Positions 1-64,000 of a stretch of DNA of 64,000 nucleotides are shown here, piece by piece. Below the pieces are notes generated by a model. It saw only the letters and a program-made list of their open reading frames with translations, was not told the DNA's origin and did no database searches. Source of the DNA: an uncultured cyanobacterium (GTDB taxonomy: Bacteria; Cyanobacteriota; Cyanobacteriia; Cyanobacteriales; CAWUOF01); contig CAVUSO010000001.1 of the NCBI GenBank assembly GCA_963744145.1, positions 3,520,001-3,584,000 of the forward strand, given 5' to 3'. Made by a program: the position numbers and the translations under genes. How positions within the stretch are numbered: position 1 is the stretch's first letter; each line of letters starts with the position of its first letter.

Positions 1-705
1 GATACCTTAAAAGTAAGCCCAACTGCAACTCAAGCAGAGATTAAACAAGCTTATCGACGCTTAGTCAAGTTGCTTCACCCTGATAGTAATCAGAAAACAG
101 CAAGTCATGAGGAAATTGTCCGCTTGAATGGTGCTTATGAAATCCTGAGCGATCCCCAAAAGCGACAATCCTATGACCAGGGGCTACATTTGCACCGAGG
201 GGTTTCCCCAAAAACCTCCTACGAATCCACTAGAAAAACCTCCAGACAAGAACACACCGTTAATGTCCATCAACAATATCGTCAACAAAGACAAAACAGC
301 CACAATGCTGACCAACATCTGCAACAATGGTTGCAAATTGTCTATCGACCGGTCAATCAACTTCTTTATCGAATTCTCGATCCGATCGACCGAAAAGTAG
401 AAGACCTTTCTGCTGATCCCTTTGATGACGAACTGATTGAAGACTTTCAAACTTACCTGAATCATTGTCGGGACTTTCTAAATCAAGCCCAGATTGCTTT
501 TCATTCTCTCCCCAACCCCTCCTCAGTTGCAGGAGTCGCAGCTCATCTTTACTACTGTCTCAATCAAGTTGGAGATGGGATTGATGATTTAGAATTTTTT
601 ACCCTTAATTACGATGAACACTACCTCCACACTGGTCAAGAATTATTTAGAATTGCGGCTAACTTACGTCGAGATGCTCAAGTAGCGATTCGAGAAATTT
701 TTTAA
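1..705 (+). CDS. DnaJ (J-domain) protein, 5'-truncated by window edge
   Basis: Frame is open from base 1: DTLKVSPTATQAEIKQAYRRLVKLLHPD, with the HPD motif and the 'LNGAYEILSDPQKRQSYD' J-domain helix. Confidence 0.9.
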   Translation, partial: DTLKVSPTATQAEIKQAYRRLVKLLHPDSNQKTASHEEIVRLNGAYEILSDPQKRQSYDQGLHLHRGVSPKTSYESTRKTSRQEHTVNVHQQYRQQRQNSHNADQHLQQWLQIVYRPVNQLLYRILDPIDRKVEDLSADPFDDELIEDFQTYLNHCRDFLNQAQIAFHSLPNPSSVAGVAAHLYYCLNQVGDGIDDLEFFTLNYDEHYLHTGQELFRIAANLRRDAQVAIREIF

Positions 706-841
706 TCGGTTATTTAAGATCACACTCAGACAGGACTAACACCAAAAAAAAAATTTAACAATTATTGTTCATGCTGTCGGAATAGAGAAATTAGTTTATG
801 CTTGAATAAGATTAAATTCAACTAGCTTTACCGAGGTGTTT

Positions 842-1150
842 ATGAAACTGTATTACATTACCCTGAATACTGATGAAGAAGCTCGTCAAATTGGGATGAA
901 ATTACTCACCCAAAAGTTAGCAGTTTGCGTCAACTGGTTTCCCATTACCTGTGCTTATCGTTGGGAAGAAAAAATTGTCGAGGAACCCGAAGTAGTTCTG
1001 ATTGTTAAAACCCAGTCTGGGTATCGGGAAGCGATCGAACAAATTATCAAACAATCTATCACCTACAACAATTTGATTGCGGAAATTTCCCCAGTCTCTG
1101 TGAATGAAGGTTTTCTCAACTGGTTAAATGCAGAAATCCCGACTCAATAA
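842..1150 (+). CDS. cutA: Divalent-cation tolerance protein CutA
   Basis: 'EEARQIGMKLLTQKLAVCVN..ITCAYRWEEKIVEEPEVVLIVKT' CutA signature; GAGG RBS before ATG 842. Confidence 0.9.
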   Translation: MKLYYITLNTDEEARQIGMKLLTQKLAVCVNWFPITCAYRWEEKIVEEPEVVLIVKTQSGYREAIEQIIKQSITYNNLIAEISPVSVNEGFLNWLNAEIPTQ

Positions 1151-1151
1151 A

Positions 1152-2315
1152 TTAAAAAAATTCTCTTTGCAATTCCCGTGCTTTAGCTTCAGCTGGATAA
1201 ATAACTTTTTCTTTGAGGGAAGTAGCTATTTCCTGGAAGTCTTCATAAATATAGGTTTCTAATACAGAAGAATATTTGCGGAACTGATCAAACAGAAGAG
1301 AATTTTTTAATGATACTTGCAAAATTGGTTGGATTGGCACCCAGGGTAATTTAGGAACTATATGTTGCAACTCCCACAAAATGTTTTTCGCATTCGTAAT
1401 ATCTGCGATCGTAAACCGAGCAATATTAGCTAAAGTAAAAAGTGTTTCAGAAACATCTCGACTAGCTAATTTCTTCAAGTCAAATACGACTGGTAAATAA
1501 TCTAGTTCACGCAATTCAGTTCGCAATTTTTCTAATAAAAACTGACGTTCTAATAGAGTAAAACGTCCCAGAATTAACACGATTTTAGAATTGATACTCT
1601 CAATCACTTCACGGAGCTTATGATGATCAAGCACCAGATGAATAAACTGAGCAACTTCTAAACTATCCACCGCGATCGCCGGTTGATTTGGAAGAGTAAT
1701 CAACAAATTTAACTGCTGGGCACCTTCTAGATTTAATCCCCAAGCTGAGATCCCATAGATCGAACAACCAGTTAAATTAGCATTTTCAAAATTTGTTTTT
1801 AATAGTCTAGCACCAATTAAATTGGCTCCACCAAGATCAGCATAACGTAATTCTGCACCTTGCAAATCGACTTGATTGAGATTAGCTTTTTGGAGATTAG
1901 CTTCACTCAAATTCGCACCAATTAAAGAGGCACCTCGTAAATCAGCTTCCCTCAGATTCGCACCAATTAAGTACGCTCCCCGTAAATCAGTTTTACCTAA
2001 ATAAGCACCCCGGAGATCCGCACCACTCAAATTGACCCGATTTAAGTTAGCTTCAAATACATAAGCTTCGCTCAGGTTAGCTTCACTCAAATCCGCTTCA
2101 AATAGATCAGCTTCACTCAAGTATGCTCCACTTAAATTTGCACCAGTCAAATTAGCTCGACGAAGATCGGCTCCCATCAAGTTTATCCCATTCAGATCAC
2201 AACCCTGTAGGTCTGCCCCAATTAATATTGGCCATATTTCTGGATTTTCTTCGCGCCAATGATTCCAGACATCAATTCCATCTTTGAGAAGAGCTAGGTG
2301 TTGATCTTTTGTCAT
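1152..2315 (-). CDS. Pentapeptide-repeat protein with C-terminal alpha/beta (NDT/TIR-like) domain
   Basis: About 30 A(D/N)LxG/A repeats, then 'KIVLILGRF...RFTIADITNAKNILWEL'; ATG at 2315 preferred over ORF start 2342. Confidence 0.85.
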   Translation of the reverse strand: MTKDQHLALLKDGIDVWNHWREENPEIWPILIGADLQGCDLNGINLMGADLRRANLTGANLSGAYLSEADLFEADLSEANLSEAYVFEANLNRVNLSGADLRGAYLGKTDLRGAYLIGANLREADLRGASLIGANLSEANLQKANLNQVDLQGAELRYADLGGANLIGARLLKTNFENANLTGCSIYGISAWGLNLEGAQQLNLLITLPNQPAIAVDSLEVAQFIHLVLDHHKLREVIESINSKIVLILGRFTLLERQFLLEKLRTELRELDYLPVVFDLKKLASRDVSETLFTLANIARFTIADITNAKNILWELQHIVPKLPWVPIQPILQVSLKNSLLFDQFRKYSSVLETYIYEDFQEIATSLKEKVIYPAEAKARELQREFF

Positions 2316-2430
2316 GCTGAAATTATACCGATAAACTACCAAAGACCCATATTAATCTAGCGTAAACTCTGATCTCACCTCAGCCCCAAGATCATTAAAC
2401 ATGATGTTGAGAGGTCAATCTAGTTTTATT

Positions 2431-2509
2431 AATAAATACTTATTGCAATAAATTTCTATTTAATCTAAGGTAGTGTCGGGAGCTTAATGAGTAAAACTCT
2501 CAATAAGCT
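2431..2509. promoter_or_regulatory. Fur-box-like operator(s)
   Basis: Inverted repeat AGCTTAATGAG-N7-CTCAATAAGCT (2481-2509, 1 mismatch) plus AATAAATACTTATTGCAATAA (2431-2451), upstream of the propeller/DyP operon. Confidence 0.5.
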
Positions 2510-2545
2510 TGACCCAAAATCCTAAATTTTTCAAGGATTAAGACC

Positions 2546-3736
2546 ATGAAAAAACATACCTGGCTGGCCATATTGATGGCATTTTCGGTAAACACAGCTT
2601 ATGCTCAGGAGACAAACAGCTTTCTAGGACAGTTCAAGCCAAGTGATAAGCCCACGACGTTGACTTCTACAGTCCCTGACCATGGCGATGACCAGAATCC
2701 ATACGCCGTTGTCGTCCCGACCGTAACGATCGGAAAGATCCAGAAAGATCATGTATTGGTTGATAATTTCAATAACGGTAAGAATCTCCAAGGTACGGGC
2801 ACAACAATTATTGACTACGATCCTGTCACCAAGCAAAAGTCACTGTTCGCCCAGGTACAGGTGCCTAAGAACTCTGATAAATTAAAATGCCCTGGAGGTG
2901 TGGGACTCTCCACAGCTATGGCAGTCCTGAAAAATGGTTGGGTAATTGTCGGCTCAACACCAAGCACAGATGGGACTACAGCCACCAAGGATGTGGGTTG
3001 CCTGATGATCTTAAATGCTAATGGTGAAGTAAAAGGAACAATTTCTGACCAATATATCAATGATCCATGGGGAAATATGGCTGTGCTCGATAACGGCAGC
3101 ACTGCTACGCTTTTCATCAGTAATACAGGATTCGGCGTCGGTGCGCCAGCAGTAGATGCTTCAAAAAACACTATCGTCAAGCAAGCTACTGTACTGCGGC
3201 TCGAACTTTCGATCCCGGAAGACCAAAGCCAACTTCCCACAGTAAAAAGCGAAACTGTCATCGCTGAGGGTCTTCCTGAACGTGCGGACAAAGACGCCTT
3301 TATCATTGGGCCAACTGGTTTAGCCCTGGGCAAAGACCAATCCACACTCTATGTTTCTGATGCACTAAATAACCGGATTATTGCGATCGAGAATGCGACC
3401 ACACGCATGGATAGTGCTAAAGAAGCTGATTTCAAGGTAATTGTTAAGAGTGATGGTGATCCTAATGGTGATTCCCTGAGTCAGCCACTTGCCATGATTA
3501 CAGTGCCTAACGGCAATCTATTGGTGACTAATGGTAAGAACGGTAAGGCAGTAGAAATAGATCCAGTGAGTGGTAAATGGGTTGCTTCCTACTGTCTTGA
3601 TTGCAACAAAGCGCAAGATCCACCTGGTAATGGAGATTTGTTCGGCATTGCCTTGACTCCCTCTGGCGATGGATTGTACTATGTCGAAGACGAATCGAAC
3701 AATTTGGTTTTGGCACATCACAAAAACAATGACTAA
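2546..3736 (+). CDS. Secreted NHL-repeat-like beta-propeller protein
   Basis: Sec signal peptide (MKKHTWLAILMAFSVNTAYA); repeated 'GPTGLAL..LYVSD', 'QPLAM', 'FGIALTP..LYYV' blades. Confidence 0.7.
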   Translation: MKKHTWLAILMAFSVNTAYAQETNSFLGQFKPSDKPTTLTSTVPDHGDDQNPYAVVVPTVTIGKIQKDHVLVDNFNNGKNLQGTGTTIIDYDPVTKQKSLFAQVQVPKNSDKLKCPGGVGLSTAMAVLKNGWVIVGSTPSTDGTTATKDVGCLMILNANGEVKGTISDQYINDPWGNMAVLDNGSTATLFISNTGFGVGAPAVDASKNTIVKQATVLRLELSIPEDQSQLPTVKSETVIAEGLPERADKDAFIIGPTGLALGKDQSTLYVSDALNNRIIAIENATTRMDSAKEADFKVIVKSDGDPNGDSLSQPLAMITVPNGNLLVTNGKNGKAVEIDPVSGKWVASYCLDCNKAQDPPGNGDLFGIALTPSGDGLYYVEDESNNLVLAHHKNND

Positions 3737-4985
3737 GAAATACCCGATACCTAGGCTAAGTCGTCGTGATTTTCTCAAAGCCACTGGTGGGTTAGGACTA
3801 TTAGCTGTTGGGGCTGGATTGATAGCTTCAGGTCCTAACATCTTGGGTAAAGTCATGGCTGCTGAAGATAAAAACGTGATCTTGCCATTTTGGAGTGAGC
3901 ATCAATTAGGAATTGTTACACCTCAGCAAGCACATACCTATTTTGCGGCTTTTGACTTGGTAACAGATCAGCGTGACGAGCTGATTACAATGCTCAAAGT
4001 CTGGACAGAAGCTGCGGCGAAGATGACCAGCGGTCATCCCACGACGAAAGATGGTGGTGAAGCTTTAGGGCTTTCTCCAGCAAGACTAACTCTTACTTTT
4101 GGTTTTGGTAGCGGTCTGTTTGTGAAAGAAGGTAAAGATCGCTACGGATTGGCTGCATTGCGTCCCGAAGCCCTGGTGGATCTGCCGAAATTTAACGGTG
4201 ACCAATTAGTGCCAGAGAAGACTGGTGGTGATATTTCTGTTCAAGCTTGTGCTGATGATCCCCAGGTCGCTTTTCATGCGATCCGTCAATTGACGCGATT
4301 AGCTGGAAAAGCAGTCAAACTGCGCTGGGCACAAACTGGTTTTGTATCTGGTGATGGTCAGGAAACCCCGCGTAACCTCCAAGGTTTTAAGGATGGTACA
4401 CAGAATCCGACGAAACAGCAGGATATGGAGAAATTTGTCTGGGTGGGCAAGGAAGGTCCAGCCTGGATGAGGGGTGGCAGCTATATGGTCGTGCGTCGGA
4501 TTAGGATCGCTTTAGAACATTGGGATAATACAGATGTTGATTTTCAGGAGCAGGTCATCGGTCGATATAAAATGTCTGGTGCGCCCTTAGGTAGGAAGAA
4601 TGAATTTGATGCCCTCGATCTTGATGCTAAGGACAAAGATGGTAATCTGATTATTCCTGAAAATGCCCATGTGCGTCTCGCTGCTGCGGCTCAGAATGAT
4701 GATACCCAGATTTTGCGACGTGGCTATTCCTATAATGATGGCGTGAATTTTACCGCCGAGCGTTGGCCGCCATGGCGACAAGGAATGGAATATGATGCTG
4801 GACTCCTATTTATTGCCTATCAGCAAGATCCTCGCACTGGCTTTATCAAGATCTTTGACAAAATGGCCAAGCTTGATACCCTCAATCAATTTGTAACTCA
4901 CACAGGTAGTGGTTTGTTTGCCATCCCACCTGGTGTACGACAAGGTGAATTTATTGGTCAAAGTTTATTTGCGGGTCGGTCTTGA
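3729..4985 (+). CDS. Tat-exported DyP-type peroxidase (EfeB-like)
   Basis: SRRDFLK twin-arginine signal; 'RNLQGFKDGTQNP' (GxxDG), 'AHVRLA', 'ILRRGYSY'; ATG 3729 overlaps the upstream stop. Confidence 0.9.
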   Translation: MTKKYPIPRLSRRDFLKATGGLGLLAVGAGLIASGPNILGKVMAAEDKNVILPFWSEHQLGIVTPQQAHTYFAAFDLVTDQRDELITMLKVWTEAAAKMTSGHPTTKDGGEALGLSPARLTLTFGFGSGLFVKEGKDRYGLAALRPEALVDLPKFNGDQLVPEKTGGDISVQACADDPQVAFHAIRQLTRLAGKAVKLRWAQTGFVSGDGQETPRNLQGFKDGTQNPTKQQDMEKFVWVGKEGPAWMRGGSYMVVRRIRIALEHWDNTDVDFQEQVIGRYKMSGAPLGRKNEFDALDLDAKDKDGNLIIPENAHVRLAAAAQNDDTQILRRGYSYNDGVNFTAERWPPWRQGMEYDAGLLFIAYQQDPRTGFIKIFDKMAKLDTLNQFVTHTGSGLFAIPPGVRQGEFIGQSLFAGRS

Positions 4986-5031
4986 TGATGTCAAAAATAA
5001 AGGCTCTTTGGATTAATTATTAGCACTAGCA

Positions 5032-5061
5032 GGCGATCGCCATTATTGCTCGGCGATCGCC
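5032..5061. terminator. Hairpin formed by two HIP1 sites between convergent genes
   Basis: GGCGATCGCC-N10-GGCGATCGCC (each arm self-complementary), between the DyP and GGDEF/EAL 3' ends. Confidence 0.35.
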
Positions 5062-5090
5062 CTAAGAAATCATTACCACCAAGATTCTTT

Positions 5091-6932
5091 TCACCATTGA
5101 GGAGCAGTAGCAATCAAAGCTCCTGCGGCTTCGCTATCTAAAGGTTTAGAGAAAAAATATCCTTGACCATACTCGCATTCTAACGCCCAAAGCTGAACCA
5201 ATTGCTCTTGAGTTTCTACCCCTTCTGCTACTACATACATACCCAGATTATTAGCTAACATCACAATCGATCGCACGAGTTCAGAATTTTCATCCTCACC
5301 CCCCATCCGACTGACAAAAGAACGATCGATTTTTAAGGTATTAATGGGAAATCGATGCAAATAGCTCAGGGAAGAATAGCCAGTCCCAAAATCATCTAGG
5401 CATAATTGAATATGTCTCGATCTAATTTCTTCGAGGACACCCGCCGCTACATCAGGGTTATCCACGAGTACACTTTCGGTAATTTCCAGTTTTAGAGTGC
5501 TTGGTTCTAATCCAGTTTCTGCTAAAATTTGGTCAATTTGGTTAATTAAATCCGGAGTGCTAAGTTGTTTACCAGAAAGATTGACACTCATGGTTAATTC
5601 TTGCACCGCTGGAAATTGGTCTTGCCATTGACGCATCTGTAGACAAGCTTGTTTTAAAACCCAACGCCCTAGGGGTAGGATTAATCCAGTTTCTTCTGCT
5701 ACGGGAATGAATTCTCCTGGTGAAATGAAACCACGTTCAGCATGGGGCCAGCGCACTAGGGCCTCGAATCCAGCTAATCTTCCTGTATCGAGATAAACAA
5801 TCGGCTGGTAGTAAACTTTTAAGCTTTCCCGCTCGAGCGCCCGCCGCAAATCTGTTTCTAATTGTAGCCTAGTTATGGTGTGGATGTGCATTTCTGGGTT
5901 GAAGACTTCATGTCGAGATCGACCCTGAGATTTAGCCCGATACATGGCAATGTCCGCATCCCGCAGCAGATTTTCTGGTTGATCGTAGATTTTAGCCTGG
6001 GCGTTTTCCTGTGCACCACCGATCGCAATCCCAATACTCGAACTGGTGAAAACTTCATGTTGATCGAGATTGAATGAGGAAGTTAAACTCAAGTGGATTT
6101 GTTCAGCTACCTGAGTGGCTTCATCGGTCGATTTAATATCTTCTAATAAAATCGCAAATTCATCTCCAGCCAAGCGAGCTACCGTATCAATTGGTCGAAT
6201 ACAACGCTGGAGACGAGTCGCGATCGCCATCAGTAGTTGATCACCGACGAGATGACCCAAACTATCATTGACCAGTTTAAAGCGATCTAAGTCTAAAAAT
6301 AGTACAGCAAATAAATATTTTTCGTTTTTTGCGCGTCGAAACGCACAGCGGAGTCGATCCATGAATAAAGCTCGATTGGGTAGTTCGGTCAGGGGATCAT
6401 AGAACGCATTCCGCACCAATTGTTCATCGATTTCTTTGTATTCAGTGATATCAAAAATGAATCCAACATAGCTATTGCTTGTACCATTATCTTCCCTCGT
6501 CGGTTCTGCTTGAGCTACGACCCAGATACTTGTCCCATCTGGACGCTGCAATCGATATTCTGATTTATAGGGTAATTTAGCTTGGATACAGTGTTGCCAT
6601 TGGGCGATTACTTTTTGCCGATCCTCTGGATGTAATGCTTGCTCCCACCCATTTTTCAAAGCGGTCATTTGGCTGAGTCCTGTCTGTTCGCACCATCGCT
6701 GATTGACATAGATCAATTCCCCTTGGGCATTAGCATGAAATATCCCTACAGGTAAGGTTTTCCCAATCGCGATCGCCTCATGGTTGCTTTCGAGCACTTG
6801 ATTTAGATCCAGTAGCTGGTGATTTTCCTGCTTTAAGTTTTTGATTTCCTTCTGCAATTCCTGGTTGGCTTTGATGAGCTTTTCGATCCGCTTTTCTAAC
6901 TCATCAGTAGCTCTGCGTAGCGCCTGCTCCAT
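5091..6932 (-). CDS. PAS-GGDEF-EAL diguanylate cyclase/phosphodiesterase
   Basis: PAS/PAC; 'DPLTELPNR', 'DLDRFK', 'ARLAGDEF', 'FEALVRW', 'LDDFGTGYSSL'. Confidence 0.95.
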   Translation of the reverse strand: MEQALRRATDELEKRIEKLIKANQELQKEIKNLKQENHQLLDLNQVLESNHEAIAIGKTLPVGIFHANAQGELIYVNQRWCEQTGLSQMTALKNGWEQALHPEDRQKVIAQWQHCIQAKLPYKSEYRLQRPDGTSIWVVAQAEPTREDNGTSNSYVGFIFDITEYKEIDEQLVRNAFYDPLTELPNRALFMDRLRCAFRRAKNEKYLFAVLFLDLDRFKLVNDSLGHLVGDQLLMAIATRLQRCIRPIDTVARLAGDEFAILLEDIKSTDEATQVAEQIHLSLTSSFNLDQHEVFTSSSIGIAIGGAQENAQAKIYDQPENLLRDADIAMYRAKSQGRSRHEVFNPEMHIHTITRLQLETDLRRALERESLKVYYQPIVYLDTGRLAGFEALVRWPHAERGFISPGEFIPVAEETGLILPLGRWVLKQACLQMRQWQDQFPAVQELTMSVNLSGKQLSTPDLINQIDQILAETGLEPSTLKLEITESVLVDNPDVAAGVLEEIRSRHIQLCLDDFGTGYSSLSYLHRFPINTLKIDRSFVSRMGGEDENSELVRSIVMLANNLGMYVVAEGVETQEQLVQLWALECEYGQGYFFSKPLDSEAAGALIATAPQW

Positions 6933-7509
6933 TTACTTGCACTCCGTGATATTGCGCAAAGCCTATCGCCCAATCCCTTAGCTAGTCAGCTTACTTTGGT
7001 ACGACTAATTTTTGCTCAGGAAAGGTTTTTTACGAACAAATTAGGCTTTCAATTCCAGCCTCCTTTGCTGATCATCTTGATTTTTCTTAACATTAGCTTG
7101 GCGAATCTAGATCGTGAATAACTGTTAAGTGATCATCGAACAAGTTTTCTGGCATTGTTCTAATTCTAAACTCTTATTTCAATACTTTTTTATTTTATAT
7201 CCAAAAATTAATTATGGATCTTGCCCTCCGAGGTTATTTGTCCCAGTCAATTTGTCTTTTTTTCAGTTTAGCTAAGTTCCTGTTTTTAATTCTTCCTTGT
7301 CAATCTAATTTTAACATCTTGAATAAATTTTGTCAATCAAATTTTTACCAAATTTTAAGATATTTCTGCTCTACCAAAGGACTAGAGATATTTTTGTTGG
7401 TAAGAAAAAAAAGCTCCCAATTGAGAGCCAAGAAATTTAGTGCGATCGAGAGCAGAATTGTCCGGACTACTAAATTTGCTTGACTACATTTAGATCATCT
7501 TTGATGATC

Positions 7510-8796
7510 TTAAGCGTTGATGTAATAATCTCTAGTACCTTTCATACTCAGAGCTTCTCCCAGACGATTAAGCGCATGAACATAAGCAGCGGTACGCATG
7601 GAAATTGCTAATTCTTGAGACAAACGCCAAATTTGCTCAGTTTCTTCAATCATTTTTTGTTTTAAACGCTGATTAACTTCATTTAAAGTCCAATAGAGAC
7701 CATTGCGATTTTGGACCCATTCAAAATAGCTAACTGTAACACCACCAGCATTGACTAAAATATCGGGATAAACATAAATACCTTTTTCTTCCAAGCAGAG
7801 ATCAGCTTCAGAAGTAATGGGACCATTAGCTAGTTCAAAAATAAACTTAGCTTTGATATTTGCCACATTGCCAGCATGAATTTGGTTTTCTAGAGCCGCA
7901 GGTACTAATATATCTACATCTAGAGTTAAGAGTTGATCATTACTGATGACTTCATGTTCGACTATATTGCAAACGGTATCTTTGCAATAAAAGGCTTGTA
8001 GACCTTTATTCGCTTCTTTAAAGTAACGGATTGAAGGAATATCTAGACCACTTTTGGCATAAATTCCTCCTTTCGAGTCACTCACAGCTACCACTTTATA
8101 CCCTGCGTGGAAGAGTAAAGAAGCAATTTCAGCACCAGCATTACCAAAACCTTGAACAGCAACCGTTGTCTGTTCAGGAATTTGCCCAAATTTGGACATG
8201 ATAGTTTCAATGGTAAAAAAAGCACCAGTAGCAGTAGCTGTATCACGTCCTTGACTACCACCTAAAGCTAGGGGTTTACCAGTGACAACCCCAAGACTAA
8301 GTTTACGTTGAATGATACTATATTGATCCATCATCCAACCCATAATCATCGGATTGGTATAAACATCTGGGGCTAAAATATCTACATCCGGACCAATAAA
8401 ATCAGCGATCGCATCAACATAACCACGACTAAGACGTTCCAACTCGAGTTTAGACAGCTCTTTGGGATTAACCGTCACACCACCTTTAGCACCACCAAAA
8501 GGTAAATTTAAAACTGCACATTTAAAGGTCATCCAAAATGCTAAAGATTGGACTTCATCTAGGGACACATCAGGATGATAACGGACTCCACCCTTACCTG
8601 GACCTCTAGTATCATCGTAGCGAACCCGGTATCCTGGAAAAACTCTTAAGGAACCATTGTCCATCCGGACTGGAATGGAAACACTTAAACTTGCTTTGGG
8701 AAATTTTAAGTGTTCAATGGCATCATCAGATATTTGCACATATTTTAAGGCTTTTTCCAATCTTTTACTGGCATCAACAAATAAGGAATGTAACAT
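7510..8796 (-). CDS. gdhA: Glu/Leu/Phe/Val dehydrogenase (glutamate dehydrogenase)
   Basis: 'GPGKGGVRYHP', 'LPFGGAKGG', 'VAVQGFGNAG', 'NAGGVTVSYFEW'; AGGAG RBS before ATG 8796. Confidence 0.93.
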   Translation of the reverse strand: MLHSLFVDASKRLEKALKYVQISDDAIEHLKFPKASLSVSIPVRMDNGSLRVFPGYRVRYDDTRGPGKGGVRYHPDVSLDEVQSLAFWMTFKCAVLNLPFGGAKGGVTVNPKELSKLELERLSRGYVDAIADFIGPDVDILAPDVYTNPMIMGWMMDQYSIIQRKLSLGVVTGKPLALGGSQGRDTATATGAFFTIETIMSKFGQIPEQTTVAVQGFGNAGAEIASLLFHAGYKVVAVSDSKGGIYAKSGLDIPSIRYFKEANKGLQAFYCKDTVCNIVEHEVISNDQLLTLDVDILVPAALENQIHAGNVANIKAKFIFELANGPITSEADLCLEEKGIYVYPDILVNAGGVTVSYFEWVQNRNGLYWTLNEVNQRLKQKMIEETEQIWRLSQELAISMRTAAYVHALNRLGEALSMKGTRDYYINA

Positions 8797-9205
8797 TTGC
8801 TTTTTCTCCTGAATCAAAATATACTTTTAGAAAAATTCCGATGGCGATCGAGTCTTCAACTAGATGGGGATCAAAAAAAAAGGTTGAACAAACTAGAAGG
8901 ATGCTTTTTGTTCACTCTATTTACATCATAGATACTCAGCCAAAAAATCAGATTGGTAAAAACTCGGAAAAAAACAATAAAGAAAAGTAAAAATCAGAGA
9001 TTGATCAACTATTACCTGGAGAAAAGTCAGATGGGTGAGCGGAATTGAGGGCAGGGAGTTGGGGGCAGATGATCTGGTTATTGTGCGTCAGGGAATATAA
9101 TGCGATCGCAGCTAATTTTGGCGAGAGAGAATAGATCTGGCAATCACCAGGAGATCATCACCCGGAAAGAAGCAATCAGACCAACTAGCTAGCAATAGCA
9201 AAACC

Positions 9206-10414
9206 ATGATGGAGAAAGTGCTGAGTGAAGAGCAGAAATGTCAGGAAACTTCGGTTAATGCGGATCAGAGGAGAAAAAACCGCATGACATTGGTAGAAGA
9301 ACTGAAACAAGAATGGGAAAACCGACTAAGTACAGAGTATCCGACTCTGGGCTACAAAAATCGGGAAAGCATCATTAGCTGGTTGTTGGGAGAAGAACCA
9401 GAACGGTTAGAAACTCTTCCCACCGATCAAGTGTCCATTGCTAAACAAGCAATGGATTATCGATGGCGAATTTTAAAACAACGCTATTTAATGACAACAC
9501 CAGAAAGAGCTTATCGGAATTTGATTCAAAGATTAGGCTCCTTGGTGTTACTACGGAATAAAATTAGGACTTGGGTAGCTCTAAGTCGCGATCGGCAACG
9601 GACAGTAGTCGATGTGTTAACCGAAGTAGTCCAGGAAATGTTACATAGCGATCGCTATATGCAGCAACAAATCGCCTGGATTGCCCAATGTAGTGCAGAA
9701 AAGCAAATGCGGAATGCACTTTTACTCGCTAATACAGAAGAATATTGTCTCCGACCAATCCGCAATCAACCATTACTGGTGTATCGATTTGTCAACTATC
9801 TGCGTCGGAGTCAACGGGGTGGGATGACCCAAGTTCCTGCTAAAGAACTGGTCAGGTTAGTTTCTGATGAGATTACCCCCGATGATGCAGACAATCCCTT
9901 AAGTTTGTTAGATGCTCAAGCTAGCATTCAATATCAGGAGTCTCAAAATTGGGAAGAACAGCAAGCGTTGCGACAGAATGTCCAACGAGAATTTGAAAAT
10001 TATTTAGCCGAAAAAGTTGATCCCCAAGCCGTCCGATGGCTCCAATTATATTTGCAAGGTCGCTCCCAGGAAGCGATCGCCCAAGATTTAAACTTACCGG
10101 TCAAACAAGTATATCGACTGCGGGAAAAAGTTAGCTACCATGCAATTCGGGTATTTGCTTTAAAAACTCAACCCGAAATCGTCGCTAATTGGTTAGAAAC
10201 ATCTGTACAGGAACATCAACTAGGGTTAACTCCCGGAGAGTGGCAAAATTATTGGAATAGTCTAACCAGCGATCAACGTCAACTGATTGAGGGGCTTAAA
10301 GCTGGTAAAAGTATCGAACAGCTAGCTCGAGAGTTAAAGCTGAAAACCAGCCAAGTCATGGGTGAGTGGAGTAAGCTTTATTTAGCGGCTCAAGCAATTC
10401 GGAGTGCATCCTAG
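9206..10414 (+). CDS. HetZ-related protein (cyanobacterial, sigma-region-4-like HTH)
   Basis: 'LRNKIRTWVALSRDRQR', 'WLQLYLQGRSQEAIAQDLNLPVKQVYRLREK' HTH. Confidence 0.75.
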   Translation: MMEKVLSEEQKCQETSVNADQRRKNRMTLVEELKQEWENRLSTEYPTLGYKNRESIISWLLGEEPERLETLPTDQVSIAKQAMDYRWRILKQRYLMTTPERAYRNLIQRLGSLVLLRNKIRTWVALSRDRQRTVVDVLTEVVQEMLHSDRYMQQQIAWIAQCSAEKQMRNALLLANTEEYCLRPIRNQPLLVYRFVNYLRRSQRGGMTQVPAKELVRLVSDEITPDDADNPLSLLDAQASIQYQESQNWEEQQALRQNVQREFENYLAEKVDPQAVRWLQLYLQGRSQEAIAQDLNLPVKQVYRLREKVSYHAIRVFALKTQPEIVANWLETSVQEHQLGLTPGEWQNYWNSLTSDQRQLIEGLKAGKSIEQLARELKLKTSQVMGEWSKLYLAAQAIRSAS

Positions 10415-10885
10415 CAATTACCCTACTATTTAATCCAGCAATCAGCTTTTTTTTAAATTTTGTAACATTATGTCAGGGAAAAAAGTTCTGATGAAACTGA
10501 AACTTCGTTATCTGTGATATACCAAAAATACATCCTGGTAAATTTACCAAATTCTAGCTACGCATAGCAATATTGAAGGGATTTATTGCCCGCAGGTGTT
10601 TTTTTTTTAAACCGATATAATTAACTCCCATATCACCAGGGCAATCAGATGGGAGTTAGACTAATAGGATCAGTTATTGAGATCGGGTGCATCCAGTTAG
10701 AGAATTGCCGACTATTTAGCCCAGACTTGGAAAGTAACTTGTTAGTTTGGCGTTGAATCGTCGCAGTTTTACTACAAGAAAAGGAGTAAGGCTGATCTGA
10801 ACAACAGTTGGGAGTTTCCCATTCTGATCAGATTTCTCAGATCAGCCTGATCTGAACAGCGATCCAAATTTTATTGATAATTTGA

Positions 10886-11914
10886 ATGCTCACGATGAAT
10901 TCTGATCAGATATTTCGGCTTATAGATGGGATTTTACCCTTTGAAGCCTGCCTTTATTATCAGGTCCTACCATTATCCTTAGAAGGTAGTCGCCTCAATC
11001 TAGGTATGGTTGATCTTGAGGATTCGTCTGCTTTGAATTACGCAAGGCGGATTTTTGCTTATTTGAATTGTTCCCTAGTACCTCAGGCAATTTCAGCAGA
11101 AATGCACAAATCTGTGCTGTCTGCTTATTTGAGTTATGTGGGGACTTCACAAAAATCACAGCTCCAGAAAAAAACTCCTCATCAGGTTAAACCTGAATCA
11201 GCACCGCAACTAGAACTAGAGGAGAAGGTTGAGTCAAATCCCAAAACTAAGGGTTCATCAAGCTCGAAAGCAACCGGAATGTCCCTACCTACTTTAGAAG
11301 TTCATACCTACCATTTATCAAGTCCAGTGGAAGTTTTGGCTACCTTACCACCCCAACAATTACTGCGAGAATTGCTTGGTCGGATCTTAGTGGGTGGAAT
11401 TGGACGGCTTTATTTTGAACGACAAGAAGTCCAAGGTCGAATTCTGTGGAGTCAAAATGGTGTTTTGCAATCGGTTTTAGAAGCACTACCGATTGATTTG
11501 TTTCAAGGTGTGATTAATGAATTAAAACTGTTGACCCAACTCCCTTTGATTCCCATTCAAAATCCGAAACAGGTGGAGATTGAAAGGTGCTATCAACAAA
11601 GTCATTTATTGTTACGTTTGCGGCTTAAACCTGGCAATCATGGGGAAGAAGCTACCCTCCAAGTTTTGCGGGGGGCAGCTTTAAAATTTTATCAACAGCA
11701 ACAATTGGAAAACTTTAGCCGGGAGGCTCTAAGACACGCCCAACAATTGCATCGGAAACTCAAAGAAATTTGCGATCGCACTGAGATGAATCCAGCTTTG
11801 AATATTGGACAATTAGAAGCTTTGCCAGCCCTTGAACAAATTCTCACCAGTATCAATCACCAAATGGAAATGCTACAGAGCTTACCTACTAACGAGAAAA
11901 CCAACCCAAAATAA
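10886..11914 (+). CDS. PilB/GspE N-terminal-domain protein lacking an ATPase domain
   Basis: 'LPFEACLYYQVLPL..RLNLGMVDLED' T2SSE N-domain; PilB N2-like segment 'GRLYFE...GEEATLQVL'; no Walker A motif. Confidence 0.65.
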   Translation: MLTMNSDQIFRLIDGILPFEACLYYQVLPLSLEGSRLNLGMVDLEDSSALNYARRIFAYLNCSLVPQAISAEMHKSVLSAYLSYVGTSQKSQLQKKTPHQVKPESAPQLELEEKVESNPKTKGSSSSKATGMSLPTLEVHTYHLSSPVEVLATLPPQQLLRELLGRILVGGIGRLYFERQEVQGRILWSQNGVLQSVLEALPIDLFQGVINELKLLTQLPLIPIQNPKQVEIERCYQQSHLLLRLRLKPGNHGEEATLQVLRGAALKFYQQQQLENFSREALRHAQQLHRKLKEICDRTEMNPALNIGQLEALPALEQILTSINHQMEMLQSLPTNEKTNPK

Positions 11915-11918
11915 TTAT

Positions 11919-12977
11919 TTAGACTAAAACTGGGGCTGGTTTAGGCCAACGCTCTACCGCTTTGCCAATCACGGACAAGTTTACCATGAGCTGCTCAAAT
12001 TGCTTAAAGGTGAGAGATTGGGGACCGTCTGACAAAGCTTTGGCTGGATTGGGGTGAACTTCAATCATCAGGGAATCTGCACCTGCGGCGATCGCGGCTT
12101 TAGCCATATCTGGGACATAAGTTGCCCAACCGGTGCCATGACTCGGATCAATCATAATTGGTAAGTGAGTCAACCGTCTGAGAACTGGAACTACTGATAA
12201 ATCTAAGGTATTGCGAGTATACTGTCTGTCAAAAGTCCGAATTCCCCGTTCGCACAGAATCACATTTTGATTACCTGCGGCTAAAATATACTCAGCTGCC
12301 ATCAACCAATCTTCAATTGTTGCAGCCATTCCTCTTTTGAGTAACACTGGTTTTTCCTGTGCCCCTACTTTTTTCAAGAGGGAGAAATTCTGCATATTTC
12401 TCGCTCCAATTTGGATCACATCTGCTACTTCACCGATTTTTTCTAGATCGGCTGTGTCCATTACTTCAGTAATTATTCCTAGTCCAGAAGCTGCTCGAGC
12501 AGCACTGAGTAAATTGAGGGCACTTTCTCCATGTCCTTGGAAAGCATAGGGAGAGGTGCGTGGTTTATAGGCTCCTCCTCGTAAAAAATGGGCTCCGGCT
12601 GCTTTGACCTGTTTTGCCGTTTCAATAATCATTTCTTCATTTTCGACGGAACATGGTCCAGCAACGATGACCAGGGGATGATGTTCGCCAAAAGTAATTG
12701 GGCCATTAGGAGTAGAGACAACAATCTCGCTAGCTTCTCCGTCACGAAATTCTCTACTAGCACGCTTAAAGGGTTGTTCTACTCGTAAGACGGTTTCAAT
12801 CGAGGGGCTAATTTCCTGAATTTGTAACGGATCAAGATCAGCTGTTTCCCCCACCAGTCCTAGAACCACCTTATAGCGTCCGACAATTTTTTCTGGTGAG
12901 AGACCCCATTGCTGAAGTTCTCCGATGACACGCTCAACTTCTACTTCCGGAGAACCAACCTTCATCACTACAATCAT
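11919..12977 (-). CDS. aroF: 3-deoxy-7-phosphoheptulonate (DAHP) synthase, class I-beta
   Basis: 'AGPCSVE', 'RGGAYKPRTSPY', 'QIGARNMQN', 'DPSHGTG'. Confidence 0.95.
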   Translation of the reverse strand: MIVVMKVGSPEVEVERVIGELQQWGLSPEKIVGRYKVVLGLVGETADLDPLQIQEISPSIETVLRVEQPFKRASREFRDGEASEIVVSTPNGPITFGEHHPLVIVAGPCSVENEEMIIETAKQVKAAGAHFLRGGAYKPRTSPYAFQGHGESALNLLSAARAASGLGIITEVMDTADLEKIGEVADVIQIGARNMQNFSLLKKVGAQEKPVLLKRGMAATIEDWLMAAEYILAAGNQNVILCERGIRTFDRQYTRNTLDLSVVPVLRRLTHLPIMIDPSHGTGWATYVPDMAKAAIAAGADSLMIEVHPNPAKALSDGPQSLTFKQFEQLMVNLSVIGKAVERWPKPAPVLV

Positions 12978-13071
12978 ATTAAATTACCTACTCAGTTGCT
13001 AATTATTGGCGATCGCTTATTTTGATTAGTCATTAGCCAATCAACAAGTTTGACCAATGACTAATAACTTT

Positions 13072-13521
13072 TCAGTCTTCCGTCTTCAGATCCTGTTTAG
13101 ATTTCCAGGCTGTTCTCAGACGACCAAAATTGGTAGTAAATTCATTCCAACCTAATTTAGTCCCAGAAATCTCTTCATCCCATGATGTGGAGATTACCCC
13201 ATAGCTTAGTCCTAATACGCCTAAGCCAAAAAAGCCCATACTGGTCAACACCACCGCAATATTAGGCAATTCTAGCCATTTATTGCTAATGATGATGTAA
13301 CTAGCAATAAAGGTACACATTCCTAAAGCAGTGGGAATACCGCTAAAAAATGCCATTCTTAGCCCCATCCGTCGGCTGACTGCGGGGGGGATGGCCATTT
13401 CGGCTCTAGTGACAGGAGAGGTTTGATCCTCTTTCGTTAGTGTTGGGCTATTTTTCGTCGGTTTCTTACGCTTTTTTCCAGGTTCAAAGGGTAAGCGGTT
13501 GCGTTCTGGTTCTGAAGACAT
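13072..13521 (-). CDS. PAM68 family photosystem II assembly protein (DUF3464)
   Basis: 'IPPAVSRRM..RMAFFSGIPTALG..GLSYGVISTSWD'; two TM helices; directly downstream of rpsO. Confidence 0.88.
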   Translation of the reverse strand: MSSEPERNRLPFEPGKKRKKPTKNSPTLTKEDQTSPVTRAEMAIPPAVSRRMGLRMAFFSGIPTALGMCTFIASYIIISNKWLELPNIAVVLTSMGFFGLGVLGLSYGVISTSWDEEISGTKLGWNEFTTNFGRLRTAWKSKQDLKTED

Positions 13522-13538
13522 AGATTTTAGTTACTGGA

Positions 13539-13808
13539 CTAACCGCGAATACCCAAACGAGTCAGCAGAGTGCGATAGCGGGTTGGGTTTTCCCGTTGGA
13601 CATAGTTTAATAGCCGCTTGCGCTGACCGATCAATTTTAACAATCCTCGGCGCGAAGAATGATCGCTTTTATTGACTTTCAGGTGTTCGCTGAGTCGGTT
13701 GATCCGTTCAGTGAGCATAGCTATTTGTACATCTGCCGAACCAGTATCGGTTTCGTGGATTTGGTAATCGGCCAATATTTCTTGTTTGCGATTTTGAGTT
13801 AGAGCCAT
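13539..13808 (-). CDS. rpsO: 30S ribosomal protein S15
   Basis: '[39 protein letters not shown]'. Confidence 0.98.
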
Positions 13809-14494
13809 GAATGCTATCGATTTTTTGAATAAAAATACCGCAGTCTATGACTTTATCACATAAATCGTTATTGATGCAAATTTATAGATATTCTTTGGCC
13901 ATCAGGCAGGGGCAGATGGCTCTAACCTACTTTTCCGTCCTACTGAGGACTTTTTCCAGAAGTCTATTGACATTTACATCGTTTAATGTAAGGAAATTAC
14001 AGCGTAATTTACATTTGCTTGATACATTTATGTATTTTGAGGACATTCGCCAGTGGCAAGGTACTGCTGATTTTCTGGCCGCGATCGCTCAAATTTTGCC
14101 ATCATTCCCTGATTTATTATTGGAACAACAAATTATCGCTGAGGCTGATGGCCAAGACCCAACTTGGTCACCACCAATGCAAACAGTAACATTACCATTA
14201 ACTCCAGGACAGGCTAGCACGCTGGATCTAGCAGAAGATGCTGTTGTCTTACTAGCACAGGGAATTCTCCGGCAATACAGCGGAGTTCTCAACCGAGAAA
14301 TTGTGCGTCAAGACGATAGTATGCCATCGGAACTTTATCGAGCAATGTGTAAATTGGGTCGTCTAGACATTGAAGCAGGATTACCCGATCGCGCTGCTTG
14401 TGTACATAATGTGCTTGAACGTGCTAGATATCCGCTTCTAAAAATCTATGTAAACCTACGCAAAGGCAGAAATGAATAGACAAGACTCAGCGGT

Positions 14495-15985
14495 TTAAGT
14501 TTCTGAAGCATTATTTCTTAGTGCTTGCGCTTCCCCAGTATTGAGGTTGGCCAAGAAATCCCAGTTAGAAACGGTATAATAATCCTGTCTACGTTTGATT
14601 ACACCGGAATGCTTGATTTGGTTATTTAGTTGATGCCACTGACTGCAAACGTGCTTAGTTAAGTTCACCTCAACAAAGGCGGTTAAGGAGTCAGGTAATT
14701 TTTCCGATAGTTTCATGGCACGTCTGCCAATCACAAAGGCTGCGGCTTCATCACTGGCTAGGGCATACATCCGCAGATATTTGACCAGGCCAATCACGCT
14801 CGAATAAGCAGGATTGACCGTGATTAGTTCAATGCCTCGGTTGGCCAAGATTGAACTTAGTTGTTTAAAAAACTCAGAATATGCCCAGCCAGAAAGCATC
14901 CTGGCATATTTCTGACCAAGTTCTCTCAGCTGTTCTTTCTTAGTAGAAAAGTCTAACTGTTCGCAAACAATGGGGCATTGATATCTGATTGCTAAAATAG
15001 CTAGTTGCAAACAAGCCTCAACAATTTGAGCTTGTTGTTGGCCGTTGGGTAATCCAGTTTGTAACGAGATCTGACCATGTGCTTTGAGATTACCTTCATG
15101 GTCAAGGTATGCCCATCCAATTGAGCCAGGATTTAGGTCAATGCCGATAGATCCATAGTTTACAGAACGCGATATTTGCTTAACTGGTTTTGGGGTAAAT
15201 TGGACGGCAGTACACCATTTTCCCTCTTTGTAATAAAAGTGCCAAGTCTTAGCACCTGTTGCTGGTAATCGGTCAATATTTCTGGGGAAATCACCAATGT
15301 TGGACTCAACATATTTACCAAATTGGGACTCTAAACAAGCAGGGACTCTAAACTTTAAATTATTGCCGTCCCATTGGCAAGATTGATTTCCAAAAGATTC
15401 ACTCTTAGAGCCAACTACAAAGACTTGATTCCTTGGTACGAAAACCCGAATGGGGATAGTTTTTAGTTTGGCAATCCTTTGTTGATATCGGAACAGTTTT
15501 CGTTTCTTATTGTGGATTTGAAACCGTAAATGTTGCCAATTAGTTTGGCGATATTTTAATGAACTGGAGAGTGGAAAACCACAGCCAGTCTTACTATTGA
15601 CCCAATTCTTTTGACGATAAAACTTCCGGGCATCTTTCAGTTTCTTTTCAGCTTTCTTTAACCATTGCTCACAAGACTTCGCCTTACCTTCTAAGGTTTT
15701 GATATGTAAATCCCTACATTCCTTAGCACTATCAACCGCCCCTTTAGCAGACGCAATTACACCAGCAGCATGACGTTTGTTTATTTGATAAATATGCTGT
15801 AGATGTGTATTCCAATCGGATTTATTGAACGTTTGTCCTGATAACAAATGATTAACAGTTTCACATACTGCCTGACGGAATATTGGCGCATAAGCATTCA
15901 AAAACATCTCTAGCTGAGTTTTGCCAATGGCGTTTAACTCTTCTAGTGGTGTTGGTAGTCCTTTGCAGTACGTTAGCCTTGTCAT
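14495..15985 (-). CDS. tnpB: TnpB-family RNA-guided endonuclease
   Basis: RuvC motifs 'GIDLN', 'CEQLDF', 'VNPAYSS...SDEAAAFVIGRR'; downstream of tnpA; no CxxC zinc finger. Confidence 0.88.
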   Translation of the reverse strand: MTRLTYCKGLPTPLEELNAIGKTQLEMFLNAYAPIFRQAVCETVNHLLSGQTFNKSDWNTHLQHIYQINKRHAAGVIASAKGAVDSAKECRDLHIKTLEGKAKSCEQWLKKAEKKLKDARKFYRQKNWVNSKTGCGFPLSSSLKYRQTNWQHLRFQIHNKKRKLFRYQQRIAKLKTIPIRVFVPRNQVFVVGSKSESFGNQSCQWDGNNLKFRVPACLESQFGKYVESNIGDFPRNIDRLPATGAKTWHFYYKEGKWCTAVQFTPKPVKQISRSVNYGSIGIDLNPGSIGWAYLDHEGNLKAHGQISLQTGLPNGQQQAQIVEACLQLAILAIRYQCPIVCEQLDFSTKKEQLRELGQKYARMLSGWAYSEFFKQLSSILANRGIELITVNPAYSSVIGLVKYLRMYALASDEAAAFVIGRRAMKLSEKLPDSLTAFVEVNLTKHVCSQWHQLNNQIKHSGVIKRRQDYYTVSNWDFLANLNTGEAQALRNNASET

Positions 15986-16024
15986 TTAGACTTTTAAATC
16001 TTTTTTTATATCTGGATCTTAGCA

Positions 16025-16617
16025 TCATTGCTGAGATTCTGCAAGCTTTTCCAAAAGTTTTTTATTTTTGTTTGAGCGAGAGCCATAGAGTCGAGCCGAA
16101 AATACAGTGATAATCTCTAAAACATCGGAAGCTAGATCTTCTTCAAAGGTGGCATCTTCTTTTTTGTTCAGAATGACAATCTCAATGTCGTGATACTCGC
16201 AAACAGCAAAGATCAGCTCCGCCCCAAATCGTAGTAATCTATCCTTATGTGTTACTACCAAACGGGCGATATCCCCATCTAAAATCGCTGTCAGTAGTTT
16301 GGCTAAACCTTTTTTCCGATAGTTCATTCCACTACCTAGATCCCTAATTACCTCATATTCCCATCCCTTGGACTGGCAATAACCAGACAGCACGGCATCT
16401 TGTCTATCAAGGTCTGCTTTTTGGTCTAGGGTAGAAACACGGGCATAGGCGAGGGTTTTGCCTGGTTTTTGTTCTACAAAGTCTGATAAACGATCAATCT
16501 ATGTCCTCCATCAGTCCTGACTGATTTAATTTTCCCGTCATTCTCCCATCGTCTGATGGTGTCTACGCTGACAGCCTTAAGCTCGGCCAGTTCCCCAATA
16601 CTAATTAATCTATCCAC
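16025..16617 (-). pseudogene. tnpA: IS607 TnpA (MerR-like HTH + serine recombinase), frameshifted
   Basis: GTG 16617 MDRLISIGELAELKAVSVDTIRRWE..RTDGGHR; 1-nt shift near 16490-16497; then 'AYARVST', 'DLGSGMN', 'HKDRLLRFG', 'FSARLYGSRS'. Confidence 0.88.
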
Positions 16618-16910
16618 CGTTTTGCCTAGAATTTATCCTCTCAATTATAGGTAAACCTAGGTATTTTGGCAACAGTGATCATCCCTTTGATCAGTGGAAA
16701 TTAGATATTTTTTGCCAATCAAACTTTCGCTTTAGTCAAGCAACCCTCATCGATCCAGACTTAAGAGTACCAACTTCAGATTGTGCCGAAATTGCCAACA
16801 TGAGAGGAGCTTTTGGCGAAGACAATGTAATTGAACATCGCTTACACCAAAGATTACGCGAGGCAACTGAGCGGTTAGGAAGTCGTCAGCACAAAGCTTA
16901 TACGGCTGTA

Positions 16911-18025
16911 CTAGAGCATCAATATTATAGCGCAACAATTGCCGATCCTCGTCAGCCAATGACAGTGGCTTTAGGGGAAGAAAACACCGCTGTAAGAATT
17001 CCGATCTGACCGATTACTGCGCCCCTTGCCCCACGTCGAACCCATTCATTAGAAAGCATACCAAAAGAGAAAATTAGCATTCTCCTTTCAGAACTTGACG
17101 AAATAGCTATTGAGATGGATCGGCGAGAAGCTAATCATCCCGAAAAAAGACAAGGTAATTGGAGCAAAAGATTTAAAAATTTTGCTCTGATGGTGCCAGA
17201 AATTGGCCAGGGATTGCGAGAAGAAAGTGTGATCGAACTAGCAGATATCAAGCACTTAATTGGATTGCCAGGATCAGGAAAAACAACATTGCTAATATTG
17301 CTAGCTATTTGGCTAGGACAACGGGGTTATCAGGCGATGTTTGTATTTCCTTCTATTGAAGTTTCCAGACAATATATGGCAGAATTGACATTCCACGAAA
17401 TTAAAGTAGGGATGCTAGTTGGTCAAAGCGATCAAACTCGTCGGCAACACACGAACAAGATTGCTGAAGCGATCGCTGCTTCTGGAGGTAATGGTGGCTT
17501 TGCTTATACTCTAGAACAAGCAGAAATGTTTAGCATGAATTGCGTTCTGCCTGCGTTTTCCAATGCGGATACTTCCATGTGGGGTTTTGGTGATGCACAA
17601 TGCCAGAAAATCTTACAAAGTGGGGGTAAAAAGGGCAAATGAAAAAGTGCCTTTGTCCTGTTTGGACAATGTGCGGTCGGAACAAAGCTCTTCGAGATTT
17701 ACTGGATACTAATATTTGGGTCGGTCATGTTCTTTCAATGGATACTCAAGTGCCACCCCATGCTATTCGTGAACAAATCCGCTATTTTGAATTGATTGCT
17801 CGGACATTCGATGTCGTCGTTTTTGATGAAGCTGACATGGTACAGTCAAATCTCGATAATTACGGAGCCGCAACTTTGAGGCTTTCCGGTGCAGAAAATT
17901 CGCTTCATTTAGTGTTTCAAGAACAAATTCACAACCGTTTTGCTCGCGGAGAAAATTATCGATTATTTGACCGTGCAGTAGAACTTTATAGCCGCGATTT
18001 AGCAGAATTTGGTAACCACAATACC
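16911..18025 (+). pseudogene. pPIWI_RE_Z / DinG-like SF2 helicase remnant
   Basis: In-frame TGA at 17007; Walker A 'GLPGSGKTT'; frameshift near 17640; Cys cluster (C..C..CLCP..C); Walker B 'VVFDEAD'; truncated near 18025. Confidence 0.75.
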
Positions 18026-19259
18026 AATTTGTCTTACCAATTGAAAAGACTCAAGATAAAAATCTTCTTAAACTTGATGACTTTTTTATCGAGTGCAATC
18101 TGCTTTGAAAGATTTGCTTTTTGCTCATTCAGGTTATATTGAAGATGTGAAGACAAAGGTTGACAAATGGCTAAAAGATATTCCTGAAAAATCCCGACCC
18201 AAAGAAATTATCAGTATTACTATCGTCCGTAAACAAAAAGGTCGCGCTCGTGGTAATATTGAGAGTACATTTTTGCCTGTAGCTATGCGTTTAAATGTAG
18301 AGACAGGTAAGTGCGAAATGTGTTGCGCTTATGAAAGGGGTAAGAGCTTACAAATTAGTTCTTGGAGTAAATTTTCAGATGCGATCGCCTTCATTTCCCA
18401 AATTTCCCCAGTAAAACTAGCTAAGGACAAAACAGCACGTCAATCTCGTTTTATGAAATTTGTTCAGAAGGTTATTTCTACTTCTGTTAGTGAAGGTAAT
18501 TACCCCTTGGTGATGATTGATTCTTCTAACTGTGTATACCTTTGGCCTTGGCTTGCTGATGTTAGAATTGATGCTAACATAATTAACTTAGCACAGCAAA
18601 CAGGTACACCTTTATCCGAACACATGGAGCAAGAATGGAAAGGTGCGCGGCTGATTCGGATTCGTCAAGACCATGCACCGGGAATTATTGAAAAGAAAGT
18701 ACGACAGTTTGCAGAAACATCTCTGGATGACGCACGAACTAACAAAGAACTAAGTTCAGACTATGAAATTCCTTCAGCTTCCAGTACAATGAAGTTATTT
18801 AAACTAAAGAATGAAACTAATGAAAAAAATGAACCCAATCAAATAGGTTGTGTAGCTTACATATCTGTAGGGCATAAACCACTACACCATGAATCGCGCG
18901 GACAAAGTTGCTATCGCCGGACAGAAAAATCGATTTCTGTTAATAATCCTGATAGTTCCAAGGAGAAAGTTTTCAATAAAGCAGGATTAGAAGTTTGCCA
19001 GATCGGAATCCGTGAGCCATTTACAGGACAATATCCAACTCCCAATCCCATTGAAATAGTTGTTACTTTGCGACAACCAAATGATAATCCCGATTGTCTT
19101 GCTTTATTTGTGGAATCTCTACGCTATGGTTTTGTTCACTATAGTGATTGGTCTAGTTTACCAGCTCCGCTCTTTTTTGAACGTGTTATTCGAGACTATA
19201 TCAGTGAATTTGTAATTGAAGATGAGGCGACAGATGCAGAAGAAGACTTGGAGGAATGA
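18026..19259 (+). pseudogene. pPIWI-RE C-terminal fragment (end of MID + RNase H-like PIWI domain)
   Basis: 'QFVLPIEK..DDFF' then a 1-nt loss in a T6 run (18082-18087), continuing 'RVQSALKDLL', 'LWPWLAD', 'RLIRIR', 'PNPIEI', 'LPAPLFFERVIRDY'; N-terminal half absent. Confidence 0.75.
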
Positions 19260-19294
19260 TCGTTTTCTAATTATATTGGGTTATCTGATCGCTA

Positions 19295-19726
19295 CTAATT
19301 TGTTCCGGGATAAAGTAGATGATCGGGATCTAACCAAACAATATAGAAAACTTCATCAATAAAAAATCCATGAACTCTACCATGTTCGTTTGATGAGAGA
19401 GAAAACTGGTAGGGAGTGTCTACTAGCTGTTCCTCACCTGGCAATCCAAACCCATTTTCACTTGTATCTTCCCATTTGATTGGATGAACTCTAATAGCAC
19501 TACTGCGATTCACCAGTAATTCTTGAGTAGACCAACCTGATAGAGCCTTTAAACGATTAAGTAGGGCTAGCCAGTATGTAGTTGCTTTTTCATTGCAGCA
19601 GAACTTATTATGACTATCCTGATAATACTTAAACGAAAAGCTAATGTTTTGAGGCTTCAGTTTTGTTGGTTTAATCCCAGATTTACCAGTTTTCAGGACT
19701 TGAGACTTTTTAATCTTCTTCGACAC
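19295..19726 (-). CDS. Putative toxin partner of Panacea antitoxin (RelE-like fold suspected)
   Basis: Overlaps the antitoxin gene by 17 bp; basic N-terminus; C-terminal 'YQFSLS..GRVHGFFIDEVFYIVWLDPDH'. Confidence 0.55.
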   Translation of the reverse strand: MSKKIKKSQVLKTGKSGIKPTKLKPQNISFSFKYYQDSHNKFCCNEKATTYWLALLNRLKALSGWSTQELLVNRSSAIRVHPIKWEDTSENGFGLPGEEQLVDTPYQFSLSSNEHGRVHGFFIDEVFYIVWLDPDHLLYPGTN

Positions 19727-20159
19727 TTGCTCTGTAATACTCCTTCATCCACTCTTTCTTGATAACTTCTTCAGAAGGTGCATCCGGAGGGATATCCCCT
19801 CTAGCCATATTCCAAGGAGCCTCAGCGTGAGTCATCTGCTCTAGTTCATAAGCGTCACAAGCAAAATACTCTTTGGCAACTTCCTCAAGAAATTGAGAAA
19901 CATTTTCAGGTAATTGAGGGGTAGCTTTTTCGAGAATTGGCTGCCATCCAAAAGATTTATATTTTTGGTATAAAGGCGGAATTATTGGCCCATGCACCCA
20001 AGCATGAAAATCTTCTTGAAAGAGAGGCTCTTCGTGGAGTGCGAGATACCAAGCTTGAGCATAGTAAACCAGTTTCTGAAGCTTTAAGTTACTTATGAAT
20101 GAGCCAGTTTCATTCGCTAGCCAAATAAAGTAGTCTGCTATGTCAAAGCAGGATAGCAT
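19710..20159 (-). CDS. Panacea-domain (DUF4065/SocA/GepA) antitoxin
   Basis: 'ISNLKLQKLVYYAQ', 'FHAWVHGP', 'LEQMTHAEAPW'; GGAGG RBS. Confidence 0.9.
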   Translation of the reverse strand: MLSCFDIADYFIWLANETGSFISNLKLQKLVYYAQAWYLALHEEPLFQEDFHAWVHGPIIPPLYQKYKSFGWQPILEKATPQLPENVSQFLEEVAKEYFACDAYELEQMTHAEAPWNMARGDIPPDAPSEEVIKKEWMKEYYRASVEED

Positions 20160-20254
20160 TAAACTTACCTCCTTGATTACAATATCTTAATAAAACCTAA
20201 TGCTTACCTAAACAGTTAGTATAGCTCTTGGGATTAAATTCTGGTTGATAAAAT

Positions 20255-21436
20255 ATGTTTAACATTCCTAAGCAAATTGCCGACTGGCTAGAAACTCATT
20301 GGGTGAATCCAGCTTACTCAGGATGGTTGCTGTTAATATTGGCCATCTTCTTTTTTGGAGCCGCTACTAATACTATGGCTGGTTGGCTTTATACTATCAG
20401 TGGGATCAGTTTAGCAATTTTGGCGATCGCTGCAATTTTACCACCCCGATCGCTCCGAGAACTCCGAGTGAAAAGAGCGCCGATCGCACCGGTAAGTGTG
20501 GGAGACCAACTGACGATAGAGATCAAAATTGAAAATCCGAGTAATCAACTTAAAACTCTACTGCAAATTGAAGATATTCTTCCCTATGTATTAACTAAAA
20601 ATAGTCATACCCCATCAGTTCAACAAACCGCGATCGAAACTATTCCCCCGGTCAACCATTACCAATGGACTTACTATCAACCTACCCAACAGCGAGGTAT
20701 TTATCGCTGGCAACAAGTTGAACTAAAAACAGCTACTCCCTTAGGATTATTCTGGTGTCGTCGTTCTCGAAATGTGCCAGCGATCGCGATCGTCTATCCT
20801 ACGGTTTTACCGCTAGCCCAATGTCCTTTAATTGATGATATCGGGGGAGAACATAGTCCACAATTTTTTCAGCGAGATCGACAATCCCAGACAGAAACAG
20901 AAGGAATAACTCGCACATTGCGTCCCTATCGGTGGGGTGATCCATTTCGATTAATTCATTGGAAAACCAGTGCCCGTTATGGTGAATTAAGAGTTAGGGA
21001 GTTAGAAATATTTACAGGTGGTCAAGAAATAACTATTTGTCTTGATAGTAGCAATCTATGGGAACCAGAAGATTTTGAACAAGCAGTAATCGCTGCTGCT
21101 TCTCTATATTTTTATGCTAGTCGAAATCAACTCCAACCCAACTTATGGACAGCTAGCACTGGCTTAGTATATGGTCATCAAGTCGTCCTAGAAACCTTAG
21201 CAGGTGTTAATCAAGCAGAAGAAATCAACAAAGATAGACTACCCCCAAGACAACCTTTAATCTGGCTAACTCAAAATTCCGATACTATTAGTTCTTTACC
21301 CAAAGGTAGTCGCTGGGTACTTTGGCCCAAAGAAATCAGCACCTTACCACCAGCAAAGATCCTGACTGGTGATTACCCAGGGTTAACTATTCAAGATGAA
21401 ACACCCCTAAAAATACAACTCCAATCAGTTCATTGA
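20255..21436 (+). CDS. DUF58 domain protein
   Basis: Two N-terminal TM helices; 'LRPYRWGDPFRLIHWKTSAR', 'ICLDSS'. Confidence 0.88.
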   Translation: MFNIPKQIADWLETHWVNPAYSGWLLLILAIFFFGAATNTMAGWLYTISGISLAILAIAAILPPRSLRELRVKRAPIAPVSVGDQLTIEIKIENPSNQLKTLLQIEDILPYVLTKNSHTPSVQQTAIETIPPVNHYQWTYYQPTQQRGIYRWQQVELKTATPLGLFWCRRSRNVPAIAIVYPTVLPLAQCPLIDDIGGEHSPQFFQRDRQSQTETEGITRTLRPYRWGDPFRLIHWKTSARYGELRVRELEIFTGGQEITICLDSSNLWEPEDFEQAVIAAASLYFYASRNQLQPNLWTASTGLVYGHQVVLETLAGVNQAEEINKDRLPPRQPLIWLTQNSDTISSLPKGSRWVLWPKEISTLPPAKILTGDYPGLTIQDETPLKIQLQSVH

Positions 21437-21541
21437 TATATCCAGGGGGAATCTGAACGGGTTGGAGATTAAAATTAGCTTCTGATTGGGTCATTTTAAC
21501 CTGATTAATAAATAATTGCAAATTTCCAGTTTTTATTAATA

Positions 21542-22057
21542 TTAAACAGTTGCAGTAGCAAGAAAATCTTGGATTGCTTTCATTCCTGATGCTGACGGGT
21601 GGGAACGTGGATGAATTTCCTTGAGCCAATTTGTTGCTTCCCAAATTTCTAAATTATGATAGCGACATAAATATGCAATACAAACTGTGGGAGAGCGCTC
21701 AATTCCAGCTAAACAATGCACGTATATTGGTTGATGATTTTCTAAATGATGTCTAATTATTTCTACTACTTGATTAATTTGCTCACCGGTAATTTCTGTT
21801 TCATAATAACTATCAGGTAAAACGTATCTAATACAGTGAAAATTTTGAGCAACTTGATCTGGTAGGTTTCCTTCGGAAGGATGACACAAAGAGAGAATTA
21901 CTTGAATATTGGCTTCACCTAATGGGATATCTGCACCAGAACGTGGTAAACTACCTACTGCTAGTTGTCCGGGAATTACCCAATTAATCGATTGTTGAGT
22001 AGGAGGTGAAGCAGATTGTCCTTGGGGAGGAAATAGTTTTTTGATTAGATGTAACAC
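21542..22057 (-). CDS. Dual-specificity protein phosphatase
   Basis: 'VHCLAGIERS' (HCxxGxxR) catalytic loop. Confidence 0.88.
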   Translation of the reverse strand: MLHLIKKLFPPQGQSASPPTQQSINWVIPGQLAVGSLPRSGADIPLGEANIQVILSLCHPSEGNLPDQVAQNFHCIRYVLPDSYYETEITGEQINQVVEIIRHHLENHQPIYVHCLAGIERSPTVCIAYLCRYHNLEIWEATNWLKEIHPRSHPSASGMKAIQDFLATATV

Positions 22058-22136
22058 CTGATGTTTACTTGCTCCTGGAGCTAATTTGAGTTAACACTTA
22101 TATTGTCGCAATTAATTGCTCAATAGTTCCACATAC

Positions 22137-22919
22137 TTAGAGAGAAAATTCCGCGATCGCTGGGGTATGGTCACTCGGTTTACTCAGTTGACGAGGGGAT
22201 TTATCAATGGTGCAGCTAATACATTTTTCATATAGATTAGCACTCAGATAGTGATGATCGATCCGCCATCCTTTGTTACGCTCAAAAGCACGAGCCCGAT
22301 AATCCCACCAACTAAAATATCCTCCCTCGGTGGTAAATTTCCGAAAAGCATCCTGTAACCCTAAGTTTAGCAGTTCTTGTAAGGCTTGACGTTCTGGTTC
22401 TGAAGCCATAACTGAGTTTTTAGCAATAGTTGGGTTATGAATATCCCGATCATCTGGAGCAATATTAAAATCTCCGCATATACATAAATCTGGATTTTTG
22501 TCAAGGCTAATTTTTAAATATTCACCCAGATGGTTTAACCAGTTTAATTTATAAATATATTTATCACTACCGACTTCGGCACCATTGGGAACATAAACAT
22601 TAATAATGCGAATCCCATTACAAGTACCAGCGATTAACCGTTTTTGTTCTTCATAATCATTATCACCGATAATTGATGCAAATCCCAGACTTAGATTAGT
22701 TAATGGTGTCTGACTGAGAATAGCGACACCATTATAAGATTTTTGTCCAAATACATAGACATGATAACCTAAATCTTGGAGAGGTGACATGGGAAAATCA
22801 GCATCTACGACTTTGGTTTCTTGGAGACAGAGGACATCAACTGGATTTGTTTGTAACCATTGACTGACTTGTTCTAAACGAGTACGGATTGAATTAACAT
22901 TCCAGGTAGCAATTTTCAT
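22137..22919 (-). CDS. xth: Exodeoxyribonuclease III
   Basis: 'ATWNVNS', 'LQETK', 'GDFNIAP', 'WRIDH', 'SDH'. Confidence 0.95.
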   Translation of the reverse strand: MKIATWNVNSIRTRLEQVSQWLQTNPVDVLCLQETKVVDADFPMSPLQDLGYHVYVFGQKSYNGVAILSQTPLTNLSLGFASIIGDNDYEEQKRLIAGTCNGIRIINVYVPNGAEVGSDKYIYKLNWLNHLGEYLKISLDKNPDLCICGDFNIAPDDRDIHNPTIAKNSVMASEPERQALQELLNLGLQDAFRKFTTEGGYFSWWDYRARAFERNKGWRIDHHYLSANLYEKCISCTIDKSPRQLSKPSDHTPAIAEFSL

Positions 22920-22959
22920 TGAGGTTATTAGTTAACTAGGGAGTGCGATATACCTTTAA

Positions 22960-23103
22960 TAGCGTTGCTGATTTACGGTATGAATAAATTTGTAGGAGCG
23001 CAAGAGCCATATAGAGGGCGCAAGAGCCATACGCCCCTACGGGATTTTCCAATTAGATCATACCCTGATTAAGCGTGAAGGGGCGCAAGATCTCTTGCGC
23101 CCA
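22960..23103. repeat. REP/MITE-like palindromic element
   Basis: GTAGGAGCG...CGCCCCTAC (22992-23040) with internal GCGCAAGAGCCATA x2; GGGCGCAAGA-TC-TCTTGCGCCC hairpin; flanking GGTATGA/TCATACC inverted ends. Confidence 0.6.
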
Positions 23104-23374
23104 CTGGTGTATAGTTATTGCTCTCCAGCTCGTCACCACATCATATTCTGTGTCCGGACAGTCAAGTAGCTTAACTACTGTTAATCCTGAAACTGTTACT
23201 GGGCAATAGGTTCAGGATTGTTAAGAAAGATGTGACTAATGGATAGCCTAAAAGGAAAGGAGATTGGGGGGTTAGGTCGATCTTGTCATCAGATTCAGAA
23301 TGGGTCTGGCAAATTTAACTCTAAAGATGTGATCAGTGACAAAGGTTGATTGTTAACTGATATGTCACAATTAA

Positions 23375-25051
<1,677 letters not shown>

Positions 25052-25104
25052 CAATATTCTGGCATCGCTTAATTAGCTAAAGTCAGGGGAGGTGAATAGA
25101 TTTT

Positions 25105-25524
25105 GTGTCCTATTGGGTGAAAATAATTTATGATCGGAATATTTATGCCATCGATCTAGACCGGATCGGTGCTTTTTCTGCTTCCCCTAGTGGTAAGATT
25201 ACTTTTTGGTTACCAGATAGTAAAACTTCGATCGTCATTACTGCACATAGTAACCCCCAAGCTTATCAACAGATCCAAGAGTATATCAATAAGATTACTA
25301 ATTATACTCTTGGTAATTATTGGCTCAAATTGACTTACGATCGGGATGAATATATGATTGATTTGAATCGGATTGGTGCATTTTCCCTAGCACCAAGCGG
25401 TAAACTAACTTTTTGGATATCTGATAGTGGTAATCCCATCATTATTCATCCCCAGGGTAATGCGGAAGCTTATCAAAAAATCATCGATTATGTCGAAAAA
25501 ACAACTGGATATTCTCTGCTTTAA
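25105..25524 (+). CDS. Hypothetical protein made of two ~70-aa tandem repeats
   Basis: YWVKIIYDR..IDLDRIGAFS.SPSGKITFW / YWLKLTYDR..IDLNRIGAFS.APSGKLTFW; GGAGG RBS before GTG. Confidence 0.8.
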   Translation: MSYWVKIIYDRNIYAIDLDRIGAFSASPSGKITFWLPDSKTSIVITAHSNPQAYQQIQEYINKITNYTLGNYWLKLTYDRDEYMIDLNRIGAFSLAPSGKLTFWISDSGNPIIIHPQGNAEAYQKIIDYVEKTTGYSLL

Positions 25525-26417
25525 CTGTTACTACTAATTAATTGCCATGCTAATTTAGCAGCACCAACTATTCCTGCTTGGTTACCTAATTGTGCGGGTA
25601 ATATTTGCAATCCCACCCGAGAAGTAGGCAGTACCCTTTGCTCAATGGTAGACTGAACTGCGGGTAAGAAAAACTCTGCACTAGCACCGATTCCACCACC
25701 AATGATGATTGCTTCTGGGGTGAGGACATAGAGGAGACTAGCTAAACCAGCACCAAGATGATGTCCATAGATTTCCCAAAATTCTAACGCGGTGGGATTA
25801 CCAATTTTGGCTAAATGACCAAGTTCCTCTGGACCCATTCCGGTCCGACGACGGATCGCTGGAGCTGAAACAAATTGCTCTAATGACCCGCGATTACCAC
25901 TATGACATTCTGGACCGTAAAGGTCTAAGGTAATTAATCCCAGTTCTCCTGCTGCACCATGATGACCAACAAATAATTTACCATCCAGAATAATTGCACC
26001 ACCAACTCCAGTTCCTAATGTCAGTAAGATCAAATTGCGAAACTGACGACCTGCTCCTAACCAAACTTCTCCTAATCCCGCACAATTACCATCATTTCCT
26101 AAAGTCGTGCGACGTTCGGTTTTTGTTTCCAACCATTCAGCTAAAGGGACATCATGCCATTGGGCCAAATTAATCGCAACTTGAGCGATTCTACCACTAG
26201 CATCAACGGGACCGGGAGTACCTACCCCGATCGCACTGCTTTTTTTGTCTGGATCAAGTTGAGCGATCGCATCTACAATCGTTGTGAGAACTGCATTTGG
26301 TGTCGCTGGTTGAGGAGTGGGTACAGTTAAATCTCCCAGACAGTTACCATCCTGGTTAAATCGACCCAGTTTGATCGCTGTTCCCCCTAAATCAATCCCG
26401 ATTACTTCCGCTTCCAT
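25521..26417 (-). CDS. ROK family sugar kinase (glucokinase-like)
   Basis: 'GIDLGGT', 'NDGNCA', 'LTLGTGVGG', 'CHSGNRGSLE'. Confidence 0.92.
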   Translation of the reverse strand: MEAEVIGIDLGGTAIKLGRFNQDGNCLGDLTVPTPQPATPNAVLTTIVDAIAQLDPDKKSSAIGVGTPGPVDASGRIAQVAINLAQWHDVPLAEWLETKTERRTTLGNDGNCAGLGEVWLGAGRQFRNLILLTLGTGVGGAIILDGKLFVGHHGAAGELGLITLDLYGPECHSGNRGSLEQFVSAPAIRRRTGMGPEELGHLAKIGNPTALEFWEIYGHHLGAGLASLLYVLTPEAIIIGGGIGASAEFFLPAVQSTIEQRVLPTSRVGLQILPAQLGNQAGIVGAAKLAWQLISSNS

Positions 26418-26455
26418 ATTAAATTCTTGTTTAAATCCACCAGAAAATTATATTG

Positions 26456-27340
26456 CTAATCCCGTTGCCGAAGTTTAGGATTAACAAACTCATTCAATCC
26501 TTCTCCCACAAAAGACAATCCGACTACCATTAAAGTCATTGCTAAACCTGGAAAGAGAGCTGTCCACCAAATTCCGGTCGGTAGAGCTTCTAGTGCTAGA
26601 CGTAAATCATGTCCCCATTCTGGACTTTCTTCGGGAAGTCCTAATCCCAGAAATCCTAATCCTCCCAGGGTAAGAATTGCATCTGCGGCGTTCAGGGTGA
26701 ATAAAACTGGTACACTTTGAATCACATTCAGAAATAAATACCGAGATAGGACAGTCCAAGTCGATGCTCCCATCGCTCGAGCTGCTTCAATAAATAGTTC
26801 GGTTTTGATACTGACCGTATGATTTCTGACTACTCGATAATATTGGGGGATATAGGAAATACTCAGCGCGATCGCTGCATTTAATACTCCGCGACCCACT
26901 ACAAAAGCGAGGGTAATGGACAGTAATAGTCCTGGGAGAGTATAGGTAGTGTCCATTAAGAATAGTAAAAATCGATCTAATTTACCACCCAAATAACCAC
27001 TGGTTAATCCCAGGGGAACACCAAATAATATACTAAAGGCGGTAGCGAGGATGACTACTTTAAAAGCTGCTTGAGTCCCAAACATAGTCCGAGCAAATAC
27101 ATCATAACCCAGGTTAGTGGTGCCGAACCAATGTTGGGATGAGGGGGGTTGATGGATGGGGTTATCGAGAAATTCGGTGGGATTTTGCACCCATCCCCAA
27201 CTTTGAAAATTAGGGGTCAAGAGCGCGATTAGTAAGAAGATGATGGTGATGACTAATCCGATTCGCATCATCTGAATGGAAATATTCGCGCGATCGGCAA
27301 AATTCAATAATCCGGATAATCTTGGTTTAGTCAATGTCAT
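26456..27340 (-). CDS. Peptide/nickel ABC transporter permease (DppC/OppC-like)
   Basis: 'HWFGTTNLGYDVFART', EAA loop 'FIEAARAMGAS'. Confidence 0.92.
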   Translation of the reverse strand: MTLTKPRLSGLLNFADRANISIQMMRIGLVITIIFLLIALLTPNFQSWGWVQNPTEFLDNPIHQPPSSQHWFGTTNLGYDVFARTMFGTQAAFKVVILATAFSILFGVPLGLTSGYLGGKLDRFLLFLMDTTYTLPGLLLSITLAFVVGRGVLNAAIALSISYIPQYYRVVRNHTVSIKTELFIEAARAMGASTWTVLSRYLFLNVIQSVPVLFTLNAADAILTLGGLGFLGLGLPEESPEWGHDLRLALEALPTGIWWTALFPGLAMTLMVVGLSFVGEGLNEFVNPKLRQRD

Positions 27341-27420
27341 TTATAACCCAATACGGTTTAGTTAACTGTAGCGCGATCGCCCTGCTTTTTCTGCTGATCT
27401 CCAAATCTGACAATTTTCAC

Positions 27421-28551
27421 TTAATCGTCTAATTTTTGTAAAGTCATACAAAAAGCATGTTGGGCAATTACCTGAGTAGTGATACTTTCAGGTAGAGTCG
27501 AATTATTGATTTCTTTAAATTTATTTTTCAAAATTTTAGCAATATCAATTTTATCATTAATCCATACTCGATCTGATGGAAAACATCGATGATGGGAATT
27601 GACAATGTAAAAATATCCTCCAGTTTTTAAAGCATAATTAATGCGATTTATTTCAAGATGAGGATCTAAACAATGTTGAATTACCCAAATACTATAGGCG
27701 TGGTTTACTTTTAAGCCATTGGTAATCATTCTATCTAAAGAGGTCGGCGAACAGGCTATAAATTTGGGAGAGTTGATATAGCTGATCGCTAATTGCAACA
27801 TCTGATTACTGATATCAACTCCCAAAACTGTACAATCATAAATAGCAATAATTTCCTTAGCTAAACGACCGATTCCACAGCCATAATCTAGAACAATATC
27901 GGTCGATTTAAGTTTTAGTTCTTTGCCTAATTGATCAACTAAATAAGGTGTTTCCTTTTCCCACCTTTCTTCAGTAGATGTACCTCGTTCTGGGGTTAAA
28001 ATAATGCTCTTTGCATCGGCGATGTTATTTACATAAAATACCTCTGGTCTATACATAGAAGCCAGGATTTCAGAATTGAGAAGAGAGCCTACTTTTGAAT
28101 TTAATTGAGGGCATTCTGCTTGAATTTCAAATGTTCTTTTCCAGAGGTTAATTACGTCATCTACTCTCTCTTGTTGAATGAACATTTTTGTCAAACTTTC
28201 ATAGGTTGCTTCGTGGCAAAGATTCTGGTCTAAAATTTGCCAAAAAATCTGCTCTGCTTGGATAAATTTGCCGATATTTTGGTAACTTTGAGCGTTTGTA
28301 TATAAAAATTCTATTAGTTCATTACTCCAGGTTTCTATTTGGGTTGAACTACCTGTAGCTATCACTGATAACCAAGTAGCTTGTGCTTCTACTTCTCTCC
28401 CTTCTAGTAAAAGTGCTAACCCCAAATACCAATAATTAGCTCTAACCGTAGGATCGGATTCAATTCCCTGTTCATAGAGAGCGATCGCATCTAGATATTT
28501 TTCTTCTTGGAAATATTCAGCGGCTTGTTTTTCTAAGTCGATAGATTCCAT
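27421..28551 (-). CDS. TPR + class I SAM methyltransferase
   Basis: N-terminal 'YWYLGLALLLEGREVEAQATW' module; 'VLDYGCGIGR'. Confidence 0.85.
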   Translation of the reverse strand: MESIDLEKQAAEYFQEEKYLDAIALYEQGIESDPTVRANYWYLGLALLLEGREVEAQATWLSVIATGSSTQIETWSNELIEFLYTNAQSYQNIGKFIQAEQIFWQILDQNLCHEATYESLTKMFIQQERVDDVINLWKRTFEIQAECPQLNSKVGSLLNSEILASMYRPEVFYVNNIADAKSIILTPERGTSTEERWEKETPYLVDQLGKELKLKSTDIVLDYGCGIGRLAKEIIAIYDCTVLGVDISNQMLQLAISYINSPKFIACSPTSLDRMITNGLKVNHAYSIWVIQHCLDPHLEINRINYALKTGGYFYIVNSHHRCFPSDRVWINDKIDIAKILKNKFKEINNSTLPESITTQVIAQHAFCMTLQKLDD

Positions 28552-28581
28552 AATCCCTCCATAGTGATTGATTTGAGTTTG

Positions 28582-29754
28582 TTAAATTGGTGATTTTTGC
28601 GCTCTTAAATATTCTTTAATTACCTCTAGATTAGATTGAGCATCTGCACAATTAGCATCAAAGGACAAAGCTAATTGAAATGCTGCTAATGCTTCGGTAA
28701 TCCGATTTAATTTGAGATAAGCCAATCCTAAACCACAAGCTGGAGATGTGGTCATAAAACTCTTTTCAAAAGGTTCCCCTTGATAATAACTCATAGTTCT
28801 ACCTAATTGAATACATTGCTCAAAATAAGCGATCGCACCCAGGGGAAACCCTAAATCTAATAACAGACAACCTGCTAAATAAACTAGGGGTGGAAATTCT
28901 CCACACCATTCTAAACCCCGCTGACTGAGTAAAATTACTGTTTCATAATCTTTTTGTTGTTTTGCTTCCATTCCCAAACTAAACAGTAAGGAGGGTACAA
29001 ATACAAATTCTGTCGGTGGTGTTCCCTCCATCAAATTGGGAAATAAGCGATCGTATGCTTCATTGTAGCATTGTTGTGATTTTTCTGGTTGCTCAATATC
29101 CCGATAACTTCCCGCTAGACCGTAAAGCAGTTTTAAACTGAGATTACCCTGTTGTCTCATCTTTTCCAGAATCGGGATATCTCGGTTGAGCAGTTTTTGT
29201 AATCTCTGTTGCTCTGTAAATTTACCATAACCAACAATTTTAATTTCCTCTAGGTACCTCCAACAATTTGCTGGAAAACTTTGACCGTAATATCTGATTT
29301 CTTCGTGGAGACAATTGACATATTTAATTTCGGGTAAATTGCGAAATAATTTGACTGTATAAAAAGAAGTCGCATTTGGTAAATCAGCTTCTAACCTCAG
29401 CAGAGAATAAGCTAGAATTTCTGGATGAGAATTTAATTGCTCCCCCAGGTTAGATGAATCAATTACTATTGTTTCATCTGCATCTAATACTAAAATCCAC
29501 TTTCCCGATGCGAGGGAAAGAGAATAGTTCCGAGCAGCAGCAAAATCATCACACCATTGAAATGTATCAACTTTTGCCCCATATTCAGCCGCAATCTTCG
29601 GTGTTCCATCTTCAGATCCTGTATCTACCACTATGATTTCATCAACGTAGGGTTTAGCACTAGTTAGACAGCGAGCTAAATTCTTTTTTTCATTTTTGAC
29701 AATCATACAGAGAGATAAAAAAGGCTGAGATCGTTCTGCTAATTTTTGCTTCAT
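28582..29754 (-). CDS. GT2 glycosyltransferase with C-terminal TPRs
   Basis: 'LSLCMIVKNE', 'VDTGSEDGT', 'DDFAAARN', 'LDADE'; ATG 29754. Confidence 0.9.
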   Translation of the reverse strand: MKQKLAERSQPFLSLCMIVKNEKKNLARCLTSAKPYVDEIIVVDTGSEDGTPKIAAEYGAKVDTFQWCDDFAAARNYSLSLASGKWILVLDADETIVIDSSNLGEQLNSHPEILAYSLLRLEADLPNATSFYTVKLFRNLPEIKYVNCLHEEIRYYGQSFPANCWRYLEEIKIVGYGKFTEQQRLQKLLNRDIPILEKMRQQGNLSLKLLYGLAGSYRDIEQPEKSQQCYNEAYDRLFPNLMEGTPPTEFVFVPSLLFSLGMEAKQQKDYETVILLSQRGLEWCGEFPPLVYLAGCLLLDLGFPLGAIAYFEQCIQLGRTMSYYQGEPFEKSFMTTSPACGLGLAYLKLNRITEALAAFQLALSFDANCADAQSNLEVIKEYLRAQKSPI

Positions 29755-29759
29755 TTTCC

Positions 29760-31415
29760 TTAAGTTGTTATTTTTTGAAGAGCTATGATTACTTGTGCAA
29801 AGACCCCAACCCAATCACCTAGATGTTCCTGACGAAATAAACGCATACTAGGATACCACGGACTGTCTTCACGCTCAAGTAGCCATCGCCAATCAGCAGC
29901 AAAACATAGTAATAACCATACTGGTTTTCCCAGAGCCCCAGTTAAATGAGCAACAGCGGTATCAACAGTAATGACTAAGTCAAGTTGGGAGATAATTTCA
30001 GCTGTATCAGCAAAGTCACCTAGAACAGGACTTAAATCTTGGATTATGTCTGAGGAAAATTGAGCTAATTCTGTTACAGGAGGTCCTTTTTGCAAGGAAA
30101 AAAAGGCAATATTTGGGATGTGGAAGAGTGCTTGAAAATCTTGCAGGGAACAGGAACGATAGCGATCGCTTTTATTAGTCGGACTACCAGCCCAAACAAT
30201 TCCTACTTTAAGTTTAGCATTTTTAGGCATTTCTAGTTTTAAATTTAGAGGTTCTTTTACACTTAGGTAGGGAATTGCTTGCGGTACTGTTGTGAGGGTC
30301 GTTCCAAATATTCTTGGTAAACTCATTAGTGGGACATGAACATCAAACTGAGGTAAATCAGCTCCTCTCGGAACTACCTGATCAATTCCAGGACAATTTA
30401 TGAGTAATCGAAATAGTGGTTGTTGACACTCAAAAACTACCATACCTCCACCAGCTTTTACCATCGGTGCATAGCGAATAAATTGAATTGTATCACCAAA
30501 ACCTTGTTCAGCATGAAGTAATATGGTGCGATCGGCAAGGTTTGAACCATCCCAGAGTGGTTGAGGAAAAGAACGGGGTTGATTTTCTTTCATATAAATG
30601 CGCCATTCATATTCAGTAAATCCCCGTTCAAATTCCCCCATCTTTAATAATATCATTCCCAAATTTCGATGAGCTTGCGCCCAATTTGGATTAATTTTAA
30701 TTGCTTGATTGCAAAAATCTATACCTTTTACTAATTCCCCCTGAGCAGCGACGATCATGCCCATATTATGGTAAGATTTAGCATGATTTGGATCAATTTT
30801 AATAGCTTTTTGATAGAATTCGATCGCCTCTTCTAATTTACCTTGCTGCTCAAAAACCACACCCATATTATAATAAGGTTGAACAATATTTGGATCAATC
30901 TCCGTCGCTTTTTGATAGCAAATTAGGGCGGATTCAAATTGATTTTGTTTCTCAAAAACTATTCCTTGATTATTATAAGCCATGAAAAAATCCGGGTCGA
31001 GATTAATCGCTTGCTCATAAGAACTAAGCGCAGCTTCAAATTGGTTTTGTGCTAATAAAATATTGCCGAGCTTATTATATATTTTCGGTAGTTCTGGGTT
31101 GAATTCAAGAATTTGCCGATAGATGATTTCCGCTTGGGGAAACTTACTTATTGCTTGCAAATTGGTGGCTTCTGTATCCAATAAATCAATCAATTCGACT
31201 GTCCAGGTTTCCAGTTCCTTTCCCGTCCCTTGGAGCATAATTGACCACCACAATTCTTGCGCTAGGGATTCTTTTCCTTGGAGCAAATATACTAATCCTA
31301 ATCGCCAATAATTATCTCGCTCGATGGGATAATTTTCAATACATTGTTGATATATAGCGATCGCTTCATCGTATTTTTCTTCAGCCAAATATTGGGCTGC
31401 TTCTTTACTGATCAT
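29760..31415 (-). CDS. TPR + GT-B (GT9-like) glycosyltransferase, paralog C
   Basis: TPRs; 'EQGFGDTIQFIRY', 'VGIVWAG', 'LDLVITVDTAVAHL', 'SPWYPSMRLFRQ'. Confidence 0.88.
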   Translation of the reverse strand: MISKEAAQYLAEEKYDEAIAIYQQCIENYPIERDNYWRLGLVYLLQGKESLAQELWWSIMLQGTGKELETWTVELIDLLDTEATNLQAISKFPQAEIIYRQILEFNPELPKIYNKLGNILLAQNQFEAALSSYEQAINLDPDFFMAYNNQGIVFEKQNQFESALICYQKATEIDPNIVQPYYNMGVVFEQQGKLEEAIEFYQKAIKIDPNHAKSYHNMGMIVAAQGELVKGIDFCNQAIKINPNWAQAHRNLGMILLKMGEFERGFTEYEWRIYMKENQPRSFPQPLWDGSNLADRTILLHAEQGFGDTIQFIRYAPMVKAGGGMVVFECQQPLFRLLINCPGIDQVVPRGADLPQFDVHVPLMSLPRIFGTTLTTVPQAIPYLSVKEPLNLKLEMPKNAKLKVGIVWAGSPTNKSDRYRSCSLQDFQALFHIPNIAFFSLQKGPPVTELAQFSSDIIQDLSPVLGDFADTAEIISQLDLVITVDTAVAHLTGALGKPVWLLLCFAADWRWLLEREDSPWYPSMRLFRQEHLGDWVGVFAQVIIALQKITT

Positions 31416-33018
31416 GATGTTTTTGAAAAAATTGGTGTGATCGATATTGATGATGGACTAAATTTTGGAGTTGCTGTGCGATGCGTTTAAATACTCCTGT
31501 CCAATCTCCCAGCCGATTTTGACGGAATAAACGCATCGTCGGATACCAGGGACTGTCCTCACGTTCCAGCAACCATCTCCAGTCACTTACAAAGGATAAA
31601 ATTACCCAGACTGGTTTTCCCAATGCTCCGGTTAAATGAGCAACAGCAGTATCAACTGTAATCACTAAGTCAAGTTGGGATATAATTGCCGCAGTATCAG
31701 CAAAGTCACCTAAATCTGAGCTTAAATCTTGGATGACTATTTCTGATGGTAACTGAGCTAAATCTAATGCTCTTGGTCCTTTTTGGAGACTGTAAAAACT
31801 AATACCCGATATCTGCAAAAGTTCTTGAAAATCAGTTAATGAACATGAACGACTCCGATCTCTAATATTATTAGGATTACCAGCCCAGACAATCCCGATT
31901 TTGAGCTGATTAGTTGTTGATTGTTCGAGCTGCAAATGGAGTGATTTTGGCGGACTAAGATAGGGAATTGAGCAGGGGATTGTTGCCAAAGTTGTGCCAA
32001 AAATCCGCGGGAGACTCATTAATGGTGCATGAACATCAAATGGGGGTAATTCCGCTTCAGTTATGACTAGCTGATTAATTCCAGCACAGGTAGTCAGTAA
32101 TCTGACCAGTGATTGTGGACACAAAACAATTACTTTTCCTCCATGCGCTTGTACTTTGGTAGCATAGCGGATCGCTTGGATTGTATCACCAAACCCCTGC
32201 TCGTGATGCAGCAAGATCCTCTTTCCCTCCAGGTCTGAACCATTCCAAACAGGTTGGGGAAATGAGCGGGTTTGATTTTTTTTCACTTGAGTGCGCCATT
32301 CATATTCAGCAAATCCAAGTTCAAATTCCCCCATTCTGAGTAACATCATTCCCAGACTTAAATGTGTTTCCCCCTTATTTGGATTAAGTGCAATCGCTTG
32401 ATGACAATAATTTATACCTTTGGCAAATTCTCCCTGATTTTCTAAGGCTAGACCCATATTATAGTAAGGTTGAACAATATTGGGATTAATATCGATCGCT
32501 CTTTGGTAGCAAATTACAGCAGCTTCAAATTTATTTTGTTTCTCAAAAACTGTTCCTTGATTATTATAAGCCATGAAGAAATTTGGGTCGAGATTAATCG
32601 CTTGCTCATAACAACTAAGCGCAGCTTCAAGTTGGTTTTGTGCTAATAATGTATTGCCGAGCTTATTATGTATTTTCGGTAGTTCTGGGTTGAATTCGAG
32701 AATTTGCCGATAGATGATTTCCGCTTGGGGAAACTTACTTATTTCTTGGAGATGGGTGGCTTCTGTATCCAATAAATCAATCAATTCGACTGTCCATGTT
32801 TCCAGTTCCATGCTCGTTCCTTGGAGCATAATTGACCACCACAATTCTTGCGCTAGGGATTCTTTTCTTTGGAGCAGATATACTAATCCTAATCGCCAAT
32901 AATTAGCTCGATCGGTAGGATAATTTTCAATATATTGTTGATATATAGCGATCGCTTCCTCATATTTTTCTTGAGCCAAATACTCTGCTGCTTGGTGGTT
33001 TAGAGCGGGAACATTCAT
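31405..33018 (-). CDS. TPR + GT-B (GT9-like) glycosyltransferase, paralog B (chimeric)
   Basis: Same motifs as paralog C; ATG 33018 (MNVPALNHQAAEYL). Confidence 0.88.
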   Translation of the reverse strand: MNVPALNHQAAEYLAQEKYEEAIAIYQQYIENYPTDRANYWRLGLVYLLQRKESLAQELWWSIMLQGTSMELETWTVELIDLLDTEATHLQEISKFPQAEIIYRQILEFNPELPKIHNKLGNTLLAQNQLEAALSCYEQAINLDPNFFMAYNNQGTVFEKQNKFEAAVICYQRAIDINPNIVQPYYNMGLALENQGEFAKGINYCHQAIALNPNKGETHLSLGMMLLRMGEFELGFAEYEWRTQVKKNQTRSFPQPVWNGSDLEGKRILLHHEQGFGDTIQAIRYATKVQAHGGKVIVLCPQSLVRLLTTCAGINQLVITEAELPPFDVHAPLMSLPRIFGTTLATIPCSIPYLSPPKSLHLQLEQSTTNQLKIGIVWAGNPNNIRDRSRSCSLTDFQELLQISGISFYSLQKGPRALDLAQLPSEIVIQDLSSDLGDFADTAAIISQLDLVITVDTAVAHLTGALGKPVWVILSFVSDWRWLLEREDSPWYPTMRLFRQNRLGDWTGVFKRIAQQLQNLVHHQYRSHQFFQKHHDQ

Positions 33019-33026
33019 AATGATAT

Positions 33027-34703
33027 TTAATAGGATTTTGCTAAATTTTGGAGTTGTTGTGTTACTTGTGTAAATACTCCAGCCCAATCTCCCAGGTTTG
33101 GCTGACGAAATAAACGCATACTGGGATACCAAGGAGTATCAGAACGCTCTAAGAGCCATCGATTATCTGGTACATAAGATATTAGCACCCAGACTGGTTT
33201 GCCGATCGCTCCAGTTAAATGTGCAACAGCAGTATCGACAGTAATGACTAGATCAAGCTGGGATATAATTGCCGCAGTATCAGCAAAGTCACCTAACTCA
33301 GAGTTTAAATCTTGGATCACTATTTCTGATGGTAATTGAGCTAAATCTAATGCTCTTGGTCCTTTTTGGAGACTGTAAAAAGTAATCCCAGATATCTGCA
33401 AAAGGTCTTGAAATTGAGTTAAAGAACAGGAACGACTACGATCTTTAGGATGATGAGGATTACCTGCCCAAACGATCCCAATTTTGAGCTGGTTAGTTTT
33501 TGGTTCGAGTTGACAATTGACCGATGTTGGAGGACTTAGATAGGGAATTGAGCAAGGGATTGTTTCTAAAGTAGTTTTAAATATATAGGGAAGACTCATT
33601 AAGGGTAAATGAACATCAAACCTGGGTAACTCAGTTTCAGTAACAACTAGTTGATTGATTCCAGCACAAGTAGACAGTAATCTAGCCAGTGGTGGTGGAC
33701 ATAAAACTACTACTTTTCCACCACAGGCTTGAACTTTTTCTGCATAACGGATAAACTGAATTGTATCACCAAAACCATATTCAGCATGAAGTAAAATTGT
33801 ACTTCCTGCTAAATCTGAACCATCCCAAAGCGGTTGAGGAAAAGAAAGTGGTGGATTCTCTCCTCCTAACCCCATCCGCCATTCCGCTTCAGCAAATCCA
33901 TGTTCAAAGTCTCCACATCTGATTAAAATTAGCCCTCGATTTAAGTGGGCATTACCAAAGTTTGGATTCAGTTCAATTGCCCGACTGTAGCATTCTAGGG
34001 CTTCTTTAAACTCTCCTCGATCTTCAAGAGCTAATCCTAAGTTGTTATGTAGTAAAGCATTGTTGGGATCAAGTTGAAGGGATTGCTGATAATAACTAAT
34101 CGCTTGATCTAGTTGGTCTTGTTTTTGAAAAATAATCCCTAAATTGTAGTAAGTCATCGCGAATTTTGGCTCGATCGCAAGGGCTTTTTGGTAACAAGTT
34201 ATTGCCTGATCAATTCGACCTTGTCTCTCAAAAATTAATCCTAAATTATGATAATTAATTGGAGAATTTGGAGCTAAATTTATCGCTTGTTCATAGCAAT
34301 ATATAGCTGACTCAAGCTGATTTTGGCTAATTAAGATATTGCCTAATATGTTATATATTTCAAGTGCTTCTGGCTGTAATTCTAAAATTTGCCAATAGAT
34401 GGTTTCTGCTAATTGCAATTTTCCTGATTCCAGGTAATCGGTTGCTACTGCTTGCAAAAACTCAATTAATTCAGTTGTCCAGATTTCAATTTGTTCAGGA
34501 TTTCCTAAGCTAATTGCTGATAACCATACTCCTTGAGCTTCTAATTCTTCTCCTTGGAGTAACCAGGCTAATCCTAAATTCCAATAATTAGATTGGTCTG
34601 TAGGCTGCTCGGTAATACATTGTTGGTAAATAGCGATCGCTTCGGGATATTTACATTGAGCTAAATATTCACCAGCCTGTTGCGGTCGGGCAATAATTTC
34701 CAT
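33027..34703 (-). CDS. TPR + GT-B (GT9-like) glycosyltransferase, paralog A
   Basis: Same motifs as paralog C; GAGG RBS upstream. Confidence 0.88.
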   Translation of the reverse strand: MEIIARPQQAGEYLAQCKYPEAIAIYQQCITEQPTDQSNYWNLGLAWLLQGEELEAQGVWLSAISLGNPEQIEIWTTELIEFLQAVATDYLESGKLQLAETIYWQILELQPEALEIYNILGNILISQNQLESAIYCYEQAINLAPNSPINYHNLGLIFERQGRIDQAITCYQKALAIEPKFAMTYYNLGIIFQKQDQLDQAISYYQQSLQLDPNNALLHNNLGLALEDRGEFKEALECYSRAIELNPNFGNAHLNRGLILIRCGDFEHGFAEAEWRMGLGGENPPLSFPQPLWDGSDLAGSTILLHAEYGFGDTIQFIRYAEKVQACGGKVVVLCPPPLARLLSTCAGINQLVVTETELPRFDVHLPLMSLPYIFKTTLETIPCSIPYLSPPTSVNCQLEPKTNQLKIGIVWAGNPHHPKDRSRSCSLTQFQDLLQISGITFYSLQKGPRALDLAQLPSEIVIQDLNSELGDFADTAAIISQLDLVITVDTAVAHLTGAIGKPVWVLISYVPDNRWLLERSDTPWYPSMRLFRQPNLGDWAGVFTQVTQQLQNLAKSY

Positions 34704-34820
34704 GTGCTGTTCAAATTACCTCAAAAACTAGCATAATCTCATCCCAATTTCATAGATTAGCACTACAAATTGCTCGATCGCTAATCTCAAGGAAACATCA
34801 ACAAAATTTTATCCAGGTCC

Positions 34821-34857
34821 GTAGTTGCGATCAGAGCGCCGCTTTCATCGCAACTAC
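34821..34857. repeat. GTAG...CTAC REP-like palindrome
   Basis: GTAGTTGCGAT-N15-ATCGCAACTAC, perfect 11-bp stem. Confidence 0.7.
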
Positions 34858-34887
34858 ATACTCTTCTACGCCCTTCAACTTCGCCCC

Positions 34888-34992
34888 CTTCGACTACGCT
34901 CAGGGCACGCTTCGACTTCGCTCAGGGCACGCTTCGACTTCGCTCAGGGCACGCTTCGACTTCGCTCAGGGCACGCTTCGACTTCGCTCAGG
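34888..34992. repeat. Tandem 22-bp repeat (4.8 copies)
   Basis: CTTCGACT(A/T)CGCTCAGGGCACG units at 34888, 34910, 34932, 34954 and partial at 34976; no spacers. Confidence 0.92.
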
Positions 34993-35394
34993 TTAAACAA
35001 GCAGATAAACGAACGGACAAGCTTGGGCTGATCTGAACCGTATTATAGATGATCTATAGTCAGAATTTCCCTAATTGGGATTAAATTGAATTGTGAGTGT
35101 GCCCGTTGCCCCACCAGCTTGGTCATATAATTTCTTCAAACTCATAACGACTACGCTTAGGATACCTGATTTAATCAGGAAGAAGAAAAAAAGCTCCAAA
35201 GGTTGTCAATGTGGGTGATGTATGATATGTAGGATAATCCCTGCGGCGCGGTTGGATGCCGCTTGTCCGGTTTAAGCAAATTCCTCAATAGCTGGTAATC
35301 CTTTATTGATAAGCTTTTAGAGCGATCGCCACCAGCAGGAAAGAAAAGTTGAAAAAAAAAAATTTCCGCACCTGATATGAAAGTAAGTTGAGAT

Positions 35395-35401
35395 GGGTAA
35401 G
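35395..35401 (+). promoter_or_regulatory. SigF-type promoter element of pilin gene
   Basis: GGGTAAG 53 bp upstream of the pilin ATG, matching the GGGTAA element of cyanobacterial SigF/pilA promoters; AAGGAG RBS at 35440. Confidence 0.55.
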
Positions 35402-35453
35402 TTAGAATCAAGAGAAAGAAATCAAACATCCCATACCTCAAGGAGACCCTGTT

Positions 35454-35975
35454 ATGAAGACCGAATTTAAAGCCAAATACCTATATCACTTAAATAGCAA
35501 AAAAGGCGATAAAGGTTTTACTCTAATTGAACTACTAGTTGTTATCATCATTATCGGTATTCTTGCTGCGATCGCTCTACCTTCATTCCTCAGCCAAGCA
35601 GCTAAAGCGAGACAATCTGAAGGTAAAAGCTATGTTGGTGCTACTAACCGCGCTCAACAAGCCTATCGTCTAGAAAACCCTCAATTTGCTAGCCAATTTA
35701 CCGCCTTAAAGATTGGTCTACCTAGCCAAAGTTCTAACTATTCTTATACACTTGGTACGACTAACAATACAACCACAGCATTCATCACTGCTGATGCTGT
35801 AGACCCGACTTCTACTAAATCCTTTATCGGTCTAGTAACAATTAGCGCCACTGGTAACTCTGTTGCAGGTGCTTGCGAAACAACTGCTGCTGGTACTGCC
35901 GCTAGCATTAGTTCCGGTATCACTAGTGATGGTACTTCCGTTACTTGTACTGCTCCTGCGGAACAAATGCAATAG
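35454..35975 (+). CDS. pilA: Type IV major pilin (Pilin_GH-type)
   Basis: Prepilin G|FTLIELLVVIIIIGILAAIALP; Ser/Thr-rich C-terminus with a Cys pair; codon usage typical of high expression. Confidence 0.92.
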   Translation: MKTEFKAKYLYHLNSKKGDKGFTLIELLVVIIIIGILAAIALPSFLSQAAKARQSEGKSYVGATNRAQQAYRLENPQFASQFTALKIGLPSQSSNYSYTLGTTNNTTTAFITADAVDPTSTKSFIGLVTISATGNSVAGACETTAAGTAASISSGITSDGTSVTCTAPAEQMQ

Positions 35976-36020
35976 TAAGAGCGTTTTTTACTTTGTTGAG
36001 CTGATCAAAATTTTAATCAA

Positions 36021-36055
36021 GGCTATCAGTCAAAAGAGTTTGGCTGATAGTTTTT
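36021..36055 (+). terminator. Intrinsic terminator/attenuator between pilA and OGT gene
   Basis: GGCTATCAGTCAAA-AGAG-TTTGGCTGATAG hairpin followed by T5. Confidence 0.7.
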
Positions 36056-36075
36056 GTATTATCTAAATACCATAA

Positions 36076-38220
36076 ATGGAAATTAAGTCCAATCGAAGAA
36101 TATTAATTTATCAGCAAGCGATCGCCGCTAATCCCACAAAAATATCGAATTACTGGCAGTTAGGATTAGCACTACTTCTAGATGGACAAGAAGCGGAAGC
36201 ACAGCTAACTTGGATGTCTACTTTACTGGATGCTGACTCGGAGCAAGAACAAGAATGGCTAGGTGAATTATTGCAGATCTTACAAGAAGAAGCCCAACAG
36301 CAAGAAGCTAGATGCCAAGATCAGACAGCATGGTTAATCAGACAACATATTCAACAAATTTTTCCGGAAAACCTGGACAATTTATTGCGGATTGTTCAAC
36401 TAGCGATCGCTACTGAAACTTTAACCAATGATGAGCCAGCTTTATCTCAAGTCATTAAAATTCTTCATGAAGCTAATTTAACAATTAACTCTGATTTATT
36501 ACTAACAGTTCTACAACAAGTTTTAAATTTTGATCCCTATCCATCAGTTGTCATTGAATTAGCAGAAGCTTGTAGATTATATCATACTGATCAGCAAAAT
36601 TTACTGAAAATATTATTAGAAAGAGCCAGGAAATTTGAGCAAACTTGTCGTCCTGATTTGGCTTTACCGTTAGGGAAAATTTGTCTACAAATTAGTCCTA
36701 ACAATGCTTATGTTTTGGAATGTATGATCACATTTTTACAAGACTTAGGTAAAAGTTTAGAAAGTATTCCTTTAGCTAAACAGCGTCTCCAACAAGCACA
36801 GCATATAGCTGAAAAAATTGTCATTACTCACTCCATGCTCAGAGGTTTAATGCAAGCAGGTGGAGAATGGGAAAATACTAATAATGTCCATGAAAATTAT
36901 AAAAATTTATTATTAGATTTTGTCCAAGTCAAAAATAAAACTCCTTTAGATTATCTGACTAGAATAATTTTAGCTGGTGGTTTTTTCCCTTATCTTAAAG
37001 ATCAGCCAGCTATCAATCGTCCAATTCGCAATCAGTTTGCTAGGGTTTGTCAAGATAATTTGCGAAATTATTTTCCAGAGCAGGTAAGCAGATATCAGCA
37101 ACATTCTCTTGCTGTAACTAGAGTTAATTCTCCAGTTTTAAAAATTGGCTATTTATCTGAATGCTTTCGTCAACACTCAGTTGGTTGGTTAGTGCGGTGG
37201 ATTTTTAAGTATCATAACTCTAATCGATTTGAAATTCATGCTTACTCCTTGCGTCATACAGGAGATGTGTTACAACAGCGGTTTGCTTCGGAATATTGCA
37301 CTAATTTTCACGAATTATCCGGTTCGGTAGAGGAAAGTGCAGATCAAATTTATCAAGATGGAATCAATGTGCTAGTTGATCTAGATAGTCTCACCTCTAA
37401 CTATGCTTGTACTATTCTGGCACTGAAACCAGCTCCAATTCAAGTTACTTGGTTAGGATTTGATGCTTCCGGACTACCTGCAATTGATTATTTCTTTGCT
37501 GATCCTTACGTCTTACCAGACTCAGCCCAAGATTACTATACAGAAAAAATTTGGCGATTGCCTCAAAGTTATATCTGCGTTGATGGATTTGAAGTGGGTA
37601 TACCAACTTTACATCGGGAACAACTTGATATTCCGCGGGAAGCAATTATATATTTTAGTTCTCAGACTGGATATAAACGTCATCCTCATAATATTCAACT
37701 CCAAATGCAAATTTTGAAGGAAGTACCTAATAGTTACTTTCTGATCAAAGGACTGGATACAGATTTAGAATCAGTTAAAAATTTATTTGCTCAAATAGCT
37801 GCTGATGTAGGGGTATCATTTGCACAACTGCGTTTTTTATCTCGCACAGAATCTTCTTTGACGCATAGAGCTAATTTAGCTATTGCTGATGTAGTGTTAG
37901 ATACTTATCCTTATAATGGTGCGACCACTACTTTAGAAACTCTCTGGATGGGAGTACCTTTAGTAACAAGAGTGGGGGAACAATTTGCCAGTCGTAATAG
38001 CTATACTATGTTGATGAATGTAGGTGTAACAGCAGGAATTGCTTGGACAGATGCTGAGTATGTTGATTGGGGAATTCGCTTGGGTAAAGATGCTCAATTA
38101 CGTCAGCAGATATCTTGGAAACTCCGGGAATCTAGACAAACCGCTCCCTTATGGAATGCTAAACAGTTTACTTATGAACTTGAACAAGCTTATGAGCAAA
38201 TGGTGATGCTGAAAAGTTAA
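36076..38220 (+). CDS. O-GlcNAc transferase / SPINDLY-like (GT41) protein, OgtA-like
   Basis: 'KIGYLSECFRQHSVGW', 'KPAPIQVTWLG', 'LDTYPYNGATTTLETLWMGVP'; immediately downstream of pilA. Confidence 0.9.
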   Translation: MEIKSNRRILIYQQAIAANPTKISNYWQLGLALLLDGQEAEAQLTWMSTLLDADSEQEQEWLGELLQILQEEAQQQEARCQDQTAWLIRQHIQQIFPENLDNLLRIVQLAIATETLTNDEPALSQVIKILHEANLTINSDLLLTVLQQVLNFDPYPSVVIELAEACRLYHTDQQNLLKILLERARKFEQTCRPDLALPLGKICLQISPNNAYVLECMITFLQDLGKSLESIPLAKQRLQQAQHIAEKIVITHSMLRGLMQAGGEWENTNNVHENYKNLLLDFVQVKNKTPLDYLTRIILAGGFFPYLKDQPAINRPIRNQFARVCQDNLRNYFPEQVSRYQQHSLAVTRVNSPVLKIGYLSECFRQHSVGWLVRWIFKYHNSNRFEIHAYSLRHTGDVLQQRFASEYCTNFHELSGSVEESADQIYQDGINVLVDLDSLTSNYACTILALKPAPIQVTWLGFDASGLPAIDYFFADPYVLPDSAQDYYTEKIWRLPQSYICVDGFEVGIPTLHREQLDIPREAIIYFSSQTGYKRHPHNIQLQMQILKEVPNSYFLIKGLDTDLESVKNLFAQIAADVGVSFAQLRFLSRTESSLTHRANLAIADVVLDTYPYNGATTTLETLWMGVPLVTRVGEQFASRNSYTMLMNVGVTAGIAWTDAEYVDWGIRLGKDAQLRQQISWKLRESRQTAPLWNAKQFTYELEQAYEQMVMLKS

Positions 38221-38245
38221 AAAATCTTTGATCATCCATTTTTTA

Positions 38246-38962
38246 TTATAAGTCTGTCGAAGGATTGGGCACTCTGAATATTACAAAAGATTGATAACCT
38301 GTATCTATCAAAGTATGCTGAAATTTGGTATCTTTAATGAGATCATCAGCTACCCTTTTTATTGGTGAGTTATTACGATTTTGTTCATCATACCAACCAA
38401 AATAATCATGCAAAATAAAATATCCTCCCGGTCGCAAATAGGGCACGTATTGTAAAACATCTGCTGCACATCCATCATAACGGTGATCTCCATCCATAAA
38501 AATCAAATCTACTTTTTCAGTAAAGGTTACTTCTGAGGAGCGTTTATCAATAAACTCAACATATTCAATCAAACCAGCTTGGGCGATTAATTTAGTTGCT
38601 TCTGAGGTAGGAAATGGGTCAATTGAGTAAAATTTACGTACTTGCGGTTTTTCAAAGTCCTCATAATTTATATCTGGGCGTTGCTTGTGCATCATGGGTT
38701 CTTGCCAATCAATTTCTAGAAACTTTAAAGCACTAGCTAAACAAAGAGTAGAAAAACCCTTAAATCGTCCGATTTCAATTATTCTAGATGCTCGAATTGT
38801 GACGGCTAGAGAAAAAAGAGTCATCCCCAGACCAAACTCGGAACCAGCAGATTCTAATGAAGAGCGCATAAATTGGAAGAACCTGCCAAAATAAGGAGGA
38901 ATTTCTTCCTGATTTTGGTGCAGTAATTCAGTTACGGCGTTATATTCACGGCTAGACTGCAT
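38246..38962 (-). CDS. Class I SAM methyltransferase (Methyltransf_24-like)
   Basis: 'IIEIGRFKGFST', 'DLIFMDGDHRY', 'GGYFILHD'. Confidence 0.85.
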   Translation of the reverse strand: MQSSREYNAVTELLHQNQEEIPPYFGRFFQFMRSSLESAGSEFGLGMTLFSLAVTIRASRIIEIGRFKGFSTLCLASALKFLEIDWQEPMMHKQRPDINYEDFEKPQVRKFYSIDPFPTSEATKLIAQAGLIEYVEFIDKRSSEVTFTEKVDLIFMDGDHRYDGCAADVLQYVPYLRPGGYFILHDYFGWYDEQNRNNSPIKRVADDLIKDTKFQHTLIDTGYQSFVIFRVPNPSTDL

Positions 38963-39030
38963 AAGTTAACTCTCCAAAGTTATCATGATCTATAAGAATG
39001 GTTTGCCCGAAGATATCAAAATATCCTTAA

Positions 39031-39093
39031 CTAGCCCAGCAAGGGCATGAAGTATTTCTTTTTAATCATACCTTACGCTCTGGCAGATCCTGC
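39031..39093 (+). pseudogene. 63-bp remnant of the GT4-TPR-OGT gene
   Basis: 62/63 identical to 48757-48819. Confidence 0.85.
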
Positions 39094-39100
39094 TGAAAAG

Positions 39101-41797
39101 TTAAAAATTCTCTCTTCTTGATTGAACAGCCTGCTGATAAAATGCTTCTAGACCTTTTACGCACTCTTGATCATTATAAAGATAGTCGTGCCGTTCCTTG
39201 ATGCGTTTGATGATATCATGTCGCCAATCTGAGTTTAAACCTAATTTGACAGCAATTTTAATATACTCTGCTTCTGTGTCTGCAATGGTTTCTGTAACTC
39301 CTAGCATTCGGAGAATCCCATAGGAGTGACGTCCACGCATAAATTCACCAGGACAAGTTACTACTGGTAAATTACAAGCGATCGCTTCTAGTGTAGTTTT
39401 TCCACCAGACCAACTAAAGGTATCCAGAAAAATATCTGAAAGTAAATTTAGCTGCAAATAATCCACTGTAGACATTCGAGGTAAAATGATACAGTATTTT
39501 TCACTATTTAACCCTAATGTTTCAAAAGCACGTTGCAAACGCTGACGAAATAAGTTAGTAACTGATTCGGTATCATGAGCTAAAAATGCAAACTTTGATT
39601 GGGATACTTGAGCGGCAATTTCTGCAAAAATATAGTCATACTGAGGTAAATATTTATACAGAGACTGACAAGATAAATAGATAATATTATCTTCAGGTAA
39701 ATTAAAATCTGAACGACTTTTAGTTAGGGGAGGAATAGGTGGTTTAGAATAAGAAACTCCCAGATTAGGTAAGCGGATTAAGGTCTCCGAATAATGGTCT
39801 TGACCATTTTCTGGTTCCATTAAGTCACTAGATAGAAAGTAATCTATGTTTGGTAACCCTGATGTAACTGGATGACACCAGGTTGTGCATTGAATTGGTG
39901 CAAGACGTAATGCTGCTAGTAGGGTTGATTTAGGATACATTCCAATATCAATAAATACGAGAATATCTAATTGGTCAGCTATGATTTGTTGAGCAACTAT
40001 TTCCACACTACTATAAACAATATGATGAAAAATATCGCTATAAAGTTGAAACTCTTCACTCACGGAGTCGATTTTTTGATCAAGATAATAAGCATAAATT
40101 TCAAACCTTTGTCGATCGCAATAACGCAACCAACCAAGGGATAAATTAGCAACCACATGTTGTCGCATATTCACCGAAATATAACCAATCCTAATTTGAT
40201 CATTTTCCGTCCGAGGTGGTAGCGATCGCGGTTGGATAAATGCGGGATAACTAGCAGTTACAACTCGCTCAACAAATTCTCCATAGTAACTCTGTAATTC
40301 TCGGTCATTAAGACCTTGGTATGCTAGAAAAAAGTTGGTGTTTGCACCTATCCCAATCAACGCATTGTTAACATTTTCAGGAGTGAAAAGAGCTGTTTGC
40401 TGAATCAAATTGTGCAATCCCTGGGTAAACTGCTGACGGTAATAATTGACTTCTGCTTCTGTGCTATAAAGAGTAGGTAATTTTAATTGTTTTCTCAACC
40501 TGGAAATTGCTAAGTTATGCAGAATGTCTGGATTTGACGGTTCCCTGTGCTGTAATTGTTCATAAAGTTCGATCGCTTCCTCTGGTTGTCCTTGCATTAA
40601 TAGTGCATTACCTAAATTGATATGACTACCAATATGGTTGGGATTAATTGCGATCGCTTGACGGTATAGTTCTTCTGCTTGTTTGTAGTTTCCATTCCAC
40701 AATAAAATATTCCCCAAGTTATTATAAGCATCAATATAGTTAGGATCGATTTCAATTGCTCTTTCATAAGCAGCGATCGCTTCTGGATGATTATCTACCT
40801 TTTGTAATACCATCCCAATTCCGTAATAAACCAGTGCTTTTGCAGCATCAATTTCTAAAGCTTTACATAGTGCATTTATTGCTTCGGGGTATCGCTCTGT
40901 TGTATAATAAAGCATTCCCAAATTATACCAAATATCAAAATTCCTTTCATCCCATCGGATAAACTGTTGATATTTTTCCTCTGCTCCAGTTAAATGTCCT
41001 TGTTGATGTAGCTCAATTGCTTCTTGATAAAGAGATGCTAATGCTTTTTTATTTTGCTGACAGGGTAAGCTATAAATTGCTCGAACAACTGATTGGTTAC
41101 GAATTTGGCAAAAATTTGTCCAATCATGGTGATTAATTCTTTCTATATCCCAACTTAAAACTTGGATACCATTACCAAATCCGCGATCGCTATCTTGGGT
41201 GGTAGATAAGTCTAGTGCTAACTGACATTGAGGATAAGCAGCAATGAAGTCCCAAGTAGCTTGTTGCACTGTTCCCCAATTACTATCATTGATAATAATT
41301 AACGCTTGATCAGCTAGAAACGGTGTCACTAACAGTAATCCTAACAACTGCGATCGATAACCGTGATTACCATTATAAAAATACACTCCTATTTTATCTG
41401 GTAACCTCATTTCTCGAAGTTGAAAGAAAAATTCTTCAACTTCTTGATTGCAGAAAAAAACTTGTTCTTCCAGACCAAATTTAACTAGGTTTTCTATTAA
41501 TTTTTCTAATCTTTGGTCAAATTCTGAAAACTGATCTATAGCATAAACCATCTGTTCAGGATGGTTTAGCAGTGCTCCAATTAAAGTATCTCCTTTTCCA
41601 CAACCAACCTGACAATAAATTTCTTCTGGTGTTAAGCATTCTACCGCAAAATTGAGCAACTGCATCAAGTTAATGGTACTCAGTTCAGAAGAATTTTCAC
41701 CCAATCCATTGTAGTAGTTAGCTTTAGGTTGAACTGAATCTTGGTTCCAATTTTCGTACAATAGAGATAGTTGAGCGATAAATTTTTGATCTTTCAT
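39101..41797 (-). CDS. Degenerate MTase-like domain + TPR + GT41 (OGT-like) protein
   Basis: N-terminal 'LLNFAVECL..YCQVG..GVYFYNG.H.YRSQLLGL'; TPRs; 'RIGYIS', 'RLAPIQ..WCHPVTSG', 'LDTFSWSGGKTTLEA'; ATG 41797. Confidence 0.85.
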   Translation of the reverse strand: MKDQKFIAQLSLLYENWNQDSVQPKANYYNGLGENSSELSTINLMQLLNFAVECLTPEEIYCQVGCGKGDTLIGALLNHPEQMVYAIDQFSEFDQRLEKLIENLVKFGLEEQVFFCNQEVEEFFFQLREMRLPDKIGVYFYNGNHGYRSQLLGLLLVTPFLADQALIIINDSNWGTVQQATWDFIAAYPQCQLALDLSTTQDSDRGFGNGIQVLSWDIERINHHDWTNFCQIRNQSVVRAIYSLPCQQNKKALASLYQEAIELHQQGHLTGAEEKYQQFIRWDERNFDIWYNLGMLYYTTERYPEAINALCKALEIDAAKALVYYGIGMVLQKVDNHPEAIAAYERAIEIDPNYIDAYNNLGNILLWNGNYKQAEELYRQAIAINPNHIGSHINLGNALLMQGQPEEAIELYEQLQHREPSNPDILHNLAISRLRKQLKLPTLYSTEAEVNYYRQQFTQGLHNLIQQTALFTPENVNNALIGIGANTNFFLAYQGLNDRELQSYYGEFVERVVTASYPAFIQPRSLPPRTENDQIRIGYISVNMRQHVVANLSLGWLRYCDRQRFEIYAYYLDQKIDSVSEEFQLYSDIFHHIVYSSVEIVAQQIIADQLDILVFIDIGMYPKSTLLAALRLAPIQCTTWCHPVTSGLPNIDYFLSSDLMEPENGQDHYSETLIRLPNLGVSYSKPPIPPLTKSRSDFNLPEDNIIYLSCQSLYKYLPQYDYIFAEIAAQVSQSKFAFLAHDTESVTNLFRQRLQRAFETLGLNSEKYCIILPRMSTVDYLQLNLLSDIFLDTFSWSGGKTTLEAIACNLPVVTCPGEFMRGRHSYGILRMLGVTETIADTEAEYIKIAVKLGLNSDWRHDIIKRIKERHDYLYNDQECVKGLEAFYQQAVQSRRENF

Positions 41798-41828
41798 ATT
41801 GATTTTACAGAAATTTAACTTTTTACAT

Positions 41829-43847
41829 TTATTTTGAGAAAAGATATAAACAAGTGATCGCACCATCACGCAATTTGATCTGATTAATAAATCCTATTTC
41901 TTTTAAAACATCTAAGCATCGCTGCACATCACAATCATCATAATGTAGCTCAAATACCGCATATTTTACTTGACTGAGTAGGTTTGGATAATTTTCAATA
42001 AAAAGTAGCTCTGCACCTTCGACATCACACTTTAATAAATCTATTTCTGAATTTTCATTTTCCAGGAATGTGAGATCAATATATGGCACTTCAATAGATC
42101 TAACAGGTAGGTCATCATATTTACTTGTTCTCTTAAAAATTGAGTTAGCTACTGGATATTTATCAGATTCAAATATCTTTTCTTTTCCTTCCCGAACACC
42201 AACTAATCCATGAAAAATTTGCCAATGATAGCGATCGGGTAGATTAATTTTTGCCAATCTGGATAGAAGTTGGGAATAAACTGTTGGACTTCCTTCAATC
42301 AGATTTATTTGTAAAGAAATTTCTAGGTTTTTATTTTGTAATATTAGGTCAGTTACTCTCATACTAAAAAATCCCACATTAGCACCTAAGTCTACACATT
42401 TAAAGGTTCCTTGATGCTTGGTTGATAAAGCTTGTTTAATCGGTAAATCATATTCTCCTTTTAGAAAAATTTCATCATAACAGTCCCATTCACCTTGGTT
42501 TTCAATTTCGACAATTAACCCAGAGCGTAAATGCAAACTTAGTGTTTGCTTGGTGAAAATTGAAATTGTTGCTATATTATGCAAAAGATCGGGATCATCT
42601 GGAATAATATCACGGGCTTTTTTATAAGTAGCGATCGCTTCATCTAAACGATATTGTGTTTTCAAAGCATTACCTAAATTTAGATAACTACCAAAGTGTT
42701 CTGGATTAACTGTGAGTGCTTGACGATAAATTTTTTCCGCTTGTTTAGCATCACCTTGTCGATACCAAATATTGCCCAGATTATTATAAGCATCAATATA
42801 ATTAGGATCGATTTCTATCGCTTTTTCATAAGCAGCGATCGCTTCTAGATTCTGTTCCATCTTTTGTAATACCATCCCAATCCCGTAGTAAACCAGTGCT
42901 TTTGAAGCATCAATTTCTAAAGCTTTATATAAGGCATTTATCGCTTCTGAATATCGATTTGTCGTATAATAAAGCATTCCTAAATTATACCAAATATCAA
43001 AATTATTTTCATCCCATTGGATAAATTGGTGATATTTTTCCTCTGCTCCAGTTAAATGTCCTTGTTGATGTAGTTCGATTGCTGCTTGATAAAGAGATGC
43101 TAATGCTTTTTTATTTTGCTGACAGGATAAGCTATAAATTGCTCGAACAACTGATTGGTTACGAATTTGGCAAAAAATTGTCCATTCATAGTTAGAAATT
43201 CTGGTTTGATCCCAACTCAAAATTTGGATCTCATGACCAAAAAGGGGATCAGCATCTTGAATATTAGATAAATCTACCACTAGCTGACATTGAGGATTAG
43301 CTGCGATGAAGTCCCAGGTTGCTTGTTGCACACTACCCCAATTACTATTATTGATCATAATTACTGATTGATCAGCAAGGAAAGGTCTAACTAGCAATAA
43401 TCCCAATAATTGGGATCTGTAATCATGCTTACTATTGTAAAAATATACACCAATTTTATCTTCTAATCCTATTTCTCGCAATTGAAAGAAAAATTCTTCT
43501 ACAGTTTGATTACAGAAAAGCACTTGTTCTTCCAAACCAAACTTAGCTAAATTTTCTGTCAATCTTTCTAATCTTTTATTCTCTGGATCAAATTCAGAAA
43601 AATTATCTACCGCATAACCCATTTTTTCAGGATGATTTAAAAGAGCCCCAATTAAAGTAGTCCCATCAGAACAGCCAATTTCACAATAAACTTCACTGGA
43701 TTCTAAACACGCTACTGCAAAATTGAGTAATGGGATGAGGTTGGTGATATTTATCCCTTCAATTTGAGTAGATTTAGGATCAGCTAAATCTTTTTCCTCG
43801 GTTGAGGATAATTCTGGTAGTTGCCCAATAAATCTTTGATAGTCCAT
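41829..43847 (-). CDS. Degenerate MTase-like domain + TPR + FkbM-family methyltransferase
   Basis: 'VDLGANVGFFS', 'IDLLKCDVEGAE'; ATG 43847. Confidence 0.85.
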   Translation of the reverse strand: MDYQRFIGQLPELSSTEEKDLADPKSTQIEGINITNLIPLLNFAVACLESSEVYCEIGCSDGTTLIGALLNHPEKMGYAVDNFSEFDPENKRLERLTENLAKFGLEEQVLFCNQTVEEFFFQLREIGLEDKIGVYFYNSKHDYRSQLLGLLLVRPFLADQSVIMINNSNWGSVQQATWDFIAANPQCQLVVDLSNIQDADPLFGHEIQILSWDQTRISNYEWTIFCQIRNQSVVRAIYSLSCQQNKKALASLYQAAIELHQQGHLTGAEEKYHQFIQWDENNFDIWYNLGMLYYTTNRYSEAINALYKALEIDASKALVYYGIGMVLQKMEQNLEAIAAYEKAIEIDPNYIDAYNNLGNIWYRQGDAKQAEKIYRQALTVNPEHFGSYLNLGNALKTQYRLDEAIATYKKARDIIPDDPDLLHNIATISIFTKQTLSLHLRSGLIVEIENQGEWDCYDEIFLKGEYDLPIKQALSTKHQGTFKCVDLGANVGFFSMRVTDLILQNKNLEISLQINLIEGSPTVYSQLLSRLAKINLPDRYHWQIFHGLVGVREGKEKIFESDKYPVANSIFKRTSKYDDLPVRSIEVPYIDLTFLENENSEIDLLKCDVEGAELLFIENYPNLLSQVKYAVFELHYDDCDVQRCLDVLKEIGFINQIKLRDGAITCLYLFSK

Positions 43848-43855
43848 TTTTTTAA

Positions 43856-45898
43856 TTACTTCCAAAAAAACTCTACAAAAGCACTTCCTTCTCGTAACCT
43901 GGTATGATTAATAAATCCATACTCCCTTAAAAGCTGAAAACATTTATTGGGATCACAATAACTTTCATGCAGCTCGAATATGGCATAATTAACTCTACTA
44001 AATAAAGCTGGATAATTTTCTAGCAAAATTAGTTCGCTTCCTTCAATATCACATTTTAATAGATCGATTTCCTGAGCTTGGCTATATAAGGTCATTAGAT
44101 CAATATATTGGACATCAATACCTTTTTTTTTCGCACTTTCACTAAAAGTTGAGTTAACTGCTGGAAAAAGATCCGATTCCAATATTTTTTCGCTTCCTTG
44201 GGAATATCCAGCTAATCCCCAGATCAGTTTGATTTTATCTTGGAGAATATCTATTTTACTCATTCGGGATTGAAGATTAGAAAAAACTTGTGGACTTCCT
44301 TCAACTAGAGTTACTTCAAAATTAATTTGCGGTTTTTCTCGCATAATTAAGTCTGCTAATCTAATTGTAAAAAATCCAACATTAGCACCTAAATCCAAGC
44401 AACGAAAAACTTGGTCTGGTTTGAGCGAGTTTAAAACTTGTTTAATTGCTAAATCATATTCTCCATCGACAAAAATTTCATTGTAAACAATCCATTCAGA
44501 TGCGTTTTCGATTTTTATAGTTAGTCCAGATAATAAAGTCCAGCTCAGATAAAGTTTTTTCCAATTAGCACTGTACTCTAAGAATTCATTTCTGATCTTT
44601 TTTAATTTTGCCAAGATCTCAGAATTATTTGGCTCGATTGAGAGAGCTTTTTCATAGATCGTCAGTAATTCATCGGTTATAAAACCTTGTACCCTGATGA
44701 TATTCCCTAAATTTAAGTAACTATCAATATGTTCAGGGTTAACTGCGATCGCTTGACGATAAAATTTTTCTGCTGTGGGAAAATCACCTTTTCGATACAA
44801 AATATTACCGAGATTATTATACGCATGAATATAATTTGGGTCGAGAACAATAGCTTGTTGATATGCTGCGATTGCTTCAGGAATATTATCTATTTTTTCC
44901 CATACCAACCCCAATCCGTAATATCCGATCGCTTTAGATGAATCAATTGCTAAACATTTAGCAAGTGCTTGCCAAGCTTTTTGATATCGTTCCGTAGTAT
45001 AATAAAGCATCCCCAGATTGAACCAAGCATCAAAATTATGTTTTTCCCATAACAAAAATTGTTGATATTTTTGTTCAGCTTCTGCTAGATTTCCTTGTTG
45101 ATGTAGAATAAATGCTGCTTGACAAAGAGATTCTAAACGTTGCGGCTCTGGTTGATTTTCTAAATCGTAAATTTCCGAAATAACTTTTTTTGGATGTTGG
45201 TCAGATAACAAATTTAAAGAGGATATTTGTGATTTTTCTACATCCCATCTCAAAATATAAATATTCGGGGTTTCTTCACCTATCTTAGTACCAAATTGAG
45301 GCAAATGTAGTAAAATTTGTGCAGCAGGATAATCATTTATAAAATCATCAATTGCTTGTCTAACAGTTGGATTTCGATTATTAATAATCAGCAATGCTTG
45401 CTCAGTCAAAAAAGGTTTGACTAGCAATAACCCTAATAACACTGAGTGGTAATCTGAGTCCGCATCATAAAAATAAAGTCCGATTTCTTCTGTTACTTCT
45501 AACTCATTCAATTCTAAGAAAAACTGTTCAAAATTTTGATTGTATAAAAAACCTTGTTCTGCTAGTCCAAGTTTAACTAATTTTTCTGTCCATTTTTCTA
45601 ATTTTTCATCTTCTGAATCAAAGTCAGCAAAATCATCTACTACATAACCCATCTGTTCAGGATGATTGAGGAGTGTTCCGATTAAAGCTGTGTTCTGGAA
45701 ACATCCTAACTGACAATAAACTTCACCGGGTTCTAGACAATCAGCAGCAAAATTACATAACTGCATTAGATTAGCGGTAGTCCGATTTTGCAGTTCTCCT
45801 AGTAATAATTGAAACTGATCCGATTTAGGATGTACTGACTCCTCTCCCCAGTTTTCGTATAATTCAGATAGTTGCTCAATAAATTTTTGGTAATTCAT
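43856..45898 (-). CDS. Degenerate MTase-like domain + TPR + FkbM-family methyltransferase
   Basis: 'LDLGANVGFFT', 'IDLLKCDIEGSE'. Confidence 0.85.
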   Translation of the reverse strand: MNYQKFIEQLSELYENWGEESVHPKSDQFQLLLGELQNRTTANLMQLCNFAADCLEPGEVYCQLGCFQNTALIGTLLNHPEQMGYVVDDFADFDSEDEKLEKWTEKLVKLGLAEQGFLYNQNFEQFFLELNELEVTEEIGLYFYDADSDYHSVLLGLLLVKPFLTEQALLIINNRNPTVRQAIDDFINDYPAAQILLHLPQFGTKIGEETPNIYILRWDVEKSQISSLNLLSDQHPKKVISEIYDLENQPEPQRLESLCQAAFILHQQGNLAEAEQKYQQFLLWEKHNFDAWFNLGMLYYTTERYQKAWQALAKCLAIDSSKAIGYYGLGLVWEKIDNIPEAIAAYQQAIVLDPNYIHAYNNLGNILYRKGDFPTAEKFYRQAIAVNPEHIDSYLNLGNIIRVQGFITDELLTIYEKALSIEPNNSEILAKLKKIRNEFLEYSANWKKLYLSWTLLSGLTIKIENASEWIVYNEIFVDGEYDLAIKQVLNSLKPDQVFRCLDLGANVGFFTIRLADLIMREKPQINFEVTLVEGSPQVFSNLQSRMSKIDILQDKIKLIWGLAGYSQGSEKILESDLFPAVNSTFSESAKKKGIDVQYIDLMTLYSQAQEIDLLKCDIEGSELILLENYPALFSRVNYAIFELHESYCDPNKCFQLLREYGFINHTRLREGSAFVEFFWK

Positions 45899-45913
45899 AG
45901 ATAAGTCCTAATG

Positions 45914-47563
45914 TTATTTCCAGAAAAATTCTACAATAGCATATTCTTCTCTTAACCTGATATGATTGATCAACCCATAATTCTTTAAAAGTTGAATACA
46001 TTTATTGGGGTCACAATAATTTTCATGCAGCTCGAATATGGCATAATTAACTCTGTTAAATAAAGCTGGATAATTTTCTAGCAAAATTAGTTCGCTTCCT
46101 TCAATATCACATTTTAATAGATCGATTTTCTGAGCTGGACTAGATAAGGTCATTAGATCAATATATTGAACATCAATACCTTTTATTTTAGCACTTTCAC
46201 TAAAAATTGAGTTAGCTGCTGGAAAAAAATCCGATTCAAATATTTTTTCGCTTCCTTGAGAATGTCCAGCTAATCCCCAGATCAGTTTGATTTTATCTTG
46301 GAGAATATTTATTTTACTCATCCGGGATTGAAGATTAGAAAAAACTTGTGGACTTCCTTCGATTAGAGTTACTTCAAAATTAATTTGCGGTTTTTCTCGC
46401 ATAATTAAGTCCGCTAATCTCATGGTAAAAAATCCGACATTAGCACCTAAATCCAAGCAACGAAAAACTTGGTCTGGTTTGACAGAGTTTAAAGCTTGTT
46501 TAATGGCAAAATCATATTCTCCCTCGACGAAAATTTCATTGTAAATAAACCATTCAGAGCGATTTTCTATTTTTATAGTTAGTCCAGATAATAATGTCCA
46601 GCTCAGATCAAGTTTTTTCCAATTATCTCTTGATGCTAAGATGTGATTTCTAACTTTTTCTAATTTAGACAAGATCTCAGGATGATCTGGTTCGATTAAG
46701 AGAGCTTTTTCATAGGTAATTAGTGATTCATCAGCTATTCCCTGGATACTTAACACATTACCTAAATTCAAGTAATTGTCAATGTTTTCGGGTTGAACAG
46801 CGATCGCTTGACGATAAATTTTTTCGGCTGAGGGAAAATCACCTTTTTGACACAAAATATTACCGAGGTGATGATACGCATCAATATAATGGCGATCGGC
46901 TCCCAAATTTAAAGAGGATGTTTGAGATTTTTCTATGTCCCATTTCAAAATAGAAATACTCGGAATTTCTGGAGATATTCTCAGTGCAGTTGAATGATCG
47001 ATCATAAAATCAGTAATTGCTTGTTTCACTGATGGTCCTCGATTATTAATCAGCAGTAACGCTTGGTCAGTCAAAAAAGGTTTAACTAGCAATAACCCTA
47101 ATAACACTGAGTGGTAATCTGAGTCCCCATCATAAAAATAAAGTCCAATTTTTTCGGTTACTTTCAACTCATCCCATTCCTGAAAAAATTGTTCAAAATT
47201 TTGATTGCATAAAAAAACTTTTTCTGCTACTCCGAGTTTAATTAGCTGATTTGACCATTTTTCTAATTTTTCATTTTCTAAGTCAAATGCCAAAAAATCA
47301 TCGACTACATAGCAGAGCTGCTCAGGATGGTTGAGGAGTATTCCGATTAAAGCTATATTTTGCAAATATCCGATTTGACAATAAACTTCACCAGGTGCTA
47401 GACAATCAGCAGCCAAATCACATAATTGCAGGAGATTAGCTGTAGCTTGATCTGGAATTTCTTCTAGCACTACTTGAAATTTGTTAGACTTGGGATGACC
47501 TGATTCCTGTTCCCAATTTTCAGATAATTTAGGTAATTGCTCAATCAATTTTTGGTAATTCAT
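45914..47563 (-). CDS. FkbM-family methyltransferase paralog with shortened TPR region
   Basis: Near-identical to 43856..45898 in the FkbM domain; lacks about 130 aa centrally. Confidence 0.85.
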   Translation of the reverse strand: MNYQKLIEQLPKLSENWEQESGHPKSNKFQVVLEEIPDQATANLLQLCDLAADCLAPGEVYCQIGYLQNIALIGILLNHPEQLCYVVDDFLAFDLENEKLEKWSNQLIKLGVAEKVFLCNQNFEQFFQEWDELKVTEKIGLYFYDGDSDYHSVLLGLLLVKPFLTDQALLLINNRGPSVKQAITDFMIDHSTALRISPEIPSISILKWDIEKSQTSSLNLGADRHYIDAYHHLGNILCQKGDFPSAEKIYRQAIAVQPENIDNYLNLGNVLSIQGIADESLITYEKALLIEPDHPEILSKLEKVRNHILASRDNWKKLDLSWTLLSGLTIKIENRSEWFIYNEIFVEGEYDFAIKQALNSVKPDQVFRCLDLGANVGFFTMRLADLIMREKPQINFEVTLIEGSPQVFSNLQSRMSKINILQDKIKLIWGLAGHSQGSEKIFESDFFPAANSIFSESAKIKGIDVQYIDLMTLSSPAQKIDLLKCDIEGSELILLENYPALFNRVNYAIFELHENYCDPNKCIQLLKNYGLINHIRLREEYAIVEFFWK

Positions 47564-47592
47564 ATATAGTTCGATGTAATTAATTTTTATCC

Positions 47593-48312
47593 CTACAAAT
47601 TTAATCCATACTTTAAAGCTATTTGTAAACTATTTTCGGCTGATTTTTGTAATGCTTTAGTGATAATTTCTTGATATTGAAATGAAATTCGGAAGTCTTG
47701 ATCATGTTGTAAAAGTTTATATTCAATTTGATCATTCCAGAAAAAATAAGTATTCCAATACAGCATTCCCCCATTCAAAATTCTGATCATATTTTCCTCT
47801 TCTTCGCCAAAATTCAGATATTCAATAATCGGATATTTGGGTAAGAAAATTAAGATATTTCCATCGTTCCAAACCAAGTATCTGTGATGATGATAACCCC
47901 GCCAAGGAGGTGAACTAGCATCTACACCTCTACAACATTCAGCTATAGGTGCAGGAGTTTCAATATATCCAGATTTAGCGATCCGTGACATTTCTTGGCA
48001 TAACCATAAAGGATTATATATATCCTCTAGGGTATGGCGACAGTAGATAAAATCTACGCTTTTATTTGCATAAGGTAACGGATCTTTATTAATATCCAAA
48101 CAATGAACAGTTTGATTAGCTAAAATTGACGAATTCTGCCAATCAACAAATTCAGTTGCTAAGGAAAAAGGTTGGCGTCCAGGACCAATTTCTACAATCA
48201 ATTTCTGTTGAGACGCAAGGGATTGAACAACTTGCTGTATGGCTGGGTATGGACTCCAATAAGGCTGGGTTATTTTTAGTTCTTCAGTCATATGTTGAGC
48301 AGAAATAGCCAA
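47593..48312 (-). CDS. Class I SAM methyltransferase (Methyltransf_11-like)
   Basis: 'IVEIGPG', 'LPYANKSVDFIYCRHTLED'; start TTG 48312 or ATG 48291. Confidence 0.8.
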   Translation of the reverse strand: MAISAQHMTEELKITQPYWSPYPAIQQVVQSLASQQKLIVEIGPGRQPFSLATEFVDWQNSSILANQTVHCLDINKDPLPYANKSVDFIYCRHTLEDIYNPLWLCQEMSRIAKSGYIETPAPIAECCRGVDASSPPWRGYHHHRYLVWNDGNILIFLPKYPIIEYLNFGEEEENMIRILNGGMLYWNTYFFWNDQIEYKLLQHDQDFRISFQYQEIITKALQKSAENSLQIALKYGLNL

Positions 48313-48321
48313 TATTAATGA

Positions 48322-48496
48322 TTATTAGTCTGTGGGAGGATTGGGCACTCGCTAATCTGACAAAAAATTTAATTGTGACGGCTAGAGAAAAAGAGTTATC
48401 CCCAGACCAAACTTGGAACCAGCAAATTCTAATAAATGGCCCATGAATTAAGTTAACTCCTATAAAGTTATAATCATCTATAACAATGGTTTGCCC
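48322..48496 (-). pseudogene. Multiply-deleted remnant of the 38246..38962 methyltransferase gene and its upstream region
   Basis: 48322-48350 matches 38246-38274; 48371-48449 matches 38795-38874; 48450-48496 matches 38963-39008. Confidence 0.85.
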
Positions 48497-48648
48497 AAAA
48501 ATAGCGATCGCTATTTTGCCAGCAGCTCAGTTAGTCCATTCTAGCAAAAAAGTAACAAGAGCAGGTATTTAAGGCTATAATACCCAAATTTTATTTCTGA
48601 TCGATAACTACCCCTTAAAAAAATTTAACTAGCATTGAGAGGAAGCTA

Positions 48649-51600
48649 ATGAGAATTGCATTTGTAGACTTACTAACTTGGGATTACAAAGTTGAAAGCG
48701 CTTATCAAATGCCCCTGGGAGGTTCCCAGTCCGCTCTTTGCTATCTAGCTGAAGCCCTAGCCCAGCAAGGGCATGAAGTATTTCTTTTTAATCATACCTT
48801 ACGCTCTGGCATATCCTGCGGTGTCGTCTGTTTACATCTATCATCAATGTCACCGGAACTGACACAGTCCTTGGATGTCTTGATTATTCAGAATAGCCCC
48901 GGACATGGGGTGCAAATCAGATCAATTCTAGGAGATCAGATTCCCCTGATTCTGTGGACCCAACATAGTTACAATCAACCAGCGACATACCCTTTGCAAG
49001 ATCCCCAAGAACGCGATATTTATGATGCGATTGTCCTGATCAGTGATTGGCAAAGGGATTGTTTCCATCAATATCTGGGCATTAATCCTAGCCAGACTTG
49101 GGTGCTTCGTAATGCGATCGGACCAGCTTTTGCCAATATTTTTCCCGCCGATACTAGCATCCTGGCCCAAAAATCCCAACCTCCCGTTCTTGCCTACACT
49201 AGTACACCTTTTCGAGGTCTGAATATCCTCCTCGATGTTTTCCCCAGAATTCGCCAAGCCATACCTGGGACTAGGCTCAAAGTATTTTCTAGCATGAAGG
49301 TTTATCAATGTGCAGAAACTGAGGAAAATTCTGAATATAGTGCCCTGTATCGTCAATGTCGCGACACGGAGGGAGTTGAATATATTGGTTCTATACCACA
49401 ACCTGACTTGGCTCGCGAGCTTAAATCCGTCAATGTCTTAGCATATCCCAATTCTTTTGCCGAAACTTCATGTATTGCCGTGATGGAAGCAATGGCCAGT
49501 GGTTGTCGGATCGTCACCAGTGATTTAGGAGCTTTACCAGAAACTACGGCTGGGTTTGCCCGTTTAATCTCGATGGAGCCGGATTGGGAAATCTACAAAA
49601 ATCATTTTGTCGATGAGATGATTCAGATCTTACAAGAATTTACAGCGACAGATACTACTAAGCTCGAAACTCTGTTAAGACAACAGGTAGACTATGTGAA
49701 TAGCTCCTATATCTGGTCAGTTCGGGCTAGGGAATGGGTGGAATGGTTGACTGATTTTTGTGCTAAAAGTCGCGTAACACCATCCTTGAGTTTATTAGCC
49801 CCGCATCCGGAACCTCCTGCTGATCTAGGACAGCAAGCATACCAATGCTTAATTCAAAATGAATATGCTGAAGCTGTTAGTTGGTATGAACAAGCTATTG
49901 CGGCTGACTCTACTGTCATGTCTCACTATTGGCATTTGGGGTTAGGATTACTTTTGCAAGGTCAAGAAGCAGAAGCTCAATCTACTTGGTTGCTAGCCAT
50001 GGCAGATGGGACAGAGGCAGAAATTGAACTATGGACAGCTGAGTTGATCCAAGTATTGCAAACCGAAGCCCAACGACGCGAAAATTTAGCAGAAGATCAA
50101 ATTGTTTGGGCGATTCGACAGCATATTCGCGAAATTGTACCTACTGATCTTAATAATCTTTTGGCTCTAGTTCTACTGGCCATCAAACTGGAAATTTTAA
50201 CTGGGGAGGAATTGGGTGAAGCGATCGCCCTACTTAAATCAGTCCCAAAACCAGAGGTCAACTCCCATCTTTTATTGCAAGTTCTACGTCAGATGTTAGC
50301 TTACCTACCTTTGCATCCTTCATCTCTAGAACTAGCTGAAACTTGTTTACCTTATGTTGTTGAGGAACCGACATCTTTTTTAGCAATCATCTTTCCCGCA
50401 GCGATTAAAATTGCTTACTCCTCCAATGTCGCCGGATTGGCAGCAATGTTAATGGAGCTATGTTGGCAATTAACTCCTGGAAATCCCGAAGTTTTATATC
50501 AGTTAGCTGCTTTTTATCAAGATGCTCTTGATTATACTAAAGGTATCGATACTGCTAAATCTTGCTATGCACTTTCCCCCGCATTACCTGCGAGAATTTA
50601 TAGTAATTACCTGATCATGCGGGGTTTGATGAAAGCTGGTGGTCATTGGCAAGAATTTGATGAAATTGCCCAACGACAAGATTTACTCTGTCAGGAATTA
50701 ATTGCCGTAGAACCCTTACTTGATCAGACTATGAGTCTGCGGATGTTTAACAGTAACTACTTTTTACCCTATTTTCGAGATGATCTAAAAAATCATCGCC
50801 AAATTCAAAATCAGCTAGCTCGAGTTGGTCAGTCTAATCTCCGACTGAGTAATCAAGTTTTAACCGAAAAATGTCGTCAAAGAATATCTTCTATTCCTCA
50901 AATAAATCCTGGTAGACCTTTAAAAATTGGTTATTTATCTCATTGTCTAAAAAGACATTCTGTCGGCTGGTTGGCTCGGTGGATTTTTCAACATCATGAT
51001 CGCGATCGCTTTCAAATTTTTGCTTATTTACTTAATGCTACTCAGCGAGATGATTTACTGCAAGAATGGTATATAAAACAAGCTTTTAAGGCTTACAAAT
51101 TTGGGTTAGAGTTAACAGAAGTGGTCGAGCAAATTTGTGAAGATGAAATTGATATATTGGTGGATTTAGATAGTATTACCCTCGATATTACTTGTGGGAT
51201 TATGGCTCTAAAACCAGCACCGATTCAAGTAACCTGGTTGGGTTGGGATGCAGCGGGAATACCAGCGATCGATTACTTTATTGCTGATCCTTATGTATTA
51301 CCAGATTATGCAGAGGATTACTACCAAGAAAAAATCTGGCGATTACCCCAAACTTATATTGCTGTTGATGGATTTGAACTAGATGTACCCAGCTTACGAC
51401 GGGAACAGTTAAATTTACCCGCAGATGCAGTAATTTATTTTAGTGCCCAGAGAGGTTTTAAACAACATCCCCAAGCCGCAAGACTGCAAATTAAGATTCT
51501 GAAAAATGTCCCAAATAGTTACTTTTTAATTAAGTGTTTAGCTGATCAAGAATCGATCAAAAATCTATTTTTCCAAATTGGAGAGGAAGAAGGTGTAGAG

Positions 51601-52011
51601 CGCGATCGCTTGATATTTTTACCAGAGATTCCTTTAGAAGAAGTTCATCGAGCTAACTTAGGAATTGCCGACATAGTGCTAGATACCTATCCCTATAATG
51701 GAGCCTCAACAACTTTAGAAACATTGTGGATGGAGATTCCTTTAGTGACCAGAGTAGGAGAACAATTTGCTAGTCGCAATAGCTATACCATGATGATGAA
51801 TGTGGGAATAACCGAAGGAATTGCTTGGACAGATGAGGAATATGTAGAATGGGGAGTTAGGTTAGGAAAAGAGCCGCTTTTACGGCAAAATATATCATGG
51901 CGTCTGCGCCAAGCCAAGCAAACATCTCCTTTGTGGAATGCCCAGCAATTTACCCGTGAGATGGAAAAAGCTTACCAGCAAATGTGGGAAAATTATCTAA
52001 AAAACAGATAA
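48649..52011 (+). CDS. GT4 glycosyltransferase + TPR + GT41 (OGT-like) fusion
   Basis: 'PLGGSQSA', 'YTSTPFRGL', 'ETSCIAVMEAMASG'; internal 'YWHLGLGLLLQGQEAEAQSTW'; 'HSVGW', 'LDTYPYNGASTTLE'. Confidence 0.9.
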   Translation: MRIAFVDLLTWDYKVESAYQMPLGGSQSALCYLAEALAQQGHEVFLFNHTLRSGISCGVVCLHLSSMSPELTQSLDVLIIQNSPGHGVQIRSILGDQIPLILWTQHSYNQPATYPLQDPQERDIYDAIVLISDWQRDCFHQYLGINPSQTWVLRNAIGPAFANIFPADTSILAQKSQPPVLAYTSTPFRGLNILLDVFPRIRQAIPGTRLKVFSSMKVYQCAETEENSEYSALYRQCRDTEGVEYIGSIPQPDLARELKSVNVLAYPNSFAETSCIAVMEAMASGCRIVTSDLGALPETTAGFARLISMEPDWEIYKNHFVDEMIQILQEFTATDTTKLETLLRQQVDYVNSSYIWSVRAREWVEWLTDFCAKSRVTPSLSLLAPHPEPPADLGQQAYQCLIQNEYAEAVSWYEQAIAADSTVMSHYWHLGLGLLLQGQEAEAQSTWLLAMADGTEAEIELWTAELIQVLQTEAQRRENLAEDQIVWAIRQHIREIVPTDLNNLLALVLLAIKLEILTGEELGEAIALLKSVPKPEVNSHLLLQVLRQMLAYLPLHPSSLELAETCLPYVVEEPTSFLAIIFPAAIKIAYSSNVAGLAAMLMELCWQLTPGNPEVLYQLAAFYQDALDYTKGIDTAKSCYALSPALPARIYSNYLIMRGLMKAGGHWQEFDEIAQRQDLLCQELIAVEPLLDQTMSLRMFNSNYFLPYFRDDLKNHRQIQNQLARVGQSNLRLSNQVLTEKCRQRISSIPQINPGRPLKIGYLSHCLKRHSVGWLARWIFQHHDRDRFQIFAYLLNATQRDDLLQEWYIKQAFKAYKFGLELTEVVEQICEDEIDILVDLDSITLDITCGIMALKPAPIQVTWLGWDAAGIPAIDYFIADPYVLPDYAEDYYQEKIWRLPQTYIAVDGFELDVPSLRREQLNLPADAVIYFSAQRGFKQHPQAARLQIKILKNVPNSYFLIKCLADQESIKNLFFQIGEEEGVERDRLIFLPEIPLEEVHRANLGIADIVLDTYPYNGASTTLETLWMEIPLVTRVGEQFASRNSYTMMMNVGITEGIAWTDEEYVEWGVRLGKEPLLRQNISWRLRQAKQTSPLWNAQQFTREMEKAYQQMWENYLKNR

Positions 52012-52065
52012 TCTTTAAATCTAGGTCAGTAAGATAGCAAATTTAGTTAGTCAGGAGGTAATTTC

Positions 52066-53259
52066 TTGGAAAAATTGAAAATTTTGGTGATTAATAATGT
52101 CTATCCTCCTCAGGTAATTGGGGGATATGAACGGGCGATCGCTGACTATGCAAGAAGGTTGCACGAGCGTGGTCATTCAATTCTGGTATTAACAACTAAT
52201 ACACCAGATCTTCCTACTGCTTACATAGATACCGATCCAGAACCGTTTCCCATTCGACGCTGTTTGTCCCTGTGTGGTGCTTGGACTAATCAAGGTCCGA
52301 AGCCGTTCACCTTTAATGAAGTAGCAGCCATAATTCTCAAGAACCGCGAGAATATAGCGCCGGAGTTGCTATCATTTCAACCGGATGTTTGTTTAGCTGG
52401 TAATATGGATTTCTTGAGTATACAAATTTTGGAGCAAGTGTTGGCAAGTGGTGTACCAATTGCCCATTATGTAATGAATCCTTATCCAGGATATCAACCT
52501 GAATTTGCGCCGCGAACTTCTTGGTATCGATACATTAGTGTTAGTGATTTTATTCGCAACGCATTACAGGAATATGGTTGTCCAGTCAAGACAGCTCTGA
52601 CTATTTATCCAGGAGCAGATGTTGATATATTTTATCAAGCTGAACTACCACCCCGAGATCAACTCCGGATTGCCTATGCTAGTTTAGTGATGTACCATAA
52701 AGGAGTAGATATCCTGCTCGAAGCTCTTTACTTACTTTATACTTCTGGCATTGAATTTACTGCTACAATTGCTGGTAGCTCCCTCACTCCTGAATTTGTC
52801 CAGAAACTGCATGAATTTGTTGAGTCAGAAGGTTTACAGGATGTAATAACTTTTACTGGTCTTCTCTCCCAGCAAGAACTTAAGCAACTATACCGTACCC
52901 ACAATGTCTGGATCTTAGCTTCTCGCTTTCACGAACCTTTCAGTATTGGCTTAATTGAAGCTATGGTAGCTGGTTTAACCATCATTGCTAGCAATATGGG
53001 TGGTTCCCCGGAAGCAATCGAAGATGGTGAAAGTGGCTTAATTTTTGCATCAGAAAATCCCCTAGATTTGGCGGATCAGCTATCCTATTTAGCACTGCAT
53101 CCTGAACGGTGGGAAGTAATTGCTCGACAAGGACAACAACGAGCATTATCTAAATTCACTAGAACCAGGACGATCGAGCAACTAGAATCTGTTTTGTTTG
53201 AGCTAGCACTCCAAAAAACATCTAATGAGAATCAGTTAGAAAAAGATCGTGTAACTTAG
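52066..53259 (+). CDS. GT4 glycosyltransferase
   Basis: TTG start with GGAGG RBS; 'YPPQVIGGYE', 'EPFSIGLIEAM'. Confidence 0.9.
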   Translation: MEKLKILVINNVYPPQVIGGYERAIADYARRLHERGHSILVLTTNTPDLPTAYIDTDPEPFPIRRCLSLCGAWTNQGPKPFTFNEVAAIILKNRENIAPELLSFQPDVCLAGNMDFLSIQILEQVLASGVPIAHYVMNPYPGYQPEFAPRTSWYRYISVSDFIRNALQEYGCPVKTALTIYPGADVDIFYQAELPPRDQLRIAYASLVMYHKGVDILLEALYLLYTSGIEFTATIAGSSLTPEFVQKLHEFVESEGLQDVITFTGLLSQQELKQLYRTHNVWILASRFHEPFSIGLIEAMVAGLTIIASNMGGSPEAIEDGESGLIFASENPLDLADQLSYLALHPERWEVIARQGQQRALSKFTRTRTIEQLESVLFELALQKTSNENQLEKDRVT

Positions 53260-53314
53260 TCTGGTTGATTGTCTGTCAAAGTATACTTAATTTTAGTAGT
53301 CAGGAGTTAATGTC

Positions 53315-54493
53315 TTGGAAAAACTGAAAATTTTAGTGATTAATAATCTCTATCCTCCTCAGGTAATTGGGGGATATGAACGGGCGATCGCTGACTATGC
53401 AAGACGTTTATCCGATCGTGGTCACCAGGTTCTAGTATTAACAACTGACACCCCAGAACTACCAACTGCTTATAAAGATATTGATGTAAATCCGATCGTT
53501 GTTAATCGTTGTTTATCTCTGCGCGGAGCTTGGACGAAGGAAGGTACGCGGTCTTTGTCCTGGGAAGAAATACAAGTAGTTATTCAAAAGAACCGTGAAA
53601 ATCTAGCCCAGGAGTTGCCATCTTTTCAACCTGATATTTGTCTAGCAGGTAACATGGATTTCTTGGGAGTAGAAATTGTGACACAGGTGTTAGAATTTGG
53701 TGTACCAGTTGCCCATTATGTGATGAATCCTGAACCAGGATATGTGGCTGAGGTTGCACCTAAACATTCTTTATATCAATACATTACTGTTAGTAATAAG
53801 ATTCGAGATATTTTAGAAAAAGATGGTTATCCAGTAGAAAATGCTGTGACTATTTATCCGGGAGCCGATGCGGATATATTTTATCACCCTGAACTACCAC
53901 CTCAAGACAAACTTCGGATTGTCTATGCTAGTTTAGTGATGCTCTATAAAGGTATAGATATTCTTATCGAGGCTCTTTACTTACTCCATGCTAATGGAAT
54001 TGAATTTAGTGCAACCATCGCGGGAGGATCTCTTACTCCTGACCTGATTGATATATTGAAGATGTTTATTGAGAGAGAAGGTTTCCAGGATGCGGTAACT
54101 TTTACAGGTGTTCTTTCCCAAGCAGAACTTAAACAACTGTATCGGACCCATAATGTCTGGATCTTACCTTCTCGCTTTCAAGAACCTTTTAGCATTGGCT
54201 TAATTGAAGCTATGCTATCTGGTTTAACCATAATTGCTAGCAATATGGGTGGTTCCCCAGAAGCGATCGAACATGGTGAAAGTGGCTTAATTTTTGCATC
54301 AGAAGATCCTCTTGATTTAGTTGATAATTTGTGTTATCTCCCGCTCCATCCGGAACAATGGGAAGCGATCGCGAGACAAGGACAGCAAAGAGCATTATCT
54401 AAATTCACGAGAACCATTACCATGGATCAACTAGAATCAGTTTTATATCAACTCATCCTGGATCAAAAAATCTGCTCAGGAAAGTCAAATTAA
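53315..54493 (+). CDS. GT4 glycosyltransferase (tandem paralog)
   Basis: TTG start with AGGAG RBS; same motifs as the upstream gene. Confidence 0.9.
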   Translation: MEKLKILVINNLYPPQVIGGYERAIADYARRLSDRGHQVLVLTTDTPELPTAYKDIDVNPIVVNRCLSLRGAWTKEGTRSLSWEEIQVVIQKNRENLAQELPSFQPDICLAGNMDFLGVEIVTQVLEFGVPVAHYVMNPEPGYVAEVAPKHSLYQYITVSNKIRDILEKDGYPVENAVTIYPGADADIFYHPELPPQDKLRIVYASLVMLYKGIDILIEALYLLHANGIEFSATIAGGSLTPDLIDILKMFIEREGFQDAVTFTGVLSQAELKQLYRTHNVWILPSRFQEPFSIGLIEAMLSGLTIIASNMGGSPEAIEHGESGLIFASEDPLDLVDNLCYLPLHPEQWEAIARQGQQRALSKFTRTITMDQLESVLYQLILDQKICSGKSN

Positions 54494-54530
54494 TTGATTA
54501 GGAATAAAAAATAAATAACTTGATGATTCG

Positions 54531-54564
54531 GTTCGTAGTAAGTGCTTTAGCGCTTACTACAAAC
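54531..54564. repeat. GTAG...CTAC palindrome between convergent genes (possible bidirectional terminator)
   Basis: GTAGTAAGTGCT-TT-AGCGCTTACTAC. Confidence 0.6.
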
Positions 54565-54589
54565 AAGCAAATTATTGAATTTTTATCCC

Positions 54590-57500
54590 TTAGTGATCTA
54601 ATTTCCAGACAGAGAGATTTTCTGCATTAGCCTGTAGTAATGCTGATTTATTTTCATGTTCTAAACTAATCCGACTGTGAATCTTAGACAAAAGTGCTGA
54701 CCATTGGTTTGGGTTCATCTTGTCCAGCAAAGTAATTTCTGGCACTTCGGTTTCATCTAACTCTTTTTGCATGAGTAGATTCATAATTACACCAGATAAA
54801 ACCAGATTTGCATCTTCTGCTGAGATATTGCTGGTATCAAGTAGTACAGTTATTTGATTTTTCTGAGGATGAGTTAAGATGGTGCTAATTAAATTTTCTA
54901 ACTCAAGATAAAGCACATCTTCAGGTTGCTGCCAATCTGGAAAAGCAATTAAGTTAATCGTTCTCAGATTTAAGGTATGGATAAATGTGTCGGATCTTTC
55001 TAAAGCAGATTTTGAGGGTCCGATCGCTACTTCTGGCTCTAACTGATAACGCTGTAGCAACTGTTCAGCTCTAGCGAATTTTGGTAAAATTTTTAATACT
55101 GTTTGTGCAGCTTGTTTAGCTAATTGGATATTACCCATCTTTTCTGCCGTTTGTGCCAAATGCCAAAAAGTACGCCAATAACTATAATTTTGGGTAACTG
55201 GGTCTTCTTTTTGAAACCATACTCCAGTATAATCAATTACACGCAAACCATAAACCTCACCCCGCCGACATTCAAATTCGTCGATCGCTTTTCGACAACC
55301 TTCCCAATGACCATAGTCATCGATCTGAATAATTCCATAGGGAACAATACTGTCATAGAGTGTGTTAAATATATCCATGGTTGACTCGTACCAATCCCCA
55401 TCCGCATGGAGTAAGGCAATATTACCTATCTCTGCTTGGTATTGCGGTAAGGTATCAGCAAATAATCCTGGGACTGGGATCACAAGATCTTTAACATTTA
55501 AAGATTGACAGATTACATCTAAATTTTCCACGATTGGAGCAGCAAGAGTGCCGATGCCAAATTGGGTCATATTCGCAGGAATTCCGTTACTTTTATCAGC
55601 TTCAGTAGGAGCTGGCATCCCTGTAAAGGTATCAAAAGCATATAGCGATCGCGGACGCAAACTATATCTTTTGATTACTAATGCTAGCAATGCTGATGCT
55701 CCTCCTTTGTAAGTACCGCATTCAACAAAGTTACCAGGGAGATCGTCTATACAAATTTGTTTAGCTAGAGAGTAAAGAGAGAATAAACGTTCTTCACTCA
55801 ATAGAGTATAGGGTCGAATCTCCCTCAGAATTTCTTGAAACTCCTGCTCGCGATCGCGAATAACTGGATTTCTATATTGTGCCAAAATATGATGTTGTAT
55901 ACTTTTTTCAACATTTCCTATCTGCCAATAAAGAAAGCTGAGATCGTGATGAACTATTTTCAATTCGGGATTAGCTTTTACGATTTCTGTAAAAATATCA
56001 CTTGCTTGTTTAATTACCCCTTTCACCAAAAATTCTTTACCTTGTTGATAGGATTCAGCTATTTTTTTCTGATCGAAATTATGAGTAACTTTTGGATTAA
56101 AATCATTAGCAAACTTTTGGACATAGCCAAATAACTGAATTAAGAATGAATCAGTTGAATCAAATTCTTGGCTCGGGGAATCAATTAATTTTTTGAGAAA
56201 CCCATTTGTACACCAGGTAAGATTATATCCAAAATAGTCACAATAGTGACTATCAATTTCATATTCATCTGGATGGTTTGCTAAAAATTCTTTTAATGCC
56301 TTATGGGGACCATTATTATAGGAAACATCTTGGCGTAAATCAGAAATAATTCCATCTTCAATGACAATATATTCTTCTGATTTTAAATAAGGATGAAAAA
56401 ATTCTAAAACATATTTACTGGTTTCATAAGCATGATCTGCGTCTTCAATTACCAGTAATGGGCGCACAATTGTGTTCATAAATTCTGGAGTCAACGTGGC
56501 TGACAATGCTCTCCCATCACCCTCTATAAAAGTTACACGAGGATGTTCTAAGGAAGTTATTTTGACGATATCGATTGAATAAATATGTCCGTCAATACCA
56601 AAATTATTCATCATATCCCCGAGCCACAATGCACTACCACCATCCTTAGAACCAATTTCAATAATTGTGCGCGGCTTTAAATTCCAAATTAAAATCGGGT
56701 AAAGTGCTAAGTCAAAGGGATTTTTGATCATGGGCACACCACGATAGGAATAGCTCATGCTACCTTTTTGAATAGACAGAAGGGTATCGCGTGGAAGTGT
56801 TGTATTCCAAGTTCGCTGTTGAGCAGGAATATTTGGTTCTGATTGCCGAAACAATCTGGTTACATTTTCAACTTGAGCTTGTGCTTTAACATGGGTTGGG
56901 TTGATCAATAATTCCGCTTTGGCTGCTGCTAAAGCTTCCTTATGTCGTCCCACATTAGATAGACAAATAGACCTGATATAGTGCATTTCTGGCACATTTA
57001 CACCCATTAATGATGCTTTTTCAGCGATCCGCATAGCATCAACTGGTTTACCACTAGATAATGAATTAATTGCTAGTTTCATCATTTCTTGCACTTGCTG
57101 GACTAGCATTTCCTGATTTTTAGATGGATCATCTACCAGACCACTGATCTGATAATTTTGCAAATGAGTAGGCAAAATCCAGGTAATTTTTGGGTCAGGT
57201 TGATGGGTAACTGGTTCTACATTTCCTCTCCAGGCAACTCCCATAATTTGCATGGTTTGATAAACCATTGTTTGCCACCCTTTTGCTTTCAAGTAGTCCA
57301 AACCTTCGGCTACTGCTGGAGCTGCTAGATCATGGAATAAAATTAAAGCATCTGATTCGGCTAATTGTTCACAAGCGATCGCATCATTCAACGGTCCTGG
57401 TGTTTCATGATTCCCATCTATAAAAATCAGTGACCATTTCCGTTGAGATTGAGCGGCTAATTCTACTACTGTTTGGGGACTAGAGCCAGCAACTAGATTA

Positions 57501-57892
57501 ACTCTCTCCCACACCTCAGCCATTTTTAAGGAATTACTGACACTTTCATAAAAATCAGGTCTTCCTAAAATCGGATCAACTACATCTAACTCTACCCCTG
57601 CTAGTGCTAAATGACAGGCTGACCAACCAAACCAACAGCCAATTTCTAGAGCTTTTTTTCCTTTAAATTTGAGGGCTGTATTATAAAGAATATGAGCTTC
57701 ATCGCGACTGACAAACCCCACACTTGGCACGCGCTGATCCACATACCAGTTATGGGGAATCTCTCGTCGCAAATAAGGCCAAATACAATTATTTGTATCT
57801 CCCGCAATCATATTCGGAAAACATTGATCAGGTTGAATCATCAAAAAATCAGGCGAAATATAATCTCTAGCAGGTAATCCGGTAGGTTCCAT
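54590..57892 (-). CDS. Multi-methyltransferase: Methyltransf_24 + TPR + CmcI-like + TylF/MycF-like + conserved C-terminal domain
   Basis: 'ALEIGCWFGWS..IFIDGNH'; 'GVPMIKNPFD..IIEIGSKDGGS..IEDADH'; 'GNFVECGTYKGG..DTFTG..LHADGDWYES'. Confidence 0.85.
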   Translation of the reverse strand: MEPTGLPARDYISPDFLMIQPDQCFPNMIAGDTNNCIWPYLRREIPHNWYVDQRVPSVGFVSRDEAHILYNTALKFKGKKALEIGCWFGWSACHLALAGVELDVVDPILGRPDFYESVSNSLKMAEVWERVNLVAGSSPQTVVELAAQSQRKWSLIFIDGNHETPGPLNDAIACEQLAESDALILFHDLAAPAVAEGLDYLKAKGWQTMVYQTMQIMGVAWRGNVEPVTHQPDPKITWILPTHLQNYQISGLVDDPSKNQEMLVQQVQEMMKLAINSLSSGKPVDAMRIAEKASLMGVNVPEMHYIRSICLSNVGRHKEALAAAKAELLINPTHVKAQAQVENVTRLFRQSEPNIPAQQRTWNTTLPRDTLLSIQKGSMSYSYRGVPMIKNPFDLALYPILIWNLKPRTIIEIGSKDGGSALWLGDMMNNFGIDGHIYSIDIVKITSLEHPRVTFIEGDGRALSATLTPEFMNTIVRPLLVIEDADHAYETSKYVLEFFHPYLKSEEYIVIEDGIISDLRQDVSYNNGPHKALKEFLANHPDEYEIDSHYCDYFGYNLTWCTNGFLKKLIDSPSQEFDSTDSFLIQLFGYVQKFANDFNPKVTHNFDQKKIAESYQQGKEFLVKGVIKQASDIFTEIVKANPELKIVHHDLSFLYWQIGNVEKSIQHHILAQYRNPVIRDREQEFQEILREIRPYTLLSEERLFSLYSLAKQICIDDLPGNFVECGTYKGGASALLALVIKRYSLRPRSLYAFDTFTGMPAPTEADKSNGIPANMTQFGIGTLAAPIVENLDVICQSLNVKDLVIPVPGLFADTLPQYQAEIGNIALLHADGDWYESTMDIFNTLYDSIVPYGIIQIDDYGHWEGCRKAIDEFECRRGEVYGLRVIDYTGVWFQKEDPVTQNYSYWRTFWHLAQTAEKMGNIQLAKQAAQTVLKILPKFARAEQLLQRYQLEPEVAIGPSKSALERSDTFIHTLNLRTINLIAFPDWQQPEDVLYLELENLISTILTHPQKNQITVLLDTSNISAEDANLVLSGVIMNLLMQKELDETEVPEITLLDKMNPNQWSALLSKIHSRISLEHENKSALLQANAENLSVWKLDH

Positions 57893-57944
57893 CGTTTTTA
57901 CTCTCCTTTTTGTAGATCCGATTTCTAGTTATTATTCTACACAT

Positions 57945-60900
57945 TTATGCCTCAGTCTCTGTCTGAAACAAATTGCTGCTAAAATCAACTAGCTGATAGG
58001 TAGAAATTCTGTCTGCCCCCACCTGGGCGATCGCTTCTTGATTTTCATGGGTCAAGATAATGCGAGCATGAAGTCGCTCCATTAAAGCTTCCCATTGAAT
58101 TTTACTTAAATTACCCATTAAGGAAATTTCTATTTCTGCGGTGACATCCAAATCCTCTTCCATGAGTAAATTCATCACGATACTGGATAAAAGCAAATCT
58201 GCATCTTCTTGTTCAATATTACTGATATCAATCAGCAAAGTCAGGCGATTTTTATCAGGATGAGATGCGATCGCTTTTAATACTGTTGCTAAATCTAATC
58301 CCAGCTCTGCTTCAGGTTGACGCCAATCTGGGAAAACAATTAAATTAATCTCTCTTAATTTTAAATGTAACAGGGTTGTATTAATCAAAATAGCTGCCAC
58401 TGTATTAGCCATTTTTGACCATGAAAAATTTTGAGCTTGGGCAAATCCAGCCGTTCTTAAGGAGTTGCGAATATCATTTTTTTGCACTTCACATAGAGCA
58501 TTTGTCAACCCATTGATATCTTCATCATTAACATATAAAGCTGCTGTCCCAGCTACTTCTGGAATCGAAGCATTAGCACAAGTGATCACAGGACATCCAC
58601 AGGACATCGCTTCCAATACTGGTAAACCAAATCCTTCATATTTGGAGGGATAAACTAATGCTACAGCACCAGCATAAGCTAATCTTAACTCTTCATCACT
58701 AAGTTGTAATAGATGAACAATAACACCTTCAGTATAAGCTCGAAATTGACTTTCTAATACAAATCCCGTTCCGGTACAAACAATCTCAAATCCTTGTTTA
58801 GTACAAAGTTGCGAGAAAGCTTTAAAAAATAACATATTATTTTTATGACTAGTTCCTCCTCCCACGGAAAGAAAATATGGTTTTGTCATGCCATACTTGA
58901 TTTTAAAAGAATTAATTTCTTCTAGCAGGGCTGGATAAAATTTGCGACTAACACCACAATAAGCGACTTTAATAGAGTCTAAAGAAATTGCTGGAAAAAA
59001 TCTTGCTAAGTCGTTGGCTGTGTTTTTTGAAATCGAGATATATGCTGAAGCACGATTAATCGCATGATGTTTTTCTTGCCATACTGGTTCTCTGAGATCA
59101 CTACCCATCACTTCAGGAATCATGTCATAAACCATAAATACAGAAGGTGTCGTGATTGGTGTTGTGTAATAAGTAGAGATAAATAGATCAGCAGATTCTT
59201 CATCACATATTTCTTGCAGCATTTCCCGATCGGTCTCGATGTTAGCATAATTATATGGTGGCACCCATTTATATTTTACCCCACTCATTTTCGGAGCAGT
59301 ACCCCCCCGATCTAGGACGATAATGTACTTAGCAAAACCATTGTCTGTCCATTCTGCTAGCAATGATTTCCAGACCCGGGCAATCCCTGTTTGATGAAGT
59401 TGGAAAAATACACCATCAATCAATATTTTTGGAGATACTTTCTGAACAGGATCGATTTTTGCTGATAATTTTTCTGGTGGTAAAAAGCGCCAGATCTTAG
59501 TATTTTCCTCTTTTTGAGCGATCGGTACTATTCTATAGGAATCGATCGTATCAACCATGGTATCATCGAACACCCATTGGAAATGTTCCCGCAATAAGAT
59601 TGGTAATTTTGTTTGTTTCTGTAATTCTTCCCATTGAGAAACTGCATTTTGATAACCATAATATTGTTCTTTAAATTGCAATTGCTCTGGGGTAACATAG
59701 GCAAAGTGTTGAAAGATCAAACCTTCTTTTTCTGTTTCTTCATGCAAAAAAGGATTTAATTCTGCCAGATCTTGCCATTCCCCACTTGGTAAAGCTTGAC
59801 ATAATCTGGGTGGTTCATGTCTAGCCCAGAATGCTCCCGGTTGATATCTCCATGTCCGCAACCATTCCCAGTCAGGATTTTGAGCATAACAGTTGCGAGT
59901 GCTAATAATTAATTTTTCTCCAACAAAATACCAACACCAGTAAAATGCGGCTGTTTTGGTGGGATTTTCAATAAACATTTGTCGCGCTATACAAATCTGT
60001 TCAGCTGTCCATAATTCATCGACATCTACTTGCCACAGTAAACATTCTGTACGAATATTATTCACTAATGGTGCATTTACCATTTCCCGTTTTCCATCCC
60101 AGAAAATTCCTTCGGGTTTCCGATAAACTGTGACATTTTCTGGATATAGTTGTACTAATTCATCTAAATACTCAGATGTACCATCTTTGCTTCGTCCCTG
60201 ATGATGGATTTCATTAGATATGTAGGCATTATTAGGTAAAGACCAGGCTGTATCATGTTTCAAGTCTGCTACACCTTCAATAATATGCCAATGCCATGGA
60301 TAGGGTAGTTGTCTGAAAACTTCTATGTGATAGTCAATAAATGGTTTACCATTCAGAACGATCGTAAAGAAATGAATTGGTAAATTTAGATTTATATGAG
60401 ATGGAATAGCAACAGATTGTTTTTGACCACAGGCAAGAGTTGATGAATATTCGTGATTGATCAGACGATTTTTGGCAATTTTATGCCAAACTCGTTCAGA
60501 ACCGGGCCAAGTAGGTACAACATCATGAAATGCGATCCACCCACCTTCTTTGATCAGATTGTAGGAAAGTTCAAAATCTTTTAAAACATCTAAAAATTGA
60601 TGAGAACCATCAATAAAAATAAAATCAATTTCCTGTTCACCTGCTAATTCTTGCCATTGACTTAATACTTGGTGGGAATAACCCTGTAAAGGGATTACAT
60701 AGGGAGATAATCCATTTTTTTCTATATTGTTCTGCCAAATATCGAAAAATTTTCGGTCAGGAAAGTCACTATCATTTCCGTCCCAGGTATCAATGCAATA
60801 AATTTTGCGGTTACTTCCTATACAAGCATAAGCCATTGCCACAGTAGAACGTCCTTTATAGGAACCTATTTCCACAATTACAGCCCGATCGGGCAGAGCT

Positions 60901-61688
60901 TTTACTTTATTAAAAAGATACTTTTCTTGTCCAGGAACCATAAAACCTTCGATTGCTTCAACTATTGGTTGGATACTTTTGTAAGTGATCAGGCGATCGC
61001 TGCTAGTTTTTTTGAAGATCGCATAACCATTACGAAGATTTAAGTTTTGGGCAATGAGAGTGTAACTATTATCCTGAGAAAGACGTTGGCGATTTTGATA
61101 ATTTTTAAAAGTATTGACATCATCCAGACAAATATATTTAGCACCATAAACTTCTTCGAGTTCAGCTAAACCTGTAAACTCTGAACCATCGATTAAAACC
61201 AGATCAAAATTATCGATATTGTTTTCTTTTTTAATTTTTTCAATCCCCTCACTTTCAATGCTATAGCTTTTTATATATTCAATATCTTGACGTAACCACC
61301 CTAAAACCATTTCCAAAGGATAAAGATTTAGATTAGTGCTATTGCTTTTATAAAAATCACTAATTTCTGATTCATCAGGAAACTCTGCTAGAGATACAGA
61401 AGAGATATTATAACATTTGACAAAATCATATTGAGCATACCTGTTTTGCAATTCAAAAAATCTTGGTTTTGAGACTTCTAGACAATACAGATTTGGTTGA
61501 TTTTGATTTTCGAGAATTCCGGTTACAAATGCTAATGTGCTTCCTTCACCTGATGAAGAACCTATTTCTAAAATTGTTTTAATATCTGCTTCTTTTGCGA
61601 TCTTGTTCAGATGATAGAATAATTCATCATTTTTGATTTCCGGAGGGATAATTTGATTCAGTTCTGAGTTTTCCATATTTGTAATCAA
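57945..61688 (-). CDS. Two MTase-like domains + GT-A-like domain + GT4 + conserved C-terminal domain
   Basis: 'ILEIGSSSG', 'VEIGSYKGRST..FIDGSH', 'FFTIVLNG..WQVDVDE', 'TGIARVW', 'YPSKYEGFGLPVLEAM'. Confidence 0.85.
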   Translation of the reverse strand: MITNMENSELNQIIPPEIKNDELFYHLNKIAKEADIKTILEIGSSSGEGSTLAFVTGILENQNQPNLYCLEVSKPRFFELQNRYAQYDFVKCYNISSVSLAEFPDESEISDFYKSNSTNLNLYPLEMVLGWLRQDIEYIKSYSIESEGIEKIKKENNIDNFDLVLIDGSEFTGLAELEEVYGAKYICLDDVNTFKNYQNRQRLSQDNSYTLIAQNLNLRNGYAIFKKTSSDRLITYKSIQPIVEAIEGFMVPGQEKYLFNKVKALPDRAVIVEIGSYKGRSTVAMAYACIGSNRKIYCIDTWDGNDSDFPDRKFFDIWQNNIEKNGLSPYVIPLQGYSHQVLSQWQELAGEQEIDFIFIDGSHQFLDVLKDFELSYNLIKEGGWIAFHDVVPTWPGSERVWHKIAKNRLINHEYSSTLACGQKQSVAIPSHINLNLPIHFFTIVLNGKPFIDYHIEVFRQLPYPWHWHIIEGVADLKHDTAWSLPNNAYISNEIHHQGRSKDGTSEYLDELVQLYPENVTVYRKPEGIFWDGKREMVNAPLVNNIRTECLLWQVDVDELWTAEQICIARQMFIENPTKTAAFYWCWYFVGEKLIISTRNCYAQNPDWEWLRTWRYQPGAFWARHEPPRLCQALPSGEWQDLAELNPFLHEETEKEGLIFQHFAYVTPEQLQFKEQYYGYQNAVSQWEELQKQTKLPILLREHFQWVFDDTMVDTIDSYRIVPIAQKEENTKIWRFLPPEKLSAKIDPVQKVSPKILIDGVFFQLHQTGIARVWKSLLAEWTDNGFAKYIIVLDRGGTAPKMSGVKYKWVPPYNYANIETDREMLQEICDEESADLFISTYYTTPITTPSVFMVYDMIPEVMGSDLREPVWQEKHHAINRASAYISISKNTANDLARFFPAISLDSIKVAYCGVSRKFYPALLEEINSFKIKYGMTKPYFLSVGGGTSHKNNMLFFKAFSQLCTKQGFEIVCTGTGFVLESQFRAYTEGVIVHLLQLSDEELRLAYAGAVALVYPSKYEGFGLPVLEAMSCGCPVITCANASIPEVAGTAALYVNDEDINGLTNALCEVQKNDIRNSLRTAGFAQAQNFSWSKMANTVAAILINTTLLHLKLREINLIVFPDWRQPEAELGLDLATVLKAIASHPDKNRLTLLIDISNIEQEDADLLLSSIVMNLLMEEDLDVTAEIEISLMGNLSKIQWEALMERLHARIILTHENQEAIAQVGADRISTYQLVDFSSNLFQTETEA

Positions 61689-61708
61689 CTAAGTTTTCTA
61701 GTCAGACC

Positions 61709-63214
61709 TTAACTGAGATCATATCTTGATAATTTACTAAAATCAATTAGCTGATCGGTAGAAATTCTATCTGCCCCCACCTGGGCGATCGCCTGTTGAT
61801 TTTCATGGGCTAAAATAATTCGAGCCTGAATTTGGGGCATCAAAGCGTCCCATTGAATTTTACTTAAGTTACCCATTAACGAAATTTCTATTTCGACCGT
61901 GACATCTAAATCCTCTTCTATACACAAGTTCATTATTACACTAGATAGAAGCAAATTAGCATCTTCTTGACTAATATTACTAGCATCAATCAGCAAGGTC
62001 AGACGGTTTTTATGAGGATGCACTGCCAGGGTTTTCAATACTATTGCTAAATCTGATCCCAGTTCGATTTCAGGTTGATTCCAATCTGGAAAAATAATGA
62101 AATTAATATCTCTTAATTTTAAAGGTAAAAGAGTAGTATTAATCAAAACTGTTGCAACCGTCTGCGCCATCTTTGACCATGAAAATTTTTGAGCTTGGGT
62201 TAATCCATCCGCAATTAAGGAGTTACGAATATCATTTTTTTGGACTTCACAGAGAGCATTGGTAAACCCATTGATATCTTCATCATTCACATATAAAGCT
62301 GCTGTCCCAGCTACTTCCGGAATCGAAGCATTAGCACAAGTGATCACAGGACATCCACAAGCTAGTGCTTCTAACACTGGTAAACCAAATCCTTCATATT
62401 TAGATGGATAGACCAAAGCAACCGCACCAGCATAAGCTAATCTTAACTCCTCATCACTAGGCCGTAATGGATGGACAACACTACCTTGAGTATAAACCCT
62501 AAATTCATTTTCTAATACAAATCCAGTGCCGACACAAAGAATCTCAAATCCTTGTTTAGTCAAGAGTTGCGAGAAAGCTTTAAAAAATAACATATTATTT
62601 TTATAACCTGCTCCTCCACCCACAGAAATAAAGTAGGGTTTGGTAATCCCATATTTATTTTTAAACCAATTAATTTCTTCCTGTTTGGCGGGAGAAAATT
62701 TATGAGAAACACCACAATAAGCGACCTGAATCGAATCTAACTTAATGGTTGGAAAAAATTTTACTAAGTCGTTAGCTGTATTTTGTGAAATTGAGATATA
62801 GGCAGAAGCATAATTAATTGCATGATGCTTTTCTTGCCATTCTGGTGCTCTAAGATCATCCCCCAATACTTCAGGAATCATATCATAAACTAGCAACACA
62901 GATGGCGTTGTGAGTGGGGTAGTAAAATAAGTAGAAATAAATAAATCAGCAGATTCTTCATCACATACTTCCTGGAGCATTTCCCGATCGATATCTCTTG
63001 TATTAATATTATAAGGGGGCACCAATTTATATTTTATCCCACTCATTTTTGGCATAGTATCTGCTCGATCTAGGACAATTATATACTTGGCAAAACCAGT
63101 TTCTACCCACTCTTCCAGCAATGATTGCCAGACTCGAGTAATCCCGGTTCGATAAGATTGGAAAAATACACCATCAATCAATATTTTTGGAGATACTTCT
63201 TGATTTTTTTTCAT
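61709..63214 (-). CDS. GT4 glycosyltransferase + conserved C-terminal domain
   Basis: 'TGITRVW', 'YPSKYEGFGLPVLEALACG'; paralog of the 3' part of 57945..61688. Confidence 0.9.
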   Translation of the reverse strand: MKKNQEVSPKILIDGVFFQSYRTGITRVWQSLLEEWVETGFAKYIIVLDRADTMPKMSGIKYKLVPPYNINTRDIDREMLQEVCDEESADLFISTYFTTPLTTPSVLLVYDMIPEVLGDDLRAPEWQEKHHAINYASAYISISQNTANDLVKFFPTIKLDSIQVAYCGVSHKFSPAKQEEINWFKNKYGITKPYFISVGGGAGYKNNMLFFKAFSQLLTKQGFEILCVGTGFVLENEFRVYTQGSVVHPLRPSDEELRLAYAGAVALVYPSKYEGFGLPVLEALACGCPVITCANASIPEVAGTAALYVNDEDINGFTNALCEVQKNDIRNSLIADGLTQAQKFSWSKMAQTVATVLINTTLLPLKLRDINFIIFPDWNQPEIELGSDLAIVLKTLAVHPHKNRLTLLIDASNISQEDANLLLSSVIMNLCIEEDLDVTVEIEISLMGNLSKIQWDALMPQIQARIILAHENQQAIAQVGADRISTDQLIDFSKLSRYDLS

Positions 63215-63237
63215 CTTTGGTTGTAATCCCTCTGTTG

Positions 63238-63387
63238 TTAAAAATTGACCTCTCCCCCAACCCCTCTCCTAAAAGGAAAGGGGAGCAAGAATGATTCCGC
63301 ATTCCATTTCTGATTAATTTAATCATCTTAATTGCTCCCCCTTCCCTCTTAGGGAAGGGGGTTGGGGGGTTAGGTCAATATTTTTAA
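63238..63387. repeat. Cyanobacterial palindromic dispersed repeat / MITE-like element
   Basis: TTGACCTCTCCCCCAACCCC...GGGGTTGGGGGGTTAGGTCAA terminal IR with internal CCCCTTCCCT/AGGGAAGGGG hairpins. Confidence 0.75.
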
Positions 63388-63477
63388 CCCTAGCTTACCC
63401 AATTTTCCCAAAAAATATCAGTCTATTAAAAAAACCTTAAGCAAATTTGATAATTTTTAACAATTTGCCCAAATTCA

Positions 63478-64000
63478 TCAAAATATGTTCATGATTGAAT
63501 TTAATTCGCAGGTAGGAATTATTTCTGCTCCCACATCAGCGATCGCTGATGAATTTTCATTTTCCCCCACAATTCGAGCTTTAATCTGTGGGATTAATGC
63601 TTTCCATTGAATTTGACTTAATTTACCAATTAACGAAATTTCTATTCCTGTTGTAACATCTAGCTCTTCTTCCATTAACAAGTTCATTGCGATACTAGAT
63701 AAAATCAGGTCTGCATCTGCTTCATTAATATTGCTAGTGTCTATTAGTAAAGTCAAGCGATCTTGATCAGGATAGGATGCGATCGCTCTGAACAATGTTT
63801 TTAAATCCAATTCTAGGGACTCTTCTGGTTGACACCAATCAAGAAAAATAATTAAATTGACTTCTCTTAATTTTAAATATAAAAGAGTCGCATTAATCAA
63901 AGCTGACGCAATAGTCTGAGCCATTTTTGCCAAAGAAAACTTTTGTGCTTGAGTCAATCCAGCAACGATTAATAAGTTGCGAATATCCGGTTTTTGTACT
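63478..64000 (-). CDS. 3' end of another GT4 + conserved C-terminal domain paralog (5' outside window)
   Basis: Frame is open to the window edge (VQKPDIRNLLIVAGLTQAQKFS..LKLREVNLIIFLDWCQPE). Confidence 0.8.
   Translation of the reverse strand, partial: VQKPDIRNLLIVAGLTQAQKFSLAKMAQTIASALINATLLYLKLREVNLIIFLDWCQPEESLELDLKTLFRAIASYPDQDRLTLLIDTSNINEADADLILSSIAMNLLMEEELDVTTGIEISLIGKLSQIQWKALIPQIKARIVGENENSSAIADVGAEIIPTCELNSIMNIF

Follow-up and report, generated by a model that had tools for sequence, protein, structure and literature searches.

Gene content and extent of the pilA island

The window (the whole 64,000-nucleotide stretch of cyanobacterial DNA analysed) contains, between positions 27421 and 64000, one gene for a type IV pilin and 19 for glycosyl- or methyltransferases, as identified from the open reading frame (ORF) listing and Pfam searches. 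This content bears out the preliminary description, including its counts of three GT41, three TPR-GT9-like and one GT2 gene; the GT9-like genes score just 21.5–23.2 bits with PF01075, whose cut-off is 22, and the match covers only some 32 residues. Its "several" GT4 genes correspond to six GT4 domains. The methyltransferase families it named were all recovered (Methyltransf_24, seven domains; FkbM, three; CmcI and TylF, one each; Methyltransf_11, two, one of them weak), though their sum is 14 domains rather than about ten. Two further statements require revision. The pilin gene is not at the island's center, with 8 kb of the island to its left and 33 kb to its right; and the boundary at 64000 cuts the last ORF, the genes continuing for ~4.8 kb beyond the window to ~68812. 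The full island thus spans 41 kb and 21 enzymes, with one GT61 domain added to the tally. TPR or TPR-like parts occur on 13 of the 21 enzymes (Pfam and alignment).

Genes are labeled g1 to g22. To the left of pilA, on the reverse strand, g1 (27421..28551, 376 aa) encodes an N-terminal module, here termed the head, and a class I SAM methyltransferase of the Methyltransf_11/25 type (Pfam, head alignment, genome-wide tblastn), and g2 (28582..29814, 410 aa) encodes a GT2 glycosyltransferase with C-terminal TPRs (Pfam). The product of g3 (29760..31415, 551 aa) combines a head, a TPR array and a GT9-like GT-B domain (Pfam, structural model, Foldseek); g4 (31405..33132) and g5 (33027..34703; head, TPR and GT9-like domain) are its paralogs, at 63% and 56% identity, respectively (Pfam, alignment). 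The listed starts of several ORFs are probably too far upstream: g4 aligns with its paralogs only from residue 39, where its true start probably lies (about 33018), and the alignment of g9 begins only at residue 25. The 750 bp that separate the divergent genes g5 and pilA hold a 22-bp tandem repeat of 4.8 copies (34888..34992). A putative terminator-like hairpin with a 16-bp stem and T-rich tail, predicted by consensus scan only, lies on the forward strand (36019..36054) between pilA (35454..35975, forward) and the GT41 gene g7 (36076..38220, forward).

To the right of g7, a reverse-strand series begins with a stand-alone Methyltransf_24 methyltransferase (g8, 38246..38962, 238 aa; Pfam), followed by a Methyltransf_24-TPR-GT41 fusion (g9, 39101..41869, 922 aa; Pfam, alignment) and three Methyltransf_24-TPR-FkbM proteins: g10 (41829..43865, 678 aa; Pfam, NCBIfam, alignment), g11 (43856..45898, 680 aa, in a low-GC stretch of 0.33; Pfam, alignment) and g12 (45914..47563, 549 aa, with a short TPR part; Pfam, alignment), the FkbM parts of g11 and g12 being 80% identical. 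The series ends in a weak Methyltransf_11-like protein (g13, 47593..48312, 239 aa; Pfam, 25 bits). On the forward strand, g14 (48649..52011, 1120 aa) is a fusion of an N-terminal GT4 domain, a head (residues 386–500) and a GT41 domain (Pfam, alignment), and is followed by the GT4 genes g15 (52066..53259, 397 aa; Pfam, NCBIfam) and g16 (53315..54493, 392 aa; Pfam, alignment), whose products are 71% identical. The reverse strand then encodes a triple methyltransferase, with Methyltransf_24, CmcI/rhamnosyl-OMT and TylF domains in one chain together with TPRs and a C-terminal module, the tail (g17, 54590..57892, 1100 aa; Pfam, NCBIfam); an N-terminal domain joined to Methyltransf_24, GT4 and a tail (g18, 57945..61688, 1247 aa; Pfam, alignment); a GT4-tail protein 79% identical to the same part of g18 (g19, 61709..63214, 501 aa; Pfam, alignment, tail model); and an N-terminal domain with GT4 and a tail (g20, 63478..64000 and on to about 65763, 761 aa; beyond-window ORFs, alignment). 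Wholly beyond the window are a TPR protein (g21, about 65760–66221, 153 aa) and a head-TPR-GT61 protein (g22, about 66236–68812, 858 aa).

The tandem paralogy of g3/g4/g5, g9–g12, g15/g16 and g18/g19/g20, with domain loss in g19 and g20, could also be read as a pile-up of recently duplicated, partly decaying genes at a recombination-prone site, encoding no coherent pathway. The fall in GC to 0.33 at 42–48 kb is in keeping with that account, as are dispersed repeats and a 1.5-kb inverted repeat in flanking position. However, all 21 frames are long and intact, Pfam domains span them almost end to end, and the GT41 domains retain the H and K of the aligned OGT positions; additionally, the island paralogs are only 47%–80% identical and are therefore not recent copies. 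We regard such a pile-up as very improbable.

The pilA product is a 173-aa type IV prepilin with N_methyl and Pilin_GH domains (Pfam, NCBIfam, composition), in which a 21-aa leader precedes G|FTLIE and a mature pilin of 152 aa. As the preliminary description stated, it is rich in Ser and Thr: these make up 26% of the mature protein and 35% of its C-terminal 92 residues, versus an island-enzyme average of 10.6%, and the 25-aa stretch from Cys120 to Cys144 (both included) contains 12 of them. This is the genome's only full pilin of its type with glycosyltransferase neighbors, other pilin-like genes being truncated or lacking such neighbors; from synteny, its product would be the major pilin.

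A published pilin–Ogt pair at the island core

The gene g7 starts 100 bp downstream of pilA on the same strand and encodes a putative OgtA-like GT41 protein O-glycosyltransferase of 714 aa with an N-terminal head (PF13844, 185.6 bits). The protein was aligned to human OGT, SPINDLY and XcOGT; the human OGT alignment covers both catalytic lobes (E 7e-47; chain residues 232–392 and 512–705). Its N-terminal 270 residues align with the TPR arrays of g3–g5, and a hydropathy scan detected no N-terminal hydrophobic segment (maximum 19-residue Kyte–Doolittle mean 1.25). The GT41 part of g14 is 50% identical to g7; g9 has a weak match, far below cut-off, to the NCBIfam model for HMW1C-type protein N-glucosyltransferases. 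An H and a K that align with OGT, presumably with H498 and K842 of the human enzyme, are conserved in all three island GT41 domains (g7, g9, g14). The K in the GYKRHP motif of g7 aligns with that in human OGT LYKIDP, and is presumably K445 of Synechococcus elongatus Ogt. The published account of that enzyme names K445 as the essential lysine, describes Ogt as lacking a secretion signal, and reports that the size shift of PilA and its GlcNAc-lectin signal require Ogt, whose gene lies beside pilA; of 201 cyanobacterial genomes, 77 have ogt adjacent to a pilin gene (PMC9306852). A 2025 review agrees with this account (PMC12288463).

On sequence grounds, the island core (pilA plus the GT41 gene) is assigned to this published cyanobacterial PilA–Ogt pair, of which S. 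elongatus Synpcc7942_0048/0049 with 0051 and Nostoc punctiforme pilA with ogtA are members. The shared features are a pilin gene followed by a TPR-GT41 gene without secretion signal, and the kept H and K. Unlike the published pair, the core here is surrounded by 20 more soluble glycosyl- or methyltransferase genes, two of them additional GT41 genes, and the OgtA N-terminal head is also found on six non-OgtA enzymes. The known two-gene pair is thereby enlarged to a 41-kb block. The published systems comprise a single enzyme and a GlcNAc signal, and the accounts cited here describe no methylated multi-sugar glycan.

The preliminary description had proposed comparing pilA neighborhoods among related strains. 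The best g7 ortholog was taken in each of 16 relatives from other families. The orthologs beside pilins are 40%–60% identical to g7; a pilin lies within about 5 kb at 15 of the 16 loci (tblastn and motif scan), and at 14, further genes for glycosyl- or methyltransferases are no more than 20 kb away (12 identified by tblastn with island proteins; G013 and G027 by Pfam, for which three of the four remaining loci were scanned). Among the loci compared, the island here is the largest.

The head module (~110 aa) is present in seven copies in the 7.7-Mb genome, all within the island (genome-wide tblastn), on enzymes of four catalytic types: one Methyltransf_11, three GT9-like, two GT41 (including the OgtA-like g7) and one GT61. 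It forms the N-terminus of the OgtA orthologs in all 16 relatives. The tail module (~135 aa) has four copies, also all within the island (g17–g20). In relatives, 33 tail copies were found in 23 of 40 genomes; 20 of these, in 14 of the 23 genomes, lie on the same contig as the best g7 ortholog and less than 20 kb from it, and 13 (some on small contigs) lie elsewhere. At a borderline level (Z 8–8.9), the modeled tail is structurally similar to the GT-B C-lobe of XcOGT and Gap1/Asp1.

A second alternative is cytoplasmic protein glycosylation in which the major pilin is not the main acceptor: only g7 would act on PilA, the chief targets could be minor pilins, regulators or further secreted or surface proteins, and the remaining genes would have been brought to the locus by recombination at a swap-prone site. 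The genome does contain TPR-fused GT61, GT9-like and GT41 genes, as well as GT4 paralogs, away from the island; it has at least 10 GT41 genes, four of them in a row on C1 (6.045–6.053 Mb) with no pilin nearby. The GT9-like domain belongs to a family of >8000 homologs, which carry PF01075 in precomputed annotation; at 75 GT9-like loci of other organisms (flanks up to 10 kb each side), no pilin-motif ORF was found and a flagellin motif was near four, whereas the same motif scan recovered pilins at 14 of 16 ogtA loci. The GT9-like gene is also absent from the pilA loci of all 16 relatives, and tail-bearing genes lie away from the g7 ortholog in 9 of 23 relatives. Against these observations, the OgtA-like head recurs on six more island enzymes and is missing from the out-of-island paralogs, accessory genes recur at pilA–ogtA in the relatives noted above, and the ORF listing and Pfam searches found no second candidate acceptor gene within the island. 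We consider this alternative unlikely, if far from negligible.

Enzyme families, location and export genes

The structural model of the g3 GT9-like domain (pLDDT 93.4) most resembles GT9 heptosyltransferases, its best Foldseek matches being GT9 3tov (E 3e-7, TMq 0.57), WaaF, WaaC and TibC (E 1e-4). The best NCBIfam match of g2 is the SunS peptide S-glycosyltransferase, at 64 bits against a cut-off of 350. By sequence family, TylF, CmcI/rhamnosyl-OMT, FkbM and Methyltransf_24 are classed as sugar O-methyltransferase types; enzymes of the Methyltransf_11/31 type could methylate protein instead.

No signal peptide or membrane helix was found in any of the 21 island enzymes (hydropathy scan); the pilin is the sole island protein with a membrane helix. 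Pfam searches, which covered 20 ORFs of the island, 25 on its left and 13 on its right (in the 19 kb beyond the window), returned no flippase, polymerase, exporter, initiating transferase or oligosaccharyltransferase, and neither the window nor those 19 kb matched Wzx, Wzy, Wzc, Wzm/Wzt, PCP or OPX families. At the Pfam level, the reported absence of Wzx, Wzy, Wzc, an ABC-2 exporter and a polyprenol-phosphate transferase therefore holds for both island and flanks; export genes just past the window, which the preliminary description had said would point to a polysaccharide locus, were likewise not found by Pfam in the 19 kb that follow it. A single transporter gene occurs nearby and encodes an importer-type, binding-protein-dependent BPD_transp_1 permease (26456–27340). 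Two established locus types were rejected on the same Pfam searches of island and flanks: a Wzx/Wzy or ABC-transporter polysaccharide locus, and lipid-carrier pilin glycosylation by a Wzy_C-type or GT-C oligosaccharyltransferase. The PilO/TfpO, PglL and TfpW systems of Pseudomonas, Neisseria and Acinetobacter resemble the outcome proposed here, an O-glycosylated type IV pilin with genes beside pilA, but they depend on a glycan carried by undecaprenol, on a flippase and on a membrane-bound oligosaccharyltransferase that works in the periplasm.

A product free of protein could be a polysaccharide exported by machinery encoded elsewhere (such as a type IV pilus-dependent hormogonium route, or an ABC transporter with a terminal methyl cap), or a polymethylated polysaccharide kept inside the cell, as in mycobacteria. 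In favor of such a product, ABC-transporter pathways for O-antigen typically include large multidomain proteins of the GT4/methyltransferase kind; soluble enzymes without export genes would suit an intracellular product, and the GT9-like model weakly matches the methylmannose-polysaccharide mannosyltransferase 7qsg (E 9e-4). The GT4 proteins have weak NCBIfam matches to EpsE, HpsP and HpsO, but the best HpsO/HpsP scores are 25–57 bits against cut-offs of 550 and 575. The missing initiation and export families, the protein-binding TPR or TPR-like parts and the linkage of the island to pilA–ogtA across families also speak against a protein-free glycan, which we judge improbable.

A proposed route to a methylated pilin glycan

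The best reading of these direct observations (gene content, missing export and membrane parts, conserved synteny and island-restricted modules) is cytoplasmic, direct-to-protein O-glycosylation of the pilin with O-methylated glycans, to which we give somewhat better than even chances. We infer the acceptor, the sugars, their methylation, the order of the steps and an enzyme complex as follows. First, g7 would transfer a sugar from a nucleotide-sugar donor straight onto pilin Ser/Thr, this sugar being GlcNAc by analogy with S. elongatus Ogt. The other transferases listed as head-bearing (the second and third GT41, the three GT9-like and the GT61) may then start more glycans or use other sites; the GT4 and GT2 enzymes would lengthen the glycans; and the methyltransferase domains would O-methylate the sugars, a few possibly acting on protein. 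Every step would be performed by soluble cytoplasmic enzymes, with head, tail and TPR arrays recruiting them to a common substrate or to each other. The absence of a lipid carrier, flippase and oligosaccharyltransferase from this route is shared with flagellin, serine-rich-repeat adhesin and HMW1 glycosylation.

In flagellin glycosylation islands (Caulobacter FlmG, Listeria GmaR, Maf), the subunit of a filament is glycosylated directly, one step after another, by soluble transferases with protein-binding repeats and only then exported, and gene content differs among strains. Flagellin, however, passes through the flagellar type III channel, whereas a pilin is inserted into the membrane by Sec; the island yielded no member of the Maf or FlmG families. 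In HMW1C (a GT41-like N-glucosyltransferase) and TibC/Aah (GT9-like protein heptosyltransferases), GT41 and GT9 folds serve to modify proteins in the cytoplasm ahead of their Sec export, and GtfA/B with the Asp/Gap proteins of the accessory Sec system glycosylate Sec-exported adhesins there. The island matches these only distantly in sequence and fold, has no accessory Sec system or autotransporter, and would have a pilin as its acceptor.

The preliminary description had proposed a cytoplasmic, TPR-scaffolded pathway of pilin O-glycosylation and O-methylation. The soluble and TPR-bearing enzymes, the sugar O-methyltransferase types, the Ser/Thr-rich pilin, the published core and the accessory genes at pilA–ogtA in relatives support it in part; topology, the lack of pilin linkage among GT9-like genes, the row of four GT41 genes away from any pilin and the chance that some methyltransferases act on protein do not. 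The Ser/Thr-rich pilin domain is periplasmic after insertion and the enzymes look cytoplasmic, so that their reach is not obvious, which counts against the pathway. A Synechocystis study reports that membrane-bound prepilin is glycosylated slowly after synthesis (PMC8546353), a poor fit to a cytoplasm-only route.

A more tentative extension, possible but doubtful, is that head and tail are docking tags by which a plug-and-play glycosylation factory forms in the cytoplasm on the prepilin; any tagged catalytic domain (GT41, GT9-like, GT61, GT4, methyltransferase) would join it, and domain shuffling confined to this locus would yield a hypervariable, heavily O-methylated pilus coat. If true, diversity of the O-antigen kind would here be carried by a protein and arise without a lipid carrier, the pilin receiving bulky glycans ahead of its Sec insertion or in the course of it, and the modules would offer a compact handle for engineering glycans on displayed pili.

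Type IV pili in cyanobacteria serve motility, DNA uptake, biofilm control and phage adsorption, and for the glycosylation of their pilins, knowledge goes no further than a single enzyme, Ogt. The locus supplies 21 candidate genes and two unannotated modules, and sharpens the problem of how cytoplasmic transferases act on a membrane-inserted pilin whose domain ends outside the cell. The island's product is probably a methylated sugar coat on the pilus that is unusually elaborate and specific to the strain, and the locus suggests that some cyanobacteria make complex methylated pilin glycans wholly with soluble, repeat-tagged enzymes.

Composition and extent of the pilA island

Between position 27421 and the end of the window, an ORF listing returned 20 long open reading frames, numbered here g1 to g20 from left to right. 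Pfam identifies the sixth as the type IV prepilin gene, pilA (35454–35975), and places GT41 domains in three proteins: g7, the OgtA-like neighbor of pilA (36076–38220), g9 (39101–41869), and g14 (48649–52011). Three paralogous TPR and GT9-like proteins (g3, g4, and g5) lie within 29760–34703; g2 is the sole GT2+TPR protein, and GT4 domains occur in g14, g15, g16, g18, g19, and g20. Methyltransferase domains total 14 by Pfam: Methyltransf_24 in g8, g9, g10, g11, g12, g17, and g18; FkbM in g10, g11, and g12; CmcI-like and TylF domains in g17; and a Methyltransf_11-like domain in g1, with a weak one in g13. The preliminary description, which listed three GT41, three TPR-GT9-like, and one GT2 protein around pilA together with GT4 proteins and methyltransferases, is borne out by Pfam in each of these classes.

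The last of these ORFs (g20), a 761-aa GT4 protein, runs past the window end; beyond it come a 153-aa TPR protein (g21) and an 858-aa TPR-GT61 protein (g22). The island extends over ~27421–68812 (41.4 kb) and comprises the pilin and 21 enzymes; these genes form no fewer than five transcription units, whose direction alternates. GC content falls to 0.33 across 41829–48312, which holds g13 and three Methyltransf_24-TPR-FkbM genes, as compared with ~0.40–0.45 in the flanks. Rfam returned zero families at gathering score over the whole window. The source genome (G000) is 7.7 Mb in size, the window occupying C1:3520001–3584000, and PAM68, pentapeptide-repeat, and phycobilisome genes near the window fit its cyanobacterial assignment.

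Genes to the right of the island are unrelated: an aldehyde dehydrogenase gene split in two ORFs (positions 6040–7408 of the stretch L009, ~69040–70408 in window numbering), a TPP enzyme, an exonuclease III-like gene and, farther out, TamB. A histidinol dehydrogenase gene is likewise split (L050:4600–5918); both splits are frameshifts or sequencing errors. The exonuclease III-like gene belongs to a 1.53-kb inverted repeat (21432–22961 and ~72269–73791, the latter beyond the window at L009:9269–10791; 97.2% identity), each copy of which carries such a gene, with proteins 98% identical. Only these two copies exist in the genome, and they flank a ~49-kb segment containing pyrG, a ROK kinase, an ABC permease, the entire island, the aldehyde dehydrogenase, and the TPP enzyme; an inversion of this segment could arise by recombination between the two copies. 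Additionally, a ~130-bp dispersed repeat between g19 and g20 (~63246–63385), with at least 40 chromosomal copies at 77–90% identity, looks like a miniature mobile element. Left of the island, 16025–20159 contains a resolvase fragment, two unannotated ORFs, a protein with a pPIWI_RE-type RNase H module (18093–19259), and a SocA/Panacea antitoxin-like gene (19710–20159), and may represent a defence or mobile cluster.

Paralogy and shared head and tail modules

All-against-all BLAST of the island proteins recovered several paralogous groups: g3, g4, and g5 (56–63% identity); the N-terminal Methyltransf_24+TPR part of g9–g12 (36–63%); g15 and g16 (71%); and g18, g19, and g20 (65–79%). It also revealed two shared pieces outside any known family, here termed the head and the tail. 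The head is a helical, TPR-like module of ~110 residues that forms the N-terminus of g1 (Methyltransf_11), g3–g5 (GT9-like), g7 (GT41), and g22 (GT61), and lies between the GT4 and GT41 parts of g14. In tblastn searches all seven head queries matched exactly seven genome sites, every one in the island, and similarity to out-of-island GT9-like and GT61 paralogues starts only past the head. Orthologues of g7 carry the head as their N-terminus in 16 of 16 relatives, where it is additionally found on one GT61 and one GT4 protein.

The tail, a module of ~135 residues, forms the C-terminus of g17, g18, g19, and g20, and these four are its only genomic copies. It has no Pfam match at E ≤ 1, and its only Atlas match is an unnamed cyanobacterial cluster (score 0.84). 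Structural modeling predicts a Rossmann-like alpha/beta domain (pLDDT 88), the best matches of which, the C-lobe of Xanthomonas OGT (Z 8.9) and Gap1/Asp1 (Z 8.0–8.1), are borderline, such Z values being common. The search of 40 relatives recovered 33 tail copies in 23 genomes. Of these copies, 20 (from 14 genomes) share a contig with the best g7 orthologue and are no more than 20 kb away from it, as compared with a chance expectation of ~1% in genomes of 3–8 Mb. The other 13 copies are elsewhere, several on small contigs; those of relative G027 that are away from its g7 orthologue adjoin another GT41 gene. Paralogy this extensive could also reflect an incoherent pile-up of duplicates, a reading we consider highly improbable.

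The pilA-ogt pair and its neighborhood in relatives

The alignment of g7 with human OGT (E = 7e-47) takes in both catalytic lobes of the human enzyme, and g7 also aligns with SPINDLY and with the Thermobaculum and Xanthomonas OGTs. A His and a Lys at OGT-aligned positions, which we take to be H498 and K842 of human OGT, are retained in each of the island's three GT41 domains. Suban et al. (2022; PMC9306852) describe an S. elongatus ogt gene that adjoins pilA. Both the GlcNAc-lectin signal and the shift in PilA size require this gene, complementation fails with a K445A allele, and they found no secretion signal in the protein; ogt is adjacent to a pilin gene in 77 of 201 cyanobacterial genomes. 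A 2025 review restates these results (PMC12288463). In N. punctiforme, SigJ is needed for ogtA and SigF for pilA (PMC6495340); a terminator-like hairpin between pilA and g7 (36019–36054, a pattern match only) fits this separate dependence. Both the pilA-ogt pair and its function are already published. No description of an enlarged island in which multi-domain glycosyl- and methyltransferases carry tags was found in the literature searched, a limited collection.

Orthologues of g7 (40–60% identity at full length) occur in most of the 40 relatives searched, nearly all of which represent other families of the same order. In 16 of these, we queried 25–60 kb around the best g7 orthologue with all 22 island proteins using tblastn; because the relatives share kinship, the locus counts are descriptive. 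A pilin lies within ~5 kb of the orthologue in 15 of 16: tblastn alone recovered 14, and a pilin-motif scan added G004 while missing G019 and G022, the last of which has no pilin near its g7 orthologue by either method. Other island-type genes were detected by tblastn within 20 kb in 12 relatives, among them g18-like Methyltransf_24/GT4 genes, a second g9-like GT41 gene, the small TPR protein g21, GT61, GT2, and Methyltransf_24. Three of the four minimal-looking loci were scanned with Pfam, G019 being left out as its contig stops 2.4 kb beyond the gene. In G013, a Methyltransf_31 gene precedes pilA and two FkbM genes follow ogtA; G027 has one Methyltransf_31 gene and one GT4, and the scan identified no extra glycosyl- or methyltransferase at the G033 locus. 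Synteny of pilA neighborhoods, proposed as a check in the preliminary description, therefore shows accessory glycosyl- and methyltransferases recurring at pilA-ogtA in 14 of 16 relatives, in sets that differ from locus to locus; none of these loci is as large as the present island.

In G013 and G027, the class I methyltransferase gene of the Methyltransf_31 family is immediately upstream of pilA (L033:16967–18442 and L035:17581–18246). Because the pilins of both genomes end in AIK (the window pilin ends in AEQMQ), and because a review (PMC12288463) reports trimethylation of the C-terminal lysine in Synechocystis PilA1, this gene could be a candidate pilin lysine methyltransferase.

The pilin as proposed acceptor, and alternative products

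The window prepilin has a 21-residue leader with cleavage before G|FTLIELL. The mature protein of 152 residues contains 39 Ser/Thr, with 12 of them inside a disulphide-bracketed stretch of 25 residues; Ser/Thr make up 35% of its last 92 residues. Because alignment with the pilins of relatives is restricted to residues 1–92, the C-terminal part is hypervariable, as is usual for pilins. Ser/Thr-richer pilins tend to accompany larger islands in relatives, an anecdotal trend to which G033 is an exception. No glycosyltransferase neighbors were found at the other pilin-like genes of the source genome, one of which (C1:6.907 Mb) is 44% identical to the window pilin and another (C1:7.025 Mb) truncated with a transposase alongside. 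Upstream of pilA, in the intergenic region that separates it from the divergent g5, is a 22-bp tandem repeat, CTTCGACTTCGCTCAGGGCACG, in 4.8 copies with 98% matches (34888–34992).

Some of the evidence runs counter to PilA as the acceptor. Other proteins as the acceptors are, in our judgment, unlikely. The GT9-like domain has more than 8000 homologues, at ~50% identity across phyla; the best structural matches to its model (pLDDT 93) are GT9 heptosyltransferases, and TibC, a protein heptosyltransferase, is matched as well. Among 75 outside GT9-like loci (Microcoleus, Azospirillum, Acidobacteriota, Planctomycetota, and others; flanks of up to 10 kb per side), none has a pilin-motif ORF and four have a flagellin motif. 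The same scan was positive at 14 of 16 ogtA loci and gave only three hits in the whole source genome. The tie of g3–g5 to the pilin therefore rests on their island position and shared head. The source genome also encodes at least 10 GT41 genes, including four consecutive TPR-GT41 genes with no pilin nearby (C1:6044799–6053122, L049); their neighbors are a Ser/Thr kinase, a large AAA/GAF histidine kinase, and an amine oxidase.

All island enzymes look cytoplasmic, while the Ser/Thr-rich pilin domain finishes outside the membrane; in hydropathy scans of the island proteins, the pilin alone has a strong membrane helix, and all the enzymes lack a hydrophobic segment at the N-terminus. Cytoplasmic glycosylation ahead of Sec export has precedents in HMW1C, Aah/TibC, and GtfA/B. 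In Synechocystis, slow glycosylation of prepilin already located in the membrane has been described (PMC8546353), a poor fit to an exclusively cytoplasmic route.

The product might instead be a protein-free methylated glycan, secreted or intracellular. Cut-offs for HpsO and HpsP were missed tenfold, and we hold this alternative to be quite improbable. No flippase, polymerase, chain-length, ABC-2 exporter, phosphoglycosyl-transferase, or oligosaccharyltransferase families were found among 20 island ORFs or among the flanking ORFs (25 on the left, 13 on the right). An exporter just beyond the window was rejected after a check of 19 kb rightward and 27 kb leftward, and the claimed lack of polysaccharide export genes holds, at Pfam level, for these flanks as well. 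The permease adjoining the island (26456–27340) is of the binding-protein-dependent importer type. Nucleotide-sugar synthesis genes are absent within the island.

Direct-to-protein, sequential cytoplasmic O-glycosylation of PilA with O-methylated glycans is the best reading of these data, and one we favor modestly. The OgtA-like enzyme would start glycosylation, and further head-bearing transferases may initiate as well; GT4 and GT2 enzymes would extend the glycan, and TylF-, CmcI-, FkbM-, and Methyltransf_24-type enzymes would O-methylate it, with heads, tails, and TPR arrays serving to gather the enzymes together. Possible variation of a phage-receptor surface would be compatible with the way gene sets differ between loci and with the low GC content at 42–48 kb.
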